The notes under the pieces: model-generated
Seen by the model: only the letters and a program-made list of their open reading frames with translations
Database searches by the model: none
What the model was told of the DNA's origin: nothing
Shown here: piece after piece, positions 1 through 64,000 of the stretch
Layout: every line of letters starts with the position of its first letter
Position numbering within the stretch: position 1 is the first letter of the stretch
Origin: Minisyncoccota bacterium
GTDB taxonomy: Bacteria > Patescibacteriota > Minisyncoccia > Phycocordibacterales > UBA1550
NCBI GenBank assembly: GCA_023229865.1
Contig: JALNYL010000006.1
Location: 5,597 to 69,596, forward strand
Length of the DNA stretch: 64,000 bases
Direction of reading: 5' to 3'
Translations under genes and position numbers: made by a program

Positions 1-126
1 AAATGCAAATCAATCGAGTAACCGAGACAATGTCCAGTTTTGTAGGCGAGCTACAAGCTATCGCTCAAAATGCGCTACCGCTACTGAATAATATCGAACA
101 ATTGGAATTGCCTAAAGATGAGCTCT
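1..126 (+). CDS. 3' end of an upstream ORF (frame 3, ...SFVGELQAIAQNALPLLNNIEQLELPKDEL*), truncated by window start; stop 18 nt before next gene (operon partner of ATPase)
   Basis: open frame from window edge to TGA at 124-126, tight spacing to ATG at 144. Confidence 0.3.
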
Positions 127-143
127 GATTCAATTGTGAATAA

Positions 144-2345
144 ATGCCGGGTAGTAGAAAGAAGTGGGGCGTAGAAATGAAGACTCTGAAAGTTAGGTTG
201 GAAAATTGCTATGGGATTGCTAAATTAGACGAGGAGTTCAAGTTTGAAAAGTCTTATGCAACTTTGATTTACGCGCCCAACGGCGTAATGAAAACATCTT
301 TTGCAAAGACATTCTATGCGATATCAAAAGGCAAGCAACCTGAAGAAAAGATGTTCAACAAAACACCTAGTTTTGATATCAAAGCGGATGGTGTAGACAT
401 TCTTCAAGACGACATATTAGTCATCAATCCATTTGATAAGAACTTTGAATCAGTCAATATTTCAACTCTATTAGTAAACTTAGACAAGAAATTGCAATAC
501 GATGGTATTTTCAAAGATATCCTGAATGCAAAAAAGAAGCTTGTCATCGAACTTAACAAGATATCTAAAATACCAAAGGAAAGTATTGAATCGCAGCTAG
601 CAAAAGATTTAGGTTGTGATGATATTTTTTCTGCGATTAGAACACTTCAACAACTCGGCCTGGGCAATGAAGCTTATTTCTCGCTTCAGTATCAGACAGT
701 TTTTGATCCTAAAGTAGTCGAGTTGCTTGGTAATGAGGAGGTTAGGAATAACATTGCCGAATATGCTGAGAAATACAACTCACTATTTGAAGAATCGACT
801 GTTTTCAAGAGAGGGATATTCAATCCAGCAAAAGCGAGCTCTGTTTCTACAGAGCTTAAAAAGCAGATGTTTTTTGAAGCAAAGCACAAAGTAATTCTTG
901 ATGGCAAAGTCGATCCTATCGATGAACACAAGGTACTAGAACAATCCTTCGAAGCAGAAAAGGAGAAAATTCTTGGCAATGGCAGTTTGCAAGAAATATC
1001 AAAGAAAATCATTGGTGGCGTTGCGTCTATCAAGGCATTTCAAGATGTGCTTGAGAGTTGCCCGGAAATTGCGGCCGAACTTGCCAATGTAGACAATTTA
1101 AGAAAGATTGTTTGGTGCTCGTATTATGAAACCAACAAGGTTCTGTTTGATGACTTGCTGGCTATTTACGAGAAACACAAACAGCAGCTCATCGATATTG
1201 AAAATGCGGCAAATTTAGAATCCACCTTGTGGCACAAAGCACATAGAATTTTCAAAGAGAGATTCCAAGTTCCATTCTCAATGGAGATAGCAAATCACAC
1301 TAATGCCATTCTTGGTACAACCAAGCCGGTCGTCGTTTTTACTTTTAATAGTGAAGATGGAACGCCCATAAAGTTTAATAGAGGCGAGCTTGATTCACTC
1401 GACTTCTTATCTATGGGTGAGCGTAGGGCTATGTATCTTCTCTATGTGATTTTTGAATTGCTTGCTAAGCAAGCAAGCCAAAAGCAAGCGGTTATTATCA
1501 TCGACGACATCGCCGATTCATTCGATTACAAAAATAAGTACGCAATTATTGAATATCTTAAGGAGCTTGCGCATCAAGATTTATTCCGGCTAATTGTTCT
1601 AACGCACAATTTTGACTTCTATCGCACGTTTCAAGGCCGAGTTCTAGATAATGCACAATGGGAAAATTCATTTATCGCTCAGAAAACTGAAGGCAGTATC
1701 AAGCTGTTAAGGGGTGGGGACAAAGATGTTTCAAATCCATTTACATTGTGGAAAAAGAACTATCATAAAAATGGAGTAATGCTGATTTCCATGATTCCTT
1801 TTGTGAGAAATCTAATAGAGTACAGAGATGGGACAAAGTGTGATGAGTATAAGAGACTGACGTCGATGCTCCATATAAAGGATGACACATCAACTCTTAA
1901 GCTGTCAGATCTCGAGAGTCTAATTAGTGGCGTCGTAAAGGGCGAAGCACTAGATGCGACATTTGATCAAAATCTTTGTGTGCTTAATCATATATACAAT
2001 ACAGCTGACGAACTCTGCAATATCGCCAAAGAAGATGAGATATGTTTAGAAAACAAAATTGCACTTTCAATTGCCGCCAGATTGAAAGCTGAGGAATATA
2101 TGTGGTCAGTCATAAAGGACAAATCGTCAATTAGTGGATCACAAACTGGCAGGTTATATGATCGATGGATTAGTGAGAATGATCCGAACGACGTGAATTT
2201 TGTTGCGCTTAGAGGTACGCTAAGTCAGGTTATTTTAATGACCCCTGAAAATATCCATTTGAACTCATTTATGTATGAGCCGTTAATGGATATGTCTAGC
2301 CACCATTTAGTTAAGCTATATCAGGAATTGATACTATTGCACTGA
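144..2345 (+). CDS. ABC/AAA_13-type ATPase with long insert between Walker A and signature motif and a ~230-aa C-terminal domain (RloC/PrrC-like architecture); candidate defense/abortive-infection protein
   Basis: degenerate P-loop YAPNGVMKTSFAKTF; ABC signature LSMGERRAMYLL; Walker B/D-loop IIIDDIADSFD; H-loop LTHNFDF; C-terminal Rx5H (RLTSMLH) HEPN-like motif; low GC like flanking region. Confidence 0.5.
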   Translation: MPGSRKKWGVEMKTLKVRLENCYGIAKLDEEFKFEKSYATLIYAPNGVMKTSFAKTFYAISKGKQPEEKMFNKTPSFDIKADGVDILQDDILVINPFDKNFESVNISTLLVNLDKKLQYDGIFKDILNAKKKLVIELNKISKIPKESIESQLAKDLGCDDIFSAIRTLQQLGLGNEAYFSLQYQTVFDPKVVELLGNEEVRNNIAEYAEKYNSLFEESTVFKRGIFNPAKASSVSTELKKQMFFEAKHKVILDGKVDPIDEHKVLEQSFEAEKEKILGNGSLQEISKKIIGGVASIKAFQDVLESCPEIAAELANVDNLRKIVWCSYYETNKVLFDDLLAIYEKHKQQLIDIENAANLESTLWHKAHRIFKERFQVPFSMEIANHTNAILGTTKPVVVFTFNSEDGTPIKFNRGELDSLDFLSMGERRAMYLLYVIFELLAKQASQKQAVIIIDDIADSFDYKNKYAIIEYLKELAHQDLFRLIVLTHNFDFYRTFQGRVLDNAQWENSFIAQKTEGSIKLLRGGDKDVSNPFTLWKKNYHKNGVMLISMIPFVRNLIEYRDGTKCDEYKRLTSMLHIKDDTSTLKLSDLESLISGVVKGEALDATFDQNLCVLNHIYNTADELCNIAKEDEICLENKIALSIAARLKAEEYMWSVIKDKSSISGSQTGRLYDRWISENDPNDVNFVALRGTLSQVILMTPENIHLNSFMYEPLMDMSSHHLVKLYQELILLH

Positions 2346-2409
2346 ATTGCTACTGGGATTTTATTTCTTTATTCTGTGCCCCTACCTTCGCTTGACCAGA
2401 ACTACCCCG

Positions 2410-2643
2410 TTACCCCAACGACCTCTCCACAATCTCAAACACATCCCGCGACAGCCCCTTGTGGTTGCGCAGCATTTCAGGCGCGGCACGCGCATGTGCC
2501 TGGCGCGTGGCTTCAAGCCTGCGCCAGCGGTCAAAGCAGCGTGCCAGGCGCGCCGCGACTTGGGGGTTGATGCCGTCGGGGTGATATGGGGTCAGCATCG
2601 CAATAGTTTTGGGCAACGACCGGTTTGTATCGGTTGCAGACAT
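2410..2643 (-). CDS. small hypothetical protein (77 aa) downstream of XRE regulator, GC-rich
   Basis: ATG-initiated ORF co-directional with HTH gene; no SD seen. Confidence 0.3.
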   Translation of the reverse strand: MSATDTNRSLPKTIAMLTPYHPDGINPQVAARLARCFDRWRRLEATRQAHARAAPEMLRNHKGLSRDVFEIVERSLG

Positions 2644-2745
2644 CTAGCCAGTGTAGTTCGAATATCCGCTTCGGCCGAGCATCAGACACTATCTGTCTGA
2701 TAAAGATACCGTAGTTTGCACCTTGGTAAGGTCGAGCGAGTCCCC

Positions 2746-3117
2746 CTATTTGCTTGCCAGTAGCGCAACCAAAATGCCCAGCCCGATCAATAACGCGGCC
2801 TTTGCAGCATCGTTATCGTCGGTTGGTTTCTCATTAGGAACCTGAACGCCTTTTCTTGCGAGTTGCTTCGCTAGGTTATCTGCTTCGGACAGGATGCTTT
2901 CGGGAGAATCCCCGAGTGCGTGAGCCAACGAGCGAAGATGTGAGACCGTCAAGGCGGTTTGGCCGGACTCAATGCGCGAGTATGCTGATTGGGTTAACCC
3001 AAGCGCTAGGGCTATCTCCCCCTGACTCTTCTTGCGAAGATCGCGGCGCTTTTGAATAACTTGCCCAATAAGCGCGTTATAGGGAAGAACAGCGGTTGGC
3101 ATTTTAGGGGTTGACAT
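2746..3117 (-). CDS. XRE-family (Cro/CI-type) HTH transcriptional regulator with C-terminal transmembrane tail
   Basis: SQGEIALALGLTQSAYSRIESGQ HTH motif; C-terminal hydrophobic AAKAALLIGLGILVALLASK. Confidence 0.8.
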   Translation of the reverse strand: MSTPKMPTAVLPYNALIGQVIQKRRDLRKKSQGEIALALGLTQSAYSRIESGQTALTVSHLRSLAHALGDSPESILSEADNLAKQLARKGVQVPNEKPTDDNDAAKAALLIGLGILVALLASK

Positions 3118-3162
3118 AATTTACATGTATGCGTATCTTGCATATTCGTCAATTACGAATAT
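3111..3162. promoter_or_regulatory. divergent promoter/operator region: TTGACA(3111-3116)-17bp-TATCTT and perfect 8-bp inverted repeat ATATTCGT-N5-ACGAATAT (3142-3162) immediately upstream of NC-domain gene
   Basis: read directly from sequence; palindrome sits between divergent XRE and NC-domain genes. Confidence 0.45.
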
Positions 3163-3573
3163 ATGCTTATGATACCCAATAACTCCTCTGCCATCAATCC
3201 AATCTCACACCGTGCAGGTACGGTTCTATCTACAAGCCGCTTCCTGTACAGACACCTTGGAATCCTTACTGGTCGTTTCATTAATGGTTTCCCGACCGTC
3301 ATTTCAAACTCCGGGGATGGCGGCATGGTCATAGAAGAATCCCTGTCGCAATTCCAAGGAACAGGAGACCTTCAAGTGGTCGGCTATCTTGGCACACTAC
3401 CTCAAGACGTGGTACTCGCAAGAGCGCAGGCAAAACTCGGAAGCAAATATTCCCTGTTAACTTGGAACTGTGAGCATTTTGTGCGACATGCACACGGCCT
3501 CAAACAAGAAAGCCCGCAGGTGGTTGCGGCGGTGTCATTGTTTGCGCTACTGTTGGTCGTTTCTCGCCTTTAA
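3163..3573 (+). CDS. NC-domain (LRAT/H-rev107, NlpC/P60 superfamily) protein with C-terminal hydrophobic tail
   Basis: catalytic motif YSLLTWNCEHFVRHAHG (NCEHF Cys/His) typical of LRAT-like acyltransferase/papain-fold family. Confidence 0.65.
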   Translation: MLMIPNNSSAINPISHRAGTVLSTSRFLYRHLGILTGRFINGFPTVISNSGDGGMVIEESLSQFQGTGDLQVVGYLGTLPQDVVLARAQAKLGSKYSLLTWNCEHFVRHAHGLKQESPQVVAAVSLFALLLVVSRL

Positions 3574-3623
3574 GTAAGCTCACAGTTCTGGCTGGAACTA
3601 TCTGAGCGCAGACGGAGGACTCA

Positions 3624-5444
3624 ATGAACGCACAAAAAAGTGTTTCAAAGGATTCTAAACGTGTCGGTATCTGGATTCGCGTCTCCACAGAAGACCAGGT
3701 GAGAGGGGAGAGCCCCGAGACGCACGAACGCCGTGCGCGCCTCTACGCAGAAGCCAAAGGCTGGGATGTGGTCGAGGTGTACCGCCTTGACGCTCTCTCG
3801 GGCAAGACCGTCAAGGAATACCCTGAAACAAAGCGCATGCTTGCCGACATCGCCAGCGAACACATCACCGGACTCATCTTCTCCAAGCTAGCCCGACTCG
3901 CTCGAAATACCAAAGAGCTTCTCGATTTCGCTGAGATATTCCGCGACTGCAATGCAGACCTCATTTCACTTGCAGAGTCGATAGATACCTCGACCCCCGC
4001 AGGACGTCTCTTCTACACCATGATCGCAGCTATGGCCCAGTGGGAGCGCGAGGAGATAGCGTCCCGTGTTGCTGCATCAGTCCCCATCCGCGCCAAGATG
4101 GGCAAGCCCTTGGGTGGTCAATCTCCGTTTGGGTATCAATGGAAGGAAGGCAAGCTCATTCCCGATGACGCCGAAGCACCCGTCCGCAAACTCATGTATG
4201 AGCTCTTCCGCGAGAATGAAAGAAAGAAGACCGTAGCGCGACTACTCAACGAACGCGGATATCGCACGCGGAACGGTTCTCTGTTCACCGATACGACCAT
4301 CACCCGTCTCCTTCGTGATCCCACCGCTAAAGGTGTCCGCCGTGCGAACTACACCGTCTCCAAAGACAGCAAGAAATCATGGGGCCTAAAACCTGAAAAT
4401 GAATGGGTGCTTCATGAGGTAGAAGCGATCATTTCCGAAGACCTCTGGAATGAGGTCAATGCAATTCTTGATGCTCAACAAAAAAAGGGAAAGCGTGTTG
4501 CGCGTCAGGTCATCCACCTGTTTGCAGGACTCACGTATTGTGGCTGCGGGCAAAAAATGTATGTGCCATCGAACACTCCAAAGTACGTTTGCTACGACTG
4601 CCGCAACAAGATTCCTGTCGTTGATCTAGAGGGAGTATTTCACGAGCAGATCAAAAACTTTTTCTTCTCTTCGGAGGAAATTGCCGAACATCTATGCAAG
4701 GCAAACGCAACTATTCACGAGAAAGAAGAACTGCTCCAGGTTCTTCTCAACGAACAGAAGAAGCTCACTGCCGAGGTGGACAAGTTGTACGACCTCTACC
4801 AAGGGGGAGCGATTGATAAGGCGGGATTCGGGGCGAAATACTACCCGCTTGCAGAACGAGGGCGTCAGCTTGATGATGAAGTTCCTCAGGCGCAGGCAGA
4901 GCTCGATGTACTGAAAATCTCGCAGCTTTCTCAGGAAGAGATCATCACCGGCGCACGCGATCTTTACTCTCGCTGGCCGGAACTCCCCCAGGAAGAGAAA
5001 CGTCGCATCGTAGAGGCCATCACCGACCGAATCGTCATCCATCCCGACGAAGTAGAGATCAACCTCTTCTATGCGCCGGGAACCTCTACACCATCAGCGG
5101 GAACCCCGTTCACCCCAGAATCCTCAGGGGGCTCATCTACACCCCCTGTAACCCCGTCTTTAAATGGTGGCAGGAAGGCAACGGAACTTCATAGACGCGT
5201 TGCCTTTTTACCATACGTCCGCGTGTGCCTCAAATCCCTGAGAAAGAAGGATTTTGACTTTGAGCCGCGTACCCTGGGCGAGCAAATCAAGCGGCGGCGT
5301 CTGGAACTCTGCCTGTCACAAAAGGAGGTAGGGGAGATGCTGGGTGTAAGCTCGTTTACTGTGCTGAATTGGGAAAAGGGGAAGACAATGCCAAACGAGG
5401 AGGCCATGCCGCGCATTGCATCCTTTTTAAGTGGTGGTGCATAA
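3624..5444 (+). CDS. large serine recombinase (resolvase/invertase catalytic domain + recombinase domain + zinc ribbon + coiled coil) with extra C-terminal XRE-type HTH
   Basis: [12 protein letters not shown]...[10 protein letters not shown] catalytic Ser region, [23 protein letters not shown]...CYDCRNK zinc ribbon; strong SD GGAGGA 5 nt upstream; C-term [31 protein letters not shown]. Confidence 0.9.
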
Positions 5445-5469
5445 AGCACTACCGCTTGCAGAACCTGCA

Positions 5470-5781
5470 CTAGAACTCCGGCAAATTGTCGAGATTGTCA
5501 GCGGCCTTCCCGTTATCAACAGTTTTTAAGTACTCCACGCCGTTTACTTTGATGATGTATATGGACTGCCCTTTGATCCACTTCCCCTCACTGCTTTTGG
5601 TGATAGTGACGAAGGTCGTTCCCTTTTTGATAGCGGCGACGATATCTGCGCGCGCGTAGTCGGTTGAAGCACCTATCGTCTCCCCGTTATCTGGGTGAAC
5701 CCTGAGTTTGTCTATGTGCGTATGCGCACTGTTGAACCTAACTGCTGATACACAATAATCTGCCCACTTAGCCATTCCCAC
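5470..5781 (-). CDS. DUF3892-family small protein
   Basis: MAKWADYCVSAVRFNSAHTHIDKLRVHPDNGE...GTTFVT pattern typical of DUF3892 (phage/MGE associated). Confidence 0.55.
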   Translation of the reverse strand: MGMAKWADYCVSAVRFNSAHTHIDKLRVHPDNGETIGASTDYARADIVAAIKKGTTFVTITKSSEGKWIKGQSIYIIKVNGVEYLKTVDNGKAADNLDNLPEF

Positions 5782-5838
5782 TCTCCCTTTGGAAAAATAT
5801 CAGCGATAGCGATTCAATTTTGATTCGGATTAAATATT

Positions 5839-7008
5839 TCATCTTCCAATGGTCGTAACTACTCCTACAGAAGGCGGGAAGTCACTACCTGATTGCTGTT
5901 TGGAAATAAGTAAAGAAACGAGCGAGAGAGTATGCATCGATCTGTTGGGGCAAGGCTCACTAGTCCCTGTTTTCAATCGAGGGATTACATACGATTCACC
6001 TTCGTAATTAATCTCCACATATGGTTTGCCGTAGGTCTCAGAATCAGATTTCTTGGAACGCGCAAAGAATAATGTTTCGTCCTTGCAGTTTTCGTTTCCA
6101 ATAGCTAGCACTTTGTTTTCTTCTGCAGCACGCAGAATTTCACCGAGATAATAAATTACTCCTTCGGGCGATCGTAAAATAATTCTCGTTGATTTCTCGG
6201 GAATGGATGTGCCTATGGAATTATCAACAACCTCCATCAACTTTGCGACTCCATCCTCATTGGCGCACGACAGAACATATTTGCCTTTACGTTTTGAAGC
6301 AAGCTGCCATTTCCCATTACCAACCTCTTTTAAAAGCATCCCAGCCTTTTGGATTTCAATAAGACTGTTCAGTTGGTCTGGATTAGCAGTACGCATTTCA
6401 ATCTGGGGTCCAATATTGTCTTCGCCGCCCCCCGACTCACTCAATTTGCATTCATGACCACCAATTATCTCTTTTACCTTCTTTTGGAAATCTGAAAATT
6501 GATTAGAGTTTGGATAATTCAGATATGAAGTTGTCTTGCCGTTCGCATTGATTTCTTCAATTTTTGAAACAATGAGGTAAAGGAGCATTTCTTTCGGCCA
6601 CCCTTGCTCCCAAAAGTAAGCAAGGGTTTCCGGCTTGATGGGCGCCAACATTCCTTGGATGAAATCCTTCGAAGTTAGCGGTGCAACTGTATAGACTGGT
6701 GACAGCGAGAAATTTGCTTTAGGTGTGAGTGAATATGCGCCGTTATATCCATTGCCAACCTTTCCGAAAGGCAGTACTAGGTCTCCTGACATTCCATAAG
6801 TTTGGGTCTCTTTCATGTCACTGAGGGTCGTGAAATACATAGGATACCGTTTGCTTGCGCGTACAATATTCAGCAAGAGCATTTCGTTCTGAGCTTTTTC
6901 AAGGGTCTGGTTGTACTCAGTAGCCCCTAAAGCAACCTGCTCTTTGGGGAGCGTTGCACAACCTGTAAGTGCAACGATACTAAGGGACAGCATTGATAGT
7001 TTTATCAT
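5839..7008 (-). CDS. lipoprotein of unknown function (ATG at 7008, SD GAGGA; translationally coupled 9 nt after nuclease stop)
   Basis: signal peptide + lipobox MIKLSMLSLSIVALTGC; track start at 7020 is GTG, ATG at 7008 preferred. Confidence 0.6.
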   Translation of the reverse strand: MIKLSMLSLSIVALTGCATLPKEQVALGATEYNQTLEKAQNEMLLLNIVRASKRYPMYFTTLSDMKETQTYGMSGDLVLPFGKVGNGYNGAYSLTPKANFSLSPVYTVAPLTSKDFIQGMLAPIKPETLAYFWEQGWPKEMLLYLIVSKIEEINANGKTTSYLNYPNSNQFSDFQKKVKEIIGGHECKLSESGGGEDNIGPQIEMRTANPDQLNSLIEIQKAGMLLKEVGNGKWQLASKRKGKYVLSCANEDGVAKLMEVVDNSIGTSIPEKSTRIILRSPEGVIYYLGEILRAAEENKVLAIGNENCKDETLFFARSKKSDSETYGKPYVEINYEGESYVIPRLKTGTSEPCPNRSMHTLSLVSLLISKQQSGSDFPPSVGVVTTIGR

Positions 7009-7016
7009 TTCAATCC

Positions 7017-8075
7017 TCACTCCCTTCTAATAGGCTTATCTACACATGTTGGTCTTGGGGCTCCTGCGAAATTTGAATTCAACTTGGTACTAAGCTCCCA
7101 GCTGTCATCGGAAGTACGACTGCTCTCGACCTGGTTTTCAATGTCATCGGGAAGTTCAGAAAGGAAATCGATTTCCGTACGCCGTTCAATTTCATCAACA
7201 GTCGTGACAAGCTTTGAAAGCTCTGTGCCTGGCTTTGTTTGTTGTGTAAATATGACTGCAAGTACATTGGGTTTCCCGTCGGTCTCTTTTACGATGATCT
7301 TGTAAAACGCGACGGGCAACTCGACACCAGAACAAAGACGGTTGAGCCACACAGGATCAAAGATGGGGCCAGCAGTTACCCATATATTACCGACTTGTTC
7401 CGCGTATGAAGCCTCAAGCATTTCCAGCCCTAGCCACGACTTTTGGTTAAGTGAGGGAAGTTGTGGGGTGATGTTCGACATGAAGTAGGTCTCATTCTGC
7501 GAATCACATCCATGCCGTGAGCCTATGTTATCGCTTGGAGCCATGTGCCCACGGTCGTATCCCGAGCTGTTGTAGCTATCATGAGTGGTGCGAATGAGGG
7601 TGCGATCATCAGTGAGGAATCGAGATAGCCGAGGGCAATCATGCCCTTGATCTGTACCAATCTGATATGCAGACCATAGAGGGTTCGCCTTTGTTTCTGA
7701 ATACCCGACAGCGTACGCCGCGTTTTTGATGTGCGATATTTGATCGCTCACTTTGGAATCATTGGGGAGGCCACCAAAGAACACACTCCGCTCAACCCCA
7801 GGGGGATCGCCGCTGAACAAGCGAACTCGTGATTTGTATACCCACCCAGTCCCCGAACCATTGAGGAGCCGAATCTTATGGTAGCCATTTTGCAGTTTGT
7901 CACTTACGGTAAGCAGATAGATTTGCTGACTGAGCTTCTCCGGATGGACTGACTCAAGGATTGTTGCATTGCGGTCGGGGGATGCGTAGATGTTAGCGCT
8001 ACGCTTGACCTCAACATAGTTTGCCCAGGCGCAGGCTGGGAATATACACATCAGGATAAGCAGTGCCCGTCGCAT
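7017..8075 (-). CDS. secreted DNA/RNA non-specific endonuclease (Serratia NucA/Endonuclease_NS family) with N-terminal signal peptide and extra N-terminal domain
   Basis: SGYDRGHMAPSDN active-site (DRGH) motif, downstream N..TPQ region; signal peptide MRRALLILMCIFPACAWA; SD AGGAG before ATG 8075 (track start 8081 is GTG). Confidence 0.85.
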   Translation of the reverse strand: MRRALLILMCIFPACAWANYVEVKRSANIYASPDRNATILESVHPEKLSQQIYLLTVSDKLQNGYHKIRLLNGSGTGWVYKSRVRLFSGDPPGVERSVFFGGLPNDSKVSDQISHIKNAAYAVGYSETKANPLWSAYQIGTDQGHDCPRLSRFLTDDRTLIRTTHDSYNSSGYDRGHMAPSDNIGSRHGCDSQNETYFMSNITPQLPSLNQKSWLGLEMLEASYAEQVGNIWVTAGPIFDPVWLNRLCSGVELPVAFYKIIVKETDGKPNVLAVIFTQQTKPGTELSKLVTTVDEIERRTEIDFLSELPDDIENQVESSRTSDDSWELSTKLNSNFAGAPRPTCVDKPIRRE

Positions 8076-8130
8076 AACCACTCCTTCTATCTATGCTCGA
8101 TATACAAAGTTGAGTGATGCCGTGCCTGAC

Positions 8131-8550
8131 CTAAATTGTTTTTTCTAAATCCAGTTTCATCTTTGCGCTTTTAATCTCTCGTTCAGCCTTTGAGAAATCT
8201 TCATGTTCTTGCTGAGCCGAACTTTTCCAGTTCAGGAAATCCCGGAATAGCTTGATTGATCCTTTGCTTCCACCAGACACAACCCCTGCTGTAATGAGGT
8301 AACCCACGAGTGTGTTTTTCTCCTGGCTGAAGATCACCGCCATGGCATCGAATTGGTACAGGTACACAATTACAAGAGATGTGATGATGACAATGGGCTC
8401 CTTGAAGCCCTTGTTCTTCATTTTATCCAAAACCAAACGTGACTCGAATATTGGGGACAGGGCGCGTTCGACGAAGAGCGAGAGCAAAACGATTGTCCCG
8501 AGTACCTCTAAGACAACATCTCCCTTGATTCCAAAAAGTAGCGGGTCCAT
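8131..8550 (-). CDS. small membrane protein, unknown function (downstream of rSAM maturase; possible export/immunity role)
   Basis: ATG with SD GGGAGA; three hydrophobic segments. Confidence 0.5.
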   Translation of the reverse strand: MDPLLFGIKGDVVLEVLGTIVLLSLFVERALSPIFESRLVLDKMKNKGFKEPIVIITSLVIVYLYQFDAMAVIFSQEKNTLVGYLITAGVVSGGSKGSIKLFRDFLNWKSSAQQEHEDFSKAEREIKSAKMKLDLEKTI

Positions 8551-8652
8551 TCAGTATCTCCCTGTCGTGTTTTAGATTCTTCACTTTACTACAGCGTTTT
8601 AGAGCCCGTAAACAAGCCCCTCAATATACTGTCAATGTAATGTGTTCCCGAA

Positions 8653-10029
8653 TTAGCGCCCATCTGATGAATTAATTAATGCAGCCTCGGCATCTGAAAT
8701 CAGAATCGCGCGGCCAATCTTGCCCACATATTTTTCTATGTTGAATCGCACAGCATCACAGGGAGTCAGCGACTGATCCATGAAAATTCTAGGGTGAGCA
8801 CATCCCCCCATACAAAGAGGCAAAACATTGCAACTCTTGCATCGCTCATTTTCAAACGGAGAATAATCTGCCCATTGCTTATCGATATTGGAAGCAGACG
8901 AGGGCAATGGTTTATAACCCTCTGAAATATGCCCTGACTGCTCAGTAACAGCCCCTACGCTATGCCAGCAGCGACTGATTGACCCATCTGGCCCGATGAC
9001 AATCATCCTGTGCGCAGAGGCTGAACATGCTGCGGATTTAGGAGTTAACTTCCGCGCCAACATTTGCATGCCGTTATCGCTTACTGATAGTGCAAGATTT
9101 TCAAGTGTCGCGTATTCGCTCCGCCCCAGGCTGCATCCATGACCACAAGGGCCATCAGAAGGATTCCGCTTGCCGTCTGAGTTGGTTGCATACCCAGCAT
9201 CTCCCTCGTAATCATAGACGTGGGACAACACAACGGTTGGCACAGAGTTGGCGCGAAGATCATCCAAAATATTTTCAACTTCGTGCGCATTCTTGTTCGT
9301 TACATTAATCCGCACTTGAATATCCAGGTGATCTTTGGATTCCAGAAGATTCTTGTATATCCTGGAAGGCTCACCGGTGCTTGTTCGCATCCCCCGCAAC
9401 CCAGTTTGCTCTTGAAGGGAGTCAAAGCATATCTGAACATTTCTCATGCCAAGCTTGTCCAGTTCCTTCGCGGTGTCTTGGTCGAGCAGTGCTCCATTGG
9501 TGACCATAGTAACGTCGAGTTTACCGCGAGCACTTCTGACAACCTTGCGGATATCCTCAGTCAATTTGATTATTTGCGCCTTACGCAATAATGGCTCTCC
9601 GCCAAACCAGGTAACCAAGAAGCGCCGCCAGCCAAACTGGATGCACGATTCAATGTACTGCAACAATTGCTCCTCCACCTCTGGGCGCATTATGGCACTC
9701 GTGCGATACGACGCTTGAAAGCAATATTCACACGAATAATTGCAGGCGAGTGTGGGAACAAGGGTCAGGTGGAGCGTGTCTCCTCCGCGCGAAGCAAGAA
9801 AGGTTTTCTTGATGAGCTCGATTTCGTCGTCTTTGTGAAGGAATCCCATGCGGCGCAATTGTCGCGGATCGATAGCCTTTTTTAGATCACCATCCCCACG
9901 AAGAATTTCTGCATTTTCTGACGAGAGAAGAGCGAAGGTTCCTGTGCGTGCGTTATATCCAATAACACCCTCATCTCGCTCAATGAAATAATTGTAGCGC
10001 GAACGAACATAGTCGAATCGCTTAGACAT
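8653..10029 (-). CDS. radical SAM / SPASM-domain peptide-modifying enzyme (anSME/ranthipeptide-sactipeptide maturase-like)
   Basis: CNYSCEYC (CxxxCxxC) cluster; C-terminal SPASM cysteines C...CWH and CKSCNVLPLCMGGCAH; N-terminal ~100-aa peptide-recognition-like extension. Confidence 0.85.
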   Translation of the reverse strand: MSKRFDYVRSRYNYFIERDEGVIGYNARTGTFALLSSENAEILRGDGDLKKAIDPRQLRRMGFLHKDDEIELIKKTFLASRGGDTLHLTLVPTLACNYSCEYCFQASYRTSAIMRPEVEEQLLQYIESCIQFGWRRFLVTWFGGEPLLRKAQIIKLTEDIRKVVRSARGKLDVTMVTNGALLDQDTAKELDKLGMRNVQICFDSLQEQTGLRGMRTSTGEPSRIYKNLLESKDHLDIQVRINVTNKNAHEVENILDDLRANSVPTVVLSHVYDYEGDAGYATNSDGKRNPSDGPCGHGCSLGRSEYATLENLALSVSDNGMQMLARKLTPKSAACSASAHRMIVIGPDGSISRCWHSVGAVTEQSGHISEGYKPLPSSASNIDKQWADYSPFENERCKSCNVLPLCMGGCAHPRIFMDQSLTPCDAVRFNIEKYVGKIGRAILISDAEAALINSSDGR

Positions 10030-10064
10030 GGATCGCCCCCGCTACCGTATTACTGACTTGCTGA

Positions 10065-10244
10065 TTACTTGACACTGCAACTGAGAACGTCGCAGCAGAT
10101 GGATACCAAACCGCCAGGACGCGGAATTTTGGTAGTTATTCTTGAACTGAATGAACCAGTGTTAATCGCGGGGATTTTTACGACCATTTCTTTGGTCCCC
10201 GTAGCAAGTAATTTTATTGCTCCTGTCTTTGCGGTAGTAGCCAT
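10065..10244 (-). CDS. candidate RiPP precursor peptide, 59 aa: MATTAKTGAIKLLATGTKEMVVKIPAINTGSFSSRITTKIPRPGGLVSICCDVLSCSVK (not in ORF track, <60 aa)
   Basis: ATG preceded by GAGAGGAG SD at 6-nt spacing; 35 nt upstream of and co-oriented with rSAM/SPASM gene; Gly-Gly motif followed by 14-aa Cys-rich C-terminal core (3 Cys). Confidence 0.55.
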   Translation of the reverse strand: MATTAKTGAIKLLATGTKEMVVKIPAINTGSFSSRITTKIPRPGGLVSICCDVLSCSVK

Positions 10245-10592
10245 GCTGCACTCCTCTCATAAGTTGGAAAAACAATAAAGCCTTCGTACCCATTGTGGGC
10301 AGCGTGAATGGTAGGTCAAAAACAAATTTTGCGGCGCGGCTTGTCGGACTAGGCGAAGAACTAGACCAACCTGCGTCGAGGTCTATAACTTGGTCTATAT
10401 ATTCATAGCGCTGTGCAGGACACTGTGGGGGGGCTGTGTTCCGTACAACCTGGCCCCGGCAATTATTTGCCCATTGCCGGAAAAGTAATGACGCCCGACA
10501 AAGTGATTGATGGAAGAGGCGTATTGGTTGGACCCCCTCGTAACGATGGTTGAAACTGGGTTAGGCTTCCGCCTCAACTAGGAAATACGTGG

Positions 10593-11075
10593 CTAATTCT
10601 CAATGCAACCATTACTAGCTGCGAAACCACATACTCCATCAAGTAGAAGTCCCCCTGCCTGTTTTTCTCGAGTTTTTATATCGAACATCATCAAACCACG
10701 ATGAGTTGACCAGAGATACCAGATTTTCGGGCTCCCATTCTTCTCAATGACTAGTGCTGGGCGTTCTCCCCGCAATCGAATTCTTTGGATTACCTTATAT
10801 ATCGATCCATTAAATTCCCATTTGTTTTGAAGAATCGAATTTCTTGGGACAGCAAATTCAAATACTTTTGAGACAACGCAATGAAATTCATTTTCTGCAT
10901 CACAAAATTTTGCGTCATATCCAACGTCTCCAACAATGACAGAGTTTGTTGTTCTGTCAATGGCGAAGCCGGGACCCTTTGATGGTATACGGATATATTC
11001 CGCAATTTGTTCAGCAAAACAGCACGTGGTAATAGTCCACGTAAAGAAGATAATTGGTATTGTTTTTACTTGCAT
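10593..11075 (-). CDS. exported hypothetical protein; candidate immunity protein for upstream Rhs-CT toxin (overlaps toxin stop by ~10 nt)
   Basis: N-terminal hydrophobic signal-like segment; position immediately downstream of toxin cassette; track start 11081 is TTG, ATG at 11075. Confidence 0.4.
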   Translation of the reverse strand: MQVKTIPIIFFTWTITTCCFAEQIAEYIRIPSKGPGFAIDRTTNSVIVGDVGYDAKFCDAENEFHCVVSKVFEFAVPRNSILQNKWEFNGSIYKVIQRIRLRGERPALVIEKNGSPKIWYLWSTHRGLMMFDIKTREKQAGGLLLDGVCGFAASNGCIEN

Positions 11076-11683
11076 GAGCAATCCCCTGAAAGGAATTTTC
11101 TAGCCCAAGCATCGGCGTCATTTTCGCCAGGTGCCTCTTTGCCAACAAGCGCGCGAGAATTATCCAAGCTATGATTTTCATTCATGAGGTGGCGGAACTC
11201 GTGCGTAAAGATTAGTGAAGGTCCGGGATCATGGGATGTGAGGTTGAAAAAGTCCCAATTAAATCGCGTTTCCTGGGTCGAATACCATGTGTCAGCAAAA
11301 CCAGTTCTAGCTCGATGAAATATATCATCTGCCTTTGGGTCAACGTAAACTTTCCAGTTATCAAATTTTGATTGGAGCGCTGCGCGATTCTTCTTGCATG
11401 TTGTATTTATCTGCGCTTGCATCAGACTGCCAAGATGCCACAAAAACGCCTCGCGCTTTCTTAATTCCGCTTCTGCGGCATCGCTAGATGGCTGCCCACG
11501 TCGTATAACATCATACAACCCATATGGGTCTGAATTGACTAACGGGTTGCTCCTTACATAGGCATACGTATTAACGCCACCTTCTAGTCCGACAGGATCG
11601 GATTGGATATATCTCGCAAGCGCATTCTCCTCATAACAAGCAAGCGCAAGAAATAGCACCACAACGTTTCTGAATCTGATCAT
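11066..11683 (-). CDS. orphan Rhs/YD-repeat C-terminal toxin module: signal peptide + Rhs core terminal junction + ~150-aa toxin domain with HExxH (putative zinc metallopeptidase toxin)
   Basis: ARYIQSDPVGLEGGVNTYAYVRSNPLVNSDPYGL matches RHS-core end motif (DPxGL...NxYxYxxNPxxxxDPxGL); toxin region contains THEFRHL; SD GGGAG before ATG 11683 (MIRFRNVVVLFLALACYEENALA). Confidence 0.7.
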   Translation of the reverse strand: MIRFRNVVVLFLALACYEENALARYIQSDPVGLEGGVNTYAYVRSNPLVNSDPYGLYDVIRRGQPSSDAAEAELRKREAFLWHLGSLMQAQINTTCKKNRAALQSKFDNWKVYVDPKADDIFHRARTGFADTWYSTQETRFNWDFFNLTSHDPGPSLIFTHEFRHLMNENHSLDNSRALVGKEAPGENDADAWARKFLSGDCSCK

Positions 11684-11693
11684 TGCCATCTCC

Positions 11694-12671
11694 CTATTGA
11701 GCCAATCTCGCACGCTCCACGACTTGCTTGTACTGTGCCTTGTAGACCTCCGTTGGCATTCTCCAACCGAGCGCTTCTGCCTTGTCGTACCAAAGTCGAC
11801 TGTTACGATCCAAGAAAGCGTAATTCGACCGCTCTTCCAGCGGAATCAAGTCTGGTCTGGGATATTTGTTGATGAAACGGTCTTTGATCAACCTCGCGTA
11901 GGATGCGCCTTTGTGAAGCATGGCATTAACTGCTTTTGGCGAATACTCCAGCACCATATCAGAAGCCTCAATGGCCTTTTCGTATTGGTGCTTGTGCATG
12001 TAATGCTCGATCAGCGTATCTGTCATTAAAGCAACAGTTTCTTTTTTGCTTAGGGGGCGGAGATAGACGCCATTTGCGATGGCTTCGTCAGTCATGGGCA
12101 TTTGCTGCCTAAGCCACACATCTCGTGCCGTGTTTGCCCCGCTGGTCGCTTCGAGATTAATCCAGCCCTCATTGTTGGCTTTGTACTTCACGAATATGTG
12201 TTCGGGCGCAGTAGCGGCAGTCACTTCGAGGCCAAGCCGTTGCCCAAGGATGATGAAGAGGAAGGGCATGGAGACGCAATTGCCTTTTCTGGACTCCAAA
12301 TAGCTGGGCAGCAATTTATGGCTTATGTCTTCCCCATAAGGATCTGCCAAGTCGTACTGGTAGGGGCGCTGTCCATTCCATGGGTTGGCGGTATAAAGAT
12401 ACGTTCTTAAAACCTGTAGTTTTTCTGGGCTGGATGCATTGAATAGAAGCCCCATTTGGATGTTTGCCACCATCGAATCAATTTTTTTGAGGTTGGCCAT
12501 AATATCAATACTTGGGTCGATCATTTTGTCGATGGTCAGTTTTGCTTTGCCAAGATCAATCTGGTTTTCCGGCAGTCTTAGCATTGCTTGAATTGGACTG
12601 AGATCGTTGGCGAACGCAGCACTGCTTGGGACGGCCATAATCAGCAACAGAATCAGAAAAATACACCGCAT
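11694..12671 (-). CDS. secreted transglutaminase-like (papain-fold Cys-His-Asp) superfamily protein
   Basis: signal peptide MRCIFLILLLIMAVPSSAAFA; RKGNCVSMPFLFIILGQRLGLEV ... PEHIFVKY ... WINLEAT motifs resembling transglutaminase-like core; track start 12827 is TTG. Confidence 0.5.
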   Translation of the reverse strand: MRCIFLILLLIMAVPSSAAFANDLSPIQAMLRLPENQIDLGKAKLTIDKMIDPSIDIMANLKKIDSMVANIQMGLLFNASSPEKLQVLRTYLYTANPWNGQRPYQYDLADPYGEDISHKLLPSYLESRKGNCVSMPFLFIILGQRLGLEVTAATAPEHIFVKYKANNEGWINLEATSGANTARDVWLRQQMPMTDEAIANGVYLRPLSKKETVALMTDTLIEHYMHKHQYEKAIEASDMVLEYSPKAVNAMLHKGASYARLIKDRFINKYPRPDLIPLEERSNYAFLDRNSRLWYDKAEALGWRMPTEVYKAQYKQVVERARLAQ

Positions 12672-12844
12672 GCCTTGCCTGTCCAAAATGCAAACCAGAA
12701 GAACCCTACAGCAAGAACTGTTTTTCGACAATATGCCATTGGGCGCATTAAGGGGAAGCTTTCTCTCGGAGGCCATCGCAGGGATTGAAGCTGGTAAATG
12801 GAGATTTAATGTCTCCACGAGGTGCAACCAGATGTGCCCATGCT

Positions 12845-13129
12845 TTAGCCAAAGCGCTTCCAGTTATCAATGAGCCACTTCTTCACATTGGCGTGACTCC
12901 GCGTATCACCTGGTAGATGCTTCTTTATCAAGCGCTCTACCTTTACTCCAGAGTCTTTTTGTTTTAAATCACATGCGGTTGCGAAGCTATTAATAAATGC
13001 CAAGACCTCGTAACCTTCATTCCGATTCAGGAACGTACTATCCGGTTTGCCGGTGACCTTGGGATCATCTGGAGCAATGGCCGTCCATGAGTAGTCGAAT
13101 TCCAAATCGCTTTTTTGAAGAAGTGGCAT
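12845..13129 (-). CDS. hypothetical protein (94 aa)
   Basis: ATG with strong SD AGAGGA; no recognisable motif. Confidence 0.4.
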   Translation of the reverse strand: MPLLQKSDLEFDYSWTAIAPDDPKVTGKPDSTFLNRNEGYEVLAFINSFATACDLKQKDSGVKVERLIKKHLPGDTRSHANVKKWLIDNWKRFG

Positions 13130-13263
13130 ATTGTCCTCTCGGTGAAAATATTGCTGAACGGCGCATGACTCTACTTCTGAAATCCAGATAAGACAATATG
13201 CCGAACTATCTAGATATCTACGCGAAAGATATAGATACCTCCATATTCCTTGCTTGGATTTGA

Positions 13264-15993
13264 TTACTGCTTCTCAGCTTTTGAGAGCGACCGCGCAATT
13301 ACCTGCGCTACCGCGCTACGTCGTTCGGCGATGTCAGAAGGGGAGAGTGCCTGACTCGTCACCTTGACCTTGTACCCACGCACGGTACTTTCTGTCGTCG
13401 TTGGCGTCGTTGAAACAACTTGGTCGAGGTGTTCGATCAAATCCTCTGGGCTGAAATACCGCACCTTGTCTCGCACTGCTTCATCCAGGTTCGCGGGAAT
13501 GAACCGTGCAAGCGATTTCAAGTGGCGCGCATTCGTGCTGACAACCAATACCTCTTCGTATCCAGCTGAAAGACACTTCTCAACGTTCTGGAGCTCCCAG
13601 TCTCGTCCCGTGGTCACGGATATTTCCACGGCGATCTTGCGTTCTCCCTGCGAGAGGTGAACATCCACCCGTCCCGCACCATCAAGGATGGGTTCTTCGA
13701 TGGATGCCTTGAATGCGCGTTCTTCTGCAAGCTGCTTTACGAGTTGCGCAAGGTACTTGTGCTGCTTCCCACCACCCCCTTGTTCCTTCACCTCATATTT
13801 CGGGCTGGGGGTAGTGGTACGGAATACACGCGGCGCGGGTAGCTCAGGGTAGGGGGAAGAGCCTGCGCCGAGGTCTTCGTGTACAGGCTCCCCCTGGGGC
13901 GCTGGTGCAATCCCTTTCGGTGCCACCATCTCCTTCTTCTCAATCCGCCTGGCTACTGGTGGGACGATCTCAATCTGCGGAATCCGTGCCTCCACGCCAT
14001 ACACTACGCGATTCCTCTCGATGAGCTCTGCATACTGGATATCGTCAAGCACTGGCTCCCGTTCTACCACCCCGAGAGGAATGGAAACGGAAAGCGCTCT
14101 GGCCGTGAAGTTCTTCACATAGCAGGCGAACTCCGTATGGTTCCCGTATTTCTTTTGCTGCAATAGGAAATTAGCATCAGTACGGAACTCTGCATCAAGT
14201 GAGTTTGCATCCTTACTACTTACGCCACCGGCGAATTTAATGGAGGTACTAGCAAGGACACTTGCGCGAAGCGCTGGGCTCAGTTGGTCGAGGTTCTGGT
14301 GACTAAAGACCAGGCCAATCTTGTATTTCCGCGTCTGGTTCACCATGCGGTCGATATTCTCGTCAAAATAGTCCTCAGCCTCGTCGATATATGCAAAGGT
14401 GGGGGTTCGCTCGTGTGCGGGCAATATCGCGCGTTGTATGGCCGCCTGCGCGATCAGGGACACGATGAATCGGCCAAATATTGAAGAACCTTCGTGCCCC
14501 AAGAAATCCTTGGCCGTATTTACTAAAATGATCTTGCCCTCCTGGGTCAGCTTGAATAGGTCAACCTTGTTCTTGGGGTGGCTGAGCATTCGTTCGAGGG
14601 TCGTGTTACTGAGTACGCCCCAGAGTCGTGCCGTGATCTGTTTTTTGTTCTCGGCGAACTGCCGATCAAAAAACTGCGTCGCAAAGAATGTGTGGGCAGT
14701 ACCTGTGAGCTTTTCCATGTAGGGGCGGTACTTCTCTCCGTTCATCATGAGCTCAAGGAGTGTATGAATGGTGGCATTAGGGATTTCCATCATGAGGCGG
14801 GCAAGGTAGCGGAATATCACCCCCTGCCTTTGGGTGAGCTCTGCGCCAAGGAGTGCCCCGAAGAAGTACTCGTAGGTCTCGACTGTTGCGTTGAGAATCA
14901 TTTCTCTGTCTTGCGCTGAAAGCGTACCCATCCGCGCCCGGTCGAAGTCGAACATATTGAGTCCAACAGGATGCTCTACATCAGTCGGGTCGATGAGGAC
15001 AAACCGATCCGCAAGACTGTTTCCCTCACTTGGGTCAAAGAGCTTCAGGTGTGCAATGGTGCGGATCATGTCTCCCTGGCTATCCATCACGATGATCGAC
15101 CTCCCATCCTCCTGTGCCTTCACGAGGTCATGATGAATGAGGAACTGGAGTAGTTGTGTTTTGCCGTGCCCTGATCCCGCAACGATATGCGTGTGTTCAA
15201 ATCGCGCCGGGAAGGGGATAGCAAAGGGAAGTGTGTAGTAGAAAAAAGAGCGAAGCGGTGTTCCCTGAAGATACCCGTCTATGAGGTACTCAGGTGCGGT
15301 GCTCTTGTTGTCGCCCGGCATGATGATCTTCTGCGCCGTACCGTGCCGCCCGCCCGGCGGAACCCCCGACATGAGCCCTACGTTTCCTTCAAGTCTTTCC
15401 CGGAGGGGATCGAAGAGATGCGCATTCACCACGTCAGCATCGTAGAACGTGAGGATGAGCCGGTCGAGTACTTCGGGCAGATTATCGCAAAGGTCCCCTA
15501 TGTGCGCCTCGGGAAGGGTAACGGCGTTGTCAGAAGCAACTCCGTTTGCTCCGATGTCGGTAAAAGCCGAGAGCGGAAAATATTCGAGCATCCCCGAGAA
15601 CAGCCATACCAGCTTATCCCGCCAGATGACGGTCAGTCGTTCGTGGTCGTGGAGGTAATGCAGGTGCCGTTTCCAAATTGCACGAAGTTGAATTCCTTCC
15701 TCAATCGTGAGTTTGGGGATTGTGGAGCGCGGGGGAAGTTCAATAATGAGCCCATCGAAGGACAGGAGACTCCTCACGGTATCGTAGAGCGCATTCCCGA
15801 GAGGAGTCGAGGGGGTGACCCCGCGCCGTTCGCAGACCTCAAAGATGATTTCAAGAATGAAGTCACCGATCTTATCTTCATCTGAAAACGGCGCGCAAGC
15901 CTGAGCATCAACTACCTGCTCATAGAGGGTAGTCATGTCTTTGATCTCGCGGCTACGCGCCGAACCACGAAACCAGTTCTTCCAGTTCGACAT
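13264..15993 (-). CDS. large FtsK/HerA-superfamily P-loop ATPase, TraG/TraD/VirD4 coupling-protein-like core (no obvious TM helices) with ~270-aa N-terminal and ~200-aa C-terminal extra domains
   Basis: Walker A AGSGHGKTQLL, DSQGD after P-loop, Walker B AYIDEAEDYF, FSHQNLDQL; translationally coupled to upstream small gene. Confidence 0.65.
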   Translation of the reverse strand: MSNWKNWFRGSARSREIKDMTTLYEQVVDAQACAPFSDEDKIGDFILEIIFEVCERRGVTPSTPLGNALYDTVRSLLSFDGLIIELPPRSTIPKLTIEEGIQLRAIWKRHLHYLHDHERLTVIWRDKLVWLFSGMLEYFPLSAFTDIGANGVASDNAVTLPEAHIGDLCDNLPEVLDRLILTFYDADVVNAHLFDPLRERLEGNVGLMSGVPPGGRHGTAQKIIMPGDNKSTAPEYLIDGYLQGTPLRSFFYYTLPFAIPFPARFEHTHIVAGSGHGKTQLLQFLIHHDLVKAQEDGRSIIVMDSQGDMIRTIAHLKLFDPSEGNSLADRFVLIDPTDVEHPVGLNMFDFDRARMGTLSAQDREMILNATVETYEYFFGALLGAELTQRQGVIFRYLARLMMEIPNATIHTLLELMMNGEKYRPYMEKLTGTAHTFFATQFFDRQFAENKKQITARLWGVLSNTTLERMLSHPKNKVDLFKLTQEGKIILVNTAKDFLGHEGSSIFGRFIVSLIAQAAIQRAILPAHERTPTFAYIDEAEDYFDENIDRMVNQTRKYKIGLVFSHQNLDQLSPALRASVLASTSIKFAGGVSSKDANSLDAEFRTDANFLLQQKKYGNHTEFACYVKNFTARALSVSIPLGVVEREPVLDDIQYAELIERNRVVYGVEARIPQIEIVPPVARRIEKKEMVAPKGIAPAPQGEPVHEDLGAGSSPYPELPAPRVFRTTTPSPKYEVKEQGGGGKQHKYLAQLVKQLAEERAFKASIEEPILDGAGRVDVHLSQGERKIAVEISVTTGRDWELQNVEKCLSAGYEEVLVVSTNARHLKSLARFIPANLDEAVRDKVRYFSPEDLIEHLDQVVSTTPTTTESTVRGYKVKVTSQALSPSDIAERRSAVAQVIARSLSKAEKQ

Positions 15994-16002
15994 GGGGACG
16001 CG

Positions 16003-16386
16003 CTAGTATTCGAGAGCTTCCTCGCCTCCAAACTGGGATGCTGCCGTGAGTACAGCCTTGAAGGTTTTGCAGGCTTCCTTGATCTGATCTTCTACGGCGA
16101 GCATTTCGACAATGTCTTTGCACTCGATCTGCTTACCCTTCGAGAGGTCATTCACCGAAAGGGAGATATTGAGAGCCTTGAGAGCGAAACGGCTTGCTGC
16201 ACCAAGGAGGCCGCTGCCAGGATCAATAACCTTGTCCCGCTCGTAGAGCATGGTTTCGCCAAGTTTGTATTTCTTGATGTGTTCTTGTTCTTCGTCGGAT
16301 AGCTCGGCACGTACATCAAGGATGAATGAGACTTTGCCCATCCCCATCATTCCGGCTTTTTGATCCCTGCGCAGCAATACTTTCAT
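16003..16386 (-). CDS. hypothetical protein (127 aa), first gene of the ATPase operon
   Basis: ATG with SD AGGAGA; stop 9 nt before the ATPase start. Confidence 0.5.
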   Translation of the reverse strand: MKVLLRRDQKAGMMGMGKVSFILDVRAELSDEEQEHIKKYKLGETMLYERDKVIDPGSGLLGAASRFALKALNISLSVNDLSKGKQIECKDIVEMLAVEDQIKEACKTFKAVLTAASQFGGEEALEY

Positions 16387-16622
16387 GGAGTTTCTCCTGT
16401 AAGGTTAGTTGAGAACTGCACAACATATGCGTTTCCTCCTAACCCAGGAAGGTCTCCATCAAGAGATGCTTCGGGTGACTCCACCTGCATCCGGTAATCG
16501 GTGTGGCGGTATTGGTATTTGTGGAGCGCTCACGAGGAGAACTCCGCCCTGCATTATGCGCTTGCTTCTTAGGTCCACTCAAGAGGAAGTCAGGGATTCA
16601 AAAATATGCGTAGAAAATGAAA

Positions 16623-16653
16623 CAGGGTTCTCGTCGTAATGACGAGAACCCTG
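16623..16653 (-). terminator. perfect 13-bp stem / 5-nt loop hairpin (CAGGGTTCTCGTC-GTAAT-GACGAGAACCCTG); T-rich tract follows on minus strand
   Basis: seen in sequence; lies in ~1-kb non-coding stretch between the two ATPase operons. Confidence 0.4.
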
Positions 16654-17359
16654 CCTATTCCGAAATGACCTAGTCATACATCGAGCGCCATGCCCAGCCT
16701 CCCGTCGGCTCACGAACTTCTGTTCGTCGTCGCCGGTCTTTCCCTGATCGCCGATTACAACATGGCATGTTGAAATTGTCGCATCTGCAGATACGTGCTT
16801 CTGCTGCGATGTCCCCAGGTGTTTTTTTCGTGTCCATAACTATCTCCTTATCCGCTCTCGCGGGTTAGATTTAGAAACCGAAAGGAACTGAATTCATGAG
16901 GGTCGCAGATCGGATTTAGTGCCATCTCTTGCAAAAGATTTGCGGAAATGCTTTACTAATCCAGTCCAGCATTACGACCATCGCTTTACTACGCTTTGAA
17001 GCAGGGAGCCTCCTTTCTTGGCTCATCAGTAGGTTGGACACTGGGACCTGTTAGCGCAGGTTCCACCAAAGCCCGCCAAAACATCGGCGGGTTTTTCTTT
17101 GCATATTCAAACTGTTCCATAAATTTCTTTCGTTTCCGATGGCAAAGAAAATGCCCGCAATAATCGCAATTTTTAAAATTCGCAATTGTGGCGGGCATTA
17201 TCGCGGCCTCAAATGGCCTTCGATCTACTCCGCTTACTTCAACCGGTGCTGCTCATCTGCGTATGTTGCATCCTGTAATTGATTGCCCCGCTTCTGCGGG
17301 TGAATGTGCTGATCGAATATTAGCCAACTTCCTGCAAACATACAACCCATGCATGGGTA

Positions 17360-18520
17360 TTAATTCCTCACCGTCGTCGCACTAAACGGCTTACTCGGTG
17401 CGCCGTCGATCATGAGCTTGAGATATATGTCATGGTTCGGAATGTTCACCAAGTCCTCAGGTGAAAACACCGGCTCGAATTCCCGTGCAAGCGTCCGCGC
17501 ATCCTCTGCTCCTACGCGAAAGGCAATGAGCGTACCGACATTGCCCAGGACTGCATGCATCACCTCTCCTTCAAGTTGGTGAAGGTGCTGATTGGCAAGC
17601 ACGAGCCCAAGTTTGAATTTGCGAAGTTCCGACACAGTGTTCGCCACAGAAAGCGTCGTGAAGTTCTGGAATTCATCGAGGTGAAGATAAAACGGCCGAC
17701 GTGAATGTTCAGGTAGTTCGCTTCTGCTGAAGGCAGCAAGGTTGAGTGTGGTTACCAAGAGCGCCCCCAAGAGATTTGCGCTGTCGTCTCCCAATCGCCC
17801 CTTGGCGAGATTCACGATGAGGATCTTCCCTGAGTCCATGATGCGGCGAAAGCTGAGATCAATTGGTGGATTCGTAAGGATGCGGAAAAGCCTTGGGTCA
17901 GCAAGGAACGCGCCGATCTTGTTCTGGATAGGGGAGATCATCTCCTGGCGGTAGCGAGGGTTGTAGTCTTTGAACTCGTGTTCCCAAAATTCGCGCACCT
18001 GCACGTTGGAAATATTTTTCACTACGTTGTGTCGATACGCAGTGTCGCTAAACATGCGCAAAATGTCGGGGAGCGTCGCATCGCCGTACTCAATCAGAGC
18101 GTAGAGCGTGTTCCTGAGCACATGCTCCATGCGCACACCCCAAGCATCATCAAAGAGTTTCTTGAGCGCCTCCATGAGTCCTGAGACGGCAAGTGGCACC
18201 TTGTCCTTCCGCACCTGTCTGAGGGGGTTGTAGCCATACGGCTGATCGATATCAGCGGCATCCAGGTAGACGAGGTCGTCAGATCGCTCCTGGGGAATCC
18301 TGGCTATGAGACGCTCCGCCATATCGCCGTGCGGATCAATGACACACACTCCGTGCCCGTGTGCAATGTCCTGCTCTGCCAATGTCTCCATGAGCGTCGT
18401 CTTGCCGGTGCCGGTTTTTCCGATGACGTACAGGTGAAACAAGCGATCATCACTCTTGATGCCGAACCGCACCTTCTTTCTTCCGTTGGTCTCCGCAAAA
18501 TAGCTGATGTTGTTCTTCAT
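17360..18520 (-). CDS. HerA/DUF87/TrwB-like P-loop ATPase (386 aa)
   Basis: Walker A VIGKTGTGKTTL followed by VIDPHGD; Walker B YLHLDEFQNF. Confidence 0.65.
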   Translation of the reverse strand: MKNNISYFAETNGRKKVRFGIKSDDRLFHLYVIGKTGTGKTTLMETLAEQDIAHGHGVCVIDPHGDMAERLIARIPQERSDDLVYLDAADIDQPYGYNPLRQVRKDKVPLAVSGLMEALKKLFDDAWGVRMEHVLRNTLYALIEYGDATLPDILRMFSDTAYRHNVVKNISNVQVREFWEHEFKDYNPRYRQEMISPIQNKIGAFLADPRLFRILTNPPIDLSFRRIMDSGKILIVNLAKGRLGDDSANLLGALLVTTLNLAAFSRSELPEHSRRPFYLHLDEFQNFTTLSVANTVSELRKFKLGLVLANQHLHQLEGEVMHAVLGNVGTLIAFRVGAEDARTLAREFEPVFSPEDLVNIPNHDIYLKLMIDGAPSKPFSATTVRN

Positions 18521-18657
18521 GCAGAGAGCCTACCCAGCCTTGCGCAATATCACACGGCGCGGATACGTGCCGTCTTGGCACATTCTCCCGTCGTGAGATT
18601 TTGTTTCGTATGGTGAACTATATAGGTCGGCTTGTTCTTTATCGAAAGGAAACCGAC

Positions 18658-19224
18658 ATGACCATGAAACGATTATCAAACCAAGAGCTACTCACCATGC
18701 TTATCGGCGAAGGGAAAGCTAAGCAGTTTTGTCGTACCGAACTCGTATCGCTTGTATTTGCAGAAGAGGGGAGCGAGGACTATGTACAAGAACTCGGTGT
18801 AGCACGCGAGCTCGTCAAGCGCTCCCTTGAAGAAACGCTTTGCAGGGGGAATGCTCTTTTGTCTCCCCAGATTGTTGCCGACTATCTCAAGGTCATCTTG
18901 AATGGCCTCGGACATGAAGTGTTTGTAGCACTCTTTCTGGATGCTCAGCATCGCCTCATTGCCGCTGAAGAGCTCTTTCGGGGAACGCTCACACAAACAT
19001 CGGTGTATCCACGCGAGGTGGTGAAACGGGCGCTCTATCACAATGCTGCAGCCGTGATCTTTGCTCACAACCACCCCTCGGGAGTTTCCGAACCAAGCAC
19101 TTCGGACGTGATGCTCACTGGGGCACTAAAGCAGGCCCTCTCGCTTGTGGACGTAAAAGCGCTCGATCATCTTGTGGTAGCAGGGAGTGACGTAGTGAGC
19201 CTTGCAGAAAGAGGGCAAGTGTGA
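18658..19224 (+). CDS. radC: RadC-like JAB/MPN domain protein (UPF0758)
   Basis: JAMM motif HNHPSGVSEPSTSD; helix-hairpin-helix-like N-terminus; SD AAGGAAA before ATG 18658 (track start 18601 is TTG). Confidence 0.85.
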   Translation: MTMKRLSNQELLTMLIGEGKAKQFCRTELVSLVFAEEGSEDYVQELGVARELVKRSLEETLCRGNALLSPQIVADYLKVILNGLGHEVFVALFLDAQHRLIAAEELFRGTLTQTSVYPREVVKRALYHNAAAVIFAHNHPSGVSEPSTSDVMLTGALKQALSLVDVKALDHLVVAGSDVVSLAERGQV

Positions 19225-19283
19225 GGGAAGGGAACATTGATAGCCGTGAAGAAATTCACGGCTATTTTCTTTGGGCGTTCTTA

Positions 19284-19299
19284 GTATAATCTGCGAATG
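19284..19299 (+). promoter_or_regulatory. perfect TATAAT (19284-19289) 7 nt upstream of the IHF-like ATG with no SD: probable leaderless transcript
   Basis: seen in sequence. Confidence 0.35.
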
Positions 19300-19614
19300 A
19301 CTCGCTCTGACCTCATCGCCCGCTTAGCCGAACTGCACCCTCGATTGCTTGCCAAGGATGCAGAACTCGCGGTCAAAGTAATCATTGATTCCATCTCTGA
19401 CTCACTAGCACATGGTGGTCGGGCAGAGATTCGTGGCTTCGGTAGTTTTGGGTTGAATTACCGACCGCCGCGCAAAGGTCGGAATCCGAAAACAGGGGCA
19501 GGTGTAAATATTCCCGCGAAGTATTCGCCGCATTTCCGGGCAGGGAAGGAATTGAGGGAGCGGGTGAATCCTTTAGACGATCAGACTAAATCCCCAGTGA
19601 ATGGGGAAAAGTAA
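19297..19614 (+). CDS. integration host factor beta / HU-family DNA-binding protein
   Basis: [15 protein letters not shown]...[47 protein letters not shown] is the classic IHF-beta/HU arm signature. Confidence 0.85.
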
Positions 19615-19785
19615 AACACTGAAGAAGCCTCAGCAAAAGCTAGGACTCAATTCTAATTTGGAAAGTATATTTTTAATCAAACATGGGAGTTAATCTAAAA
19701 TATGGCAACAACTGAATATTTATAGTATATATATACCACATATTTAGTCAAGTTAATCAAGTATTGAAACGATTGCCTGTTTGCC

Positions 19786-20583
19786 TTACTCGACCCACCT
19801 TACCTCGTAGTAATGTAAGAGTCCTGGCTTGGGAATAATCCACTTTGCCAAGCCATTTTTATCAATTTGTTTTACTTCAGAGCCAAAAGATGTTTTCGCT
19901 CCAAAATCCCCATAATGTTCACAAACAGCCTCTTTCGATGTATATGTTAAAGGTAGCTTAAGCTCCAAATGCAGCACATCTGTTGGCTCATGTATTGTTG
20001 CAGAAAATGATCGCAGTGCTTTTTGTTGTGGGTCGACAAAATCCCACACTACTTCCGCCGTGACAGTTTCGTTTTTTTGTAAATTCCTTGAAAAACGAAT
20101 ATCAAAAAAGGTCCACACGTTCCTTTGAAATGCGGTTTGTACGCACTGCCCAGGAATGGCGCTACTGATGCTAATAGATCCTTGCCCAGTCCATTGATAA
20201 CGATCTCTGTAGGCGTCAAGGCCATTTCGGAGAGCTTTCAGCTTATATCGCCTTCTGTGTTGAATCTCTGTTGCGGAACGGTACTCATGATAAATATGTT
20301 TTTCTATAAGATGAAAATCAGGTTCAAGCCGTGGAAAGGTTGGTCGATGGCGACGGAAAGCGTTGTATGCCCAATTGATTGTCAAAGTAGATATTATAAA
20401 AAATAAGGCAAAAAGAGGTAACACATATTCATTAAGGAAATTCTGAGTCTTGCCAATTGAATCTGCGCCAATAAAGGAAACTGACGATGCAGCTACGATT
20501 ACTCCAGCACCCTTGATAATTTCAATTAGTAGATTCGAACCAATATCTACAGAAAATTTTCGTTTGAAACTTTCTAGGTTCAT
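19786..20583 (-). CDS. hypothetical 2-TM membrane protein with ~190-aa soluble C-terminal domain
   Basis: ATG 20583 with SD GAGGGGA (track start is GTG); two N-terminal hydrophobic helices. Confidence 0.5.
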   Translation of the reverse strand: MNLESFKRKFSVDIGSNLLIEIIKGAGVIVAASSVSFIGADSIGKTQNFLNEYVLPLFALFFIISTLTINWAYNAFRRHRPTFPRLEPDFHLIEKHIYHEYRSATEIQHRRRYKLKALRNGLDAYRDRYQWTGQGSISISSAIPGQCVQTAFQRNVWTFFDIRFSRNLQKNETVTAEVVWDFVDPQQKALRSFSATIHEPTDVLHLELKLPLTYTSKEAVCEHYGDFGAKTSFGSEVKQIDKNGLAKWIIPKPGLLHYYEVRWVE

Positions 20584-20657
20584 TATGTCCCCTCGTTTCA
20601 GATACAGTTTGATTGGCACTCACAAGTGATTCGAATTGTGGCCGCCTGAATAATAAC

Positions 20658-21185
20658 CTAACTGTTATCTTCTCCAAACATCGTCTCTGTGAAGCCCTCA
20701 AAATATGCATGAACGCATGCTATGTGCCCAGCGACTTCATCCCTCAATTCCTTCTCTGTTGTCGAGGGAGGGAGGGCGAGCCATCGCCGCGCTTGTCTTT
20801 CAATACTCATTGAATTGGCATGTCGATCTAATACGCTTGGATGTATGCAGGCGAGTATCTCAATGGTGGCCTGGGTACGCAATTCATTGAGTGAGAATAT
20901 GTACCCGAGCATCTCTTCAGCGATTCTGTAGTACGCGTCATCACAGCCATCCTCGGCGCACCATGCCGGCAGATCAATATCGGAAAGTACGAGTTCAAGC
21001 TTCTGGTCGAATGTGAGGTGCTCAACACGGAGAACATGCCGATTTGGAACAAGATTGCGAACATATTCTTCGAGCAAAATTTCCATGCGATGATGCCCAA
21101 CGAGAATTATTTCCGTCAGGTCGTGTGCCCTTTGGAGAGCAACGTATATTGATGTCTGTTCAAAATCTTCGTCGCGGATGTTCAT
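20658..21185 (-). CDS. hypothetical all-alpha protein (175 aa) with C-terminal Rx5H motif (LRDEVAGH) - weak HEPN-like hint
   Basis: ATG start; operon with downstream 2-TM protein; motif seen, family not recognised. Confidence 0.45.
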   Translation of the reverse strand: MNIRDEDFEQTSIYVALQRAHDLTEIILVGHHRMEILLEEYVRNLVPNRHVLRVEHLTFDQKLELVLSDIDLPAWCAEDGCDDAYYRIAEEMLGYIFSLNELRTQATIEILACIHPSVLDRHANSMSIERQARRWLALPPSTTEKELRDEVAGHIACVHAYFEGFTETMFGEDNS

Positions 21186-21279
21186 TGTTGTTCTGTGCCG
21201 AAGCAGTCAGTAAAACACGTCTGCTCAATCGCAGAGTATCTCCATAGGAATTTTACGTAAAATGCTGGTGGAATTTTAA

Positions 21280-22653
21280 ATGTTTTCAGGCGCGGAGTAT
21301 CCTTCTATGACGATTATTGCTGAGCTCCTAAAGCCCTATGTGCTGTTCCTGCAAGGAGCTGCCTATAGCATTGGACAGACATTGGATGGCTTGGGAGTCC
21401 TCTCGTCAAACATAGTCGAGACAGATGTCAATGGACAGATCATAGGAAGCTATTTGTCGCCATCTGAGGCTTACATTTCTATCCTGCTTGGTTTGTTGTT
21501 GCTCTACTTAATGCTTCTAGTTGGAGCACTCTTTCTTTCTGGTTATGTTTTAGGGAAATGGAGAGGAGCCTTAATTGCCACATTCATAATTTCCCTCCCT
21601 GGAATCGCCTCACTTCTCGGGATCTTTCCAAACATAAATTACTTGCCGGATAAATTTGTAATACACGGAACAGGGACCCTTGGGAGTGTTGGGGGGATGT
21701 TCCCTCTTGTGTTGATTGGATTATTGACAGGATGGAGTCTTGTACTCCTTCTGAGTGACTTATTTGATCTGGGTGATAGATTCCGACATTACTTCGATCA
21801 CTTCTGGTACTCCATGGCAGTGCTTGCAGGAATTTTCTTTGTTGCCGACACGGGAAATTCTGATGTGTTGCGTGAACTTGACGAGGCAAATCAACTTTCC
21901 AAGCAAGCGAGCATTTATCTCCTTCGGGAAGTAAGAGCATATGACGCTCAGTGCAATAGAACGCCATCCATTGGAAAAGTGTCTTGCTCTTGGGCCTCAG
22001 ATGTGCAACAAGAGCTGAGTGATTACGTGGTGGTAAGTCCACAGTCCTTTGCTAACTGGGGACCTAAATCTGCTTCTGACATTTACGACCCCTACAGGGG
22101 AAATATCTCGTCTGATCAAATCCAGCAAATTAGGCACGAGCTTAAGGCATACAACAGCACACACTGCCCTGTGAAGGACATCGGAAGGGGTTGGTCCCAG
22201 CAGTCGCGCTCATCAAGTGTTTGCCTCAGACCCCCAAGCGCCTTCTGCACTGCGTTTCCGGAACCTCTTGATGGGGTGTCTCAGAACAATACCATATTCC
22301 GAACTGTTGCCATTTCTAACGAGTGCGTTGTCGCATCACTAGTAGCCTTGCGCGCAAGACAGGAGAAGCTCGTTAACAAGGTTTCTGAGATCGAAGAATC
22401 TAAGCACTCCCGGTGGCTCTTCTTTGCACTTTTTTCTGTAGTCGCGGGTGGCAAAGTTGCAAATGCATCTGCAAGAGTCGCGGAGCTTGATAGAAGGAAT
22501 CAGCTTGAAAAGCGGCGTCTGCTTAAGTTAGTCCGCAATCTTTTGTCCATTGCCTGGAAACTAATTCAGCGCTCAGCCTCCACCGGACGGCGGATTTTGT
22601 CTTCCTCTTTAAGATTAGTGGGCCGAGTTATTGCTGCTAGTTGGAAGCGCTAA
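21280..22653 (+). CDS. hypothetical polytopic membrane protein (457 aa) with Cys-containing loop domain and basic C-terminal tail
   Basis: multiple hydrophobic helices; no recognised motif. Confidence 0.5.
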   Translation: MFSGAEYPSMTIIAELLKPYVLFLQGAAYSIGQTLDGLGVLSSNIVETDVNGQIIGSYLSPSEAYISILLGLLLLYLMLLVGALFLSGYVLGKWRGALIATFIISLPGIASLLGIFPNINYLPDKFVIHGTGTLGSVGGMFPLVLIGLLTGWSLVLLLSDLFDLGDRFRHYFDHFWYSMAVLAGIFFVADTGNSDVLRELDEANQLSKQASIYLLREVRAYDAQCNRTPSIGKVSCSWASDVQQELSDYVVVSPQSFANWGPKSASDIYDPYRGNISSDQIQQIRHELKAYNSTHCPVKDIGRGWSQQSRSSSVCLRPPSAFCTAFPEPLDGVSQNNTIFRTVAISNECVVASLVALRARQEKLVNKVSEIEESKHSRWLFFALFSVVAGGKVANASARVAELDRRNQLEKRRLLKLVRNLLSIAWKLIQRSASTGRRILSSSLRLVGRVIAASWKR

Positions 22654-22671
22654 TTCTTCCCCATAGTTCGC

Positions 22672-23523
22672 TCACTTTGACGTAGGGGAGTTGCTATTGA
22701 GTGTTAGGTTCCCCAAGAAAGTATTCCACTCCTTTTTGCTATCTTCTTTGAGCGATCTAATGCAAGGTTGTCCTGGCTTGAACATCCACTTTGAGCTTCT
22801 GATCAAGACTCCCACGACTTTGGGAACATCATTCTTGGGTGATTCCTTTGCAATATGCACTCCAATAATTCCACGTATTGCATTCCCTTCGACTTTGAAA
22901 GTTACGATGAAAGGCTCGTTCGACATGAGCCGTACGCATCCATCAATTTGGGGATCACAGGACCACCAATATATTTCCAGTTTTGTGAGATCGAGAATCA
23001 GGTGGAGGCATATATGCAGCCACCTCCCAAATTCTGATGGGTTGATGGTCTCGTCAATTTCTTTTGCTTCGTTTGGTAGTAATTTCCTATCGATATGAGA
23101 CGATAGTTTGTTCCGCGCAATGCTCACAGGAGCCTTGAAATCATGTGGGAGCATTGCGCTGAACTGTTTGCTTATGGCCTTGATTTGCTCGTACTGCTCA
23201 TCGCTTTTCAATAACTTTGCAGTGTCCTTGTTACACAAAATATCGTTAAGAAGATCATCGATGGACATTATGAGTGAATGGAGGGGCGTTATGGCAATCT
23301 TGAGACGGCGCTTCTTCTTCGTCGCGTTCTTCTGGTGAACCGCTTCCTCTAATAGTTCCTCAAGGTCTCGCAAGCACTCAAGACATCGCCATAATTTGTG
23401 TGCCGACGAGTTTGATGGGTGCCAAGCATTTACCTCAGCTTCGCCTTCCGCAAGCGAGCTCACAACTTCTCGGTCAATGGTGTCGAGATATACTGGTATC
23501 CCTCTGTTTTCTTCTTCAGACAT
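22672..23523 (-). CDS. hypothetical soluble protein (~283 aa)
   Basis: ATG 23523 preceded by GGAGAGG (track start 23562 is TTG); no recognised motif. Confidence 0.45.
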   Translation of the reverse strand: MSEEENRGIPVYLDTIDREVVSSLAEGEAEVNAWHPSNSSAHKLWRCLECLRDLEELLEEAVHQKNATKKKRRLKIAITPLHSLIMSIDDLLNDILCNKDTAKLLKSDEQYEQIKAISKQFSAMLPHDFKAPVSIARNKLSSHIDRKLLPNEAKEIDETINPSEFGRWLHICLHLILDLTKLEIYWWSCDPQIDGCVRLMSNEPFIVTFKVEGNAIRGIIGVHIAKESPKNDVPKVVGVLIRSSKWMFKPGQPCIRSLKEDSKKEWNTFLGNLTLNSNSPTSK

Positions 23524-23966
23524 TACCTCTCCGCTCATATTGAACCGCATCACTAGTTTCAACCACTTCTATTGCCAAACCGGAACATTTCCACTTCTAC
23601 ATATCAACACTCACAGCAAGTAGCATTGTCACATGCAATATAGCAACGAAGTCATACAGAAGTTTATCGCTGCCTACGAACGCGCGCATGGAGAAACACT
23701 CACGCGTGAGGAAGCGATAGTCATGTTTGGAAGACTTGTTCGACTCTATCGCGTATTGCTAATACCTCTGCCTGATGACGATGATCAGTCTACAGGGCTT
23801 CTTCTGTAGTATCTGGCTCCAGTGCTTCGAGCACTTGTTTTTGCAGTACTCGGATATTGTGTAAGACGTGTTCTGTTTCAGTGTCTCCAGTTTCAATTAA
23901 TGTGCGAACGTACTTCATGTACCCGCACAAAACGTAAAGAAAAACAGTGCCTGCGCACTGTTTTTT

Positions 23967-24080
23967 AGTTTTGTGAACCGCAGTGATGTTTTGCGAGCAC
24001 GCAAAACCACGAGGTGGGGCCGGCAAACACTTACGTCTGTGAGGATGTAATCATCCGAAGAGACTTAGTGATTTGTGGAC
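23967..24080 (+). repeat. copy A of ~110-nt conserved intergenic element (terminator hairpin, then TAGTTTTGTG..CCGCAG, hairpin with AGCA loop, CACGAGGTGGGG, CACTTACG, CTTAGTGA)
   Basis: aligned by eye with copies at 26244 and 28227. Confidence 0.5.
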
Positions 24081-24150
24081 AAGCAAACTTTGTGCGCGTA
24101 GCGCTCGACTCCTGTCTTGTTCGTGACCGAGAGCGGTCCCCCTGCCATTA

Positions 24151-24182
24151 TAAAACAAAACCCCCCGACCTTGGTCGGGGGG
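24151..24182 (-). terminator. rho-independent terminator of exonuclease gene (CCCCCCGAC-CTTG-GTCGGGGGG + T-tract on minus strand)
   Basis: seen in sequence. Confidence 0.6.
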
Positions 24183-24189
24183 TTGGGGA

Positions 24190-24735
24190 TTACATCTGCA
24201 TCAAGCGTTTCAGGATTCGGTACGAGCTCATCGCCCCATTGAAGCCTTTGTGAGGCATCGATTCAACAGGGAGTCCGAGCCATTTGGCAACCTCGTCTTT
24301 GTTGAGCTTATCAATGCCGGAAGTCCTGAGTTTTGTCCAGCCGATAGTGAAGAGTTCAAGACGATGATAGTCCATATTGTCCGTGACCGCAGTTCTTCGG
24401 AAGGCTTCTGCAATAAAGGACCAGTCGTACGCCATGTTGTGAGCAGCAAAGAGGGCGCCTTGTGTCTTCTTCGCATATTGAGACATTGCAATACTGAGAG
24501 GGGGTGCGTCCACCCAGTCAGCTTCGTTGTAACCAGTGTGTGTGATACACTTCGCACTCGCTGTTTCGGGGTGCTCTGGTTTTACTCGCGTATCCATGGT
24601 GTCGATGATATCGAAAGTCCGTTGGTCAATGAGTACAAGTCCAATGTCGATAATTTCGTTGGTTATCGGGGAGTGTCCCGTGGTCTCGACATCAGTAATT
24701 GCGATCGGCCTATCAAGAATGCATACGTCATTCAT
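24190..24735 (-). CDS. DnaQ-like 3'-5' exonuclease (DEDDh family)
   Basis: Exo I ITDVETTG, Exo II HNMAYDWSFI, Exo III H...region; SD GAGGA. Confidence 0.8.
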   Translation of the reverse strand: MNDVCILDRPIAITDVETTGHSPITNEIIDIGLVLIDQRTFDIIDTMDTRVKPEHPETASAKCITHTGYNEADWVDAPPLSIAMSQYAKKTQGALFAAHNMAYDWSFIAEAFRRTAVTDNMDYHRLELFTIGWTKLRTSGIDKLNKDEVAKWLGLPVESMPHKGFNGAMSSYRILKRLMQM

Positions 24736-24860
24736 TTTGGAATCCTCTTCGTTTGTTTAAAGATCAGGTACTGCTTTTGATACACTCTCAAAAAGCGGGC
24801 CAAAAGTCAAACAAATAAAAACTGCCCGACTTGTGGTCGGGCAGTAGTAGTGAGGTTGAA

Positions 24861-25283
24861 TCAGTAGGGTTTCGGCTTGCCATCTTCTGTACGAATACGC
24901 ATGCGCGTTTCCGATACCGACAAGACCTTGATCAAGTTGATGTCAGGACTTGAGACGGAGCCGCTGGGAGAAATTTCCCAGACGGGCTGTTGCGCGTCTG
25001 CGAAATGGAGAGCCTCGCGGAATACTCCCGCCCCCCAGGTGCCATCACGGAAACCAAGGAAGATACCGGCGCTACAGCTCGGAAGGACGACTTCGGTGTA
25101 GTAGTCCATCCCATTACCCGTCTCGTTCTTGTACTTTTCGTAGCCCCCCGCGTGGTGACGTTGATTGGGGTTCTCGATTTCCCAGCCGGGGAAGATTTCC
25201 GCGATTTTTTCGAGAAGCTCTTGTTCAAGGGGAGTGTTGTAAACATTCACCGGGTGTCCGAAATACAATTTGCGTCCGCTCAT
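24861..25283 (-). CDS. hypothetical protein (140 aa; MSGRKLYFGHPVNVYNTPLEQELL...)
   Basis: ATG with SD AGGAGG 8 nt upstream; upstream part of track ORF unlikely translated. Confidence 0.5.
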   Translation of the reverse strand: MSGRKLYFGHPVNVYNTPLEQELLEKIAEIFPGWEIENPNQRHHAGGYEKYKNETGNGMDYYTEVVLPSCSAGIFLGFRDGTWGAGVFREALHFADAQQPVWEISPSGSVSSPDINLIKVLSVSETRMRIRTEDGKPKPY

Positions 25284-25324
25284 TTGATTGCCTCCTTGTC
25301 GTTTAAAGATCGAGATATTGCTAT

Positions 25325-25582
25325 TTGATAGCCTCTCAAAAAGGGGTGGAAAAGTCAATGCGCGGGGGGTATACTGTTTATATGATTAAATTTCCTCGGG
25401 CTGAATTTTGGGATATTTTTGGAGTTGGTGTTTTTGCCGCGATTACGCTTCTGAGCGGATGGGCCATCACGACAGGGGAGCCTATCCCTACGTGGGGGCT
25501 CGCGTTCCTGTTTTTTGTGGGGATTTTTGGGATTTTTGTTGACGGGACGATTGTAAATAAGACCTTTTTGAGGAAGAAATAG
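25325..25582 (+). CDS. small membrane protein, hypothetical
   Basis: two hydrophobic helices; start uncertain. Confidence 0.35.
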   Translation: MIASQKGVEKSMRGGYTVYMIKFPRAEFWDIFGVGVFAAITLLSGWAITTGEPIPTWGLAFLFFVGIFGIFVDGTIVNKTFLRKK

Positions 25583-25683
25583 TTTCCCTTCGGTGACTAG
25601 TTGTTGCCCGCCTTTTATGATAAAATATTAGGGTTCCTGGGGAATCCCCATTTGATAGAATTTTTAATTTCAAGATAGATACT

Positions 25684-25917
25684 ATGAAAGAAGTAACAAT
25701 TTACACAACTCCAACGTGCGGTTATTGCAAGATGGCAAAGGAGTTTTTTGTGTCGAACAATGTTCAGTTTAGCGAATACGATGTCGCAGCTGACCTTGAG
25801 AAGCGCAAGGAGATGATTGAAAAGAGTGGGCAGATGGGGGTTCCTGTTATCTTTGTTGATAACGAAATGACTGTTGGTTTTGATAAAAACCGCCTCTCAT
25901 CACTCCTTGGTTTGTAG
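25684..25917 (+). CDS. glutaredoxin-like protein (NrdH/YruB-like thioredoxin fold)
   Basis: TIYTTPTCGYCKMAKEFF CxxC motif, size 77 aa. Confidence 0.8.
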   Translation: MKEVTIYTTPTCGYCKMAKEFFVSNNVQFSEYDVAADLEKRKEMIEKSGQMGVPVIFVDNEMTVGFDKNRLSSLLGL

Positions 25918-25980
25918 TTTGATTTTAGAATAAATCTCTGTACGAAAGGCGGCCATGGCCGCCTTTCGTACAGAGAAAAT

Positions 25981-26055
25981 GCCCCTGTAGTTCAATGGAT
26001 AGAACAGTTCCGTCCTAAGGAATAGATGTAAGTTCGATTCTTACCAGAGGCACCA
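25981..26055 (+). tRNA. tRNA-Arg (anticodon CCT), CCA encoded; one C-A mismatch in acceptor stem
   Basis: cloverleaf folded by hand: D-arm TAGTTCAATGGATAGAACA, anticodon loop GTCCTAA, T-arm GTAAGTTCGATTCTTAC. Confidence 0.75.
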
Positions 26056-26056
26056 G

Positions 26057-26085
26057 AAAAATCTCTACGTTTGTAGAGATTTTTT
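26057..26085 (+). terminator. terminator hairpin after tRNA-Arg (AAAATCTCTAC-GTTT-GTAGAGATTTTTT)
   Basis: seen in sequence. Confidence 0.6.
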
Positions 26086-26243
26086 GTGCCCCTGGTAAGA
26101 ATCGAACAAGAAGGGGGCCAGGGAAACATTTGTTTCCCTGTGGAGGAAGGATTGGGAAAACCGTGGGTTTCCCAAGGGTGAGATAGTGAAGCGTCTTACC
26201 AGAGGCACAAAGCGTTAAGAAAACCTGCTCTTCTGCAGGTTTT

Positions 26244-26362
26244 TAGCTTTGTGCGACCGCAGCCATATTTCGTCAGCAGATGAAATGGCGAGGTGGGGTA
26301 GCGAGCACTTATGTAGATTGCGAGCAGGGCGAAGCAATATACTTAGTGACTCGTGACACAAG
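26244..26362 (+). repeat. copy B of conserved intergenic element (hairpin ATTTCGTC-AGCA-GATGAAAT, CGAGGTGGGG, CACTTATG, GATTGCGAGC, CTTAGTGAC)
   Basis: ~85% identical to copy C over ~105 nt. Confidence 0.55.
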
Positions 26363-26487
26363 ATAATTTAGTCGAGCTTGCTCGTCCATATTTATAGGGG
26401 TACCTTCCTCCTTGCCCTATTTCGTATTTTCTGGCAGTATGACCGAGGAAAGTTGTTTCTAATTAACATACGTAAAGGGAGATTGAT

Positions 26488-27081
26488 ATGAATCCACCTG
26501 TGTGGTGTATTGGCATTACTGGCTTCAATGGGGCAGGGAAGTCAACTGTTGCGGAATTCCTCCGCGTCCACTATTCCGTGGGCTATTACGAGGCGGACGC
26601 ATTTCTCGAGGATGAACGCATCCGTCGTGAAATGCCAAAGGGAAGTGAGTCTCTCGCGTATGTCGCAAATGATTTGCGCGAAAAACACGGCCCCGAGCAC
26701 ATCATGAAAAGCCTCTCTGAAAAGGCAATCACGATTCGTGGACGCACACCGTTCATTATTGAGTCGGTGCGCTGTGTTGGGGAGGTCCAGTATCTCGCGC
26801 GGGAGTTTGGAGATAAATTTGCCCTTATCGGCGTGGATGCTCCAATCGAAGAGAGACATCGGCGTGTGATAGGACGAAAAAACCACACAGACTCCGTTGG
26901 CTTCAGGAAGTTTCTCGAACAAGAAACGCTTGAGATGGAGCAGCGGGATCCGTGGAAGCAAAATCTCCGCGGGTGCATGGATCTCGTGCGCAAAGAATTT
27001 CTCGTATGGAATGCGAGTACGGAATCGCAACTTGCTCGCGATCTCCGTATTATTGCGCGCGCTATGAGGCTTCCGTGTTGA
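26488..27081 (+). CDS. P-loop nucleotide/nucleoside kinase-like protein (dephospho-CoA kinase / dNK-like)
   Basis: IGITGFNGAGKSTVAEFL Walker A at N-terminus; SD AAGGGAG. Confidence 0.55.
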   Translation: MNPPVWCIGITGFNGAGKSTVAEFLRVHYSVGYYEADAFLEDERIRREMPKGSESLAYVANDLREKHGPEHIMKSLSEKAITIRGRTPFIIESVRCVGEVQYLAREFGDKFALIGVDAPIEERHRRVIGRKNHTDSVGFRKFLEQETLEMEQRDPWKQNLRGCMDLVRKEFLVWNASTESQLARDLRIIARAMRLPC

Positions 27082-27249
27082 TGTATGTTTTTCAAACCAG
27101 GGCGATTTGTCGTCCTGGTTTTTTGTTGAATCGCGGATAAGCACCGAATCATGAGGGGGTTGACATCTCTGTTCCTGGTGGTATTATTATACCTAGGAAC
27201 TTCGTTCCTGAAGTCGTTCTTTTTCACAAAATTTTCGAAAGGAAAACCT

Positions 27250-27600
27250 ATGGCACAAAATGCCAAAGCAGCAAAACCCACCCTCGGCCGGAATTTCCTG
27301 AACGTCACAGCGTTCTCGAACTTTCTTAATCAACCGTCAATGGAAGCCGCCATCGGCGCCAAGGGTTACGCCAAGTCCAAAAGCTGCCTCGATCTCTGCC
27401 TGAAAGGCCAGAAGATCCAGGAAGTCATGGTCGTCGGCGTTTCCGAAGGTGGTTTGGCCACCTGTGAGTTCTATGCACGTGGTGGCCGCAAAGAGGTGTT
27501 GTTTGCCTCGGCGGGTTGTCTCTCGGCAATCAAGCCAGTGGTCGCCAAACCCGCAGTCTCCAATGTGTACCAGGAGCTTGATCGTCTGGCCTTCGCTTAA
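27250..27600 (+). CDS. hypothetical protein (116 aa, locally GC-rich)
   Basis: ATG with GGAAAA upstream; followed by tandem hairpins/terminator 27611-27656. Confidence 0.4.
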   Translation: MAQNAKAAKPTLGRNFLNVTAFSNFLNQPSMEAAIGAKGYAKSKSCLDLCLKGQKIQEVMVVGVSEGGLATCEFYARGGRKEVLFASAGCLSAIKPVVAKPAVSNVYQELDRLAFA

Positions 27601-27667
27601 GGCTCAAAACGGTGGCATTTCGCCACCAAAAGCCCGTTCTTTGTGACGGGCTTTTTCATTGGAAAAC

Positions 27668-27705
27668 TTGGAATTTTCGCCAAATCTGCTATAGTATGCG
27701 ATATG
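27668..27705 (+). promoter_or_regulatory. TTGGAA-18bp-TATAGT with ATG 6 nt after the -10: probable leaderless promoter for small membrane protein gene
   Basis: seen in sequence. Confidence 0.3.
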
Positions 27706-27990
27706 GAATTGAATGACCGCAAGATCGATGAACTCCTCGAGCTTACCCGCGAGAATAACAAGATTCTTACGGGGATGCGTCGCGCACAGCGTTGGGGCTC
27801 GTTTTTGAAGCTCATGTATTGGATGGTTATCCTTGGTTCCATTTTTGGGGTGTATTACTACTTCCAGCCAACGATTCAGAAGTATACGAAGACTCTCCAG
27901 ACATCAATCGGAATCATTCAAAATTTTGAAAAGGCAGCCGGTTCAATTCCTACTGACACACAGGCTCTCAAGAATCTGTTGAATCGATAG
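27703..27990 (+). CDS. small membrane protein, hypothetical (MELNDRKIDELLEL...)
   Basis: ATG at 27703; one TM helix. Confidence 0.4.
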   Translation: MELNDRKIDELLELTRENNKILTGMRRAQRWGSFLKLMYWMVILGSIFGVYYYFQPTIQKYTKTLQTSIGIIQNFEKAAGSIPTDTQALKNLLNR

Positions 27991-28114
27991 TAAAATTAGT
28001 CGAAAGTTAAAAGTGACAAGTCGAAAGTATTTGCCGAGGTAGCTGTTTTGGTAGGCCCAGAAGAGGGAAACAAAACAAAGTACCATGAAGGATAGGTAAG
28101 AGAAAAAAGTATAT

Positions 28115-28187
28115 GCCGAGGTAGCTCAGTTGGTAGAGCATTCGCCTGAAGAGCGAGGGGTCACCAGTTCAACCCTGGTCCTCGGCA
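28115..28187 (+). tRNA. tRNA-Phe (anticodon GAA), CCA not encoded
   Basis: GCCGAGGTAGCTCAGTTGGTAGAGC...anticodon loop CTGAAGA...GGTTCAACCC...CCTCGGCA. Confidence 0.85.
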
Positions 28188-28195
28188 CAAAATAC

Positions 28196-28227
28196 AAAAA
28201 CCGCACAACGTCGTTGTGCGGTTTTTG
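28196..28227 (+). terminator. terminator hairpin after tRNA-Phe (CCGCACAACG-T-CGTTGTGCGG + TTTTT)
   Basis: seen in sequence. Confidence 0.6.
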
Positions 28228-28390
28228 TATTTTGTGCCGAGGAAGTAAGCGGAGCTTGCGTCCAGGGTTGAAGGCCGCAGCTATATTTCGTCAACAGACG
28301 AAATAGCGAGGCGGGGGCGCAAGCACTTACGCAGATTGCGAGCTTTGCGAGGCAATATGCTTAGTGACTTGTGTCCGCCCTGATCCTCGG
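28227..28390 (+). repeat. copy C of conserved intergenic element (hairpin ATTTCGTC-AACA-GACGAAAT, CGAGGCGGGG, CACTTACG, GATTGCGAGC, CTTAGTGAC), closed by CCGAGGA...TCCTCGG long-range pairing
   Basis: aligned with copy B. Confidence 0.55.
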
Positions 28391-28402
28391 ATAAGTAGTA
28401 AA

Positions 28403-28457
28403 AGAAAAAGGACCGACTTTTGAATCATCTGATTCAAAAGTCGGTCCTTTTTCTTTT
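28403..28457. terminator. long bidirectional hairpin terminator (AAAAAGGACCGACTTTTGAATCA-TCT-GATTCAAAAGTCGGTCCTTTTT) after hsp20
   Basis: seen in sequence. Confidence 0.6.
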
Positions 28458-28465
28458 ACAATTTC

Positions 28466-28930
28466 CTACAGCGACTTAATCTTAATAGTCTGCTTGCGAT
28501 CCTTATCAATCTTTGGAAGCTTGATCGTGAGGAGACCGTGCTTTTCCGTTGCCTCTACATCCTCGGTCTCTACTTCAGCAGGGAGGAGGATCGTGCGAGA
28601 AAATGCGCCCCAGTAGAGCTCCTGATAAAAATAGTTTTCTGCGGCAACCCCTTTTGGTGCTTCGCGCTTGCCTTTGATGGTTACCATCTCGCGCGTTACT
28701 GATACGGAGAGATCTTCTGATGCGACTCCTGCGACCATTGCTTGGATTACGATAGCGTCGTTTGTCTGGTATACGTCGACAGCGAGCTCTCCCTCGGGAG
28801 CTTCTGTGGGTTCCCATGAACCAGCGTTCTCTTCTGGCATCTGCTCAACCTCAATATCTTCTTCAAAATCTGAAGAGCGATTTTTGAGCGCAATAGTCCC
28901 CGTGAGTCGTTCGAAAAAAGATCGTTTCAT
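28466..28930 (-). CDS. Hsp20/alpha-crystallin family small heat-shock protein
   Basis: alpha-crystallin domain; ...GLLTIKLPK C-terminal motif. Confidence 0.85.
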   Translation of the reverse strand: MKRSFFERLTGTIALKNRSSDFEEDIEVEQMPEENAGSWEPTEAPEGELAVDVYQTNDAIVIQAMVAGVASEDLSVSVTREMVTIKGKREAPKGVAAENYFYQELYWGAFSRTILLPAEVETEDVEATEKHGLLTIKLPKIDKDRKQTIKIKSL

Positions 28931-28943
28931 AATGGTAATGTGA

Positions 28944-29717
28944 TTAGTAAATTCTATTTGTTTTAGTGGAGAATCGTTTGATGACTGCGATCATAACGAT
29001 GATCCCCACGATTGCTGCCCAGAATTGAGAGAATACCAAAAGGGTTTTTAGTGTTCCGTCATTCTCCATTATAGATAAATTAAAGTATGCGTGCAAGAGA
29101 GTTGCGATCAAAATTCCCAGCCCGACCATGATAAATTTGATGTACTTCGGGGTATTGAAGGCGAAAGCCATGGCGATACCAATAAATGCGGAAGATACAA
29201 TGTGTACAATCGTCGCGCCAATAAAACGCATATTGCCGTTTCCAAAAACTTCCATCACCCCTCCGTGCGCGAGATCTTTTACGATGTAGAGAATATTTTC
29301 CATCGCTGCAAAGCCGAGCGCAGCCGTGATGAGGTACATGATTGCATCCATCGGCTCGTCAAAAAATTTACTTTTATATGCGATGAGAAATACGGTTGCA
29401 TATTTAGCTACTTCTTCAATAAATGCCCAGAGGGTTATTTTCGTTTCTTGCTCGGTTGGGGGAACTATTGCAAATTGCTCCGCAAGAGCGCCGACCGTAT
29501 CCATGATGGGAGAGATGGATGCAGCGACGAGTTTCTGGAGGGGGAGGACGAAGTATACAACCGCCATTCCTGCGAAGAATGAAATCGCGATAAGACCTTT
29601 CGGTTCAGGAGACTCTCTGTCTTGTCGGAGCCAAAACCAAAGCCACACAAGCGACGGGAGGATTCCTCCAAGAATCGCGTACAGGTATGACTGCCAGGTT
29701 AAAATGGTTTCGGCCAT
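28944..29717 (-). CDS. PrsW-family intramembrane protease
   Basis: multi-TM; conserved EEVAKY and FAAMENILY motifs. Confidence 0.65.
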   Translation of the reverse strand: MAETILTWQSYLYAILGGILPSLVWLWFWLRQDRESPEPKGLIAISFFAGMAVVYFVLPLQKLVAASISPIMDTVGALAEQFAIVPPTEQETKITLWAFIEEVAKYATVFLIAYKSKFFDEPMDAIMYLITAALGFAAMENILYIVKDLAHGGVMEVFGNGNMRFIGATIVHIVSSAFIGIAMAFAFNTPKYIKFIMVGLGILIATLLHAYFNLSIMENDGTLKTLLVFSQFWAAIVGIIVMIAVIKRFSTKTNRIY

Positions 29718-31843
29718 GGTTCAATAATAAGAAGCGAAGAATCCTTTTTAGGAAGAAGACTCCAGAGCTCTTCGGTCACGAACGGAATGAAAGGATGAAG
29801 CATTTTGATATTCGCCGCGAGAATCTGGAGGAGCACCCACTGCGCTGCGTCTTTTGATGCAGTGTCATCTCCCGCGAGACGAGGCTTCATTTCTTCGATG
29901 ATGGTGTCAGCAAATGTGTTCCAGAAATAGTGATAGAGTTCTTCTCCTGCGAGATGGAAGCGGAAGTTTTCATAATGATTCGTGATACTCTCGATTGCAA
30001 CATTGAGTTCGCGCAAAATTTCTTCATCGCGTTCGGTGAGTGTTGGGCGTGGTGTGTCGAGTGTCGTATCACCGATGTTTGAAAGCGTGAAGCGTGCACC
30101 GTTCCACATTTTGTTACAGAAATGTTTGTAGCCTTTGATCTTGTCTTCGGCGAGTGCGATGTCGTTGCCAGGAGTATTGCCGATGACGAGGCCAATGCGG
30201 AGCGCGTCGGCGCCGTATTTGTCGGTGAGCTCAATAGGGGAGACGACGTTACCCTTACTCTTGGACATCTTTTTGCCATGCTTGTCGTTGACCATACCGT
30301 GGAGATATACCGTGCGGAAAGGCACCTCTTTTGCGAGATAAAGCCCAAAAATGACCATACGCGGAATCCACTTAAAAATGAGGTCGCGGCCGGTTTCCAT
30401 GACGTCCGTAGGGTAGAAGCTCAAATCACGCTTCTCAGGGTATCCTAGGGCCAAAAGAGGCCATTGGCCAGATGAGAACCAGGTGTCAAAAGTGTCTGAT
30501 TCTGCCACGAGGGGCGCTCCGCAGGAAGGGCAGGCGTCGCCCGCTTTGTGGTCGGTATCGAGGGCGCCGTTATTGCATCCAGTGCAGACAAGAGCAGGGA
30601 TTTTGATACCCCAAACGATCTGGCGGGAAATGTTCCAGTCCATCGTGTTGTCCATCCAGTACAAAAAGATTTTTTCGAAATTGTCGGGAATGAATTTCAC
30701 TTTTCCTTCGCGCACAGCATCAGCTGCCATCTTTGCGAGGGGTGCCATCTTTACAAACCACTGCGGCATCACGCGTGGTTCAATAGTTGTGGCGCACTTG
30801 TAGCAGGTCGGTACTGCGTGGGTGTAGTCCTCGATTTTTTCGATGAGCCCAAGTGCCTGCAAATCTTCAACAACTTTTGTACGCGCCTCGGCGATTTTCA
30901 TCCCTTCATACTTGCCGGTTCCTTCACTTAATTTTCCAAATTGATCGATTACTTCGACGCGAGGGAGGTTGTGCCTCTCAGACATTCTGAAGTCATTGTG
31001 GTCGTGTGCAGGAGTAATCTTGAGCGCCCCAGTACCAAACTCCATATCTACTTCCTCATCACCAATAACCACGAGCGAAAGTTTCCCTTCGGGGTGCTGT
31101 ACTTCGATTGTCTGTCCGATGAATGACTTGTAGCGTGCATCGTTGGGATTCACCGCTACTGCAACGTCACCAAAGATTGTTTCAGGGCGCACCGTTGCAA
31201 CGGTAAAAGGCCCGTACTTGATGTAGTACAGCTTGTCACTCTTTTCGGCTGTCTCAGTCTCCACGTCAGAGAGGGAAGTCTGGTGTTTGGTGCACCAGTT
31301 CACCGTGCGATAACCGCGATACACGAGTCCGTCGCGATAGAGCTTGCGGAATGTTTCTTGCACCTCGGCGACGACGCTCGGGTCGAGAGTAAATTTCTCA
31401 CGTGACCAATCACATGATGCGCCGAGTGCTTTCACATCGGCTTCCATGTGCTGTTTGCTGTCGAGGGTGAATGCCATAATCTCATTGTAGAGTTCTTGGC
31501 GATCCATTTTGAAACGTGAGCGACCTTCCTTCTCGAGTTTCTTCTCGTACACCACTTGTGTCTCAAATCCCGCGTGATCGGCACCGGGGACCCAGAGAGC
31601 CTTTTTCCCCTGCATGCGCTGGTAGCGCGTCATTATGTCCTCAAGCGCAATAGTGAGTCCGTGCCCTGCGTGCAAGCGGCCGTTTGCGTTTGGTGGAGGC
31701 ATAATGATCGTGAAAGGCTCCTTATGACGCTCAGGGAGATTGTCGGGATTGAAAAAGCCACTGTCTTCCCAGAGTTTGTAAATACGCGCTTCGGTGGAAG
31801 CAGGGTCGTAAGGTTTCGTAAGTTTTTCGGGGATATCGGTCAT
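29699..31843 (-). CDS. valS: valine--tRNA ligase (short form, 714 aa)
   Basis: class I aaRS HIGH (PNANGRLHAGHGL) and KMSKS (KMSKSKGN); N-terminal KPYDPASTEARIYKLWEDSGFF typical of ValRS. Confidence 0.75.
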   Translation of the reverse strand: MTDIPEKLTKPYDPASTEARIYKLWEDSGFFNPDNLPERHKEPFTIIMPPPNANGRLHAGHGLTIALEDIMTRYQRMQGKKALWVPGADHAGFETQVVYEKKLEKEGRSRFKMDRQELYNEIMAFTLDSKQHMEADVKALGASCDWSREKFTLDPSVVAEVQETFRKLYRDGLVYRGYRTVNWCTKHQTSLSDVETETAEKSDKLYYIKYGPFTVATVRPETIFGDVAVAVNPNDARYKSFIGQTIEVQHPEGKLSLVVIGDEEVDMEFGTGALKITPAHDHNDFRMSERHNLPRVEVIDQFGKLSEGTGKYEGMKIAEARTKVVEDLQALGLIEKIEDYTHAVPTCYKCATTIEPRVMPQWFVKMAPLAKMAADAVREGKVKFIPDNFEKIFLYWMDNTMDWNISRQIVWGIKIPALVCTGCNNGALDTDHKAGDACPSCGAPLVAESDTFDTWFSSGQWPLLALGYPEKRDLSFYPTDVMETGRDLIFKWIPRMVIFGLYLAKEVPFRTVYLHGMVNDKHGKKMSKSKGNVVSPIELTDKYGADALRIGLVIGNTPGNDIALAEDKIKGYKHFCNKMWNGARFTLSNIGDTTLDTPRPTLTERDEEILRELNVAIESITNHYENFRFHLAGEELYHYFWNTFADTIIEEMKPRLAGDDTASKDAAQWVLLQILAANIKMLHPFIPFVTEELWSLLPKKDSSLLIIEPWPKPF

Positions 31844-31972
31844 AGTAGGTAGATTTTATCATAATTTTGTGGCATTTCGTAGACATTGACATTTACGCTA
31901 AAATATGCTACTCTGGTCTTAGACTGAAGTTAGGTTATGTCCTTTGTAAATCCTTAGGGAAGGAGCATTAAA

Positions 31973-32332
31973 ATGAGTAAATTTATTTTGTGGGGCTTCG
32001 CTTTGACTGTCTTTGCCCTCTTCTCAACCTTGGGTTATTCAGTTGGTGATTATGCTCTTGCAAAAGAGACAACAGGAAAAGGTGCCGTCATCGGTAAAAA
32101 ATACACAGAGGATAAGGGTTCGATAATCATAGTTAACGATATGGTCGTCCCTCTTTCTCCCCAAGGTAAATGGGGGTTGTATATCAAACGAAGTGGCTCT
32201 ACTGATTCTGGATATGTTGAAGTGCCGCAGGAAATTTACAATTCCGTTACGGATGGAACACAAGTTATCATCTCATATTCCGTGGGCCGTTGGTCAAAGG
32301 AATTGCATATTAGCGCTGTCCATATTCACTAA
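31973..32332 (+). CDS. small secreted/membrane-anchored hypothetical protein
   Basis: N-terminal hydrophobic segment; SD GGGAAGGAG upstream. Confidence 0.45.
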   Translation: MSKFILWGFALTVFALFSTLGYSVGDYALAKETTGKGAVIGKKYTEDKGSIIIVNDMVVPLSPQGKWGLYIKRSGSTDSGYVEVPQEIYNSVTDGTQVIISYSVGRWSKELHISAVHIH

Positions 32333-32406
32333 GTTTCATTTGTAGTATTCGAAGCCGCTCAATCTGAGCGGCTTTTTTCTTGACTTCGGTATTTTGAGAG
32401 GACATA

Positions 32407-32847
32407 ATGCAAAGAGAACTGAATCTTTTAAAAAGGGGGACGAATATGAATCATCCAAATTGTTATTTAACGAGAGGCAAGGATTCTATTGCATCTGCTC
32501 GCAAGAATTTGGAGCGCGTAAGGTTTATTTTTTGTCGTGACTCAAATTCATCATCACTTGATTATGCGACACTCTATTACTTTTGGGCACAACTCGAAAA
32601 GTTTTGGTGGTGGTTCAAACAGTTTAACCGGGGTGGTTGGACGCGCGAAGAAGAAGAGCTTCGTGCGGCGATGACGGTGGTCACCCTTCGACACTATCCT
32701 GATATGTCTCGGCAGCAAATCGAGGATGAAATCAAAACAGTCTTCGCCACGTTCCTTGTTGAAAGAGGGGATTTGTCCAAGATTGACGAGGAACGTCGCG
32801 TGCGCTTCCGCAGATATATCCAAAGTCTCCTTGTTTCTCTCGGATAA
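32407..32847 (+). CDS. hypothetical protein (Trp-rich FWWWFKQF segment)
   Basis: ORF followed by terminator 32855-32888. Confidence 0.4.
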   Translation: MQRELNLLKRGTNMNHPNCYLTRGKDSIASARKNLERVRFIFCRDSNSSSLDYATLYYFWAQLEKFWWWFKQFNRGGWTREEEELRAAMTVVTLRHYPDMSRQQIEDEIKTVFATFLVERGDLSKIDEERRVRFRRYIQSLLVSLG

Positions 32848-32854
32848 CAAAAAG

Positions 32855-32888
32855 AAAAGCCACCCGCGCGCGGGTGGCTTTGTTTTTT
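32855..32888 (+). terminator. rho-independent terminator (AAAGCCACCCGCG/CGCGGGTGGCTTT + T-tract)
   Basis: seen in sequence. Confidence 0.65.
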
Positions 32889-33279
32889 ACAGTAACTTAT
32901 TGAACCTGCTGACGAAACGCTGGTAGCGTTTTCCGACATCAGGGAAGGAGAGGATCTTCTTGCGACTGCGTGTTGTTGATTTAAGCTTTGGAAGCTTTTC
33001 CTTGAATTGCTCAATCGTGAAGTCGATGTGCTGCCCGCCGGGAAGTTTGTTCCAGTAGTGTGACCGCACCGCTTCGAGCCCGGGGATGTTTTCCAGCGAG
33101 CCGCGCAGAATCACCCCACCGAAATGGTCTTGGGCGAGAAGTGCGACGATCGCGCAGTGTCCCCAGAGCGGATTTTCTTTGCTCCAGCCTGCGCGGTCAT
33201 AGCTCGTGTCTTTCCTCGCTGCCTTTCTGATGAGAGCCAAAAAACGTTCAACCGTCATTTCCTCTTGCTCTTTTTGCAT
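32887..33279 (-). CDS. hypothetical protein (130 aa; start MQKEQEEM with SD AGGAGG)
   Basis: ATG 33279 with canonical SD; upstream basic part of track ORF unlikely translated. Confidence 0.45.
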   Translation of the reverse strand: MQKEQEEMTVERFLALIRKAARKDTSYDRAGWSKENPLWGHCAIVALLAQDHFGGVILRGSLENIPGLEAVRSHYWNKLPGGQHIDFTIEQFKEKLPKLKSTTRSRKKILSFPDVGKRYQRFVSRFNKLL

Positions 33280-33325
33280 AGCTGCCTCCTTGTAAGTGAA
33301 CTTGCCTCGGATGACACTATCACAA

Positions 33326-34543
33326 TTATTTCTTTTTGCGAAGCTCCGCAAGCGTTTTTGTAACGGGCTTTGCGAGGTGGAGGGTGCCCTGCGCTTTGAT
33401 GTGCTTTTTTGTCTTTCTACGGAGGAGTGCTGCGACGCCAATCATAAGTCCGTTGTCTCCTGAGAGATGAACGTCGGGGATAAAAAGGGAAGTTCCTGAA
33501 AGCTCGCGTGCAACAGTCGTCTCAAATGTTTTTCGAATTTTTTTGTTGGCCGTTACGCCACCGCCAAGAATAATTTCTTTCACTTTGTATTGTTTTGCAG
33601 CGCGAAGAGTTTTTGCGACAAGCACCTCGGTCACTGAGTCTTCAAAATCTTTTGCGATGAGTTCGCGGTCGCGGTCATCGAGTGATTCAAATTTCTTGAT
33701 GGCATACAGCACAGACGTCTTGAGTCCTGAAAAAGAAAAATCGTAGTCATCAGACTTGAGCATGGGGCGGGGGAGCGGTGCGGAAAGTTTTTGTCCCTCG
33801 GGCGCTTTTTCTGCAAGGCGAGAAACCTCGGGTCCGCCAGGGTATGCGAGCCCAAGCATGCGCGCCACCTTATCAAATGCTTCGCCGACAGCGTCGTCGC
33901 GGGTTTGTCCAAGCATCTTGTATTTACCAGCACTCGGCATGAGGACGAGCTCTGTGTGTCCACCCGAGATGAGAAGCGCAAGCGAAGGATATTGAGTGGG
34001 CTTCAACGTGTAAGCACTCTTCTTTTTTGGGACGAGTGCCATAAGGGCGGCGACGATATGTCCCTCCATGTGGTTTACGGGAATGACTGGTACACCCCAG
34101 AGTGCACCGAGGCCTTCGGCCGTGTTGATACCAACCCAGAGCGCAGGCTCGAGTCCTGGACCTGAGGTCACCGCGATAGCATCAATCTTTGGGATTCGGG
34201 AAGAAAGAAGAGACTCTTTCAAAACAGTAAAAAGCTCAGCTTCTTTGTTGAAAATCTTTGCGAGTTGACGCTCTTCTTTTTTGTCGAGCTTGCGCGGGGT
34301 CTTGAGCTTTTTGAGCATCTTTGCCTCTTTGAGTGCGTGAACAAGGAGAGGAATAATATTTTTGCCGTGCTCACGACGAGCGACACTTGGGAAGACGCCA
34401 CCAAACTGCGCGTGAAGAGCAGCCTGAGAAACAAGCGCATTCGAAAGGACGTTTATTTGTTTTGGGAGTGTACGAGTAAGTTTCGCTTCAACGATGGCGA
34501 TACCTGTTTCATCACAACTGGTCTCAATAGCGAGGATGCGCAT
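33326..34543 (-). CDS. tsaD: tRNA N6-adenosine threonylcarbamoyltransferase TsaD (Kae1/Gcp) with basic C-terminal extension
   Basis: MRILAIETSCDETGIAIVE, HMEGH..., GGVTAN motifs. Confidence 0.9.
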   Translation of the reverse strand: MRILAIETSCDETGIAIVEAKLTRTLPKQINVLSNALVSQAALHAQFGGVFPSVARREHGKNIIPLLVHALKEAKMLKKLKTPRKLDKKEERQLAKIFNKEAELFTVLKESLLSSRIPKIDAIAVTSGPGLEPALWVGINTAEGLGALWGVPVIPVNHMEGHIVAALMALVPKKKSAYTLKPTQYPSLALLISGGHTELVLMPSAGKYKMLGQTRDDAVGEAFDKVARMLGLAYPGGPEVSRLAEKAPEGQKLSAPLPRPMLKSDDYDFSFSGLKTSVLYAIKKFESLDDRDRELIAKDFEDSVTEVLVAKTLRAAKQYKVKEIILGGGVTANKKIRKTFETTVARELSGTSLFIPDVHLSGDNGLMIGVAALLRRKTKKHIKAQGTLHLAKPVTKTLAELRKKK

Positions 34544-34547
34544 AATA

Positions 34548-35147
34548 TTAGTCTTTTTTAATAAAGAGGGTTGGGTTGCCTCTTAGGACTTCGACGATGA
34601 GTACGAAGTATTCGAGGACAATAGGATCTTCTGCAATCTTGTGATGCTTACCTTCGTAAAGTTTTTCAAGACTTACGTCATTTGTTTGCCATGAACGACC
34701 CTCGTCGAGGAGGATGTTCATAATGGGGAGAAGCTTGTCGAGTGCGTAAATAAATTTACTCTCGGGGTCAGCCTTTTCATCGTAGGCACGTAGGGTTGAG
34801 ATAAGAGAAGGGAAGTCCGCGTATTTTTCTGCGAGGGTCTCGGTAGCTGCGCGCTCGAGGTCAGCCTTCTTCTGCTCCTCCTCCGCAGTGCGATGGAAAA
34901 ACATATCGCCTGCAAACACCTCTACGATGTCGTGGCAGAGTGCATATTGAATCGCTTTTTCTTTATTGAGGTCGAGTCCTTCTTTGTCGATGATGTACCA
35001 AGCGATAAATGCGAGTTGGAAACTATGCTCAGCGTCGTTTTCCATGCGGTCTTCGCCTGTTGCATAGATGCGACGGCGAATCTGCTGAAAACTATGAGTG
35101 AGTCCCACGACACTCATCAAACTCTCCAAATTGGACGTTTTTGTCAT
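34548..35147 (-). CDS. HD-domain phosphohydrolase (YfbR-like 5'-deoxynucleotidase)
   Basis: HSFQLAFIAWY...CHDIVEVFAGD HD motif. Confidence 0.75.
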   Translation of the reverse strand: MTKTSNLESLMSVVGLTHSFQQIRRRIYATGEDRMENDAEHSFQLAFIAWYIIDKEGLDLNKEKAIQYALCHDIVEVFAGDMFFHRTAEEEQKKADLERAATETLAEKYADFPSLISTLRAYDEKADPESKFIYALDKLLPIMNILLDEGRSWQTNDVSLEKLYEGKHHKIAEDPIVLEYFVLIVEVLRGNPTLFIKKD

Positions 35148-35462
35148 ACTCTGAAATCATAGCAAACTGGGACAGGGATGCCAATTAACCTTGGAATACA
35201 GCTTATTTCTCTGACTGTGTCAAAGTCTCTGGCGTTGCGTTTGGGTAATACTTGCAGTCTGCGTGAGGGAAGCAGTGACAACATCTTGCTTGAAATCCTT
35301 CTTGCTTGATGCGGTTATTGCAGGAGGTGTGAATGTTGTGAGGGAGAGCCTCTGGAGTTTTTTGTTCGTTGGTCATGTGTACAGTATATACCTTTTAAAA
35401 AAGAAATTAAGGGTCACAAAAAACAAAAGAGCGCCCTGGGTGGTGCGCTCTTTTGTTTTTTG

Positions 35463-35534
35463 TGACCCTACGGGGAATCGAACCCCGGTTACCGGCTTGA
35501 AAAGCCGATGTCCTAACCGTTAGACGATAGGGCC
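35463..35534 (-). tRNA. tRNA-Glu (anticodon TTC), CCA not encoded
   Basis: minus-strand GGCCCTATCGTCTAACGGTTAGGACATCGGCTTTTCAAGCCGG...GGGGTTCGATTCCCCGTAGGGTCA. Confidence 0.8.
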
Positions 35535-35620
35535 AAAACTGACTGGGGTAGTATATCAAATTTTGCCAAAAATGCAAAAAAATGCTACTTTATTAAGGCT
35601 CAATTGAAGCAGTTTCATCT

Positions 35621-35707
35621 GGAGATGTGGCTGAGCGGTTGAAGGCACCGCACTCGAAATGCGGCATATGGGAAACCGTATCGTGAGTTCAAATCTCACC
35701 ATCTCCG
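35621..35707 (+). tRNA. tRNA-Ser (anticodon CGA), long variable arm, CCA not encoded
   Basis: GGAGATGTGGCTGAGCGGTTGAAGGC...anticodon loop CTCGAAA...long variable arm...GTGAGTTCAAATCTCAC. Confidence 0.8.
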
Positions 35708-35757
35708 CTGTTTGAAAACAAAATAAACATTTCGCAGTTTTAAATAAATTGCAAAAT

Positions 35758-35831
35758 GGGCGATTAGCTCAGATGGTTAGAGTGCTACATTGACATTGTA
35801 GAGGTCGGAGGTTCGATTCCCCCATCGCCCA
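35758..35831 (+). tRNA. tRNA-Val (anticodon GAC), CCA not encoded
   Basis: GGGCGATTAGCTCAGATGGTTAGAGTGCTACATTGACATTGTAG...GGTTCGATTCCCCCATCGCCCA. Confidence 0.85.
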
Positions 35832-35840
35832 CAAAATCTT

Positions 35841-35878
35841 AAATCCCAAAATGAACATTTTGGGATTTCTTGATTTTG
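35841..35878 (+). terminator. terminator hairpin after tRNA-Val (AAATCCCAAAATG...CATTTTGGGATTT)
   Basis: seen in sequence. Confidence 0.55.
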
Positions 35879-36151
35879 TAAGTCGATGGGGGAATCGAAA
35901 GCGAGGGCGGGTACCCGTTCAGCAGAACGGGTCGCACGAGCAGGGTCGAGAAATTTTTACAAGCGACGGCGAGGAAAAATGTTCTTGACCGATTTTCGCC
36001 CAAGACGCGAATTTGCTAATTCGCCATCGCCCGCTGGTAAAAACATTAACACTCGCCTAGAGTGTTTTTTGTTTTGTGGGGGATGGCAGTTTTTTTGACT
36101 TCTTTTTCAAAAGTGCTAGCCTTAGAAAAGATAACCACTACGGGGGTTCAA

Positions 36152-36679
36152 ATGAAAAACTTAGTCCTTTTTATTGCCGCTTTTTCGATCGTCGCATTTT
36201 CTGGGGGAATCGAGCTTGCGCTCGCCTTTACGCTTGCGGTCGCCGCTATTGTCTACGTGATGTACACGAGGCTTACAGTAGACTTGTCGGAGTTTTACCG
36301 CAAGCTCCCGACGTCTTGGCAGGACATTTCAGAAACACTTGAGCTTGCAAACGACAGCAAGTTTTTTGAAGACGGTATTGATTCTGGCGCCATCTTTAGT
36401 TTTTACGAAATGCTTTCTGAGGAAACGGCACTCTTCGATCTTCGTGTTGATTTTGCCACGATGAATGTTTTTGAAAAAAAGTATGATGCGGCGCTTTTCA
36501 AATACCACACGGTTTCGCCGATGTTGCGTGCGAGTATCCATTACGGCATGTCGCTCGAGAAAAACCCCGAACGACTACCCGACATCGCGGGGGCACTGCT
36601 TATCCGCAAACGTCCTCAAGGACGCCTCATGAGAGTCAAGGATTTTCTTTTGTCCCTTACGAAGCCCGTGTTCAATTAA
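36152..36679 (+). CDS. membrane-anchored hypothetical protein (175 aa)
   Basis: ATG with GGGGG upstream; 2 N-terminal TM helices; terminator 36683-36712 follows. Confidence 0.45.
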   Translation: MKNLVLFIAAFSIVAFSGGIELALAFTLAVAAIVYVMYTRLTVDLSEFYRKLPTSWQDISETLELANDSKFFEDGIDSGAIFSFYEMLSEETALFDLRVDFATMNVFEKKYDAALFKYHTVSPMLRASIHYGMSLEKNPERLPDIAGALLIRKRPQGRLMRVKDFLLSLTKPVFN

Positions 36680-36682
36680 TCA

Positions 36683-36712
36683 ACAGCGTCGCCGCAAGGT
36701 GGCGCTGTTTTT
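36683..36712 (+). terminator. rho-independent terminator (CAGCGTCGCC-GCAA-GGTGGCGCTG + TTTTT)
   Basis: seen in sequence. Confidence 0.6.
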
Positions 36713-36746
36713 CCTTTATGATTTTTGTGCTAAACTCATTTTCGCA

Positions 36747-37505
36747 ATGATTAATTACGAGCTTGCCGAAAATACCGAGCGCATACTTAAGGAAAAGTAT
36801 AACGGCGTTGAGACGCCTGAGTTTTTTGCTGATATTGAAAGGCTAAAAGCAGGGGAGCCTGTTGCGTATATTCTCGGCTACGAGGATTTCTTGGGGGTGC
36901 GCGTCGACTTGTCGCATCGTCCCATGATCCCGCGCCCAGAGTCAGCACACTGGACACTACGCGCTATCGACGAGCTCAAGACGCGTGGAGATGAGCCTAT
37001 CCGTGTCATCGATCTCTTTTCTGGTTCGGGGAATATTGGCCTCGCACTTTTGAAGCATCTCTCGAATGCACAGGTTGAATTTTCTGAGCTTGATCCTGAT
37101 CTCAGTGAGCAGATCGCAAAAAGTATTCGTCTCAACAATCTCGATATGGCGCGTGCAAAAATTTTTGCAGGAGATGCGCTCGAAGGGATGGAGGGAAAGT
37201 ATGACGCAATCCTTGGTAATCCTCCCTATATCGCTCCTGAAGCAAAAGATGAGCTCGACCCCGAGATGTCATATGAACCATCACTTGCGTTCTTTGGTGA
37301 CAATCACGGCCTCTATCATCACAAGCTTGTCATCGATACCGCATGGGACTTTTTGAAAGACGGTGGCGTGGTGTATATGGAAGCGGATGAAGACCAACGA
37401 CCCCATATCGAGAAGATGCTCGAGGGCACGCCGTGGACGTATGAATTTTGGGAGGATCAGTACGGGCAAGTGAGATTCCCCGTACTTAGGAAAATAGTGA
37501 AGTAG
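36747..37505 (+). CDS. prmC: release-factor glutamine N5-methyltransferase PrmC/HemK
   Basis: GNPPYIAPEA (NPPY) motif, SAM-binding DLFSGSGNIGLAL; track start 36699 is GTG inside the terminator. Confidence 0.8.
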   Translation: MINYELAENTERILKEKYNGVETPEFFADIERLKAGEPVAYILGYEDFLGVRVDLSHRPMIPRPESAHWTLRAIDELKTRGDEPIRVIDLFSGSGNIGLALLKHLSNAQVEFSELDPDLSEQIAKSIRLNNLDMARAKIFAGDALEGMEGKYDAILGNPPYIAPEAKDELDPEMSYEPSLAFFGDNHGLYHHKLVIDTAWDFLKDGGVVYMEADEDQRPHIEKMLEGTPWTYEFWEDQYGQVRFPVLRKIVK

Positions 37506-37558
37506 CCAATTTAAAAAAACGCGCGACCATTTGGTCGCGCGTTTTTTTAAATTGGCTA
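37504..37558. terminator. long bidirectional palindrome/terminator (AGCCAATTTAAAAAAACGCGCGACCA-TTT-TGGTCGCGCGTTTTTTTAAATTGGCT)
   Basis: seen in sequence. Confidence 0.65.
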
Positions 37559-38485
37559 CTTTGAATGTAAATACTGGAAGATGTCTTCGAGTGCGCGCAC
37601 GGCATCACCTGCGGCGATGTTGTTTTGGTGATAGAGGACGTCGGTGCAGTCTCCTGCGGCCCAGATCCCTGGCACGCTCGTCTTTTGCGTGCGGGGGTCG
37701 GTGACGACATTTTTGCTCTCGTTCAAATCAACGACACCCTCGAGGAATCCTGTGTTGGGGAGCTGTCCAATTTCTATAAAGATACCACCAACAGAGAGTT
37801 CCTTTGTCTCTCCCGTTATTCTGTCGCGGATAACGATACCGTTTACAAATTGCTCGCCTTTTACTTCGAGTATTTCTACGTTTGTCGCTGCGCGCATGTT
37901 GGGGTGTGAAAGTACTTTCTCCACCGTGACGGCGTCGGCGCGATTGAACGAAGGGCTGCGATTGATGATGGTAACAGATTTTGCATACGAGAGGAGTTGG
38001 GCAGCTGTCTCAAAAGCAGCATTGCCTGCGCCGATGACCGCGAGATCTTGATCGGCAAACATTGGACCGTCGCATGATGCGCAGTAGGTGAGACCTTTGT
38101 GTTCGTATTTGTCAGCACCGAGGGCTTCGAGCTTGCGGCGATGACTTCCTGTTGATACCAGTATTGTGCGCGCGGTGTATGAGCCTTTCTCTGTGGTTAC
38201 GACAAAATTATCACCTTGTTTTTCGAGCTTCTGTACACGCTCTTCTTTCATCGTGAGCACATCAGCAGCGTATGCCTCAACGTGCGCCTTAAGTGAAGCA
38301 GCAAGCTGGGGCCCCGAGATGGCGATGGTGCCAATCCAGTTTTGGACCTCAGCTGAGTCTGTTGATTGTCCTGCGTAGACCTCAGCGAGCATGAGAGTCT
38401 TCACGCGTTTGCGCGCTGCGTATACTCCAGCAGCGGCTCCTGCGGGGCCACCACCAATAATAATAAGGTCGTAAATATCTTCCAT
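37556..38485 (-). CDS. trxB: thioredoxin-disulfide reductase
   Basis: FAD GGGPAG, redox CASCDG, NADPH GAGNAAFE motifs; coupled to ftsZ stop (TAAATG). Confidence 0.85.
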   Translation of the reverse strand: MEDIYDLIIIGGGPAGAAAGVYAARKRVKTLMLAEVYAGQSTDSAEVQNWIGTIAISGPQLAASLKAHVEAYAADVLTMKEERVQKLEKQGDNFVVTTEKGSYTARTILVSTGSHRRKLEALGADKYEHKGLTYCASCDGPMFADQDLAVIGAGNAAFETAAQLLSYAKSVTIINRSPSFNRADAVTVEKVLSHPNMRAATNVEILEVKGEQFVNGIVIRDRITGETKELSVGGIFIEIGQLPNTGFLEGVVDLNESKNVVTDPRTQKTSVPGIWAAGDCTDVLYHQNNIAAGDAVRALEDIFQYLHSK

Positions 38486-39688
38486 TTAGATTTTCTTAGG
38501 GCGACGAAGAAATGCAGGAACAGCGCTCCAGTCTTCAGCTTCTTCTGCGTCGAGGTCAATAATGGCAACAGGTTCTTTTTCGAGAATCTTTTTTGCGGGC
38601 TCGCGAGACTCTTCTTTTTTTGCAGGCTGCTCTACGAAACTATTGTTGATCTCTCCGCGCTTCTCGCGAGTTTCCTGACGCTCGATAGGCTGCTGCTTTG
38701 CGCCACCTGAAAAAAGATTGCGCTTCTCAACTCCTTCAGGGAAACCTGCGGCGATAACGGTAATCTTAATCTCATTCTTCTTGAGACGTTCATCGATGAT
38801 AGCACCAAAGATAACGCGAGCATCTGGATCGATAGCCTCGGTAATTATCTTTGCAGCTTCGTTGATCTCGTGCATGCGGAGATCTGCGCCACCAGCGATC
38901 GCAAAGAGAACTCCCTTTGCGCCAGAAATCGAGAGGTCGAGGAGGGGAGAGTTGATTGCGGCGAGTGCTGCTTCTTGTGCGCGATTTTCGCCTGTCGATG
39001 AGCCAATACCAAGGAGTGCTGAGCCTGCATTTGAAAGGACTGAACGAATATCAGCAAAGTCTACATTGATGATGCCTGGCGTGGTAATGAGGTCAGAGAT
39101 ACCCTCAACCGCCTGGCGGAGAACCTCGTCACTCATGGTGAATGCTGACTTGAACGTAGTATCCTTGTCGGCAACGCTCATGATGCGGTCGTTAGGAACA
39201 ACAATAAGTGCGTCGACATTTTTGCGGAGCTCCTCAAGTCCTTGCTCTGCGATGCGACCACGGTGTGAACCTTCAAACGTAAAGGGACGTGTCACGACAC
39301 CAATCGTGAGTGCGCCTTGCTCTTTTGCGATAGCTGCAACAACGGGAGCAGCACCAGTACCTGTGCCACCACCCATGCCACCTGAGATGAAGACCATGTC
39401 AGAGCCTTTGATGACACCCTGAATCTCTTCCTTTGTTTCTTCTGCAGCCTTGCGACCAATCTCTGGGTTCATGCCCGTACCAAGTCCACGCGTAAGATTC
39501 TTGCCGATGTGAATTTTTTTCTGCGCGAGTGAATGATGCAAATCTTGTGCATCAGTGTTCATCACAATAAATTCAACTCCTTTGATTTTTGAGTTGACCA
39601 TGTGGTTGACCGCGTTCTTTCCTGATCCACCAACACCGATAACTTTAATACGTGCGAATGCTTCTACTTCTGGTTGTACTTTTGGCAT
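38486..39688 (-). CDS. ftsZ: cell division GTPase FtsZ
   Basis: [23 protein letters not shown] tubulin signature. Confidence 0.95.
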
Positions 39689-39864
39689 GACTGATTGTCT
39701 GATTTATTATTGCTAATTACTAGTAGAATACCAAGAAGCAAGACAATTGACAACTGACACCGCTTCGCGGACATTTGACAGAAAACGTCCATTTGCCTTT
39801 GGTAGATGGACGTTTTGTTGGATCCAAGTCAAATGTCACAGGTTAATTGTTAAATGTTTTTATT

Positions 39865-41028
39865 TTATGGCAAAAACGGTTTTACCCAGCTCTTGAGCGT
39901 CTCCCAGAGATCACCAAAACCAGTATCCATACCCTCTGATGGCTTCTGGAGGGCGTATACAGCGAGTCCGTAGGCCACGAGCCATGACGAGTCTTTTACC
40001 GGGTGCTTGCCTCCGTTTGCGACGGCAGTGCTTGCGATAGCAGAAGGAAGCTTGAGGACGGCCTTTGCGAGGTCGGCGATGGTCGCGATACCCACACCAC
40101 CTCCGGTAAGAATGACTCCCGCAGGAAGGAGTCCGCTACGCCCAATTTTTTTCAAATGCGCATCGATGAGTTCAAAGATGTCATACAAACGTGCCTCAAT
40201 AATTTCTTCGAGTTTCTTTTTTGAATAAATTCCTTCGGGTCCGCCAACTTTAATTTTTTCTGCTTCTTGAAGAGGGATCTTGAGACCGAGCGCGATGTCG
40301 TTGGTAATATCTGTCGAACCAATCGGGAAGATTTGTAATGAAATAGGAATGTCGTTTTCAAAGACGGCGATAGATACGGTTTCTGCCCCGATGTTTACGA
40401 GGGCACAACCAACAGAGCGTTGCTTCTTATTGAGGGCGACTTGCCCCGCAGCAATAGGCGAAGGGAGGACTTCATCGACTTCCACACCGAGTTCTTCAAT
40501 GGTCCTAATGATGTCGTTGAGATGTTGCTCAAGGCAAGTGACGAACAACATTTTTACATCAAGCTTTGAGCCAGTCATTCCCAAAGGATTTCCAAGTACT
40601 TCTTTGTTGTCGAGTTTGTAGCGAAGAGCGGTGCGATAAATGATGCGCTTGTTAGTAAGGTGAGTGAGATTATCCTCTGCTTCAGTTTCTGCTTTTCTGA
40701 TGTCGAGCTCGCTTACTTCTCCTGATGCGCGTGAGATGATTGCGGTGCCATGTGAGATGGTTGATTCAAGTCCGATACCACCAACAGAGAGGATGGCATT
40801 TTTGACTTTGAACCCTGCCATTTTTTCTGCGGCAGCAATTGCGGTGCTGGTACTACGAATCGCCTCGGATTTGTTGATGATGTACCCGTGGCGCAATCCG
40901 CGCGTCTCGGCGACACCCGTTCCGATAATGACAGGAGCCTCGCCTTGAGTGTGTTCAACGATAACAACGCGTGTGGCGTGCGTGCCGACATCAATACCTG
41001 TTGCTATGCGTTTCGTGCGAGGATTCAT
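39865..41028 (-). CDS. ftsA: cell division protein FtsA (actin-like ATPase)
   Basis: N-terminal IATGIDVGTHATRVVIVE actin fold; position upstream of ftsZ. Confidence 0.9.
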   Translation of the reverse strand: MNPRTKRIATGIDVGTHATRVVIVEHTQGEAPVIIGTGVAETRGLRHGYIINKSEAIRSTSTAIAAAEKMAGFKVKNAILSVGGIGLESTISHGTAIISRASGEVSELDIRKAETEAEDNLTHLTNKRIIYRTALRYKLDNKEVLGNPLGMTGSKLDVKMLFVTCLEQHLNDIIRTIEELGVEVDEVLPSPIAAGQVALNKKQRSVGCALVNIGAETVSIAVFENDIPISLQIFPIGSTDITNDIALGLKIPLQEAEKIKVGGPEGIYSKKKLEEIIEARLYDIFELIDAHLKKIGRSGLLPAGVILTGGGVGIATIADLAKAVLKLPSAIASTAVANGGKHPVKDSSWLVAYGLAVYALQKPSEGMDTGFGDLWETLKSWVKPFLP

Positions 41029-41152
41029 AATAATGTTAAAGGTGCCCCTATTGTACCAAAAAAATCTTTAGTATCAAACCTTTTTAAGCACTACGACCGC
41101 TTTTGTCGTGGAGACAAAAGCGGTCGTAGTGAAGCACGAACACTCGTTGGTG

Positions 41153-41530
41153 TTAAATTTTGAACATTGCACGGATTTTCTTTTCCGCGTTTTCCATCTT
41201 GGTGCCATGGTCGAGACCTTTGAGATGAAGGAGTCCGTGTATAAAAAGGAAGCCGACGAAGTTTGTGTATGAGCGATCAAAGAGAGGTGCCTCGGTCCGA
41301 GCTTTCGCAAGGTCGATAAAAATTTCTCCTTCGTCATCGCTCAAAGGGAACGAAAGAATGTTGGTCGAATTGTCCTTCTCGCGATAAGCGAGATTGAGCT
41401 CGCGAGATTTTTTGGGGCTCACGATGACAAGCGAACACTCGTACTCTTTACCAAGTACGGCTTCGGTCATTTTAGCAAAAGGCAAGCGGGGAAGCTTGCC
41501 TTTTGTGGTGTTGGTTATCGATAGCGACAT
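41153..41530 (-). CDS. ybeY: rRNA maturation endoribonuclease YbeY
   Basis: HGLLHLKGLDH zinc-binding HxxxHxxxxxH motif. Confidence 0.85.
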   Translation of the reverse strand: MSLSITNTTKGKLPRLPFAKMTEAVLGKEYECSLVIVSPKKSRELNLAYREKDNSTNILSFPLSDDEGEIFIDLAKARTEAPLFDRSYTNFVGFLFIHGLLHLKGLDHGTKMENAEKKIRAMFKI

Positions 41531-41551
41531 TTGAGGGGGAACAAAGGTGAA

Positions 41552-41809
41552 TTAACGACGCTTTGTTTTCTTCTCAGGGAGCTTGCCGAGCTTTTCGAGG
41601 AGCTCGTACTCCTTGCGCATACCGAGAACAACGAGCGCATCCTTCTTCATTCTTGCCTGATTAGGCTTGCGCTGACTGTAGCGGATTGAACGAACACGAG
41701 GGATAATCCCTGAACCCTGAACGCGCTTGGTAAAGCGACGAATAAGGCTGATTGCGTTTTCGTTTGGGTTCTTCTTAACTTCTGCGTTTACGGTTGACAT
41801 GTGGGCCAT
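41552..41809 (-). CDS. rpsU: probable 30S ribosomal protein S21
   Basis: LIRRFTKRVQGSGIIPRVRSIRYSQRKPNQARMKK resembles S21 consensus (RRF.R....G...E.R.R..Y.KP...RK); start among ATGs 41809/41800. Confidence 0.5.
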   Translation of the reverse strand: MAHMSTVNAEVKKNPNENAISLIRRFTKRVQGSGIIPRVRSIRYSQRKPNQARMKKDALVVLGMRKEYELLEKLGKLPEKKTKRR

Positions 41810-41883
41810 TCTAGCACAAACAGTTTTGCGACGCAAGCCTCTCTTGTCGGCTTTTAAACCTTATTTCTAAAGGGTTTTTTAAA

Positions 41884-43209
41884 CTATCGCAACTCGTCTT
41901 TTAAATGTTTTACAAAGTCGGGGAGGTCGGCGAGCTTCACGGTCTCTTGAGAGCGGGTTTCCATATTGCGGGCGATGATGGTGTTGTCGAGGGCTTCTTT
42001 CTGTCCAAAGATGATGGTGTACGGTGCGCCACTTCGCTCTGCGATAGCGAGCTGCTGTCCGAGTCCGTCTTTTGAGAGTGATTGTGCGATAGGGATGTGT
42101 GCCTTGCGAAGTGTCTCGATAATACCAAAGCTCTTAAGCTTAGCTTCGTTGCCGAGCTGAATGAAATATACTTTTGGCTTTTTCAAAATGCGCGGATTGA
42201 GCGGCTTGTGCGAAGGAGACATGATCACACGGTCAACACCGATACCACCTCCGACAGCGGGCACATCTTTTTTGCTACCGAGTGCGCGCGCGAGGAGATC
42301 GTAACGTCCACCAGAAGCAACCGTCATTGGTTCATTCATTCCTTCTGCGTTTACATAATCGAGGTCGATGATTTCAAACACGGTTCGTGTGTAGTAGTCG
42401 AGTCCGCGCACAAGGTTATTGTTGATACGATAAGGAATACCCATCTCTTCGAGATACTCAATAACTTCTTTGAAGTGATGACGGCAGTCGTTGCAGAGTG
42501 CCTCAATAGGTGTCGGACTGCCTGCTTTCAAATCTTGGCAACGCTTGTCTTTGCAGTCGAGAAGACGAAGAGGATTTGTCTTTAAACGCTCTTTACAGTG
42601 AGGGCAGAGCTCCTCAACGTGTTTCTTGTAGTAATTGGTAAGGTCTTTGATATAACCGCTGCGACATTCTTTGTCGCCGATACTGTTGACCTCTACGGAA
42701 ATATTTTTTATACCCGCTTCTTCGAGTGAAAGCGTCATTGTGCGGATGATGAGTGCGTCCGCAATACTCTTTGGTGTGCCGAGGATTTCAAAACCAAACT
42801 GACGAAACTCGCGCAAGCGTCCACGCTGAGGATTCTCGTGGCGGAAAAACGGTCCGTAGTAGTAGAGCATTACTGGCTGTGGAAGTGCCTGCATGCCTTG
42901 TTCGATGTATGCGCGCATTACGGCCGCAGTACCCTCGGGGCGCATCGCGAGATGGTCGCCACCTTTGGTCTTGAGGCTATACATTTCCTTGTCGCGGATG
43001 TCGGTACCTACGCCGAGGCTTGAGGTGAATACTGCTTCGCGTTCGAGAATAGGCGTCTCGATAGGGCGGAACCCGTAATACGTAGCAACCTCAGCTGCTT
43101 TTTCGAAAAACCCTTGATATGCATAGTACTCACTATCCTGAATATCGCGCATCCCTTTAGGGCTCGCAATATCTTCCGCACTTATTTTTTTTGGTTTTTC
43201 TGTACTCAT
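41884..43209 (-). CDS. hisS: histidine--tRNA ligase
   Basis: class II motifs: GMRDI, HLAMRPEGTA, YYYGPFFRHENPQRGRLREFRQFGFE. Confidence 0.9.
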   Translation of the reverse strand: MSTEKPKKISAEDIASPKGMRDIQDSEYYAYQGFFEKAAEVATYYGFRPIETPILEREAVFTSSLGVGTDIRDKEMYSLKTKGGDHLAMRPEGTAAVMRAYIEQGMQALPQPVMLYYYGPFFRHENPQRGRLREFRQFGFEILGTPKSIADALIIRTMTLSLEEAGIKNISVEVNSIGDKECRSGYIKDLTNYYKKHVEELCPHCKERLKTNPLRLLDCKDKRCQDLKAGSPTPIEALCNDCRHHFKEVIEYLEEMGIPYRINNNLVRGLDYYTRTVFEIIDLDYVNAEGMNEPMTVASGGRYDLLARALGSKKDVPAVGGGIGVDRVIMSPSHKPLNPRILKKPKVYFIQLGNEAKLKSFGIIETLRKAHIPIAQSLSKDGLGQQLAIAERSGAPYTIIFGQKEALDNTIIARNMETRSQETVKLADLPDFVKHLKDELR

Positions 43210-43220
43210 AATATTATTAA

Positions 43221-43814
43221 TTATTGCCTATATTCTCCCGGGAGAAAATCAATGGCGGTCACCGGGAAGAGGCGTAAAAATGCTCTTCCTACAATGAGGT
43301 CACGATCGACAGGTCCCCACGCACGAGAGTCGAAGCTCCCTGCGCGATTGTCGCCCATCATAAAATATTCTCCTTCGCCAAGAGTGCGCTCTACGGTGTC
43401 GTTTTTTGTGTAAGTTACGTAGGGCTCATCAAGGGTGAGGATGGTATCTCCATTTTTGTTTTTTATAGATACCTTCCCTTCGATGTCAGTGACGGTTTCT
43501 CCAGGGAGTCCGATGACGCGCTTGATAAAATACTGCTTGGGGTTTTTGGGATATTTAAAAATCACAACATCGCCACGTACGGGGTCACCGAGGTGATAGG
43601 AGAGTTCGTCAACGATGAGATACTGCTTGTCTTGGAAGGTAGGATCCATTGATGCGCCTGATACAATGAACGGTTGCGCGATAAACATACGGACAGGGAT
43701 GACAATAAGAAGTGCTACGCAAAGAAAACGAAATGTCTCCCACGCCTCTTCGCGGAATGAATGATTTTTTTCTGGATTAGCAACGGGAGTAGGTGTTGTG
43801 AAATCTTCGTTCAT
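43221..43814 (-). CDS. lepB: signal peptidase I
   Basis: GASMDPTF (Ser box), VVIFKYP, GDNRAGSFDSRAWG boxes. Confidence 0.9.
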   Translation of the reverse strand: MNEDFTTPTPVANPEKNHSFREEAWETFRFLCVALLIVIPVRMFIAQPFIVSGASMDPTFQDKQYLIVDELSYHLGDPVRGDVVIFKYPKNPKQYFIKRVIGLPGETVTDIEGKVSIKNKNGDTILTLDEPYVTYTKNDTVERTLGEGEYFMMGDNRAGSFDSRAWGPVDRDLIVGRAFLRLFPVTAIDFLPGEYRQ

Positions 43815-43880
43815 GTGTTGTCAATATATTAAAACACAAGAGGACTTGCTGCAAAGCCTGAATGCGTGGTGTAATTAAAT

Positions 43881-44729
43881 TTATTTGAAAGCGGAAAGAG
43901 ATTCTTTGATTGCCAAAAATACTTTGTCACCGCGGAGCTCTCCGATGTCGATGGGACCTTGCTTGCGAATGATGTCTTCAAGGATTTGAATATCTTTTTC
44001 GTAAATAGGAACAAGGTGTGGACGCTTTGTTTTGTCCGCATAGTTTTTGAAAGTATAAAGCTGAAGAAGTATTTCAGAAAGGAGCAGTCGTCTGATGGGG
44101 TGTTCATCGAGTGTTGTTGCAAGTTCTGGGTGTTCGTTTTTGTCCATCCAAAGATTTGCGAGTTTAACAACGGTGTCTTTTTCTACCCCCATAACAACCT
44201 GAGGAACATGAGAAATTTCGCCTTTTAATGTTGAGCGACTTGAACGGAAATAATTAATCTTACCAAGGTCGCCACTGTCGATATTTTCTTTAATCTTTGC
44301 AAATTTATCAGCTTCTGTGGTTGTCCCAAAAGTAACATCAACAGAAAGAGAAAGGTGAGTAAGTGCGCGTGCGGTGTCTTCGATTTCCAAAATCAAATCG
44401 CTGCCGTTTATATAGTCATCAAAAGTAGAAGTTTTAATTGCGTGAGTTTGCTCGCCGAACCATTTTCCGTTTCCGCACTGGTCAAAGATGACCGCTTCGA
44501 GGACGTCAGAGTATTCCTTGTGCGCCTCGTGGCTAAATCGTGCTTCCTTTTTTGCAACCATTGAGCGATGGAGGGCGAGTTTCTTCTCGTCGTAAAAACC
44601 ATCAAACTCGTCGATACTAATCGCGTTTTCCTTGAGAGTTTTGATTGCTTGTGGATATGCTCGTTCAATAACGGGATTTGTCTGCTCCTTTTTGTTTTCT
44701 GGAGCTCTGTTGAAGAAGTCTAATTGCAT
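43881..44729 (-). CDS. hypothetical protein (282 aa)
   Basis: ATG at 44729 (MQLDFFN...), upstream part of track ORF unlikely translated; no recognised motif. Confidence 0.45.
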   Translation of the reverse strand: MQLDFFNRAPENKKEQTNPVIERAYPQAIKTLKENAISIDEFDGFYDEKKLALHRSMVAKKEARFSHEAHKEYSDVLEAVIFDQCGNGKWFGEQTHAIKTSTFDDYINGSDLILEIEDTARALTHLSLSVDVTFGTTTEADKFAKIKENIDSGDLGKINYFRSSRSTLKGEISHVPQVVMGVEKDTVVKLANLWMDKNEHPELATTLDEHPIRRLLLSEILLQLYTFKNYADKTKRPHLVPIYEKDIQILEDIIRKQGPIDIGELRGDKVFLAIKESLSAFK

Positions 44730-44770
44730 GGTGTTTGTTCTTATTGTGGTTTCATTGTACCATATCATGT

Positions 44771-45361
44771 ATGCAGTATCTAATAGTCGGACTCGGGAAC
44801 CCAGGGGAAGAATATGAGAACACGCGGCACAACGCGGGGCGTATGGTAGTGGAAGCTTTTCGTAAAAAAAATGACTTTCCCGAGTGGACAGCCGACAAGA
44901 GTTTGAAAGCGCTCGTGTCAAAAGGCTCGCGGGGGAAGGATAAAGTAGTTCTCCTTATGCCTGACAACTTTATGAATGTCTCGGGGAAAAGCGTGGCGCC
45001 GTTCGTAAAGAATGCAAAGGATGCCGAGCGTACTATTGTGGTGTATGACGATCTTGATTTGCCACTTGGGGGGATGAAGATGTCTTTCAATAGAAGCTCA
45101 GGCGGGCACAAGGGGGTGGAGTCTATTATTAAGGCCATCAAAACAAAAGCTTTTGCACGACTCCGTGTGGGGATTTGTCCTACGACACCGACTGGTAAGC
45201 CTCGCAAGCCAAAAGGAGAGGAAGCGTTTCTTGACTTCATTGTCGGTCCATTTAAAAAAGCAGAACTCGACGAAATAAAAAAGACTGCAAAAAAGGGGGC
45301 GGAGGCACTCGGATATTTCCTTGAGGACGGAAGAGAAATCGCGACGGGAAAGGTAAACTAG
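44771..45361 (+). CDS. pth: peptidyl-tRNA hydrolase
   Basis: MQYLIVGLGNPGEEYENTRHNAG N-terminal signature. Confidence 0.9.
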   Translation: MQYLIVGLGNPGEEYENTRHNAGRMVVEAFRKKNDFPEWTADKSLKALVSKGSRGKDKVVLLMPDNFMNVSGKSVAPFVKNAKDAERTIVVYDDLDLPLGGMKMSFNRSSGGHKGVESIIKAIKTKAFARLRVGICPTTPTGKPRKPKGEEAFLDFIVGPFKKAELDEIKKTAKKGAEALGYFLEDGREIATGKVN

Positions 45362-45399
45362 GTATTAGGGTTTAGCCACTAGCCACTAGGGTTTAGCTT

Positions 45400-45436
45400 A
45401 AAAGCGGGTTTGCGCTTTGCGCAAACCCGCTTTTTC
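45400..45436. terminator. bidirectional terminator (AAAAGCGGGTTTGCGC-TTT-GCGCAAACCCGCTTTTT), flanked by GCCACTAG / CTATTGGCTA direct repeats
   Basis: seen in sequence. Confidence 0.65.
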
Positions 45437-45470
45437 TATTGGCTATTCACTATTGGCTAACCACTAATAC

Positions 45471-46655
45471 CTACTTCGTATCTTTAATCGTAAGACTAAA
45501 CCAAACTGCGGTAAACATCAGAATTCCTAAAATAAGGAAAAGGTAACGGAAGTCAATAAAGAGAAGGAGGATCGAACCGATGATCGGCGCAATGATGTAT
45601 GAAGTCGCGCGCATAGTACGCATAAAGGTAATGAGGTGCGCATCCTCGGGTCCAACTTTTTTGTAGAAATAACTCTCCGTCATTGCCTCTACACCACTCG
45701 CTCCGAAGCGGGTAATAAAGAGAAGCCCTGCCCAAAGATATATATTACTGGTGGTCATCCAAGATATTGCAGCAGTAGAAATACCCATTATGATGAATCC
45801 AATAGTAAGCATCTCTTTTTCTCCATATTTTGTGTCTGCGAGTCTTCCAAAAAAAACTTCAAAGAGCACAAAGGGGAGTAGGGCAATAGGAATAATCGTG
45901 CTCAAAATTTCATTCATCGGTATCCCTACGTAGGTGTTGAGATAGATGGGAGTATAAATAACCATCCACACAAAGAAAAACGAGAGCAGGAAATGCATGA
46001 GAATAATAGAATGCAGATCATGACTGTCGCGTACGATACGAAACGTCGCTCTAAATGGATGCACAAGATAGTGGGGGTCCTCGTAATTTTTAAAATACTT
46101 TGCAATAACAAAAAACCCAAGCGCCATAACGACTGCTGCTGCTGTCCATATCTTCCAGTAGTCATGATCAGTAAGCATAAGACCCGCAATGAAAGGAGCC
46201 ACCGCAACCGCGATGTTGAGCACGGTCATAAAGACCCCGCGCATACTCCCTGTTTTTTCGTTGTCGGTAAAATTTTCTACAAAGTAATCAAGATTGAGGA
46301 AGATAACACTACTTGTTACCAAAAATACAATAAATGCGATTATTGCAAGGATTGGACTCACTGAGGGGTCAGAACAAAGGGCAAGCGTGACAAGAGCAAT
46401 AATCTCGACGCCCATTGCGCCGAGGGTTGCCCAGTAGTTGCCAAAGCGTTTAAGGATACGAGGAAGGAGAAACGTGTAGGTGACGGTAAAGATTGCCGCA
46501 AAAGAAAAAATGAGGCCCACAACCTTCTCGCTTGTTAAAAATTGAGAAATAAAAGACGATTCAATATAGAGTGGAAGCGCATATTGAAATGAATACAAAA
46601 AACTCGTGAGGTACACGAGGAGAAACAGTGTCTTTTTTGATGCTACTTGGGTCAT
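45471..46655 (-). CDS. MFS-type transporter (12 predicted TM helices)
   Basis: hydrophobicity pattern, 394 aa. Confidence 0.75.
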   Translation of the reverse strand: MTQVASKKTLFLLVYLTSFLYSFQYALPLYIESSFISQFLTSEKVVGLIFSFAAIFTVTYTFLLPRILKRFGNYWATLGAMGVEIIALVTLALCSDPSVSPILAIIAFIVFLVTSSVIFLNLDYFVENFTDNEKTGSMRGVFMTVLNIAVAVAPFIAGLMLTDHDYWKIWTAAAVVMALGFFVIAKYFKNYEDPHYLVHPFRATFRIVRDSHDLHSIILMHFLLSFFFVWMVIYTPIYLNTYVGIPMNEILSTIIPIALLPFVLFEVFFGRLADTKYGEKEMLTIGFIIMGISTAAISWMTTSNIYLWAGLLFITRFGASGVEAMTESYFYKKVGPEDAHLITFMRTMRATSYIIAPIIGSILLLFIDFRYLFLILGILMFTAVWFSLTIKDTK

Positions 46656-46749
46656 AATCTTTTAATTGTATCACAATTGAAAGGCTCCGCCATATCGATT
46701 GAATGGCCTAAATATCTTGATAAAATAGCAATACTCGTGCATACTGAAA

Positions 46750-47409
46750 ATGTTAGTAATAATTTATAATAACATGTTTGAAAACCCTACTACCGCACAT
46801 AATACAACTGAAAAAGAAAGGATCCGTGAGATCGAGACTGAAACCATTAAGTCTCTATATAGCCCGTTTCTTCTTGACACCTTAAATAGGTGGGGTAGTA
46901 AAGAGGACGCTGAAAAGCTTGCTGGTGAAAGGCTTGATATTAAATTAGTACCACCAACTGATGTTGATTGGAAAAATTTACAAGAGCGAGGGGTGCGTGG
47001 AAGGGGTGGGGAGGTTGTGTTCAATCCCGAAACGCTTTCGATTGACTGGGAAAATACACCCGTCCAAAAGTTTAAAGCTATTGAACTAAAAGAAATGGAA
47101 GGGAAGTCCGTTGCGGAGGTTGCTAAATATGTAGTTACTACGTACGGCGATACGCACTATATCCCCGGTATTGAATATTTGAACTTTATTGTTCAAAACC
47201 CAGAAAAAGCGTCACCACTACTTCTTCTTGAGGATGGAAACACGTACTACTTTTTTGGCTCCACGATCGCAACCTTCGAGAATGTTCTTATTCCTGGAGT
47301 GGACTGTCATCCTTCTGAATACACGGATAGTCCAAAGTTTCGTCGAGCAGCGATTAGGCCGAACGATACTTGGGTGGCTAATACAAGAGTCTTCTTACTG
47401 GAGAAATAA
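46750..47409 (+). CDS. hypothetical protein (start 46750 or 46774)
   Basis: ORF with TATAAT at 46765-46770; no recognised motif. Confidence 0.4.
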   Translation: MLVIIYNNMFENPTTAHNTTEKERIREIETETIKSLYSPFLLDTLNRWGSKEDAEKLAGERLDIKLVPPTDVDWKNLQERGVRGRGGEVVFNPETLSIDWENTPVQKFKAIELKEMEGKSVAEVAKYVVTTYGDTHYIPGIEYLNFIVQNPEKASPLLLLEDGNTYYFFGSTIATFENVLIPGVDCHPSEYTDSPKFRRAAIRPNDTWVANTRVFLLEK

Positions 47410-47415
47410 CTATTT

Positions 47416-47460
47416 AAAAATCTAGCCCACTGTTTATGAAAACAGTGGGCTAGATTTTTG
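47416..47460. terminator. bidirectional terminator (AAAAATCTAGCCCACTGTTT...AAACAGTGGGCTAGATTTTT)
   Basis: seen in sequence. Confidence 0.65.
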
Positions 47461-47479
47461 TTATTATGGTTTAAATATT

Positions 47480-49564
47480 TTACACCGTAAGAATCACGGG
47501 AATCACAATTGGGCGCTTTGCGGTCTCTTGGAAGAGAAGGCGGGCGACGGCATCAGTGACATGGTCTTTCACATAGTCGAAGTCGATTTGCTTTGAACCA
47601 CCCACCATGTCCTCGACGGTCTTCTTGGTGAGGAAACGTGCTTGGCGAAGAAGGTCCTGTGATTCACGGAGGTATACGAACCCACGTGAGATAACATCAG
47701 GAGACTTAGTCACCTTACCTGTTGCGACATCAAGTGTGGTGATGACCACAAAGATACCATCTTGTGAAAGCATCTGACGATCGCGGAGGACAACTTCCTG
47801 CATATCGCCGACAGAGAATCCATCTACGAGGATGAGACCCTTTGGTGCCATTTCCTTGAGTGAGACAATCTTCTTGCCACCGTCTTGGATTTCAATAATC
47901 ATACCGTTGTCAGGAATGATGATGTTCTCATCGGGGAGTCCTGCTTCGCGCGCGATGTCAGCATGACAGCGGAGCATGTAGTGATATCCGTGCACCGGCA
48001 TAAAGAAACGTGACTTGAGTCTGTTGTGAATCCAGAGTGACTCGTCGTGGTGCGCGTGACCTGATGAGTGAACCTTTGCATTCTCGTAGTGAATGAGGTG
48101 TGCGCCCTGACGTGAGAGATTGTCTTTGAGCTTCTGAACGCTACGTTCATTGCCCGGCACAACCGATGACGAAAGAAGAATCGTGTCGCGCTTATTGATC
48201 TTCAAGTACTTGTGCGCCTTGTTTGCTGCGCGCATAAGGGATGCAAATTCGTCACCCTGTGCACCGGTCACTAAGAGAATTACGCGATCGGGTGGATACT
48301 TCTCCATATCTTCGATAGGGATGAAGGTCTCAAGCTTTGCCTTGAGGAGTCCTGACTGGCGTGCGATGTCCACGTTGTTCTTCATACTACGTCCATCGAG
48401 TACGATTTTCTTGCCGAGGATTTCTGCAACATCGATAATCTTTACGAGACGCTCAAGGAGTGATGCAAATGTCGCGACGATAATACGTCCTTCGGTGGTG
48501 CGGATAATTTCTTCAATGTTTGCAAGTACGGTGCGCTCAGGGAATGAGTATCCAGGACGCTCAACGTTGGTCGAGTCGGCCATAAGAAGAAGTGTCGGTG
48601 CGCTTTTTACAATGTTATCAAACTCATCCTCTTCTTCCATGGTAGGGACACCGTCCACGTGGTCGAGCTTGAGGTCGCCAGTGTGGATAATGTTGCCGTA
48701 GGGAGTTTCAAGAATGATACCCATCGCATCAGGAATGGTGTGGGTGACGGCAAAAAACTTCGCCTTAAAATCTCCGACCGTAATACGATCGTTCTTTTCA
48801 ATGATACGCATATCGAGCGCTGGAAGATGTGAAAATTCCTCCTGACGCTTTTGGATCATGAGTCCCGTGAGGGCGCGTGTGTAAAGTGGTGGGTTGCCGA
48901 TTTTGCCCATAAGGTAGGGGATACCACCCGTGTGGTCGAGGTGACCATGCGTAATCATAACCGCTTTTACTTTGTGCTTGCGATCCTCGAGATACTTGGT
49001 GTTTGCAAGAATGTAGTCAACACCGGGAGTGTTTTCTTCTTTAAACTGAAGACCGGCATCGATAACCACGATTGAATCTTTGTATTCAATCATAGTCATG
49101 TTGCGGCCGATTTCTTCTACACCACCGAGCGCGATGATGCGTACATCACCGTCCTTAAGAGGAGGGATAACGACATTGTCCTGATCCTTTGGATAAGGGG
49201 CCATCATGCGACGAGCGTCTGCTTTCTCACGACCTGTTGAGTGCTTCATGCGTGTTGAAGTACGAGGAGTGCTGTGAGAGTGTCCTCCGTGTGAAGCTCC
49301 TCCGCGGTTGCCGCGGAATGCGCCACCAGCGTTGCCACCTTCTCTGCGGGGCTGTGCGCTGCCAGTAGCTACTGCTCCTCCTTGGGGCTGCTGTGCTGCT
49401 CCCTGGGGGCGAGTACCATTTCGGTATGCGTTGCGATTAGCAGAGCGATTTACCGCGCTTCTTGGTCCACGAGCATTGCTGTCTTTGCGCACGAAACGGC
49501 GCGCGCTGTATCCGCCCGCTCTGTCTCCTGCACCTTCTGTTTTCTTAGGTTGTTCTTCTGTCAT
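47480..49564 (-). CDS. rnj: ribonuclease J (metallo-beta-lactamase/beta-CASP) with ~150-aa Arg/Gly-rich disordered N-terminal extension
   Basis: HxHxDH motif ITHGHLDHTGG; beta-CASP and RNase J C-terminal regions; N-terminal RGG-like low-complexity segment. Confidence 0.9.
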   Translation of the reverse strand: MTEEQPKKTEGAGDRAGGYSARRFVRKDSNARGPRSAVNRSANRNAYRNGTRPQGAAQQPQGGAVATGSAQPRREGGNAGGAFRGNRGGASHGGHSHSTPRTSTRMKHSTGREKADARRMMAPYPKDQDNVVIPPLKDGDVRIIALGGVEEIGRNMTMIEYKDSIVVIDAGLQFKEENTPGVDYILANTKYLEDRKHKVKAVMITHGHLDHTGGIPYLMGKIGNPPLYTRALTGLMIQKRQEEFSHLPALDMRIIEKNDRITVGDFKAKFFAVTHTIPDAMGIILETPYGNIIHTGDLKLDHVDGVPTMEEEDEFDNIVKSAPTLLLMADSTNVERPGYSFPERTVLANIEEIIRTTEGRIIVATFASLLERLVKIIDVAEILGKKIVLDGRSMKNNVDIARQSGLLKAKLETFIPIEDMEKYPPDRVILLVTGAQGDEFASLMRAANKAHKYLKINKRDTILLSSSVVPGNERSVQKLKDNLSRQGAHLIHYENAKVHSSGHAHHDESLWIHNRLKSRFFMPVHGYHYMLRCHADIAREAGLPDENIIIPDNGMIIEIQDGGKKIVSLKEMAPKGLILVDGFSVGDMQEVVLRDRQMLSQDGIFVVITTLDVATGKVTKSPDVISRGFVYLRESQDLLRQARFLTKKTVEDMVGGSKQIDFDYVKDHVTDAVARLLFQETAKRPIVIPVILTV

Positions 49565-49677
49565 TATAATTTTTTAATTGATTGTTAACGTGTTTTTTGT
49601 GAGAACTTATCTCAAGGATGATGACGACGGGTAGACATACTCCGTGCATCCTCATTTTTGAAACAAGTTCCTTTTGT

Positions 49678-51468
49678 TTATTTCTTTTCTTCCGCGAATA
49701 TTTTCCACACGCTATCAGTGTTGATGTACCATTCGTGAATATTCAAGAAGCGTTCAGCGGGAACAGAAATTGCCCCAAGTGCGAGACCGTGCACACTCTC
49801 AGGAAGTACATACAAGAATTCTGGTGCGTACATAAAGATCGCAGGAGTATCCTTCATCACTTCGCTGCTGAAGTTTTTGTATGCAGTTGCGCGCTTGTCG
49901 TTGTTTGCCTCGGTGCGTGCCTCGTCGAGGATTTTATCAACTTTTGTATTTGCGTATGAGGTGATGTTGAGGCCGGGGTCAAGGCGCTGACTCGAGTGCC
50001 AGAAAGGATATGGATCACTGCCTTGTCCAAGCACTTGCCCAAAGAAGAGCGCTTCAAACTTGCGTGGTCGCACGATAGTTTCCTTGAGGTCGCCCGTTGC
50101 AAATACACGCACCGTGACAGGGATACCGAGTTCTTCCCAGTTTGCTTTGAGCTCCTGCGCGACCGTTTTGAGCTCGGTTGCTTCTGACGTTGCGAGTTCA
50201 AAGTGAAGCGTCTGTGTTTCTTTCTTTACCTTTTTTGTCCAAAGTTTTTGTGTGTCGTCAAACTTCCATCCAGCCTTTTCAAGAAGTGCGCGCGCTGCAG
50301 TGAGTCGCTCAGCGCGATCCTTTTCGTCCGCATTTGCTTCATAACCAACTGCTCCTGGAGGAAGTGGGGAATTGAGAGAGACCCCATATCCAAAGAGAAC
50401 TTTGTCGATGATTGGCTGTTTGTCGGTGGCGAGGGTGAGCGCCTTGCGTACTGATGAGTCAGTAAAAAGTGGCTGCTCGTTTTGATTGAAGAAAACCGCA
50501 AGCACGCGAGGGAGAGGTGTGTGTTCAATGCGGAACCCTTCTTGAGAAAGCTTCTGCGCGTTTTCGGCGGAGATGGAATTGATTGCTTCCACACTGCCGT
50601 CAGCAAGCGCCTGAAGAAGTGATTCTTCGTTGCCAAAGAATACAAACTTCATTGTCTCAATGCGAGGCTTGCCGAGGGCAAAAGATTTGAATGCTTTGAG
50701 TGTGTATGATACAGGGATTTCATCACCGTCTTTTGTCACGGTTTCAATCTTTGAAAATTTGTACGGACCAGAACCGATTGGTTCACGATTGTATTTATTG
50801 GTATCAAAGCGATTGTAGTCGATTGTCTTCCAGATGTGCTCAGGGAGAATACCCATCGTTGTGTTTTCAAGGAATGGACCATAAGGTTTTTTGAGGGTGA
50901 AGCGTACCGTGAGGTCATCGATCTGCTCAACACCCACGCCGTCCCAATTGGCGCGCTTGGGGCTCTTCATGCGACCATCTTGTGCGGTCTTCACCGTGAA
51001 GACTACATCAGACGCGGTGATCTTTTCTCCGTCGTGCCAGACGAGATTTGGTTTTAGGGTAAAGGTATACTCGAGTCCGTTTTTTGAGATCTCATATTTT
51101 TCAGCAAGATCAGGAACAAAACCACTTTCGGCGCTTCCACGCAAAAGTCCTGAATAGATGAGCGCAGTGATATCACGATCTGCTTCGGTGCCCACTTCGC
51201 TTGTGGCAAGAAGAGGATTGATGTGCGCAGGGGTGTTGAGTACTCCCTCAACGAGAGTTCCGCCTATTGTTGGCACTTCTATAGTATACGCACGGCTCAC
51301 GCTGAGGAGCATAACAATCACTGTTCCCACAAGAACCCCCATCGCCGTAAAGAAGATTTGATTCTCGCGGTGTGAAAATGCTTTAACCGCAAGGGCAAAA
51401 CGCCCTTCAAGGGGAAAGGCGAAACGAGAATTCAAATTTTGAGAGAGTTGTGAAAGAAATTGCTTCAC
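49678..51468 (-). CDS. ABC transporter substrate-binding protein, family 5 (oligopeptide/nickel type), N-terminal membrane anchor
   Basis: length and conserved SBP_bac_5 core (…LVWHDGEK…, …RANWDG…). Confidence 0.7.
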   Translation of the reverse strand: MKQFLSQLSQNLNSRFAFPLEGRFALAVKAFSHRENQIFFTAMGVLVGTVIVMLLSVSRAYTIEVPTIGGTLVEGVLNTPAHINPLLATSEVGTEADRDITALIYSGLLRGSAESGFVPDLAEKYEISKNGLEYTFTLKPNLVWHDGEKITASDVVFTVKTAQDGRMKSPKRANWDGVGVEQIDDLTVRFTLKKPYGPFLENTTMGILPEHIWKTIDYNRFDTNKYNREPIGSGPYKFSKIETVTKDGDEIPVSYTLKAFKSFALGKPRIETMKFVFFGNEESLLQALADGSVEAINSISAENAQKLSQEGFRIEHTPLPRVLAVFFNQNEQPLFTDSSVRKALTLATDKQPIIDKVLFGYGVSLNSPLPPGAVGYEANADEKDRAERLTAARALLEKAGWKFDDTQKLWTKKVKKETQTLHFELATSEATELKTVAQELKANWEELGIPVTVRVFATGDLKETIVRPRKFEALFFGQVLGQGSDPYPFWHSSQRLDPGLNITSYANTKVDKILDEARTEANNDKRATAYKNFSSEVMKDTPAIFMYAPEFLYVLPESVHGLALGAISVPAERFLNIHEWYINTDSVWKIFAEEKK

Positions 51469-51537
51469 GAAAAAAAGTTTTTAGAGTTGAAGAATCTCAA
51501 AAGCTACGGACGGCGTATCTTGGGCGCTTAAGAAAAC

Positions 51538-51771
51538 TTACGCGCGGAGAAGAAGCATTGCGAATGCTGAAAGAGCGAACAAAATCGCAACGACAATAGA
51601 GAGGTAGAAAAGCACCTTCTCCATTCCTCGGCGTGTATAACGAATAGAATCGTCACCGCCACCAAACGCACCACCCACGCCTGCTCCAGTCTGCTGGAGG
51701 AGGATTGCTGCGGTGAGAATGATTGAGAGGATAATCTGCATCCAAGGCAGAACCGTAACCAGAAATTCCAT
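51538..51771 (-). CDS. secG: preprotein translocase subunit SecG
   Basis: MEFLVTVLPWMQIILSIILTAAILLQQTGAGVGGAFGGG...RRGMEKVLFYLSIVVAILF typical SecG. Confidence 0.75.
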   Translation of the reverse strand: MEFLVTVLPWMQIILSIILTAAILLQQTGAGVGGAFGGGDDSIRYTRRGMEKVLFYLSIVVAILFALSAFAMLLLRA

Positions 51772-51911
51772 ACTCCGTACTATAGCAGAAAACGAAAAAG
51801 GATGCAAAGGGGAGGGGACAGAATATGGAATATTGAATGTCGAATGAGGGGAAAAGAAAATGGGGGCGCAAGCTTCGCTTGCGCCCCCATACAATATGTA
51901 TAACACCCTCA

Positions 51912-52487
51912 TCAACCTTTTTGCGCCCACTTGTTTTGCTCGTCGGCAGTGGGGGCAATCGTTGGCGCTGTTTGATTGTTTGAGTGAACTTGCTGAACAG
52001 CTTTTGCGAGCGTCTCATCAATCAGATATTTCGGCGGCTCATATCCCTCGATGACTTGCGCCCATTTCTCATGAGACGAACAGCCGGTGAATTCGCAATA
52101 TGTCGAGAAGTGGTTCCCTCTGCGTTGAGTGAGACTGCACTCGCTGCAAATGATTGACCCGCCAAGGAGCCCTGGATCGCGAGCTCGCAAATGTGGCCCG
52201 AGATACCAGTAAAGCAGTTGGATCGTTTCGATAAATGAGCTCAAGAACACATCGTTCATGAAGCTTGGGCAAGGGTCGATAGCATAATTCTGATCCTTGC
52301 GCGACAAGAGGAAATGCTTCTCCTTGTATTCAACTTCGCTTACGCCCTTTTCGCTCAGTTGAGCAACTTCGTTTATTACCCTTGCACGAAGCTTTTCGGG
52401 GAGATTTGCGATTGTCCTACATTCTTCGTTGTTAAAGGTGAGTTCTGAGCCTGCGATGTTGTTCGCAATGATTTTAATCTTCAACAT
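51912..52487 (-). CDS. hypothetical Cys-rich protein
   Basis: ATG MLKIKII...; CSECS...C..TGC cluster. Confidence 0.4.
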   Translation of the reverse strand: MLKIKIIANNIAGSELTFNNEECRTIANLPEKLRARVINEVAQLSEKGVSEVEYKEKHFLLSRKDQNYAIDPCPSFMNDVFLSSFIETIQLLYWYLGPHLRARDPGLLGGSIICSECSLTQRRGNHFSTYCEFTGCSSHEKWAQVIEGYEPPKYLIDETLAKAVQQVHSNNQTAPTIAPTADEQNKWAQKG

Positions 52488-52665
52488 GATACACCCCCGT
52501 TTGGTTGATGTTTTGAGAAAGTACTCCTGTTGCCACTCTACATTATGAATAGAAAAGAGGCAATGTGTGGTAGTTATCCACACAACACCATTACTATTTC
52601 ACAAACACAATGATATACTTACCACATATCAAGTGCACGTAATTTAATAATTCAATAACAACAAC

Positions 52666-53265
52666 ATGGACCAATCAGACACACAGCCCCTTGTTTGCCC
52701 TTCACACACCACCCACTACGCCGCGATGGTCATCCTCGGTATGATCATTGGTGCCACAGCCCTTGGTGCTTACATTAAGTTCGCTCCCGTCGACGAAGCA
52801 AACACCTACCAAGCAGGCTTCGACGCAGCAAAGAAGCTCGTAGAACAAAGCAGCATTGCTCCCATGCTCCAGACGGCAGAAGACATCCGTTCTCTCTCAG
52901 GCTCTGTCACCAGTGTAGAAGGGAACCGCATCACCCTCCATACTGCTTCAATGAACCCATTTGAAGACAAAAATCTCGCTGATCGTATCGTTGTTGTTAC
53001 CGCTGATACCAAGATTCTCAAACTCACCCAAAAGGATCCCAAGACCTTCCAGTCTGAGATGGATGCATTCATAAAGAACACCCAGAAGAACACCACTGTA
53101 GCTATGAACCCCCCAGCTCCTGTAAACCAGACAGAGGGAACCGTAGCAGATATTACCTCAGGTGACTTCTTGAGTATCACTACAGCAGAGAACATTAAGA
53201 CCCTCAAAGAGTTCTCTGCATCAGAGATCAGAATCCAGCCACGCCTAACCGCAGCTATTAATTAA
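52666..53265 (+). CDS. membrane-anchored hypothetical protein
   Basis: N-terminal TM helix. Confidence 0.45.
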   Translation: MDQSDTQPLVCPSHTTHYAAMVILGMIIGATALGAYIKFAPVDEANTYQAGFDAAKKLVEQSSIAPMLQTAEDIRSLSGSVTSVEGNRITLHTASMNPFEDKNLADRIVVVTADTKILKLTQKDPKTFQSEMDAFIKNTQKNTTVAMNPPAPVNQTEGTVADITSGDFLSITTAENIKTLKEFSASEIRIQPRLTAAIN

Positions 53266-53276
53266 CCATTACCATC

Positions 53277-54344
53277 ATGCTCAAACAAATCCTTTCTGCC
53301 ACCAAGATCGTTTCCCTCGCCATCGTCCTTTCCTTCGGACTTTCTTATGCCCTCGCGTGGACAGCTCCCGCAGCAAACCCACCAGCAGGAAATGTATCTG
53401 CTCCGATTAACGCAAGTAACACCGCACAAGAAAAACTTGGTGGACTCACGGTTGGTTCACTAACAACAGCAGGGGCGGTGACGGCAGGTACTCTCCGTGT
53501 CACCACCGGCGCCGCAGCATCTCGTGTCCTCACTTCAGATGCAAGCGGTAACGCTACTTGGCAGGCAGCAGCAGGAGGCTCTGACAACCTTGGTAACCAC
53601 ACGGCTACTCAGGCACTCAATATGGCCGGGAATAATATTACGAGTGCGGGGGCCATTACAGCTTCTGGGGAAGTAGATGCAACTGGCGGTACGGGAACCG
53701 GTTATAGTACTGCACCTATTGAAGTTCGTACCACATTAACACCTCGTATCTCATTCCATTGGCCTGGCGTAGTTGCTTCACAGCTTGGAATGGACAGCGC
53801 AGGAACTATTAGAACCTATGACAACCCAGGAACAGGATATGCAAACTTTACTGCTGGAACTATCAATGCTACGAACCGCCTGAACGTCTCCGAAGCAGCT
53901 GGCGCATACTCATATATCAGTATGGCCGACGACACCTCAACAGGTGGTCCAAAGTTTGTTCATGCAAACAGCAACGTTATTGGATTTTTGAATGGGGCTG
54001 GTTCGTGGCTCTCCTACTGGAACAATGCTGGGAATCAGGTAAATACAGGAAGTGTGACAGTTGGTGGTGCTGTGGTTGCGGCAGGTACTGTCTATTCAAA
54101 TTCGGTAGCAGTGTGTCAGTCTAACGGAGTGAATTGTCCAGCTGCTGGAAACTATAATAGTTTGCCGTCTGGGGCAGCTGGGGGGAGGTGCTACACAACA
54201 GGCGGTTATCCTCTTTGTACTACTGCAGCACAGGCACCAGCCGCAGGGTGTACTGCCGCCAGTGGCTATACTTGTACGGGGACATATATTTCATCGTGTG
54301 TAGCAGGATGGTCATTGTATAACGGTATGTGCATTAAAAACTAA
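53277..54344 (+). CDS. secreted Gly/Ala/Thr-rich repeat protein with Cys-rich C-terminus (fibre/adhesin-like)
   Basis: signal peptide; GTLRVTTG...LTSDASGNATWQ...repeats; C-terminal CxxC-rich domain. Confidence 0.5.
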   Translation: MLKQILSATKIVSLAIVLSFGLSYALAWTAPAANPPAGNVSAPINASNTAQEKLGGLTVGSLTTAGAVTAGTLRVTTGAAASRVLTSDASGNATWQAAAGGSDNLGNHTATQALNMAGNNITSAGAITASGEVDATGGTGTGYSTAPIEVRTTLTPRISFHWPGVVASQLGMDSAGTIRTYDNPGTGYANFTAGTINATNRLNVSEAAGAYSYISMADDTSTGGPKFVHANSNVIGFLNGAGSWLSYWNNAGNQVNTGSVTVGGAVVAAGTVYSNSVAVCQSNGVNCPAAGNYNSLPSGAAGGRCYTTGGYPLCTTAAQAPAAGCTAASGYTCTGTYISSCVAGWSLYNGMCIKN

Positions 54345-54415
54345 GAGAAGATCCCCTTATCGTTTGTAGTACTGGCTTCGTCCTCGTCGAATGATAAAAA
54401 ACTAAATTAAATCTC

Positions 54416-54454
54416 AACCCCCGCGATTCGGCTGAATCGCGGGGGTTTCGTTTT
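54416..54454 (+). terminator. rho-independent terminator (CCCCCGCGATTC-GGCT-GAATCGCGGGGG + T-tract)
   Basis: seen in sequence. Confidence 0.65.
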
Positions 54455-54567
54455 GTTAGTTTATGATATACTATCGTAGTAATTATTAATTAAAAAACTA
54501 GTTTTTAATTGGCATGGATTGGTTGATTCCTAAAATCTAAAACCTGTCAGCTAAAACCTATTAAATC

Positions 54568-55152
54568 ATGACACCAACATACATTATTTTAGCGGTTCTC
54601 GCAGTTATTGTTTTGTGGGCCATTACGGCTTACAACGGTTTTGTTCGTCTCGTAAATCGCACCAAGGAAGCGTGGGCAGATATCGACGTTCAGCTCAAGC
54701 GTCGCTATGACCTTATCCCCAATCTCGTGGAAGCGGTCAAGGGTTATGCAACACACGAGCGTGCAACCCTCGAAGAGGTGCTCGAAGCTCGCTCAAAGGC
54801 GACACAGGTTCACATTGATCCTACCAATATTACTCCCGCACAGATCGCTGCGATGTCTGGGGTAGAAGCATCTCTTGGTCAGTCTCTCGGTAAGCTCCTT
54901 GCTGTCGCAGAGGCATACCCAGACCTCAAGGCAAACCAAAACTTCCTCTCACTTCAGGCAGAACTCGCAGACACTGAGAATAAAATTCAGGCAGCGCGTC
55001 GTTTCTATAACGGCAATGTGCGTGACTTGAGTATTGCGATTGAGTCATTCCCGGGGAACCTCATTGCAAAAATGTTTGGCTTCGTTAAGCAGGAATTCTT
55101 TGAGCTTGGCCAGGATTCTGCAGAGCGCGAGCCAGTAGCGGTAAAGTTTTAG
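54568..55152 (+). CDS. lemA: LemA family protein
   Basis: N-terminal TM + YNGFVRLVNRTKEAWADIDVQLKRRYDLIPNLVE signature. Confidence 0.85.
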   Translation: MTPTYIILAVLAVIVLWAITAYNGFVRLVNRTKEAWADIDVQLKRRYDLIPNLVEAVKGYATHERATLEEVLEARSKATQVHIDPTNITPAQIAAMSGVEASLGQSLGKLLAVAEAYPDLKANQNFLSLQAELADTENKIQAARRFYNGNVRDLSIAIESFPGNLIAKMFGFVKQEFFELGQDSAEREPVAVKF

Positions 55153-55214
55153 TGGAAATTAACGAGCGCAGCGATTATAATTTCCCTAACCCCGTTAAAT
55201 GATTTCAAATTTGT

Positions 55215-55475
55215 ATGAAATTTTACTACGTCTACGTTTTGCGTTCAGACAAAGATAAAAAGTTCTACGTTGGTTATACAGAAAATTTGAAATCACGATT
55301 TGAGCAACATCAAAAAGGACAAGTAGAGTCTACAAAAGACCGCCGTCCACTGAAAGTTGTTTACTCAGAAGCGTGTCTTGATAAACATGATGCTATGCAT
55401 CGCGAGAAATACCTAAAAACAACTTGGGGTAATCGGTTTATTCAAAACAGGCTCAAATCGTATTTAACAGGGTGA
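55215..55475 (+). CDS. GIY-YIG nuclease family small protein (UPF0213)
   Basis: FYYVYVLRSDKDKKFYVGYTENLKSRFEQH. Confidence 0.8.
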   Translation: MKFYYVYVLRSDKDKKFYVGYTENLKSRFEQHQKGQVESTKDRRPLKVVYSEACLDKHDAMHREKYLKTTWGNRFIQNRLKSYLTG

Positions 55476-55512
55476 TGGTTTTTATAGTCGTTACTCTCCT
55501 TAAAAATCAATC

Positions 55513-56418
55513 ATGGTATCACTTTATACACACCAGGCCCAAAACGTACGCAAGACATGGTTCCTCATGACTATGTTTTTCGTTGTGGTTATTGGTATTG
55601 CGTGGGCGTTTAGTTATATTCTTCAAAATCCAGCGATACTCTATATTGGTGTCATCTTTAGTATTGGAATGAACATTTGGAGCTATTGGTATTCAGATAC
55701 GTTGGTTATCAAAATGTCAGGAGCCGTGCCCATCACGCGTGAACAATATTTTGATCTCTGGAATGCGGTTGAAAATCTCTCTATTACGGCAGGGCTCCCC
55801 ATGCCCAAGGTGTACATCATCAACGATGCTTCGCCCAACGCTTTTGCAACAGGGCGCGACAAGGATCATGCTGCTGTGGCGGTGACGACAGGGCTCCTCA
55901 GTCTGCTTAATAAAAATGAGCTTGAGGGTGTCATTGCACACGAGCTCTCGCATATCGGCAATCGTGATATTCTCCTCGGTACGGTCGTTGTGGTACTCGT
56001 TGGTTTCATCGCCATTTTGTCGGACATGTTTATGAGGTCAATGTTTTTGGGTGGAGACAATCGCAATCGTGGTGACGGTCGTCTCATGATTATTCTTATG
56101 ATTGTGGGAGTTGTCCTCGCTATCCTCGCGCCTATTATTGCAAAGCTCATTCAGCTCGCCATCTCGCGCAAGCGTGAGTTTCTTGCGGACGCATCGGGAG
56201 CACTCCTTACGCGTTACCCCGAAGGACTCGCCTCCGCGCTCGAAAAGATTTCTGGATATCCACACGGACTTCAAAAGGTAAGCACTGCGACGGCACATCT
56301 CTACATTGCAAATCCGCTCAAGGACGGCAAGGCAGTGTCATTTTTGAGTAAGCTCTTTGCGACACATCCCGCCGCGGAAGATCGCATTGCGGCGCTCCGA
56401 GGAATGGAACGCAATTAG
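55513..56418 (+). CDS. htpX: HtpX-like M48 zinc metalloprotease
   Basis: HELSHIGNRD (HExxH), TM helices. Confidence 0.85.
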   Translation: MVSLYTHQAQNVRKTWFLMTMFFVVVIGIAWAFSYILQNPAILYIGVIFSIGMNIWSYWYSDTLVIKMSGAVPITREQYFDLWNAVENLSITAGLPMPKVYIINDASPNAFATGRDKDHAAVAVTTGLLSLLNKNELEGVIAHELSHIGNRDILLGTVVVVLVGFIAILSDMFMRSMFLGGDNRNRGDGRLMIILMIVGVVLAILAPIIAKLIQLAISRKREFLADASGALLTRYPEGLASALEKISGYPHGLQKVSTATAHLYIANPLKDGKAVSFLSKLFATHPAAEDRIAALRGMERN

Positions 56419-56474
56419 TTCCTCGTGTGGTTATCCGTGGACAAAGTATCCTATATTCTCTACAATACTAATAT

Positions 56475-56855
56475 ATGAACGAAAACAAAAAAATCATTCT
56501 GGTGGTGGAAGACGAAGAGCCTCTTCAACTTGTGCTTCGCGACATCCTTACAACCGAAGGATACAAAGTGTTTGAAGCGAAAAACGGAGTCGAAGGACTT
56601 GAAATTGCGCTCCATGAACACCCACATTTGATTCTCCTTGATATTCTTATGCCAAAGATGGACGGTCTTGAAATGCTCAAGAAACTCCGCGAGGATGCAT
56701 GGGGCAAGACAGCGTCGGTTATCGTACTTACTAATTTGAGTGACAATGAAGATGTGGCAAAGGCGGTAGAGAGTGATGTTTTCGAATACTTTGTAAAATC
56801 TGACATTAAGATTGATGAAGTGATTGCGCGTATCCGCGAGAAGATAGGGAAGTAG
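56475..56855 (+). CDS. single-domain response regulator (CheY-like receiver)
   Basis: KIILVVEDEE...LILLDILMPKMDG. Confidence 0.8.
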   Translation: MNENKKIILVVEDEEPLQLVLRDILTTEGYKVFEAKNGVEGLEIALHEHPHLILLDILMPKMDGLEMLKKLREDAWGKTASVIVLTNLSDNEDVAKAVESDVFEYFVKSDIKIDEVIARIREKIGK

Positions 56856-56867
56856 AAGGTGGTGACT

Positions 56868-56912
56868 AAAAACAGCGCCCGCGATTCGACCGAATCGCGG
56901 GCGCTGTTTTTA
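56868..56912. terminator. terminator hairpin (AAAACAGCGCCCGCGATTCG-AC-CGAATCGCGGGCGCTGTTTT) sharing core with the 54416 terminator
   Basis: seen in sequence. Confidence 0.65.
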
Positions 56913-56931
56913 ATACCCGACACCTGCATCA

Positions 56932-57504
56932 CTACGCCAATTTCTTTCCGAGCAAATATACTTTGTTTAAGAATTTTTTTCTTTGGTCTTCGGTTGAGTC
57001 GATGATTGGTCCGACGTAGGTAACACAACTTGTTTTGATACCGCAGAATCCGAGAACTCTGTCTTTGAGTTGGCGAACACTTGGTGAACCAAATACAAAA
57101 CGGTAAACCAAGAGGGGAGTGTTGAGGGTGAGAATGATGTGCGCAGTCTTGCCTTTCAAAAGTTTTTTCTGGAATGGATTTTTTGGAGTAAATTTGTACG
57201 CAAATCCTGGGGTGAAAATCATATCAACAAAAATCTTGAAGAGGGCAGGGAAGCTCGCCCACCAAACAGGGTGAAAGAAGACGAGGTGGTCTGCCCATGA
57301 AATATCCGCTTGCGCATTTTTAATATCGTCGCCAATCGGCCCTCTTCCGCAACAGCGCAAATAGTTTTCAAGCGCCATGTCGGTGACGTGGATAGTGCGC
57401 ACCTCTGCGCCACTTTCCTGCGCCCCTCGAACGTAGTTCTCGAGAAGTGCACTATTAAAACTATTTTTGTTGGGATGCCCGTTGATTGCCAATATTTTTT
57501 TCAT
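56932..57504 (-). CDS. flavodoxin-like NAD(P)H dehydrogenase (quinone) family protein
   Basis: MKKILAINGHPNKNSFNSAL N-terminal flavodoxin_2 signature. Confidence 0.7.
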   Translation of the reverse strand: MKKILAINGHPNKNSFNSALLENYVRGAQESGAEVRTIHVTDMALENYLRCCGRGPIGDDIKNAQADISWADHLVFFHPVWWASFPALFKIFVDMIFTPGFAYKFTPKNPFQKKLLKGKTAHIILTLNTPLLVYRFVFGSPSVRQLKDRVLGFCGIKTSCVTYVGPIIDSTEDQRKKFLNKVYLLGKKLA

Positions 57505-57576
57505 ATGCGTTCTATAATATAGAAGAGTGCGGCTCGGGTCAATGATTTTTGGGCTGCATTTGGTATTATTAGCAGT

Positions 57577-58101
57577 ATGAAATATGTCGCACTTCTCCGA
57601 GGAATAAATGTTGGGGGAAATAATAAAGTTGAGATGTCGAAGCTCAAGAAAGTATTTAAGGATTTGGGTTACGAAAATGTTTTGACTTATATAAACTCAG
57701 GCAATGTTATTTTTGACGCCGATAAAACAGATGTTTCTGTGATTGAACGAGCACTCAAAAAGAATTTCAAATTTGATATCAAGGTAGTTGTACGTGACTT
57801 AAAAAACATCCAGAAGCTTTGTAAGGCAATTCCAAAAGAGTGGGTGAATGACCCTGAGCAAAAAACAGACGTCCTCTTTTTGTGGGAGGAGTACGACAAT
57901 AAGAAATCTTTGGACCTAATCAATATCAACAAAGATGTTGATAACCTACTATACGTCTCTGGTGCTATCGTGTGGAACGTACAAAGAAAAGACTACAAAA
58001 AAAGCGGCATGAACAAATTAATCGGCACGCCAGTGTATAAACATATGACGTCGAGGAATGTAAACACAACGAGGAAGTTGCTGGAGCTGGTGGGGAAGTA
58101 A
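57577..58101 (+). CDS. DUF1697 family protein
   Basis: MKYVALLRGINVGGNNKV N-terminal signature. Confidence 0.75.
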   Translation: MKYVALLRGINVGGNNKVEMSKLKKVFKDLGYENVLTYINSGNVIFDADKTDVSVIERALKKNFKFDIKVVVRDLKNIQKLCKAIPKEWVNDPEQKTDVLFLWEEYDNKKSLDLININKDVDNLLYVSGAIVWNVQRKDYKKSGMNKLIGTPVYKHMTSRNVNTTRKLLELVGK

Positions 58102-58106
58102 TGGGA

Positions 58107-58808
58107 TTAAAAGTAATGGCTCAATAAGTAGTCAATATCATTCTTCTCGTCCCACAACTTTTTCATTCTTGGAAACATTCTTTTGTGCACAGGGTCATAA
58201 GGCTCACTTTTTGTTTTCAATATTTTTTGATAAGGTTTCCATGCTTCAATTACGAGGTTGAATGTTTCGGAAATATTCCATACATATTTTGGATTCTTGC
58301 CTTCGAATTCATCATCTTCGCTTATTCCGTATTTTGTCTTCAAATAATCGAAAAACATGAAATGAAGCATTTCGTGAGATATTGTCTGAACTCCTAGACG
58401 CGAGCTTGTGTGCAGACCGGGGAAATAAAAAATTTTATCCTGCACGTTCCTTGGGTACATGTTGAATACACTCGCATAACCAATATATTTTCCTTTTGGC
58501 CAAGGGTGATTTTTGAAAATAATGTTCACCAAATCAAAATACTTATTTTCTGCCAGTTCCCAGCCTTTTTTTATGCTCTCGGTGTCCTGAGTAATCTTTC
58601 TTTTTTCAGTTTTAAATCTCTCCTTAACGTATTTTGAGACTTCATTCTCCGCTTCTTTTTTGGAGTAATCTTTATTTAAAATATAATGCAACTTAGTTGG
58701 TAGAAACATGTCCAAGAGTTTTGTCCACGAGTACTTTCGAAAAAGGATATAATTTTTTATATCTTGACTAGCACTTATTAGAAGTCTAACTTTTGGGTTT
58801 TTCTTCAT
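58107..58808 (-). CDS. hypothetical protein with HExxH (SHEMLHF) motif; N-terminus of track ORF (to 59015) overlaps tRNA-Ser and is not translated
   Basis: ATG at 58808 just downstream of tRNA; possible metallopeptidase motif. Confidence 0.45.
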   Translation of the reverse strand: MKKNPKVRLLISASQDIKNYILFRKYSWTKLLDMFLPTKLHYILNKDYSKKEAENEVSKYVKERFKTEKRKITQDTESIKKGWELAENKYFDLVNIIFKNHPWPKGKYIGYASVFNMYPRNVQDKIFYFPGLHTSSRLGVQTISHEMLHFMFFDYLKTKYGISEDDEFEGKNPKYVWNISETFNLVIEAWKPYQKILKTKSEPYDPVHKRMFPRMKKLWDEKNDIDYLLSHYF

Positions 58809-58818
58809 AGAATTTTTG

Positions 58819-58905
58819 CGGAGGATGAGGGATTTGAACCCTCGAACGAGTTGCCCCGTTGCCACCTTTCCAAGATGGTGCACTAGACCGCTATGCGAAT
58901 CCTCC
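58819..58905 (-). tRNA. tRNA-Ser (anticodon GGA), long variable arm, CCA not encoded
   Basis: minus-strand GGAGGATTCGCATAGCGGTCTAGTGCACCATCTTGGAAAGGTGG...GAGGGTTCAAATCCCTCATCCTCCG. Confidence 0.8.
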
Positions 58906-59001
58906 CGGTACGCATGTAACTGTAACAAAAAGGGGAATAAACAGCAAAATAGGTGGGGGAGGGTTGCAAAAAACGCGCCAATCTGGTAATCTTTGCCCAT
59001 T

Positions 59002-59211
59002 ATGAAGAAAGACATCCACCCAGCATATCATCAGGAATCGGCAGTTACTTGCTCTTGTGGCGAGAAATTCACCGTTGGCTCAACAATGCCAAAGATTGAC
59101 GTTGAAATCTGTAGCTCATGTCACCCATTCTTTACGGGAGAGGAAAAGGTTCTCGACCAGGGTGGACGCGTAGAGCGTTTTAAGAAGCGCGCAGCTGCGA
59201 CAAAGAAGTAG
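59002..59211 (+). CDS. rpmE: 50S ribosomal protein L31
   Basis: [10 protein letters not shown]...CSCG...[10 protein letters not shown]. Confidence 0.85.
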
Positions 59212-59289
59212 CGAAGCAGAGAAACCCACAAGAGTTATTTCTTAGTGGGTTTTTCTTTTGCGTATAGAAATCATGCTAAACTAATCAAT

Positions 59290-60255
59290 ATGGATCCCGA
59301 AACTTTTAAAGCAAATCACAAGACAAAATATCTCGCCGATGAGTACGAGCGTCTTTTGACTGCGGAGACAGAGGTCAAAGAAATGATTGTCGCCGACCCA
59401 GCGTTTGCCGAACTTGGAGCAGAAGAGCAAACAAATCTTCGTACACAAATCGATACGCTCGAAAAGCAGATGACAGAAATCATTGAGAGAGACAAAGAGG
59501 AAGAAGTAAAACCAAAAGAAATTATTCTTGAGGTACGTGCGGGTGCAGGTGGCGAAGAAGCAGCTATTTTTGCGCAGGATCTCGCGATGATGTACGAGCG
59601 CTTTGCTGAGAAAAAAGGATGGGAATTCAAAAAGCTCGATGAACACCAGAGCGAAATGGGTGGTTACAAAGAAGCATCATTTGAAATCAAAAACAAAGAT
59701 GCCTACGAGATGCTCCGTTGGGAGACTGGCGTACATCGCGTGCAGCGCATCCCTGCTACTGAAAAGATGGGACGTGTGCATACTTCAACCGCATCAGTAG
59801 TAGTGCTTCCTATTTACCCTGTGACGAAATACGAAATAAACCCAGCAGATATTGAAATGGAGTTTTGTCGTGCGGGTGGTGCTGGTGGGCAAAACGTGAA
59901 CAAAGTTGAGACCGCCGTCCGCCTCATTCACAAGCCTACGGGTCTCGCGGTACGTTGTTCCAACGAACGCAGTCAACTCAAGAACCGCGAAACGGCGATG
60001 TCGATGCTCATCGCGCGCCTCGAGGATATCGACCGCGCAAAAAAGGAGAGTGATGTGTCCGCAGACCGTAAGGGGCAAATCGGCACCGGCGACCGCTCGG
60101 AGAAGATTCGTACCTACAACATTCTTCAGGACCGCATCACTGACCATCGCATCAAGCAGTCATGGAGCAACATTGAGAAAATTTTTGCCGGCAATATCGA
60201 ACCCATCCTTGAAGCCTGCGCCGCAGGGACAGTGGGAGATGCGGAGGAGGAGTAA
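59290..60255 (+). CDS. prfA: peptide chain release factor 1 (start 59290 or 59245)
   Basis: GGQ motif [24 protein letters not shown]; PxT-type region. Confidence 0.9.
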
Positions 60256-60340
60256 AAATTTGTAAAAAAAAAACAATAGTGTGCTACAGTGGCAAAACCT
60301 TTGCAATTTTGCATAGGCAACTGTTCTTTTGGAGGTTTAC

Positions 60341-60889
60341 ATGAAAAAGTTTCTCACTGCTGGCAAATTTTTCTTTGCCGTCTTCTGCGCTATCTTTTTG
60401 ATGGCGGGTAAAAGTTATGCTGGCTGGCATGAATTGGCTCAATCTGACAGGAATCAACGTATTGTTGCTCAAGCGCAACACGACCTCTACTTGGTTGGGG
60501 GTGAGTGCAAGGTGTGGGCTTATGATGTGGTGCGCGTAGCTTCGAATCAGGCTGGTGGTTCAGGGGTGCCGGTTCCCCTCCCTGCTACGGATAACGGGGG
60601 GTACGGCTACGCTTGGCTCTATAGCAGTAACGTTTTTTCGTACGGAGCCCTCAATCCTAGCCAGATGGTCCCCGGCATGATCGTTCAGATGCGAGTTCGT
60701 TACGCCAATGGCACCTATGGGCCACATACGGCCATTGTGTTTGCGAATTCAGCGTCTGCGCACCAGCTCACCTTTATCGAGAGTAATTATCAAGGTGACT
60801 ACACGGTGCGAATGCGAAATGTTTACTGGACTGATTTCACGGCGTCAGTAGAGCCAACGAGTCACTATACGGTGTACACCATAAAATAA
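60341..60889 (+). CDS. secreted CHAP/NlpC-P60-like putative peptidoglycan hydrolase
   Basis: signal peptide; GGECKVWAYDVV (Cys) ... PGMIVQM...YGPHTAIVF (His) CHAP-like spacing; perfect SD GGAGG. Confidence 0.5.
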   Translation: MKKFLTAGKFFFAVFCAIFLMAGKSYAGWHELAQSDRNQRIVAQAQHDLYLVGGECKVWAYDVVRVASNQAGGSGVPVPLPATDNGGYGYAWLYSSNVFSYGALNPSQMVPGMIVQMRVRYANGTYGPHTAIVFANSASAHQLTFIESNYQGDYTVRMRNVYWTDFTASVEPTSHYTVYTIK

Positions 60890-60965
60890 AGCATCCAAGC
60901 TTATTTGTATCTTTGTGATACAATGGACAGTGTAGAAACTGTCCATTTTTTATTTTTAAATTTTT

Positions 60966-61538
60966 ATGAAAAAGTATTCTCAGCTCCTAATTTTAATAAC
61001 AGCATTATTGTTCGCGTTTTCTTTATTTTTTTTATATAACAATATTAAAACAACAAAGAGAGTAGATACTGGCTGGGCGCGATATGCTAATACAGAGCTT
61101 GGCTTCTCGTTTGAGTATCCTTTTAATGAGATTAGTCCAACCCCTGATCAATCTTATGGAAACTTTGTCGTGCGGTTGGATAGTAACTCTCGCAATCCAG
61201 AGAAAAGCCTCCCAGCCGTTAGTTCTAAAATTGTTGTTATTAGCCCGATACCAGATGTCCCAGTAGGGGTGGTGTCTGTGGATGATTGGATTAATCTGAT
61301 TTCAGAAAGGAGCAAGACTAGTGTTGGGGGTAATCCATTTACTAATTTAAGATATGAAGTAATGGGCAAAAAAAGAGTAGCAATTTTTTCCCCTTCAGAA
61401 AGAGGAGCTTCTTCAGACGTGTCCATCTTGTTTTTTTACAATAAACAGCTGTATTCTTTTGTGATTAGTAATTTCCCAGTAGAAGAAACTGAGCGGATTT
61501 GGAAAAGTTTTAAATTTTTGAACAATAGTGATTTGTAA
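60966..61538 (+). CDS. secreted hypothetical protein
   Basis: signal peptide/TM anchor. Confidence 0.45.
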   Translation: MKKYSQLLILITALLFAFSLFFLYNNIKTTKRVDTGWARYANTELGFSFEYPFNEISPTPDQSYGNFVVRLDSNSRNPEKSLPAVSSKIVVISPIPDVPVGVVSVDDWINLISERSKTSVGGNPFTNLRYEVMGKKRVAIFSPSERGASSDVSILFFYNKQLYSFVISNFPVEETERIWKSFKFLNNSDL

Positions 61539-61600
61539 TTCATTTAAACATCTAGTAATATCATCGCCAGTATATTGATAGATGTGTCCAGGAGGTAATA

Positions 61601-62044
61601 ATGTTCTTTAGAATTTTTATTGTATTTGCAATTCTTCTTTTTGTTTTTAGCGGTGTTAATTTGGTGACAGATGAAGATGAACCCCCGATTTCTTTTAAGC
61701 AAGAAATAGTTCAAGTTGCGCCACGGCAGAACGAGCTGGCAAAAGTAAAAGATGAATGTAAAAGTTTCATGGCGACCCGCTCTGGTAAAGTTTGTGTTTC
61801 GTCTGGTGTGAGCCCACAAAACGAAAAGGACCTTCCCGCTAATTCTTCAACTGCAGGAATCGTACCTAGTGGAAGCGAACCTCTTTTGCAGGGGTCCTCC
61901 GAGAATCCTACTATTGATAGTACCTCTTTTAAGGAAGGGGTTGAGCCAGAAACTATTACCGAGAGAGAAAATCCAAAGATTGAACCCGGGACAATTTTTA
62001 TTCCATTTTATTACAAAAACTGCGGTTTGTTTTGCAAGCAATAA
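61601..62044 (+). CDS. secreted hypothetical protein
   Basis: signal peptide; SD GGAGG. Confidence 0.45.
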   Translation: MFFRIFIVFAILLFVFSGVNLVTDEDEPPISFKQEIVQVAPRQNELAKVKDECKSFMATRSGKVCVSSGVSPQNEKDLPANSSTAGIVPSGSEPLLQGSSENPTIDSTSFKEGVEPETITERENPKIEPGTIFIPFYYKNCGLFCKQ

Positions 62045-62252
62045 AACATTTAACCCTTGATGGCCTTAGAAAGACGTCGAGGGTTTATTTTTTGGGTCGG
62101 GGACGGTGGGGGATGCCGCAGACGAGGAATAATCTTGCCTTTTGAGGCACTTTCTGGTAAACTCAACATCTAAATAAGGAACAAGTAGATAAGGCTATGA
62201 GTGTCTTCTTGTACTTTTTAAACATTTAAAACCTAGCCAAAATAATATAATA

Positions 62253-62948
62253 ATGACAAAAACAGTAGACAACCAGCTTATTACCGAAATGTTTGCCGCA
62301 GGCGCGCATTTCGGCTACACACGTTCACGCCGTCACCCATCAGTAAAGCCATTTATTTTCGGTACCAAAAACGGTATTGAGATTATGGATCTCGAGAAGA
62401 CAAGCGTTGAACTCGAGAAGGCGAAGGAGTTTGTAAAGACACTCGCCAAGGGTGGGAAGCAGATTCTTTTTGTAGGAACGAAGAGTGAATCAAAAAAGGT
62501 TGTTGAAGACGGCGCCGCATCTATCGATATGCCGTTCGTTGTAGAGCGTTGGGTAGGTGGTGTCCTCACCAACTTCCCTGAGATCAAGAAGCGCGTCGCA
62601 CTCCTTGAGGACCTCCGCGCCAAGAAGGAAAAAGGCGAGCTCGCTATGTACACCAAGAAAGAGCGTTCACTTATCGACAAGGATATTGAGCGCCTTGAGA
62701 GAAACTTCGCCGGCGTTGTTTCAATGAAGGATGTTCCTGCTGCTCTCTTTGTTATCGACCCTCGTAAAGAAGCTATCGCTATCAAAGAAGCACAGTTCCT
62801 CAATATTCCTATTATCGCTCTTGCAAGTTCAGACTGTAATTTGAAGGAAGTTGACTTTGCCATCCCTGGCAACGACTCAGCTGTTTCAAGTGTTAGTTTC
62901 TTTGTGAATCAGATTACAAAGGCTTTCAAGGATGGACGTAACGCGTAA
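62253..62948 (+). CDS. rpsB: 30S ribosomal protein S2
   Basis: LITEMFAAGAHFGYTRSRRHPSVKPFIFGTKNGIEIMDLEKT. Confidence 0.9.
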   Translation: MTKTVDNQLITEMFAAGAHFGYTRSRRHPSVKPFIFGTKNGIEIMDLEKTSVELEKAKEFVKTLAKGGKQILFVGTKSESKKVVEDGAASIDMPFVVERWVGGVLTNFPEIKKRVALLEDLRAKKEKGELAMYTKKERSLIDKDIERLERNFAGVVSMKDVPAALFVIDPRKEAIAIKEAQFLNIPIIALASSDCNLKEVDFAIPGNDSAVSSVSFFVNQITKAFKDGRNA

Positions 62949-62981
62949 GTTTGCTTTTAACCTTTAGACTATATATTTACT

Positions 62982-63443
62982 ATGGCTACTATTACTACAG
63001 AACAAATCAAAGAATTGCGTGAATTGACGGGTATCTCTGTTATGCAGTGTAAGAAGGCGCTCGAAGAAGCCGACGGCGACAAAGAGAAGGCGCTTCTTGT
63101 TCTCCGTGAGAGAAGTGAGGCTATTGCAGAAAAGAAAGGCGACCGTGAACTCGGCGCGGGTGTTGTCGATGCATATATCCACAGCACAAAGATGATGGGA
63201 TCTCTCATCGAGCTTTCTTGTGAGACTGACTTCGTTGCACGCAACGAGGAATTCATTGGAATCGCACGTGATATTGCTATGCATATTACCGCGGTTGGGC
63301 CTGCTGATGTTGCAGAGCTCCTCGAGCAGCCATTCATCAAGAATCCAGAGATCACTATCAAGCAGGTTCTTGACGGTGGTGTACAGAAGTTTGGTGAGAA
63401 GATCGCTGTTTCTCGCTTCACACGTTTCGCAGTAGGGGAATAG
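62982..63443 (+). CDS. tsf: elongation factor Ts (short form)
   Basis: ITTEQIKELRELTGISVMQCKKALEEADGD UBA-like N-terminus; position after rpsB. Confidence 0.85.
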   Translation: MATITTEQIKELRELTGISVMQCKKALEEADGDKEKALLVLRERSEAIAEKKGDRELGAGVVDAYIHSTKMMGSLIELSCETDFVARNEEFIGIARDIAMHITAVGPADVAELLEQPFIKNPEITIKQVLDGGVQKFGEKIAVSRFTRFAVGE

Positions 63444-63522
63444 TGGAATAGTAGTTAGTCACGAGCGATTAGGACGCAAATGGGTTCCTATTAGCTATTG
63501 GCTAGCAACTAACATCTAGTCT

Positions 63523-63915
63523 ATGACTGTCATCATTACATTATTTTATCTTTCCCTTGTAACCATTATCGGAATGGTCGCGTGGAAACTTGTGTCTCTG
63601 CGCAACCTCAAGCTCTCGCTTGTGGAAGGTGTTGAGAAAGAGCTCCATGGTAAGCTCTATGAAAATATTCACCGTGCGTGGTATTTGTTTAAGGAGAAGG
63701 TGTGGGCAAGGGTAAAATATTTTTCATTGGCACTTTTCTTTACGATCGCTCACGAAGTCCTTCATTATGTAGGGGTGTGGGGGATGAAGCTCAAGCAGCG
63801 CCACGGGAAGTGGTTTGATATGGTGGAGGGCAAGGGGGTGCTTCGCAAAAAGGGTTCCGTTTCATTTTTCCTTCAAGATGTGGCGGAATACAAAAAGACG
63901 TTGAAAAGGAAATAA
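63523..63915 (+). CDS. hypothetical membrane protein
   Basis: two TM helices. Confidence 0.4.
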   Translation: MTVIITLFYLSLVTIIGMVAWKLVSLRNLKLSLVEGVEKELHGKLYENIHRAWYLFKEKVWARVKYFSLALFFTIAHEVLHYVGVWGMKLKQRHGKWFDMVEGKGVLRKKGSVSFFLQDVAEYKKTLKRK

Positions 63916-63982
63916 AAAGGGGACTGGCAGAAAAAGTTTGAGTATGCTATCTTATTAAAACTGTTTGAAGGTTAAACAGTGT

Positions 63983-64000
63983 GCCAGAATAGCTCAGTTG
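63983..64000 (+). tRNA. 5' end of a tRNA gene (GCCAGAATAGCTCAGTTG...), truncated by window end
   Basis: acceptor + D-arm consensus TAGCTCAGTTGG. Confidence 0.45.

Follow-up and report, generated by a model that had tools for sequence, protein, structure and literature searches.

PrrC, the EcoprrI-linked tRNA-Lys anticodon nuclease, joins an ABC ATPase to a C-terminal alpha domain with the triad R320-x3-E324-x31-H356 (PMC1484252). RloC has the triad R-x3-E-x36-52-H and carries a CxxC zinc hook in a coiled-coil insert (PMC2610378). HEPN domains carry Rx4-6H as their signature, the Arg being followed by a polar residue (PMC3710099). The PDC set consists of phage-defence candidates described as untested (Payne et al., bioRxiv 10.1101/2024.01.29.577857). 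No searchable paper mentioned PDC-S46 by name, searches turned up no experimental work on the family, and a cold-seep study that assayed other PDC candidates did not include it.

Family assignment and the ABC ATPase head

The window, meaning the whole stretch of 64,000 nt that was analysed, contained an open reading frame at 144-2345 (plus strand, as are the window's other gene and protein features up to 2345) whose longest version was 733 aa. This was the protein of the sequence-only reading; the frame is real, but translation most likely begins at ATG 177 and yields a 722-aa product, because the family alignment and the PADLOC profile begin at that codon, as does the identical NCBI MAG protein P0001. 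The 80%-identical homologues L001/L003 have ATG 177 in common and not the sequence upstream of it. The PADLOC PDC-S46 profile gave a full-length match (E 2.7e-239, 794.6 bits; residues 12-729 of the 733-aa ORF against positions 1-715 of 719) and matched 64/64 family members. Judged by this match, the gene at 177-2345 (722 aa plus stop), of the AAA_13-type ABC ATPases, is an intact member of PDC-S46, an already catalogued candidate family that PADLOC treats as single-gene. The novelty suggested for an ATPase-HEPN abortive-infection module is not supported, since the family is already listed. No difference was detectable between the window protein and catalogued PDC-S46, which is single-gene and lies in or adjoins R-M and other defence systems; the DUF2130 gene upstream of the window copy is outside the catalogued system.

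All ABC motifs named in the sequence-only reading were found in place. In the Walker A variant YAPNGVMKTS (270-299), Ala replaces the first Gly and Met replaces the Gly before Lys. It had been called degenerate, and it does deviate from the consensus, but the deviation is a family-wide feature: among 171 sequences, Y32, A33, N35, G36, M38, K39 and S41 were kept in 170, 168, 170, 168, 170, 171 and 171, respectively. The unusual P-loop YAPNGxMKTS is not decay, because it is kept across the family; Met at the Gly position might weaken nucleotide binding. L411, G414 and E415 of the signature LSMGERR (1407-1427) were invariant in the same 171 sequences. The Walker B and D-loop segment VIIIDDIADSFD (1491-1526) has Asp-Asp instead of Asp-Glu, with D443, D444, S448, F449 and D450 each in 171/171, as were H477 and N478 of the H-loop THN (1602-1610).

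The AlphaFold model of the ATPase (pLDDT 85) showed a Rad50/SMC-like ABC head divided by a helical insert at 453-1271 (residues 93-365 by secondary structure in the AF2 model), in which one long helix leads out (102-130), another long one leads back (321-362) and a helical cap lies between them. A helical insertion of about 380 aa had been predicted; it is helical, but about 270 aa long proper (268-288 aa across the family), about 370 aa being the distance from P-loop to signature. The CxxC of a zinc hook occurred in the insert of 1/171 sequences and was absent from the window protein. The best Foldseek matches of the model were Rad50, SMC and PtuA heads, with the Rad50/SMC heads at E 8e-7. 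The features of ABC/SMC proteins found were the Walker A Lys, signature, Walker B Asp, D-loop, H-loop and head fold, with Walker A deviating (A...M-K-T-S). All of 10 homologues, including the 90%-identical P0002, passed AAA_13 (PF13166; gathering threshold 36 bits) at 49-68 bits, and the window protein itself had no AAA_13 match at E<=1. The motifs, the model and the scores of the homologues support placing it in the PrrC/RloC-type group AAA_13, as an ABC ATPase of Rad50/RloC topology; the Rad50/RloC-like topology proposed earlier was borne out by the modelled insert and all-alpha C-terminal domain and by the Foldseek matches.

Genomic context across homologues

In 73 species loci the gene had no fixed partner, and its neighbours differed in size and orientation, also in well-annotated contigs. 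Immediate neighbours included N6_Mtase (6), Methylase_S (4+2), HsdM_N (3) and Mrr_cat (3), together with several type II restriction enzymes, nSTAND3, PglZ and ResIII. The gene followed hsdM with a 4-nt overlap and preceded hsdS by 5-6 nt in L034 and L059, and in L047 and L062 hsdS came immediately before the gene, the two overlapping by 4 nt. Such type I R-M linkage was confined to a minority of loci, these four among them; close homologues were stand-alone, with upstream intergenic regions of 370-800 nt. The window copy had no R-M neighbour within the 2.3 kb available. The idea of a defence-island gene held up, as R-M and defence domains were enriched beside homologues and some homologues lay between hsdM and hsdS.

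The family was present in at least 584 GTDB species, archaea included, and was scattered unevenly over bacteria and archaea, with identities of 36-60%. It was found on 29 plasmids, and integrase, transposase and relaxase genes were neighbours in some loci. The GC content of the gene was below that of its flanks in every context examined (in the window, 0.379 vs 0.464 for the rest). On balance, we regard PDC-S46 as a candidate anti-phage protein that moves horizontally and usually stands alone. A RecF/RecN/SMC-like housekeeping ATPase that repairs DNA and plays no part in defence would account for a weak SMC_N match (E 1e-4), for RecF C-terminal motifs at E 3e-7, far below the cut-off, and for the Asp-Asp Walker B, which is also that of RecF. 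This explanation is highly improbable in view of the patchy distribution, the low GC everywhere, the plasmid copies and mobile-element gene neighbours, the embedding in R-M operons, and housekeeping-family scores that were all far under threshold.

Homology to the locus of the closest relative stopped at 2348 (breakpoint 2346-2349), where GC changed from 0.38 to about 0.50-0.53. Composition and homology both broke immediately after the stop codon, in agreement with the claim that the gene abuts an inserted element, and the segment beyond it carries a recombinase. The further claim that this element had split a defence island found no backing. Four genes at 19.8-23.6 kb, taken as low-GC like the ATPase gene, had GC of 0.40-0.48 (mean 0.451), window-like rather than close to 0.379, and no Pfam matches; the downstream neighbour in the closest relative was the housekeeping gene tex, which is missing from the window.

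The C-terminal domain

The all-alpha C-terminal domain (1719-2342; residues 515-722, about 210 aa) is family-specific and the presumed effector. Its AF2 model (pLDDT 89, pTM 0.88) had no significant structural match in PDB or BFVD (Foldseek; best E 1.4), and the domain gave no Pfam or PDB sequence match. A profile of the last 148 aa collected 1140 cluster representatives (50% identity), with the domain at the C-terminus in every case. At about 36-40% overall identity among 171 sequences, at least 20 residues of the domain were invariant, among them R544, H566, K627, R635, E639, Q656, T657, E691 (169/171), H694, N696, E701 and D705. RLKAE (2079-2093) contains R635-x3-E639, each residue in 171/171, and is similar to R320-x3-E324 of PrrC. 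Over the 171 sequences, conservation along the protein peaked in TPENIHLNSFMYEPLMD (2241-2291), which contains the invariant H694; T689, I693, H694, N696, F698, M699, E701, P702 and D705 were each found in 171/171, and the segment formed a loop ahead of a short helix in the domain model. The domain is probably catalytic, since its richness in invariant charged and His residues fits an active site better than a regulatory module.

The string RLTSMLH (1854-1874), which had been read as a HEPN Rx5H motif, is present, and T562, L565 and H566 (plus K568) are conserved. Its Arg is not: only 10/171 homologues have it, while 64/171 have Lys there, and the next residue is an invariant Leu, not a polar residue. 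Positions -5 to -7 from H694 hold T, M and L, with no basic residue, so the canonical Rx4-6H was absent at both invariant His in the 171 sequences. None of 33 C-terminal domains matched HEPN-type Pfam families, even at E<=10, and HEPN, PrrC and RloC profiles did not match the domain. The top two Foldseek PDB matches were HEPN domains, 3o10_C (prob 0.41) and 1ufb_A (prob 0.30), at a non-significant E of 1.4-1.7. The HEPN call from RLTSMLH is unsupported because the Arg is not conserved, no HEPN profile matched and the fold search was insignificant.

A true PrrC/RloC-type anticodon nuclease, with a HEPN RNase cutting tRNA as its C-terminal domain, would be consistent with AAA_13 membership, the Rad50-like topology, a PrrC-like location within the type I R-M operons of some loci, the HEPN identity of those two best matches and the invariant R635-x3-E639-x50-60-H694. 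The PADLOC PrrC model also matched 8/64 family members weakly, matches that we assume to lie in the ABC part. We nevertheless consider this rather unlikely given the HEPN results above, the limit of the PrrC matches to 8/64, the absence of any PADLOC RloC match and the near absence of a zinc hook (1/171). The spacer from R635-x3-E639 to H694 was 50-60 residues (mode 53) in the family alignment; this spacing is mostly above the RloC range, and RxxxE in a helix is a low-information pattern. The resemblance of R-x3-E...H to the PrrC/RloC triad is only a lead.

PDC-S46 is like RloC in its AAA_13 ATPase family, its head split by a helical insert, its alpha-helical C-terminal domain, its usually stand-alone and occasionally R-M-linked genes and its invariant R-x3-E ... 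H. However, PDC-S46 has no CxxC zinc hook, its insert of about 270 aa consists of a short stalk and a helical cap, 50-60 residues separate Glu and His (36-52 in RloC), the His is preceded by Ile instead of Ser, and the AAA_13 model does not cover the PDC-S46 C-terminal domain. PrrC has the same order of ABC ATPase and C-terminal alpha domain, and a subset of PDC-S46 homologues inside type I hsd operons occupies exactly the position of prrC. In contrast, PrrC has 396 aa, no insert and a PrrC box, and is always R-M linked, whereas PDC-S46 mostly is not. The ABC C-lobe is common to PDC-S46, PDC-S06, mad8, AbiLi, ATPase-Toprim, PtuA, AriA and LmuB, and PDC-S06 is also similar over the first ~70 residues past the H-loop, to LTSxLHxK (E 2.6e-14, residues 421-584). 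The last ~150 aa, with RLKAE and TPENIHLNSFMYEP, were confined to PDC-S46-type proteins, unlike these other defence ABC ATPases. A tentative possibility is that the domain has a new effector fold or chemistry instead of HEPN (R544, H566/K568, K627, R635-x3-E639, Q656-T657 and TPENIHxNSFMYEPxxD), placed under an ABC ATPase with an unusual invariant Met-Lys P-loop; PDC-S46 would then be a single-protein system that aborts infection by a new mechanism and occurs in some archaeal and in hundreds of bacterial species, some members of which may have acquired a second component in the form of DUF2130/RmuC-type nucleases.

The DUF2130 neighbour and a proposed mechanism

The 3' end of a DUF2130-family gene (PD-(D/E)XK-type; 3-128, 41 codons plus TGA), cut by the window start, was recognised by homology to L006 (89% nt identity), in which the same ORF runs on upstream for at least 163 aa and matches Pfam DUF2130 (E 9.4e-33), a family that PMC3424549 places among the PD-(D/E)XK proteins. 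A truncated, co-directional upstream gene had been noted correctly, though its end was put at 126; the TGA stop occupies 126-128. The 48-nt spacer between its stop and the probable ATPase start (129-176) includes the alternative in-frame ATG 144 and had no promoter-like or terminator-like site; the two genes are probably co-transcribed in this genome. Gaps of 15 nt to ATG 144 and 48 nt to ATG 177 amount to close spacing and not to the translational coupling claimed. Nor is the pair an obligatory operon: DUF2130 adjoins the gene, on one side or the other, in ~5 of ~80 lineages, and the copies most closely related to these lack it. It lay directly upstream in the window and L006, directly downstream in L051 (-4 nt), L045 (-1 nt) and L053 (60 nt), and ~1.5 kb downstream in L084, while L083, 93% identical to L084, had none. 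RmuC-family genes were neighbours once upstream and once downstream. DUF2130 is a recurrent but optional partner for the family.

In Septu PtuA-PtuB and PARIS AriA-AriB, a sensor ATPase acts with a partner that kills in trans. PDC-S46 could likewise be a sensor only, its C-terminal domain serving regulation or partner binding and killing being done by a neighbouring DUF2130/RmuC-type PD-(D/E)XK nuclease or an associated R-M enzyme. The DUF2130 and RmuC neighbours just listed, the structural matches to PtuA of Septu/retron complexes and the tight overlaps with hsdM and hsdS are in keeping with this; yet about 85-90% of loci have no such partner, L083 lacks what L084 has, close homologues stand alone behind their long intergenic regions, PADLOC treats the family as single-gene and the C-terminal domain is full of invariant charged and His residues. 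We judge a sensor-only ATPase improbable.

The explanation we prefer, with a probability of roughly 60%, is that the PDC-S46 ATPase is a candidate defence protein combining an ABC sensor with a C-terminal effector. With PrrC, RloC and other defence ABC ATPases as models, head and insert would form a nucleotide-dependent sensor or switch that binds ATP but hydrolyses it slowly, as the Asp-Asp Walker B and the Met-Lys P-loop suggest. The switch would hold the effector silent until infection, or lost activity of an associated R-M system, is sensed; once released, the effector would abort the infection by damaging a macromolecule of host or phage. The most likely target would be RNA, cut through a His/Arg/Glu centre of R635, E639, H694 and possibly H566 and K568.

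The left window end is a low-GC, horizontally acquired DUF2130 and PDC-S46 cassette beside a recombinase-bearing segment. No library searched assigned the effector domain of PDC-S46, a large family (at least 584 species representatives, 1140 protein clusters) that is extremely well conserved. What appeared to be a new ATPase-HEPN module becomes one particular member, open to testing, of a candidate defence family that is catalogued yet uncharacterised, with mutation targets already defined at K39, D443/D444, H566, R635, E639 and H694.

Family membership and gene start

The longest ORF for the ATPase gene lies at 144-2345 on the plus strand and encodes 733 aa. The ABC motifs were located on the same strand where the sequence-only reading had placed them: a Walker A variant YAPNGVMKTS (270-299), the ABC signature LSMGERR (1407-1427), the Walker B/D-loop VIIIDDIADSFD (1491-1526), and the H-loop THN (1602-1610). 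The true start is most likely the ATG at 177, giving 722 aa, because four sequence comparisons agree on it. An NCBI protein (P0001, "MAG: AAA family ATPase [Candidatus Pacebacteria bacterium]") has 722 aa and is identical to the window protein; the PADLOC profile alignment begins at residue 12 of the 733-aa ORF; the family alignment begins at ATG 177; and this ATG is common to the 80%-identical homologues, with the sequence 5' of it not shared.

Along its full length the window protein fits PADLOC model PDC-S46 (E 2.7e-239), and the model also matched 64 of 64 diverse homologues tested. We hold with very high confidence that the gene is a PDC-S46 member; it is a new member of an already catalogued candidate family. 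PDC entries are phage-defence candidates that the PADLOC authors drew from genes lying within known defence systems; they were released as untested (bioRxiv 10.1101/2024.01.29.577857). PDC-S46 was named in no paper found by our literature search and was absent from the candidates tested in one later study. The PADLOC PrrC model gave weak matches to only 8 of the 64 members, and these are assumed to fall in the ATPase part.

All 10 homologues tested, one of them 90% identical, exceeded the threshold of Pfam AAA_13 (PF13166), the family that includes PrrC. The match spanned residues ~190-550 of the homologues and profile positions 265-648 of 713. A Pfam scan of the window protein itself gave no AAA_13 match at E<=1, and the 90%-identical homologue P0002 scored 51.5 bits (E 9e-14). 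This miss is probably a HMMER filter effect, and is a caution for automated annotation.

ATPase head and C-terminal domain

An AlphaFold2 model built from 97 sequences had a mean pLDDT of 85, and its best PDB matches were the Rad50, SMC and RecN heads and the PtuA ATPase of Septu/retron complexes (E down to 8e-7), which bears out the Rad50/RloC-like topology first proposed. The insert (residues 93-365) varies little in length across the family (268-288 aa) and is built of a 29-residue outgoing helix and a 42-residue return helix, with a helical cap in between. A CxxC zinc hook was present in the insert of 1 of 171 sequences and is not a family feature. The protein was shown to be an ABC ATPase of SMC-like, probably AAA_13, type that carries an insert and ends in a conserved C-terminal domain specific to the family.

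In an alignment of 171 family members (36-90% identity), the ABC motifs were all essentially invariant, including the Asp-Asp Walker B. The P-loop had been called degenerate; its odd residues are conserved family-wide (A33 in 168/171, M38 in 170/171, K39 in 171/171), and the motif is therefore a trait kept by selection in the family, not decay. Met38 (window 288-290) replaces the usual Gly before the Walker A Lys, and the first Gly is Ala. Both substitutions are unusual for a P-loop that is otherwise strongly selected.

The C-terminal domain (residues 515-722), modelled separately, had a pLDDT of 89 and a pTM of 0.88 and forms a beta hairpin followed by ten helices. It is densely set with invariant polar residues, which are R544-N545, T562, H566, K568, K627, R635, E639 and Q656-T657, and it also contains the invariant segment T689-P-E-N-I-H694-x-N-S-F-M-Y-E-P-x-x-D705. 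Rx4-6H is the defining HEPN motif (PMC3710099), and RLTSMLH (1854-1874, plus strand) had been proposed as such a motif. The string is present, with its Arg in only 10 of the 171 sequences, Lys in 64, and an invariant Leu next; no conserved basic residue was found in the alignment 5-7 positions N-terminal to H566 or H694. The defining motif is therefore lacking, and the HEPN call from RLTSMLH is not supported. Foldseek of the domain against the PDB returned nothing significant, and the best two non-significant matches were HEPN domains, sacsin 3o10_C (E 1.4, prob 0.41) and TT1696 1ufb_A (E 1.7, prob 0.30). A BFVD structure search and PDB profile searches gave no match, and no family recurred consistently when 33 C-terminal domain sequences were scanned against Pfam at E<=10. 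We consider it unlikely that the effector is a HEPN or anticodon nuclease.

The experimentally defined PrrC triad is R320-x3-E324-x31-H356 (PMC1484252), and the RloC pattern is R-x3-E-x36-52-H (PMC2610378). In the family, R635-x3-E639 is followed 50-60 residues on by H694, which recalls these triads as a likeness of pattern only, and may serve as a lead. When a profile built from the final 148 residues was run over 1.84 billion cluster representatives, it matched 1140 proteins (949 at E<=1e-10). The matched domain was always C-terminal, in ~720-aa proteins or shorter fragment-like ones, which indicates that the module is confined to the PDC-S46-type family.

Genomic context and adjoining DNA

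At least 584 GTDB species representatives, spread over bacteria with a few archaea, carry a family member, and the gene was also found on 29 plasmids and one phage-labelled contig. Among 73 species loci, flanking genes varied in size and orientation, and the Pfam families of immediate neighbours were dominated by R-M and defence functions: N6_Mtase (6), Methylase_S (4 upstream, 2 downstream), HsdM_N (3) and Mrr_cat (3), besides NgoPII, HpaII and DpnII restriction enzymes, Type ISP enzymes, nSTAND3, PglZ and ResIII. The type I R-M neighbours expected from a PrrC context were found among homologues. At L034 and L059 the gene follows a type I methyltransferase gene with a 4-nt overlap and precedes that of a specificity subunit by 5-6 nt, and at L047 and L062 it lies directly 3' of hsdS with a 4-nt overlap; PrrC is placed in hsd operons in this way. 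The close homologues, at 54-80% identity, stand alone and adjoin integrases, transposases, relaxase-accessory genes, a NERD gene or an SbcCD-like pair. Gene GC was below that of the flanks in every context examined (0.32-0.38 vs 0.37-0.57). The family was shown to be single-gene, mobile and located in defence islands, at times inside hsd operons. At L001:4989-9717, and also at L002-L004, a Metallophos and AAA_27 (SbcCD/YhaNO-like) gene pair lies downstream of the 80%-identical homologues, with LPD7 and NikA/MobC-like genes beyond it, which suggests a mobilisable element with several defence-like cargos.

Upstream of the ATPase gene, the tail of a co-directional ORF (3-128, plus strand) ends at a TGA at 126-128, leaving a spacer of 15 nt to ATG 144 or 48 nt to ATG 177, so the two genes are not translationally coupled as had been supposed. 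No promoter- or terminator-like site was found between them, so co-transcription is plausible. In the closest relative's locus, the Logan contig L006 (89% identity to window 1-2348), this ORF has at least 163 aa and encodes a DUF2130 protein (E 9.4e-33). DUF2130 is presumably of PD-(D/E)XK type. It is mentioned in a paper on that superfamily (PMC3424549). DUF2130 genes lie immediately 3' of homologues at L051:10169-11602 (gap -4 nt), L045:3459-4661 (-1 nt) and L053:10233-11507 (60 nt), and 1.5 kb downstream at L084; RmuC-family neighbours occurred twice. Genes of these two types, coiled-coil and presumably PD-(D/E)XK, recurrently adjoin PDC-S46 homologues on one side or the other. No linked copy has another linked copy as its nearest relative, and L083, 93% identical to L084, is without DUF2130; the pairing is therefore recurrent but optional. 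Full-length DUF2130 neighbours gave no PADLOC matches, and DUF2130 could in its own right be a defence-island gene missing from the catalogue. The 41-aa tail in the window shared no 5-residue words with any of 5.8 billion proteins, unlike the ATPase from the same NCBI contig, which is present in that collection; in the source record, the gene upstream may lack annotation or carry a pseudogene flag.

Homology to L006 ends 3 nt past the ATPase stop codon, where GC rises from 0.379 in the gene to ~0.50-0.53. A different, probably mobile segment begins at the stop codon, in line with the inserted element described from sequence. The ~0.50-GC segment that starts at 2349, examined as far as 19700, encodes an XRE-type HTH protein with a hydrophobic tail (2746-3117, minus), an LRAT/NlpC-P60-like protein (3163-3573, plus), a large serine recombinase fused at its C-terminus to HTH_3 (3624-5444, plus), a radical-SAM protein (8653-10029, minus) and a TraD/T4CP-like ATPase (17360-18520, minus), and resembles an integrative mobilisable or conjugative element. 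The idea that it had split a defence island is not supported. In L006 the downstream neighbour is tex, in DNA of GC 0.57, and tex is absent from the window. The four ORFs at 19786-23562 (277, 175, 457 and 296 aa) gave no Pfam match at E<=1e-3, and their GC of 0.40-0.48 (mean 0.451) is like the 0.464 found elsewhere in the window, not like the 0.379 of the ATPase gene they were said to resemble. The compositional outlier is the ATPase gene, not the element. The source MAG carries a Candidatus Pacebacteria (CPR) label; set beside the tex-bearing DNA of GC 0.57 in L006, that label may need a second look for this contig.

Proposed role

We put the probability that the ATPase gene has a defence role at about 0.6-0.7. 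PrrC, RloC and other ABC ATPases of defence systems suggest, by analogy, a nucleotide-dependent switch that would keep the C-terminal effector inactive and would release it once infection, or R-M failure, is sensed. This effector may be an RNase built around a His/Arg/Glu centre. Experimental interest centres on the unassigned effector domain and on the invariant Met-Lys P-loop.

Follow-up and report, generated by a model that had tools for sequence, protein, structure and literature searches.

The window analysed here, a stretch of 64,000 nucleotides, contains at approximately 2.4-19.6 kb a block of genes arranged around a large serine recombinase of 606 residues (3624..5444, plus strand), in which a Resolvase domain (E = 1.5e-30), a Recombinase domain (E = 2.2e-17) and a C-terminal XRE-type HTH at residues 555-602 (HTH_3, E = 1.1e-7) could be identified. 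The protein matches the integrase family phrog_95 (E = 4e-108) and is the predicted integration and excision enzyme of the element. It is preceded by an XRE-family HTH regulator (2746..3117, minus strand; HTH_3, E = 1e-12) and an LRAT/NlpC-P60 (NC-domain) protein (3163..3573, plus strand; PF04970, E = 3.6e-10), both with a C-terminal hydrophobic anchor. Both genes are also found in the related locus L086, the XRE gene with 72% nucleotide identity, and in L087 an LRAT protein lies after the recombinase. Next to the recombinase is a gene for a small DUF3892 protein (5470..5781, minus strand; PF13031, E = 2e-12; phrog_32719, E = 2e-42), with a 75% identical homologue in L057.

The rest of the backbone lies beyond the cargo genes and begins with a 909-residue ATPase (A909; 13264..15993, minus strand) with a TrwB/VirD4/HerA-type P-loop core (weak Pfam matches to TrwB_AAD_bind/DUF87). 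Two further parts of the protein are conserved, an N-terminal domain and a C-terminal module (D777, E790, K806); the latter looks like a PD-(D/E)xK nuclease fold, judging from the motif alone. The best PDB matches of the A909 family profile are TrwB (1e9r; 2e-6), followed by DotL, DptH and HerA. A909 is 55-74% identical to its counterparts in L009, L010 and L087, and 41-45% identical to plasmid proteins of the 'T4SS conjugative DNA transfer family'. The small partner ORF of the ATPase pair (p127, 127 residues; 16003..16386, minus strand) is conserved (69-73% identical in L009, L010 and L087) and has no family match; homologues of 30% identity occur upstream of a large ATPase on IMG/VR contigs. 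The second ATPase is a soluble TrwB/TraD/VirD4-like protein of 386 residues (A386; 17360..18520, minus strand; TrwB_AAD_bind, E = 7e-12; DUF87; TraG-D_C; NCBIfam TraD/CedD-like), whose family profile matches TrwB at 2e-7 and also DotL, and whose identity is 69-80% in CPR loci. ORF scanning and locus comparison revealed between p127 and A386 a 970-bp stretch without substantial ORF (16387..17359) that is particular to the present copy; the flanking genes are at most ~100 nt apart in L009, L010 and L001. This stretch has no Rfam match and contains a terminator-like hairpin with a 16-bp stem (16620-16656, minus strand). The block closes with a RadC-like JAB-domain protein (18601..19224, plus strand; PF04002, E = 1.5e-41), found at the equal position in L009 (59% identical) and also in L016 and L022, and with an IHF-beta-type DNA-bending protein as the last backbone gene (19297..19614, plus strand; NCBIfam IHF-beta equivalog, 131 bits vs a cut-off of 115). 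In L085, a gene 72% identical in DNA to the latter is located ~1 kb upstream of the recombinase.

The cargo slot (5839..13129, minus strand; annotated with Pfam and NCBIfam), which separates the recombinase gene from the ATPase module, is unique to the present copy. It encodes a lipoprotein (5839-7020; N-terminus judged by eye), a secreted Endonuclease_NS nuclease (7017-8081; Pfam/NCBIfam), a membrane protein (TM139; 8131-8550), a radical-SAM (rSAM)/SPASM RiPP maturase (8653-10029; Pfam/NCBIfam) and, as the ORF upstream of the rSAM gene, a Cys-rich candidate RiPP precursor of 59 residues (10065-10244). These are followed by a signal-peptide protein (p162; 10593-11081; N-terminus by eye), a protein combining the end of an Rhs core with an HExxH toxin (p215; 11066-11713; terminal RHS core motif, NCBIfam), a SirB1/transglutaminase-like protein (11694-12827; Transglut_core2, Pfam) and p94 (12845-13129; PHROG match), all on the minus strand. 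It is possible that p162 is the immunity protein of the Rhs toxin. Homologues of the lipoprotein, TM139, p162, p215, the transglutaminase-like protein and p94 were found in none of the 87 related loci, and the nuclease and rSAM proteins have weak, family-level matches (25-30%) in these loci. The cargo thus appears unique to this copy; it is also, from its sequences, largely exported, as the first-pass annotation had described it, and five cargo proteins carry signal or lipoprotein signals by eye. The ORFs reported in that annotation are present, and domain and profile matches bear out most of its assignments. Its assignment of all cargo to the minus strand and all maintenance genes to the plus strand does not hold, as both ATPases, the XRE regulator and the DUF3892 protein are encoded on the minus strand and the NC-domain gene on the plus strand.

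The base composition of the block is less extreme than the 55-60% GC, against ~40-48% elsewhere, that had been reported for it. The measured values are 49.8% for the block vs 46.3% for 19,661-64,000, and only 3 of its 34 500-bp bins exceed 55%. Host core genes have 48-51% GC and a GC3 of 0.45-0.57; the GC3-rich codons noted earlier reduce to a modestly higher GC3 (0.58-0.65) in the recombinase and ATPases only, and the cargo genes have 40-49% GC. What appears as a jump is for the most part due to the low GC content of the genes directly flanking the block (38% and 40% GC). In 300-bp bins a sharp step is seen at ~2380 (38.7% to 59.3%), and a second at ~19,615; the recombinase gene does start 1.2 kb inside the left step, as described before. 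Tetranucleotide usage of the block deviates from that of the core by ~9 SD (r = 0.84 vs a null of 0.92 +/- 0.01). Segments 1-2379 and 19,621-25,900 are likewise atypical, so that all of 1-25.9 kb, left of a tRNA-Arg, stands apart, and the cargo is closer to 19.6-25.9 kb (r = 0.80) than to the block's own backbone. Tidy limits of 2380-19,660 could therefore not be maintained, as there is also a breakpoint at ~2588 inside the block, and the step at 2380 may separate two accessory modules.

The left flank encodes a 733-residue AAA/SMC-like ATPase (144..2345, plus strand, 38% GC), which matches the PADLOC candidate defence gene PDC-S46 over its full length (E = 2.7e-239; 715 of 719 profile positions). 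Its best relatives are just 61% identical and scattered, and its tetranucleotide correlation to the core is 0.445. This gene is accessory DNA that does not belong to the recombinase element; possibly it represents an adjacent island. At the right junction (19615..19785), defined by the GC step and by an independent contig, an AT-rich spacer separates IHF-beta from the ORFan p277. Four ORFans lacking homologues form the right flank, and no gene past 19.6 kb is common to any relative. A structured repeat family is represented once at 23.9 kb and twice further to the right, at 26.3 and 28.3 kb, where the copies lie among host genes. Behind the tRNA-Arg at 25,981, part of the 3' end of this tRNA is repeated in inverted orientation. 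The first-pass annotation had looked to an empty site and to the junctions for proof of insertion, and half of this evidence is at hand: the right junction is matched in an independent assembly (Logan contig L193, 100% identity over 18,312-23,948), but an empty site for the block was not found, direct or inverted repeats between the block ends did not rise above a shuffled null as att sites, and no non-coding homology with relatives is left at either end.

The recombinase has 5725 relatives, the best 120 of which show 63-87% identity. In species-representative genomes 359 relatives were found, from Patescibacteria, Pseudomonadota, Acidobacteriota, Bacteroidota, Planctomycetia, Armatimonadota, Dehalococcoidia, Desulforudis and others. 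The enzyme is unusually conserved over more than 15 phyla. The recombinase/ATPase backbone is common to unrelated phyla at 57-86% identity. Both ATPases lie within 10 kb of the recombinase in ~32 of the 87 loci, and the order recombinase, cargo, A909, p127, A386, with or without RadC, is kept in L009, L010, L001, L005 and L087. Other Patescibacteria contigs also carry the backbone, which is found deep inside long CPR contigs of 594, 265 and 185 kb. The compact copy L010 (~7.5 kb), in the middle of the 594-kb Saccharibacteria contig, consists of the recombinase, one ORF and the ATPase module only; it is flanked on the right by host sugar-biosynthesis genes and on the left by accessory genes (Endonuclease_1, an RTX/VWD protein and IS1595), and the GC content of its backbone has moved toward that of the Saccharibacteria host. 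Other relatives have extra conserved modules upstream of the recombinase that are missing here. Homologues of both ATPases and p127 are also present on 20-57-kb contigs classed as viral and on plasmids of 35 kb and 136 kb, where the ATPases are annotated as T4SS coupling-type; one of these adjoins a Replic_Relax protein and another a recombinase. DUF3892, p94, RadC and the recombinase match PHROG families. The earlier view of a mobile block built on a large serine recombinase is strengthened by this recurrence, and the block appears to be one copy of a recurrent cross-phylum integrative element.

Near the left edge, the last 55 codons and the stop codon of an aminopeptidase N gene (pepN) could be identified, in frame and with 65% GC (2423..2587, minus strand; Pfam DUF3458_C, positions 266-319 of 320, E = 1.2e-17). 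They represent a piece of a proteobacterial chromosome or hotspot. This remnant is 63-91% identical in amino acids to pepN ends on contigs with proteobacterial-type flanks, and 89% identical in nucleotides to the pepN tail of the proteobacterial-type contig L175. The homology begins abruptly at DGINPQV. On the other side, ~40 nt of GC-rich sequence separate the GC step from the stop codon (2380..2422, by sequence inspection), and homology to the pepN contigs stops at most ~12 nt from the stop codon (~2410), beyond which all sequences differ. No relative has sequence homologous to the region from the breakpoint to the XRE gene (2588..2745), a candidate end of the element. In the proteobacterial lineage the pepN 3' end is a hotspot for island insertion: the AbiE/TA islands of L171-L174 are flanked by pepN tails, two tail copies enclose the island in L171, and L170 vs L172 represent the empty vs the occupied site. 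In an NJ tree, in which the CPR recombinases are polyphyletic, the present recombinase groups with L006 (Pseudomonadota), L007 (Gallionellaceae), L085 and L086. Since the recombinase nests among Pseudomonadota/Gallionellaceae copies and a pepN tail is attached, the remnant would mark a cross-phylum transfer with a proteobacterial rather than actinobacterial donor signal. Recombinase phylogeny and remnant thus agree with the foreign origin proposed earlier, but point to Pseudomonadota (Gallionellaceae/Rhodocyclaceae-like) instead of a high-GC actinobacterial partner, and GC content is a poor guide to the donor, as the family has ~45-55% GC regardless of host. The HU-fold gene at the right end, which scores above the IHF-beta equivalog cut-off, is a further sign of proteobacterial provenance. 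Even for the closest relatives, identity reaches only 84-87% at the protein and 78-80% at the DNA level, and therefore the real donor lies outside the sampled set. The remnant also implies that the block is not a cleanly excised element, and that at least ~165-210 bp of donor flank were carried along; the last insertion may therefore have been other than recombinase-mediated, or the acquired piece may reach past the left end of the window.

The explanation toward which we lean is that the block is a widespread integrative, probably mobilizable element, now residing in a Pacebacteria (CPR) chromosome and recently derived from a proteobacterium. This reading builds on what was observed of its gene content, of the recurrence of the family and its distribution across phyla, of the pepN remnant and of the right junction. 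For excision, transfer route, ATPase role and cargo function we infer the following scheme. The backbone consists of the large serine recombinase with its C-terminal HTH, the XRE regulator, IHF-beta, RadC and two TrwB/VirD4-like, hexameric-type ATPases with their small partner. The recombinase would cut and rejoin DNA to insert and excise the element, with the help of IHF in forming the excised circle. The coupling-protein-like ATPases could then pass the excised DNA to a transfer channel, which might belong to a helper element or to a type IV secretion system already present in the cell; alternatively, they might themselves pump double-stranded DNA. Patescibacteria carry T4SSs (PMC12857230), and genomic islands are common in groundwater Patescibacteria (PMC12455944). 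The cargo of this copy is made up mainly of exported proteins: besides a lipoprotein and a SirB1/transglutaminase-like protein there are a non-specific nuclease, a peptide modified by radical SAM, and an Rhs-type metallopeptidase toxin accompanied by its likely immunity protein. Mobilisation is a conjecture, because no relaxase, oriT or replication gene was detected in the block by Pfam and NCBIfam searches.

An assembly or binning chimera, in which part or all of 1-19.6 or 1-25.9 kb would be a proteobacterial pepN hotspot array (PDC-S46 island plus recombinase element) joined to a CPR contig, is considered unlikely. In its favour, both the pepN tail and IHF-beta are of proteobacterial character, the recombinase falls within the Pseudomonadota copies, and proteobacterial contigs have defence-type islands directly after the pepN tail, as PDC-S46 is placed here; moreover, all of 1-25.9 kb is compositionally atypical, the four right-flank ORFs lack homologues, and the independent assembly covers the right junction and not the left. 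A softer version would place the element in both organisms of the sample, with an assembler switching genomes inside it, making only the left junction false. However, the identity of 18,312-23,948 in that assembly shows that the right junction is no single-assembler artefact, the genome-specific structured repeat connects the position at 23.9 kb with the host genes that surround its copies at 26.3 and 28.3 kb, the element family occurs deep in long CPR contigs, and a join at the tRNA would require a k-mer common to two phyla. To a similarly low degree we credit a composite accessory region of at least 26 kb bounded on the right by tRNA-Arg, of which the recombinase element would be one module; PDC-S46 and the right-hand ORFans would then be included, and the changes in GC content at 2380 and 19,615 would mark module seams and not the ends of the latest insertion. 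The atypical tetranucleotides up to 25.9 kb, the affinity of the cargo to 19.6-25.9 kb, the inverted partial tRNA-Arg copy, the position of the pepN tail between two accessory modules, as in proteobacterial arrays, and the extra upstream modules of other relatives are in line with such a unit. Nevertheless, no relative has any gene from beyond 19.6 kb, the repeat at 23.9 kb is host-like, and serine recombinases seldom target tRNA genes; the larger unit is also compatible with, and not exclusive of, the integrative element that we favour.

Less probable still is an integrated plasmid- or phage-like remnant, with the ATPase module serving plasmid transfer or genome packaging, in spite of the ATPase and p127 homologues on viral-classed contigs and plasmids and the PHROG matches of DUF3892, p94, RadC and the recombinase. 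Searches of the block with Pfam, NCBIfam and PHROG identified no capsid, portal, tail, terminase, replication initiator or partition gene. Coupling proteins are the best matches of the ATPases, their weak matches to a large-terminase PHROG (E = 4e-4 and 9e-7) are consistent with common P-loop similarity, and compact L010 makes do with recombinase, one ORF and ATPase module. That there is no insert at all, the genes being native to a GC-heterogeneous replicon, was already disfavoured and is highly improbable: it is true that the block differs little in GC content and that values of 48-51% occur in host core genes, but the ~9 SD tetranucleotide deviation, the truncated proteobacterial gene at the block edge, the backbone shared with unrelated phyla and the unique cargo all argue against it.

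The integrative element preferred here can be compared to several known systems. Like gene-3'-end hotspots with duplicated target ends (tRNA-type/gene-end att repeats), it has a pepN tail resembling the island-flanking tails of L171-L174. In contrast to these hotspots, it has the tail only, without the pepN gene body, and the breakpoint before the stop differs (55 codons in the block vs ~31 in L171/L172 and ~45 in L175); other copies of the recombinase element have no pepN tail. The domain architecture of the recombinase is that of SCC-type cassettes and phage-type large serine recombinases (CcrB/CcrC, XisF, phiC31-type integrases), and its best NCBIfam similarities are to CcrB, CcrC and XisF, with scores all far under the equivalog cut-offs; unlike these, it has an appended C-terminal XRE HTH and other partner genes. 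IMEs with a serine recombinase and their own coupling protein are an established class (Guedon et al. 2017, PMC5704250; Coluzzi et al. 2017, PMC5357655), with which the element shares a serine-recombinase module, VirD4/TrwB-type ATPase(s), the absence of mating-pore genes, a size of 8-17 kb and adaptive cargo. It differs from them in that neither a relaxase nor an oriT can be recognised, and that the place of one coupling protein is taken by two coupling-protein-like ATPases and a conserved small ORF; moreover, the large ATPase has extra conserved N- and C-terminal domains, and the recombinase is unusually conserved and found in more than 15 phyla, whereas known IMEs are mostly from Firmicutes. 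AICEs, with an FtsK-like TraB, Rep and Spd, differ in that the ATPases of the block match TrwB and DotL best and Rep and Spd genes are absent. They are similar in being small integrative elements that move by a single FtsK/HerA-superfamily DNA translocase without a T4SS, and by analogy they offer a possible model of how the element might transfer itself from one cell to another in close contact.

Most gene calls that the first-pass annotation had made for the block (~2380–19,660) were upheld by Pfam, NCBIfam, PADLOC and PHROG scans. The block encodes an XRE regulator (2746–3117, minus strand) and an LRAT/NC-domain protein (3163–3573, plus), each with a C-terminal hydrophobic anchor recognised by eye, and a complete large serine recombinase of 606 residues (3624–5444, plus) with a C-terminal HTH_3 domain. 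The recombinase is characterized by a PF00239 resolvase domain (E = 1.5e-30, residues 16–161) with an RVS(T) serine motif and by a PF07508 domain (E = 2.2e-17), while Zn_ribbon_recom reaches 20.8 bits against a cut-off of 25.3. Family scans further identified a DUF3892 protein, a lipoprotein, an Endonuclease_NS nuclease (7017–8081), a membrane protein, a SirB1/transglutaminase-like protein and a radical-SAM/SPASM RiPP maturase, with a Cys-rich ORF of 59 residues immediately upstream of the latter. A signal-peptide protein overlaps a 215-residue protein (11,066–11,713) that has a terminal RHS core motif and an HExxH motif. Two TrwB/DUF87-type ATPases of 909 residues (A909, 13,264–15,993) and 386 residues (A386, 17,360–18,520) lie on the minus strand with a 127-residue ORF between them, and the block also encodes RadC and an HU-fold protein that scores above the NCBIfam IHF-beta equivalog cut-off. 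The proposed separation of cargo on the minus strand from maintenance genes on the plus strand does not hold, as the minus strand also encodes both ATPases, XRE and DUF3892, and the NC-domain gene is read from the plus strand. An Rfam scan of the block gave no RNA match even at E ≤ 1. Positions 16,387–17,359 comprise 970 bp devoid of a substantial ORF, where the genes on either side are at most ~100 nt apart in other copies; this stretch contains a strong terminator-like hairpin with a 16-bp stem (16,620–16,656, minus), and has neither an Rfam match nor a homologue.

The recombinase belongs to a widespread family, with 5725 relatives, the best 120 of which are 63–87% identical, and 359 relatives in a genome set with one genome for each species. 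The 80 best matches in this set include Patescibacteria, i.e. Yonathbacteria (78%), Saccharibacteria (66–69%) and Paceibacteria (57–63%), together with Pseudomonadota (up to 86%), Acidobacteriota, Bacteroidota, Planctomycetia, Armatimonadota, Dehalococcoidia, Desulforudis and others. When the proteins of the window were mapped on 87 related loci, the recombinase, both ATPases, the 127-residue ORF and RadC were found to be common, and XRE/NC and IHF to be rarer than the other backbone genes. For most cargo genes (5.8–13.1 kb), none of the 87 loci contains a homologue, and the nuclease and the radical-SAM protein have weak, family-level matches of 25–30%. In about 32 of the 87 loci, ATPase homologues are found at most 10 kb from the recombinase. 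In many phyla outside the candidate phyla radiation (CPR) the large ATPase gene abuts the recombinase gene, upstream and on the same strand; in the copies with an HTH tail (the window, L009, L010, L001, L005, L087 and L079) this module has the opposite orientation, and a cargo slot lies between it and the recombinase. Comparison of the loci with the whole window by tblastx was noisy outside the strongly shared blocks. We found no paper in the searchable literature that describes this recombinase and dual-ATPase family or its occurrence in CPR, although the family may still have been described.

One copy, L010, is a compact element of ~7.5 kb amid a 594-kb Saccharibacteria contig. It is flanked on the right by host sugar-biosynthesis genes, and on the left by accessory genes for an Endonuclease_1 nuclease and an RTX/VWD protein and by an IS1595 element, and its backbone has 44–47% GC, compared to 32–40% in its surroundings. 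Its placement and GC content therefore indicate that CPR chromosomes host this element family, and that backbone composition drifts toward that of the host. A megablast search of the block against the plasmid DNA of PLSDB gave no match. A ThiF and multiubiquitin gene pair was observed near a homologue of the large ATPase both on the 35-kb Methylomagnum (gammaproteobacterial) plasmid pRS11DPr5 (L176) and in L087, suggesting that the same backbone circulates as plasmids besides integrated copies. On the 265-kb Patescibacteria contig L001, a gene for an OmpA-like outer-membrane beta-barrel, a diderm feature, was seen at 2277–2786, ~7 kb upstream of the recombinase; this gene could likewise point to proteobacterial cargo in a CPR genome.

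The cargo was expected to be mostly exported, and indeed five cargo proteins have signal or lipoprotein signals by eye. Secreted non-specific nucleases of two unrelated families were found in or adjoining four HTH-tailed elements, namely Endonuclease_NS in the window (7017–8081) and L001 (8375–9229), and Endonuclease_1 in L087 (11,436–12,176) and L010 (8801–9691). This recurrence is circumstantial evidence that fits nucleotide scavenging by CPR cells. An exhaustive search with the nuclease of the block gave 8104 matches, the best with 50% identity. By contrast, the cargo of the closest relatives, L085 and L086, is of defence type (Prok-E2/ThiF/JAB, patatin and PemK), and defence-type cargo occurs in L087 too.

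The composition of the block is less extreme than was first thought. A block of 55–60% GC in surroundings of 40–48% had been reported, whereas the measured values are 49.8% for the block and 46.3% for 19,661–64,000, with only 3 of 34 bins of 500 bp exceeding 55%. What stands of the contrast is a sharp step from 38.7% to 59.3% at ~2380 and a drop at ~19,615 (1-kb and 300-bp windows), together with deviating tetranucleotide usage; the size of the GC difference does not. Host core genes (aminoacyl-tRNA synthetases including HisRS, TsaD, FtsZ, FtsA, RNase J and release factor) have 48–51% GC and a GC3 of 0.45–0.57, the recombinase and both ATPases 53–54% GC and a GC3 of 0.58–0.65, and the cargo genes, taken one by one, 40–49% GC. 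Most of the apparent jump arises because the genes directly beside the block happen to be AT-rich (38% and 40% GC). Tetranucleotide usage separates the block from the core better than GC content does: its correlation with the core at 28.4–64 kb is 0.84, compared to 0.92 ± 0.01 for a null of the same length. Both flanks are atypical as well, with correlations to the core of 0.445 for 1–2379 and 0.77, under the null minimum, for 19,621–25,900. Since the block and both flanks deviate, all sequence left of a tRNA-Arg gene at 25,981 appears to be accessory; from 26 kb on, the window contains tRNAs and housekeeping genes. Moreover, GC content tells little about the donor, because in proteobacterial loci the element has a lower GC content than the chromosome, and in L010 it is shifted toward that of the host.

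Better indications of a source come from the recombinase itself and from the left edge of the block. A recombinase phylogeny, which had been proposed as a check, was run as a neighbour-joining tree of the first 490 residues, and groups the window recombinase with L086, L006 (Pseudomonadota), L085 and L007 (Gallionellaceae). The remaining CPR copies fall elsewhere in the tree and are polyphyletic. The GC-rich left edge, seemingly non-coding, consists of the last 55 codons of pepN (aminopeptidase N; 2423–2587, minus strand) with an intact reading frame, which match positions 266–319 of the 320 in the DUF3458_C profile (E = 1e-17). The homology starts abruptly at the residues DGINPQV (~nt 2587), continues through the stop codon (~2423) and fades ~12 nt past it (~2410). 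The remnant is closest to pepN ends on contigs with proteobacterial-type flanks (MipA, MlaD, GlgC and PAS-GGDEF), with a top DNA identity of 89% (L175), and one close match comes from a Rhodocyclaceae MAG. Other short PepN matches, considered as truncated genes, were mostly full genes cut by contig starts, with P0128 and P0139 alone being real fusions or remnants. No pepN tail was found in the other copies of the recombinase element among the 87 loci, and because these copies lack it, the tail seems to derive from donor flank and not to belong to the element as such. Judged from these sequence comparisons, the donor signal of the block is proteobacterial and not actinobacterial, so that the high-GC, actinobacterial donor suggested at first finds no support in either the recombinase tree or the pepN remnant.

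The proteobacterial-type contigs also offer a view of what happens at this site. Two copies of the pepN tail, at 1–230 and 6640–6910, surround a 6.6-kb island in L171 that encodes two toxin-antitoxin pairs (MazE/PIN and YoeB/Phd), AbiEi/AbiEii and a trypsin-TPR protein, the duplicated tail being the last 94–143 nt of pepN. L170, with an intact pepN, and L172, with an island followed by a 94-nt tail, have downstream sequence in common, and therefore appear to represent the empty and the occupied site. The pepN 3' end thus behaves as a hotspot for island insertion in this lineage (L170–L172). The sequence downstream of both tails in L171 is identical, which suggests that this contig is a tandem array or circular. 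Defence islands directly follow the pepN tail in the proteobacterial contigs, as does a defence candidate in the window: an AAA/SMC-like ATPase gene of 38% GC (144–2345, plus) that matches PDC-S46 over its full length (PADLOC, E = 3e-239). This gene is convergent with the pepN remnant, and its relatives are widely scattered, with at most 61% identity.

Since the pepN scar could also mean that the contig is chimeric, independent evidence for residence in the CPR chromosome was sought. The IHF-beta protein is present on a Logan contig, L193, from run SRR18595301, and this contig is 100% identical to 18,312–23,948 of the window, so that the right junction is spanned. Its end, at 23,948, falls within a terminator-like palindrome (~23,935–23,962) that comes just before the first copy of a structured repeat. 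This repeat of ~110 nt occurs three times on the plus strand, at 23,975–24,085, 26,250–26,362 and 28,268–28,380, the last two among host genes and shortly downstream of tRNA-Arg and tRNA-Phe. Its copies share the conserved blocks CCGCAG, GAGGYGGGG, CACTTAYG and CTTAGTGAYTYGTG and form two hairpins. Of the 34 base pairs in the RNAalifold prediction, 12 show compensatory changes among only three copies. The repeat has no Rfam match at gathering thresholds, and is a candidate for an undescribed small RNA or a repeat of the CPR genome. As it is found both at 23.9 kb and among host genes, it provides a link between the right flank and the core. The four ORFs of the right flank (277, 175, 457 and 296 residues; 19,786–23,562) gave no match as a joined query against 5.8 billion proteins, a collection that lacks these four ORFs themselves despite holding other proteins of the contig; near-identical ORFs were called in an independent assembly.

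The check on attL/attR and an empty site had a different outcome, as neither was found by repeat, symmetry, end-homology and metagenome searches. A metagenome scan with the left-flank gene gave relatives of at most 61% identity, none of them paired with right-flank genes. The best inverted match between the ends of the block is 16 of 24 positions, inside a shuffled null with a maximum of 17, with no direct repeats, and the ends share nothing above chance with those of L085, L086 and L087. We regard a chimeric contig, a switch within the element included, as improbable.

Several further repeats were observed near the tRNA genes. The tRNA-Arg(CCT) gene (25,981–26,055) is preceded by a perfect 42-nt palindrome (25,935–25,976), and an inverted 33-nt copy of its 3' end, 85% complementary, lies 10 nt downstream (26,075–26,107); these could be a terminator or a relic of an old integration site. 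A 31-nt direct repeat with 87% identity (28,024–28,054 and 28,106–28,136) extends with one copy into the 5' end of tRNA-Phe (28,115); it is a partial tRNA duplication 82 nt upstream and possibly an old att remnant. Finally, a 35-nt direct repeat with 83% identity (24,776–24,810 and 25,324–25,358; the sole two copies in the window, 0.02 expected) lies upstream of adjacent minus-strand genes for an RNase_T-like exonuclease and a 165-residue ORF, and is probably a shared promoter or operator.

The two ATPases give some indication of how the element might move. A386 matches TrwB_AAD_bind (E = 7e-12) and TraG-D_C, and the family profiles of both ATPases have TrwB (1e9r) and DotL as best matches, followed by HerA-type helicases. 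Their plasmid homologues are annotated as type IV secretion system (T4SS) coupling-type proteins; a Replic_Relax protein comes after one of them, and another has a recombinase as its neighbour. The A909 family is kept end to end across phyla, with D777 and E790 invariant and K806 nearly so in the C-terminal part, for which we infer a PD-(D/E)xK-type fold. A single-sequence AlphaFold model of A909 had a pLDDT of 35 and was unusable. A fusion of a coupling protein to a Replic_Relax relaxase was considered for A909 and rejected, as its C-terminus is dissimilar by BLASTP to the Replic_Relax protein beside its plasmid homologue and Pfam gave no support. In L085, a gene with 72% DNA identity to the IHF-beta gene lies just upstream of the recombinase, the position this gene would occupy in a circularised form of the window block. 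Patescibacteria are known to carry T4SSs (PMC12857230), and integrative mobilizable elements (IMEs) with their own coupling proteins have been described (PMC5704250). The most economical model would be a serine-recombinase integrative element that is mobilised via the channel of another. Alternatively, the ATPases themselves might move double-stranded DNA, like TraB of Streptomyces. Since a donor flank came along, the last entry may instead have been by uptake of a longer piece of DNA.

CPR bacteria have tiny genomes and depend on other cells, and most lineages are so far uncultivable. What is known of their gene gain and its sources has come largely from statistical inference. According to published surveys, exchange takes place mostly within phyla, and the vehicles are not described (PMC12455944). 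The element provides a concrete vehicle, i.e. a serine recombinase with a pair of TrwB-like ATPases, present at 57–86% identity in CPR and more than 15 other phyla, and one copy bears a fragment of a proteobacterial chromosome, from which the direction of at least one transfer follows. Should the junctions be borne out by reads, the element would offer a route of DNA flow between phyla into CPR that can be put to the test, host or partner taxa of CPR could be proposed from donor scars, and its recombinases, with their unusual HTH tail, would be a serine recombinase family of broad activity. A more far-reaching reading, which we offer tentatively and consider rather unlikely, is that of a cross-phylum shuttle moving directly between Gallionellaceae/Rhodocyclaceae-like Proteobacteria and adjacent CPR cells, with two coupling-protein-like ATPases and neither a relaxase nor a pore of its own, that repeatedly gains secreted non-specific nucleases and surface or antagonism proteins in CPR. 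If true, the element would be a lifestyle cassette in its CPR hosts and the pepN scar a direct record of transfer from a proteobacterium to CPR, and such scars could reveal the bacterial hosts of groundwater CPR lineages.

Compared to known classes of elements, the block is not an integrative and conjugative element (ICE), its Streptomyces counterpart for double-stranded DNA conjugation (AICE) or a prophage. Unlike ICEs it has no MPF genes, the similarity to VirB4 being at P-loop level and far below cut-off. Unlike in AICEs, which have an FtsK-like TraB translocase with Rep and Spd proteins, its ATPases match TrwB, DotL and HerA, with FtsK not among the matches, and Pfam scans of the block identified no Rep or Spd families. 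Unlike in prophages and satellites, a PHROG scan of ten block proteins gave an integrase, a regulator, RadC and families of unknown function, and no structural phage genes were detected by Pfam; both ATPases weakly match a large-terminase PHROG (E = 4e-4 and 9e-7), consistent with shared P-loop similarity. The block also differs from a defence island, since PADLOC (ten proteins) gave only weak mad8/HerA and viperin-fold matches for five block proteins, and the sole strong match, the PDC-S46 gene, lies outside. The closest class is that of the IMEs. No relaxase or Rep_trans family (Pfam, NCBIfam) and no replication genes were found in the block proteins, no empty site was found in a relative, and the right junction alone is confirmed; with the relaxase not found and the insertion not delimited, the block falls outside strict IME membership. 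It nevertheless works like an IME, having its own integration and excision module, formed by the recombinase, XRE and IHF-beta, and, in A386, a counterpart of the VirD4/TcpA-type coupling protein that is optional in IMEs.

Follow-up and report, generated by a model that had tools for sequence, protein, structure and literature searches.

A short ORF directly upstream of a gene for a radical-SAM/SPASM enzyme raises two questions: whether the ORF is a gene, and what the enzyme might do to its product. The pair lies in the window, by which we mean the whole 64-kb stretch of DNA analysed, and the first-pass annotation had read it as a candidate RiPP locus carried on a GC-rich mobile element in a reduced-genome episymbiont. 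The RiPP reading held up on co-conservation, codon differences, domain architecture and nearest families. Our preferred explanation, to which we give moderate confidence, is that the 59-aa ORF encodes a RiPP precursor, that the 458-aa enzyme is its maturase and would form one or more Cys thioethers, and that the two genes make up a cassette acquired horizontally by a CPR genome.

The precursor gene and its family

The ORF, its peptide, its Shine-Dalgarno sequence and the 35 nt separating its stop codon from the start of the enzyme gene, which follows on the same strand in a different reading frame, were all found as first described (Table 1). No terminator or attenuator was found between the two genes, and the three sigma-70-like matches upstream of the precursor, versus 3.6 expected in shuffled sequences, were no better than chance. 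An independent gene caller also called the 59-aa ORF on an independent assembly (L001, 3448-3627; contig 100% identical to window positions 7577-13691), and the ORF was the sole match of the precursor-family HMM on the window (E 1e-17).

Table 1. Features of the locus and its surroundings (window coordinates)
Feature	Coordinates	Strand	Basis
Radical SAM/SPASM peptide maturase (predicted), 458 aa	8653..10029	minus	NCBIfam, Pfam, homologues, AF2, Foldseek
N-terminal RRE-like domain, residues ~10-82, three strands then three helices	9784..10002	minus	AF2 secondary-structure order
CxxxCxxC cluster motif CNYSCEYC, C96/C100/C103	9721..9744	minus	Invariant in 18/18 sequences
SPASM domain, seven invariant Cys (C335, C354, C397, C400, C406, C410, C424)	8758..9027	minus	TIGR04085
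Precursor peptide gene, 59 aa + stop, MATTAKTGAIKLLATGTKEMVVKIPAINTGSFSSRITTKIPRPGGLVSICCDVLSCSVK	10065..10244	minus	ORF list, independent gene call, precursor-family HMM
Leader region, residues 1-45, ends in PGG hinge	10110..10244	minus	Aligns with leaders and Gly-rich hinge of 46 other members
Conserved leader recognition motif (putative), residues 8-24, GAIKLLATGTKEMVVKI	10173..10223	minus	Family alignments
Core region, residues 46-59, LVSICCDVLSCSVK; Cys50, Cys51, Asp52, Cys56	10068..10109	minus	CCD(V/T)LSCSVK common to L002 and L162
Shine-Dalgarno sequence GAGAGGAG, AGGAG core	10251..10258	minus	AGGAG ends 6 nt before the ATG at 10244; read from sequence
Weak sigma-70-like promoter match TTGACC-16-CACAAT	10292..10319	minus	Candidate only; lies in the 348 nt of intergenic DNA ahead of the precursor gene
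Hydrophobic membrane protein, 139 aa, possibly co-transcribed	8131..8550	minus	Outside the conserved unit
Large serine recombinase flanking the island	3624..5444	plus	Pfam Resolvase, Recombinase, Zn-ribbon and HTH domains

The first-pass annotation had named two outcomes that would refute it, loss of the short ORF where the enzyme gene is conserved and a firm classification of the enzyme in a non-peptide family, and neither was observed. The short ORF is conserved in the nearest relatives. When the radical-SAM protein was at least 35% identical to that of the window, a homologous small ORF stood directly upstream on the same strand in all 12 of the 12 fetched loci, while a precursor-family ORF was upstream in 1 of 9 loci at 31-35% identity and in 1 of 161 below 31%. 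These counts are HMM-based and, the model having been built from the positive loci, partly circular for those, while the negatives are unaffected. The core CCD(V/T)LSCSVK recurs in three unrelated contigs with GC contents of 73, 47 and 32%, and the core codons of L002 and L162, the two closest precursors, show nine synonymous differences and one non-synonymous. With homologues upstream in the nearest radical-SAM relatives and a core kept through synonymous changes, sequence conservation indicates that the 59-aa ORF is a genuine gene, far beyond chance.

We recovered 47 distinct precursors, of which 24 represent clusters in a set of 1.84 billion proteins. They share the leader, a hinge rich in Gly (PGG or PGGGG) and a Cys-containing C-terminus; the leader is conserved and the core hypervariable. 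At residues 8-24 the leader consensus is hVKLVxLGEDxxLhAKL, in which AF2 predicted a weak beta-hairpin (residues 11-15 and 19-23), and the precursor modelled alone reached a pLDDT of 47, indicating that the leader does not fold on its own. The presence of one or more Cys soon after the hinge is the sole core feature kept across the aligned members, and Cys56 of the window precursor sits in the sole invariant core column of a 16-sequence alignment (A3). A CC-polar-x-L motif is present in 14 of the 47, many members have K, Q or R in place of the core Asp, and many cores are rich in Val and Ile with only one Cys. Since 22 of the 47 carry a single Cys in the C-terminal half, a multi-thioether topology is not a family trait. 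A universal core motif taken from A3, C-x-hydrophobic-(K/Q/N/R), was dropped because the CC-type cores from the exhaustive search did not fit it. Queries of NCBIfam and Pfam with the window peptide and six homologous precursors matched no family, and the precursor profile gave only chance kallikrein matches (E ~0.06) among PDB sequences.

The division into leader, Gly-Gly motif and core proposed at first stands in part. The PGG of the window precursor falls at the same alignment position as the run of Gly that forms the hinge in the cyanobacterial subclade, but GG is absent from both L002 and L162; on the alignment, a Gly-Gly cleavage site in the window precursor is plausible. In the cyanobacterial subclade a stand-alone Peptidase_C39_2 protein is encoded directly after the radical-SAM gene, which would fit leader cleavage at the Gly hinge. 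A Gly-rich hinge before the core is also seen in C39-processed double-glycine leader peptides, but their leaders are short and helical, whereas that of the window is ~45 aa long with predicted beta-strands, and the 64 kb encode neither a C39 domain nor an ABC transporter. No conserved accessory gene was found in the non-cyanobacterial loci, and in the window, L002, L085 and L087-L090 the conserved unit consists of only the two genes. By sequence comparison, precursor and enzyme are a conserved two-gene unit, a predicted RiPP pair of a small family uncatalogued in NCBIfam or Pfam. Our literature search found no description of this precursor-maturase family, although subscription journals were incompletely covered, so that this absence is not proof.

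The enzyme and its closest known systems

The CxxxCxxC motif and SPASM domain of the first-pass annotation were both recovered, with scores above cut-off for TIGR04085 (53.7 bits versus 27) and PF04055 (62.7 bits). The SPASM pattern C-x9-15-G-x4-C...C-x2-C-x5-C-x3-C...C is present as C335...G349...C354, C397/C400/C406/C410 and C424; each of these positions is invariant across all 18 sequences compared, and no eighth Cys is. The AF2 model (pLDDT 89) comprises an RRE-like beta-beta-beta-alpha-alpha-alpha domain, a radical-SAM barrel and the SPASM domain, and the N-terminal residues are invariant in the clade. A PqqD/RRE sequence-profile match to the enzyme was not obtained; the RRE-like reading comes from the model and from Foldseek, in which alignments spanned 477-503 columns to the RRE-bearing TigE and CteB versus ~405 to the RRE-less anSME. 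The top PDB matches were TigE, CteB, anSME, SuiB and ChlB, and SkfB (6efn) was also matched.

All of the best NCBIfam matches are RiPP maturases, several acting on Cys-rich peptides (TIGR04463, 193 bits; Clo7bot, 155; geopeptide, 145; FlmE/OhkG, 139; CefB, 118; PapB, 103; SCIFF, 73), and the enzyme falls below the cut-off of every curated maturase family. These matches and the model suggest that it is a dedicated peptide maturase. Its fold does not determine the reaction, since TigE makes cyclopropylglycine and SuiB makes C-C bonds.

Alignment to TIGR04463 ('rSAM_vs_C_rich') is full-length (enzyme residues 12-433 to profile positions 1-422 of 438). This family, Clo7bot (TIGR04334), geopeptide (TIGR04280) and CefB 'Cys-every-fifth' (NF038107) share with it the putative N-terminal peptide-binding region, a radical-SAM core and a SPASM domain, and TIGR04463-type systems are likewise paired with a small Cys-containing peptide gene. 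However, the window enzyme scores 192.7 bits against a cut-off of 525 and its clade relatives 174-220, pointing to a separate clade, and the window precursor matches no curated precursor model.

The ranthipeptide system CteB/SCIFF (PDB 5wgg, 5why) shares the radical-SAM and seven-Cys SPASM architecture and a Cys-containing C-terminal core and has an RRE where the window enzyme has its RRE-like domain, and CteB aligns structurally over its full length with the window model (TM ~0.62-0.66) at 17-18% sequence identity. In the CteB structure auxiliary cluster I is said to bind the substrate Cys, the SPASM domain reportedly having seven Cys and no eighth. The window enzyme nevertheless reaches only 73 bits against the SCIFF maturase cut-off of 425 (TIGR03974), and its precursor lacks the six-Cys pattern and has a different, longer leader predicted to form beta-strands. 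PapB of the ranthipeptide freyrasin (NF047865), likewise a peptide-modifying radical-SAM/SPASM enzyme, makes Cys-X3-Asp S-C-beta thioethers. A Cys-Asp thioether is conceivable in the window peptide too, in which Asp52 stands four residues from Cys56 and beside Cys50/51, but the PapB substrate has repeated C-X3-D motifs, whereas the window core is D-X3-C without repeats, its Asp is not kept family-wide, and the 103 bits of the enzyme fall well short of the cut-off, 340.

Sactipeptide synthases (AlbA/subtilosin, SkfB, thuricin) are also radical-SAM enzymes with auxiliary clusters whose substrate is a Cys peptide with a leader, though SkfB has low sequence similarity to the window enzyme (E 2e-4). 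Sactipeptide loci usually carry a protease and an ABC exporter; a leader protease and ABC exporter of this type are absent from the 64-kb window. The best Foldseek match was the poly-cyclopropylglycine synthase TigE (PDB 8vpo; E 2e-14), aligned over its full length including the RRE at 18% identity. The TigE substrate reportedly contains repeated TVGG-type motifs, whereas the invariant feature of the window family is a Cys.

Genomic setting and host

The FtsZ encoded on this contig shares 83-95% identity with proteins of Yonathbacteria, Paceibacteria/Paceibacterota and Minisyncoccia, which supports a CPR (Paceibacteria/Yonathbacteria-like) host backbone and agrees with the reduced-genome, episymbiont-type host suggested earlier. 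Among the best 120 matches to the radical-SAM protein there was no other CPR-named protein. Contrary to the first-pass annotation, the cassette is not GC-rich: its GC (48.7%) and GC3 (49.5%) are the same as those of the host's housekeeping genes, as would be expected if it had been resident for a long time and had not arrived recently.

The adjacent large serine recombinase supports a mobile or variable island, but the search for att-type direct repeats bounding it yielded nothing convincing. The island is a mosaic of partly foreign composition and contains, besides the serine recombinase, HTH regulators, an orphan RHS-CT toxin, a secreted nuclease and PDC-S46, with a candidate defence gene near the cassette (PADLOC). 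The gene content supports placement of the cassette in a variable conflict island. An assignment of 17360-18520 as a TrwB/TraG coupling protein was weakened, as HerA and mad8 defence ATPases are matched by its P-loop region too, so that a conjugative element is not established. As regards a viral origin, IMG/VR contained no relative of the radical-SAM protein above 28% identity and none of a 909-aa island protein.

The small membrane protein noted at first does follow the enzyme gene, but it lies outside the conserved unit: it had no homologue at any other fetched locus and no match in Pfam, NCBIfam, PHROGs or PADLOC, and a role as immunity or export partner was set aside for the conserved unit on these grounds. 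The lack of a C39 peptidase or ABC exporter near the pair was confirmed and extended, as neither a C39 peptidase homologue nor an ABC signature was found anywhere in the 64-kb window.

Proposed chemistry, alternatives and significance

In the preferred explanation, the RRE-like domain would bind the beta-strand leader motif (residues 8-24), and the radical-SAM cluster would cleave SAM to a 5'-deoxyadenosyl radical that abstracts H from a core residue. A core Cys, probably held on the open site of auxiliary cluster I, would then capture the carbon radical, giving one or more intramolecular thioethers, for which Cys50, Cys51 and Cys56 are the candidates. The Fe-S assembly and reductant that a radical-SAM enzyme needs would have to be supplied by the CPR cell. 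Thioether cross-linking of the core cysteines is plausible by analogy with known systems, but the more specific sactipeptide- or ranthipeptide-like label fared less well: the enzyme fails every sactipeptide and ranthipeptide cut-off and its top structural neighbour is TigE. Sactipeptides are distinguished by thioethers from S to C-alpha (sactionines), ranthipeptides by thioethers from S to C-beta or C-gamma. Because the cassette lacks a peptidase and an exporter, the leader would be removed in trans or not at all, and with neither in 64 kb the release of a mature product is unaccounted for by this explanation. The pair would form a self-sufficient cassette of two genes, from a small RiPP family without curated models, and would have reached the conflict island horizontally.

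It is possible, though we doubt it, that the same pair carries out a reaction other than thioether formation, such as C-C or C-O cross-linking, Val/Ile cyclopropanation as by TigE, epimerization or another Cys transformation, in which case the extra cysteines would form disulfides or bind metal. The cyclopropylglycine made by TigE and the Lys-Trp C-C bond made by SuiB are in line with this, as are the scores below the cut-off of every thioether family and the many Val/Ile-rich cores with a single Cys. However, the post-hinge Cys is the only core feature retained across aligned members, the nearest curated families act mostly on Cys-rich peptides, and the seven-Cys SPASM without an eighth ligand matches that of the thioether-forming CteB.

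Another explanation concerns the fate of the peptide rather than its chemistry. An intracellular cofactor comparable to PQQ or mycofactocin, a peptide with metal or redox activity, or a factor bound to the cell would explain why no peptidase or exporter is needed, and would agree with the two-gene conserved unit, the absence of C39 and ABC genes from the window and a predicted modified region at the extreme C-terminus, where it also lies in MftA and PqqA. We regard such a product as quite unlikely, as no oxidoreductase or dehydrogenase partner is conserved beside the pair, the C39-like leader peptidase of the cyanobacterial subclade is typical of released peptides, the hypervariable cores resemble those of secreted RiPPs and not cofactor precursors, and the island setting is one of toxins and nucleases.

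We hold it to be very unlikely that the pair is inert cargo, horizontally acquired and intact in sequence but left unexpressed or unprocessed by the CPR host. The lack of other CPR-named proteins among the best 120 matches, the missing processing and export genes, the non-significant promoter signal and the mosaic island would all fit, while both ORFs are intact with every clade-invariant residue present, a strong Shine-Dalgarno sequence precedes the precursor, and GC and GC3 equal to those of the host suggest long residence. Finally, a chance frame beside an enzyme acting on a non-peptide or protein substrate (anSME, a viperin-like antiviral or a cofactor enzyme) is effectively refuted by the sequence comparisons: despite the nearby defence gene, the matches to anSME (TIGR03942, 58 bits), prokaryotic viperin (NF038283, 60, residues 93-249 only; PADLOC pVip, 56) and MoaA (59) are partial, cover the radical-SAM core only and fall far under the cut-offs of 349, 180 and 284, respectively, no sulfatase domain occurs among the neighbours, the enzyme has the RRE-like domain and a full SPASM, and the protein sequence of the ORF is conserved over 32-73% GC, exclusively with this radical-SAM clade.

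Peptide-modifying radical-SAM/SPASM enzymes are well known and uncharacterized clades are many, so another candidate is unsurprising in itself. With only two genes to express in a heterologous host, and a vicinal Cys-Cys motif that recurs among its cores, the family nevertheless merits modest follow-up, and it illustrates how ORF calling with a minimum of 60 aa misses the gene on which such loci depend. A published atlas built on ABC-transporter co-localization (PMC10288494) would have missed the family, which has no transporter. As for biosynthetic clusters in CPR, one metagenomic survey reported none (PMC11613949) and another nine (PMC8692599).

The broadest reading of the locus, which we think unlikely as a whole, is that it represents the first attributable radical-SAM RiPP pathway of CPR and a new RiPP class, with a beta-strand leader, a CC-(D/K/Q/R)-x-L or single-Cys core of non-sactipeptide, non-ranthipeptide chemistry, and a cassette free of protease and exporter that serves as weapon or signal. 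If this were true, the cassette would move between Cyanobacteria, Actinobacteria, Planctomycetes and CPR, and the episymbiont would use the product on its host or competitors, beside an RHS toxin and a secreted nuclease. With genes for a toxin and a secreted nuclease and a candidate defence gene as neighbours, the cassette may bear on the dealings of ultra-small episymbionts with their hosts and competitors.

Conservation of the precursor gene with its radical-SAM partner

When ORF calling was rerun with a 20-aa minimum, it returned the 59-aa ORF and the peptide written in the first-pass annotation, and direct reading of the sequence bore out both its Shine-Dalgarno element and the spacing between the precursor and radical-SAM genes (see table). 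The same ORF was called by an independent gene caller in an independent assembly, on a 6115 bp contig (locus L001, from run SRR18595301) that is 100% identical to window positions 7577-13691. A single copy of the precursor family was detected in the window with the family HMM, and no second radical-SAM gene was found there.

Principal features of the cassette and its surroundings in the window
Feature	Position	Strand	Basis or remark
733-aa protein	144-2345	plus	PADLOC PDC-S46, full-length, 794.6 bits, E 2.7e-239
Large serine recombinase	3624-5444		Within the island (~2.7-19.6 kb)
Hydrophobic membrane protein, 139 aa	8131..8550	minus	Next after the radical-SAM gene
Radical-SAM ORF, 458 aa	8653..10029	minus	Start 35 nt from precursor stop codon
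Precursor ORF, 59 aa	10065..10244	minus	ORF listing down to 20 aa; encodes MATTAKTGAIKLLATGTKEMVVKIPAINTGSFSSRITTKIPRPGGLVSICCDVLSCSVK
Shine-Dalgarno GAGAGGAG	10258-10251	minus	Read from sequence; six bases before ATG
909-aa protein	13264-15993	minus	Matches PADLOC mad8, phrog_5156
386-aa P-loop ATPase	17360-18520	minus	Matches PADLOC mad8, TrwB, HerA, DUF87

The nearest homologue of the enzyme, P0002 (49% identical), lies on a contig of 73% GC, and the 60-aa ORF before it ends in QIAICCDTLSCSVKNEALER. Homologues of ~40% identity from Nodularia, Cyanobium and Kastovskya and from several metagenome contigs are each preceded by a 57-95-aa ORF composed of a leader (consensus hVKLVxLGEDxxLhAKL...PxGxxIxxIxV), a Gly-rich hinge and a short Cys-containing C-terminus. 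An ORF matching the family HMM was located directly upstream on the same strand at 12/12 loci whose enzyme shared 35% or more identity with the query, so that the short ORF was retained in these relatives, as compared with 1/9 loci at 31-35% identity and 1/161 below 31%; the HMM was built from positive loci, which makes the positive counts partly circular and leaves the negative ones unaffected. These counts point to a precursor family specific to this clade of enzymes.

Word-indexed searching across 5.8 billion proteins returned 18 precursor clusters, and HMMER, run exhaustively on 1.84 billion representatives, returned 24 at E ≤ 1e-3; protein-search matches and ORFs read from loci together gave 47 unique precursors. 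No precursor searched matched an NCBIfam or Pfam model, and no solved structure resembling the precursor was found. In a 16-sequence alignment, the sole invariant core column was the Cys aligned with C56 of the window peptide. Two core types were observed, one Cys and then (G/I/V/F)-(I/V)-(Q/N)-(F/V/I)-(N/T) (22 sequences, mostly cyanobacterial; the Nodularia precursor of locus L003 is a single-Cys member) and CC-(D/K/Q/R/N/E)-x-L (14 sequences, including those of the window and of loci L002, L162, L087, L008 and L005). L162, a third contig with a related core (32% GC), carries SYACCDTLSCSVK. Over the 11-residue core, synonymous and non-synonymous codon differences numbered 4 and 1 between the window and L002, 7 and 2 between the window and L162, and 9 and 1 between L002 and L162, the mark of selection acting on the translated peptide.

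The enzyme, its model and the neighbouring genes

The 458-aa protein scored 62.7 bits against Pfam Radical_SAM and 53.7 bits against the NCBIfam SPASM domain (cut-off 27). Its best full-length NCBIfam matches were peptide maturases throughout: TIGR04463 (192.7 bits, cut-off 525), the closest curated relative, of which it is therefore not a member, Clo7bot (155, cut-off 600), geopeptide (145, cut-off 400), FlmE/OhkG (139, cut-off 500), CefB (118, cut-off 600), PapB (103, cut-off 340) and SCIFF (73, cut-off 425), all seven scores being far under the curated cut-offs. Since every membership threshold tested was missed, the cassette lies outside TIGR04463 and outside the sactipeptide and ranthipeptide families, whose mode of operation it appears to share. 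When the enzyme was aligned with 17 homologues, invariance extended to C96/C100/C103 and to seven SPASM Cys (C335, C354, C397, C400, C406, C410 and C424), with no invariant eighth SPASM Cys, as in CteB.

In the AlphaFold2 model (pLDDT 89, pTM 0.87), residues 13-82 form three strands and then three helices, the order of elements found in a RiPP recognition element (RRE), after which come a radical-SAM barrel and a SPASM domain. Foldseek against the PDB ranked TigE (8vpo), CteB (5why, 5wgg), anSME, SuiB and ChlB at the top, with alignments of 477-503 columns for the RRE-bearing enzymes versus ~405 for the RRE-less anSME. The modelled fold is thus predicted to be that of a peptide-modifying radical-SAM/SPASM enzyme. 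Modelled alone, the window precursor had a pLDDT of 47 and no predicted fold beyond a weak hairpin spanning the conserved motif of the leader, which would fit a leader that gains order on the enzyme.

Neighbour clustering of 13 family loci left the enzyme and precursor genes as the sole genes common to all. The membrane protein was correctly placed after the enzyme gene in the first-pass annotation, but a partner role was not sustained, as no homologue was present at the other family loci and no family match was obtained. The cassette is directly followed on its own strand by a DNA/RNA non-specific endonuclease with a signal peptide (PF01223, 122 bits; 7017-8081, minus) and a 393-aa lipoprotein-like ORF (5839-7020, minus) that overlaps it by 4 nt. 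No terminator was detected between the cassette and these two genes, and they may be co-transcribed with it.

At the cyanobacterial-type loci L003, L005, L006, L007 and L086, a ~360-aa Peptidase_C39_2 protein directly follows the enzyme, which speaks for the Gly hinge as the cleavage site in this subclade. The C39-like peptidases of L003 (7373-8500) and L006 (7401-8477) have a ~150-aa C-terminal domain repeated as a separate downstream gene (8533-8994 and 8509-8988, respectively), both copies ending in GG. The PGG of the window precursor aligns with the Gly-rich hinge, but GG is missing from the two closest precursors, L002 and L162; the Gly-Gly cleavage site first proposed is thus plausible rather than established, and we lean slightly against its 14-residue core boundary.

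Host backbone and island

FtsZ on the window contig is 83-95% identical to Candidatus Yonathbacteria, Paceibacterota and Minisyncoccia proteins (the 95% match, P0140, lies on a 784-kb contig), the NCBI source of the enzyme is 'Candidatus Pacebacteria', and the backbone includes FtsA, HisRS, TsaD, RNase J, a release factor and six tRNAs. By these sequences the backbone is that of a candidate-phyla (CPR) bacterium, in agreement with the reduced-genome, episymbiont-type host suggested earlier. The 733-aa PDC-S46 match at the left edge (38% GC), adjoined by a 117-aa ORF (2347-2700, plus), is a candidate anti-phage defence gene of this genome.

The island encodes an HTH regulator, the serine recombinase, DUF3892, a lipoprotein, the secreted non-specific endonuclease, the cassette, an orphan C-terminal RHS toxin and its candidate immunity gene, a transglutaminase-like protein, the 909-aa protein, a HerA/TrwB-like ATPase, RadC and HU. 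The cassette had been assigned to a GC-rich mobile element. Its GC (48.7%) and GC3 (49.5%) equal those of housekeeping genes, which removes the first attribute, and foreign composition was confined to 13.2-19.6 kb (tetranucleotide r 0.46-0.58 versus 0.90 between host segments). A direct-repeat search gave no convincing att repeats of the island, and no close relatives were found in IMG/VR; mobility is likely, given the nearby recombinase. In our reading, a variable conflict island carries the cassette as its cargo.

In composition, the window's most foreign segment (GC3 62-65%) is the one encoding the 909-aa and 386-aa proteins, which may belong to a defence system or serve in DNA transfer. 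Since HerA and mad8 defence ATPases are among the matches to the ATPase as well, a conjugative nature of the island is not established. The RHS module (11066-11713, minus) consists of an Rhs-associated core end (TIGR03696, 39 bits) and an HExxH domain (FTHEFRHL), with no full-length RHS gene upstream; a 162-aa ORF (10593-11081, minus) that shares 16 nt with the end of the module is a candidate for its immunity gene.

Elsewhere in the window, a 99-nt direct repeat (84% identity; 26257-26355 and 28275-28373), with no Rfam family at the gathering threshold, lies ~200 nt downstream of tRNA-Arg (25981-26055) and of tRNA-Phe (28115-28188). The last 15 nt of tRNA-Arg (26039-26053) recur exactly 155 nt downstream (26194-26208), and the 5' part of tRNA-Phe (28106-28136) recurs 82 nt upstream (28024-28054, 87% identity); both resemble att-type scars left by earlier integrations at tRNA genes. 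A 35-nt direct repeat (83% identity; 24776-24810 and 25324-25358), at or just upstream of the starts of two consecutive minus-strand ORFs (24190-24735, RNase T-like exonuclease, and 24861-25358), may be a shared regulatory site.

Proposed reaction and significance

The cassette is very probably a genuine precursor-maturase pair, in which a leader-core peptide and a radical-SAM/SPASM enzyme with a predicted RRE are adjacent and co-conserved; the candidate RiPP locus was real and correctly interpreted, as judged by ORF conservation, clade specificity and the peptide-maturase fold. The RRE would bind leader residues 8-24, a core residue would lose a hydrogen to the enzyme, and a Cys sulfur would then close a thioether ring. 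We favour this Cys thioether by a narrow measure. Three observations speak for a part played by Cys: no other core feature is conserved, the nearest curated families have mainly Cys-rich peptides as substrates, and the family retains a 7-Cys SPASM lacking an eighth ligand, as does CteB, whose auxiliary cluster I reportedly binds the substrate Cys. With all family cut-offs missed, the precursor-maturase part of the earlier sacti/ranthipeptide-like proposal stood, while the specific thioether class did not. The main rival is that the same pair carries out another reaction: the fold does not fix the chemistry, because TigE, CteB and SuiB differ in theirs (cyclopropylglycine, thioethers and a C-C bond, respectively).

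Less probably, a product made by such a pair would be intracellular instead of exported; neither a C39 homologue nor an ABC signature is present in the window. It is about equally unlikely that the cassette is silent cargo. A non-peptide substrate is effectively excluded. The matches to anSME (58 bits), viperin (60) and MoaA (59) are confined to the radical-SAM core.

No paper describing the family was found in the searchable literature, beyond whose reach much relevant work lies. The RiPP-RaS atlas required a co-localized ABC transporter (PMC10288494), and transporter-less cassettes would therefore not be in it; for Patescibacteria, none (PMC11613949) and 9 (PMC8692599) BGCs have been reported. 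Among the best 120 matches to the enzyme, there was no other CPR-named protein. The precursor-maturase cassette represents an uncatalogued radical-SAM RiPP family with its own leader, a minimal two-gene architecture and an unusual host. Uncharacterized radical-SAM RiPP clades are common, which lessens its interest; it gains interest from its CPR host, from its place in a conflict island and from being a clean cassette that lends itself to testing.
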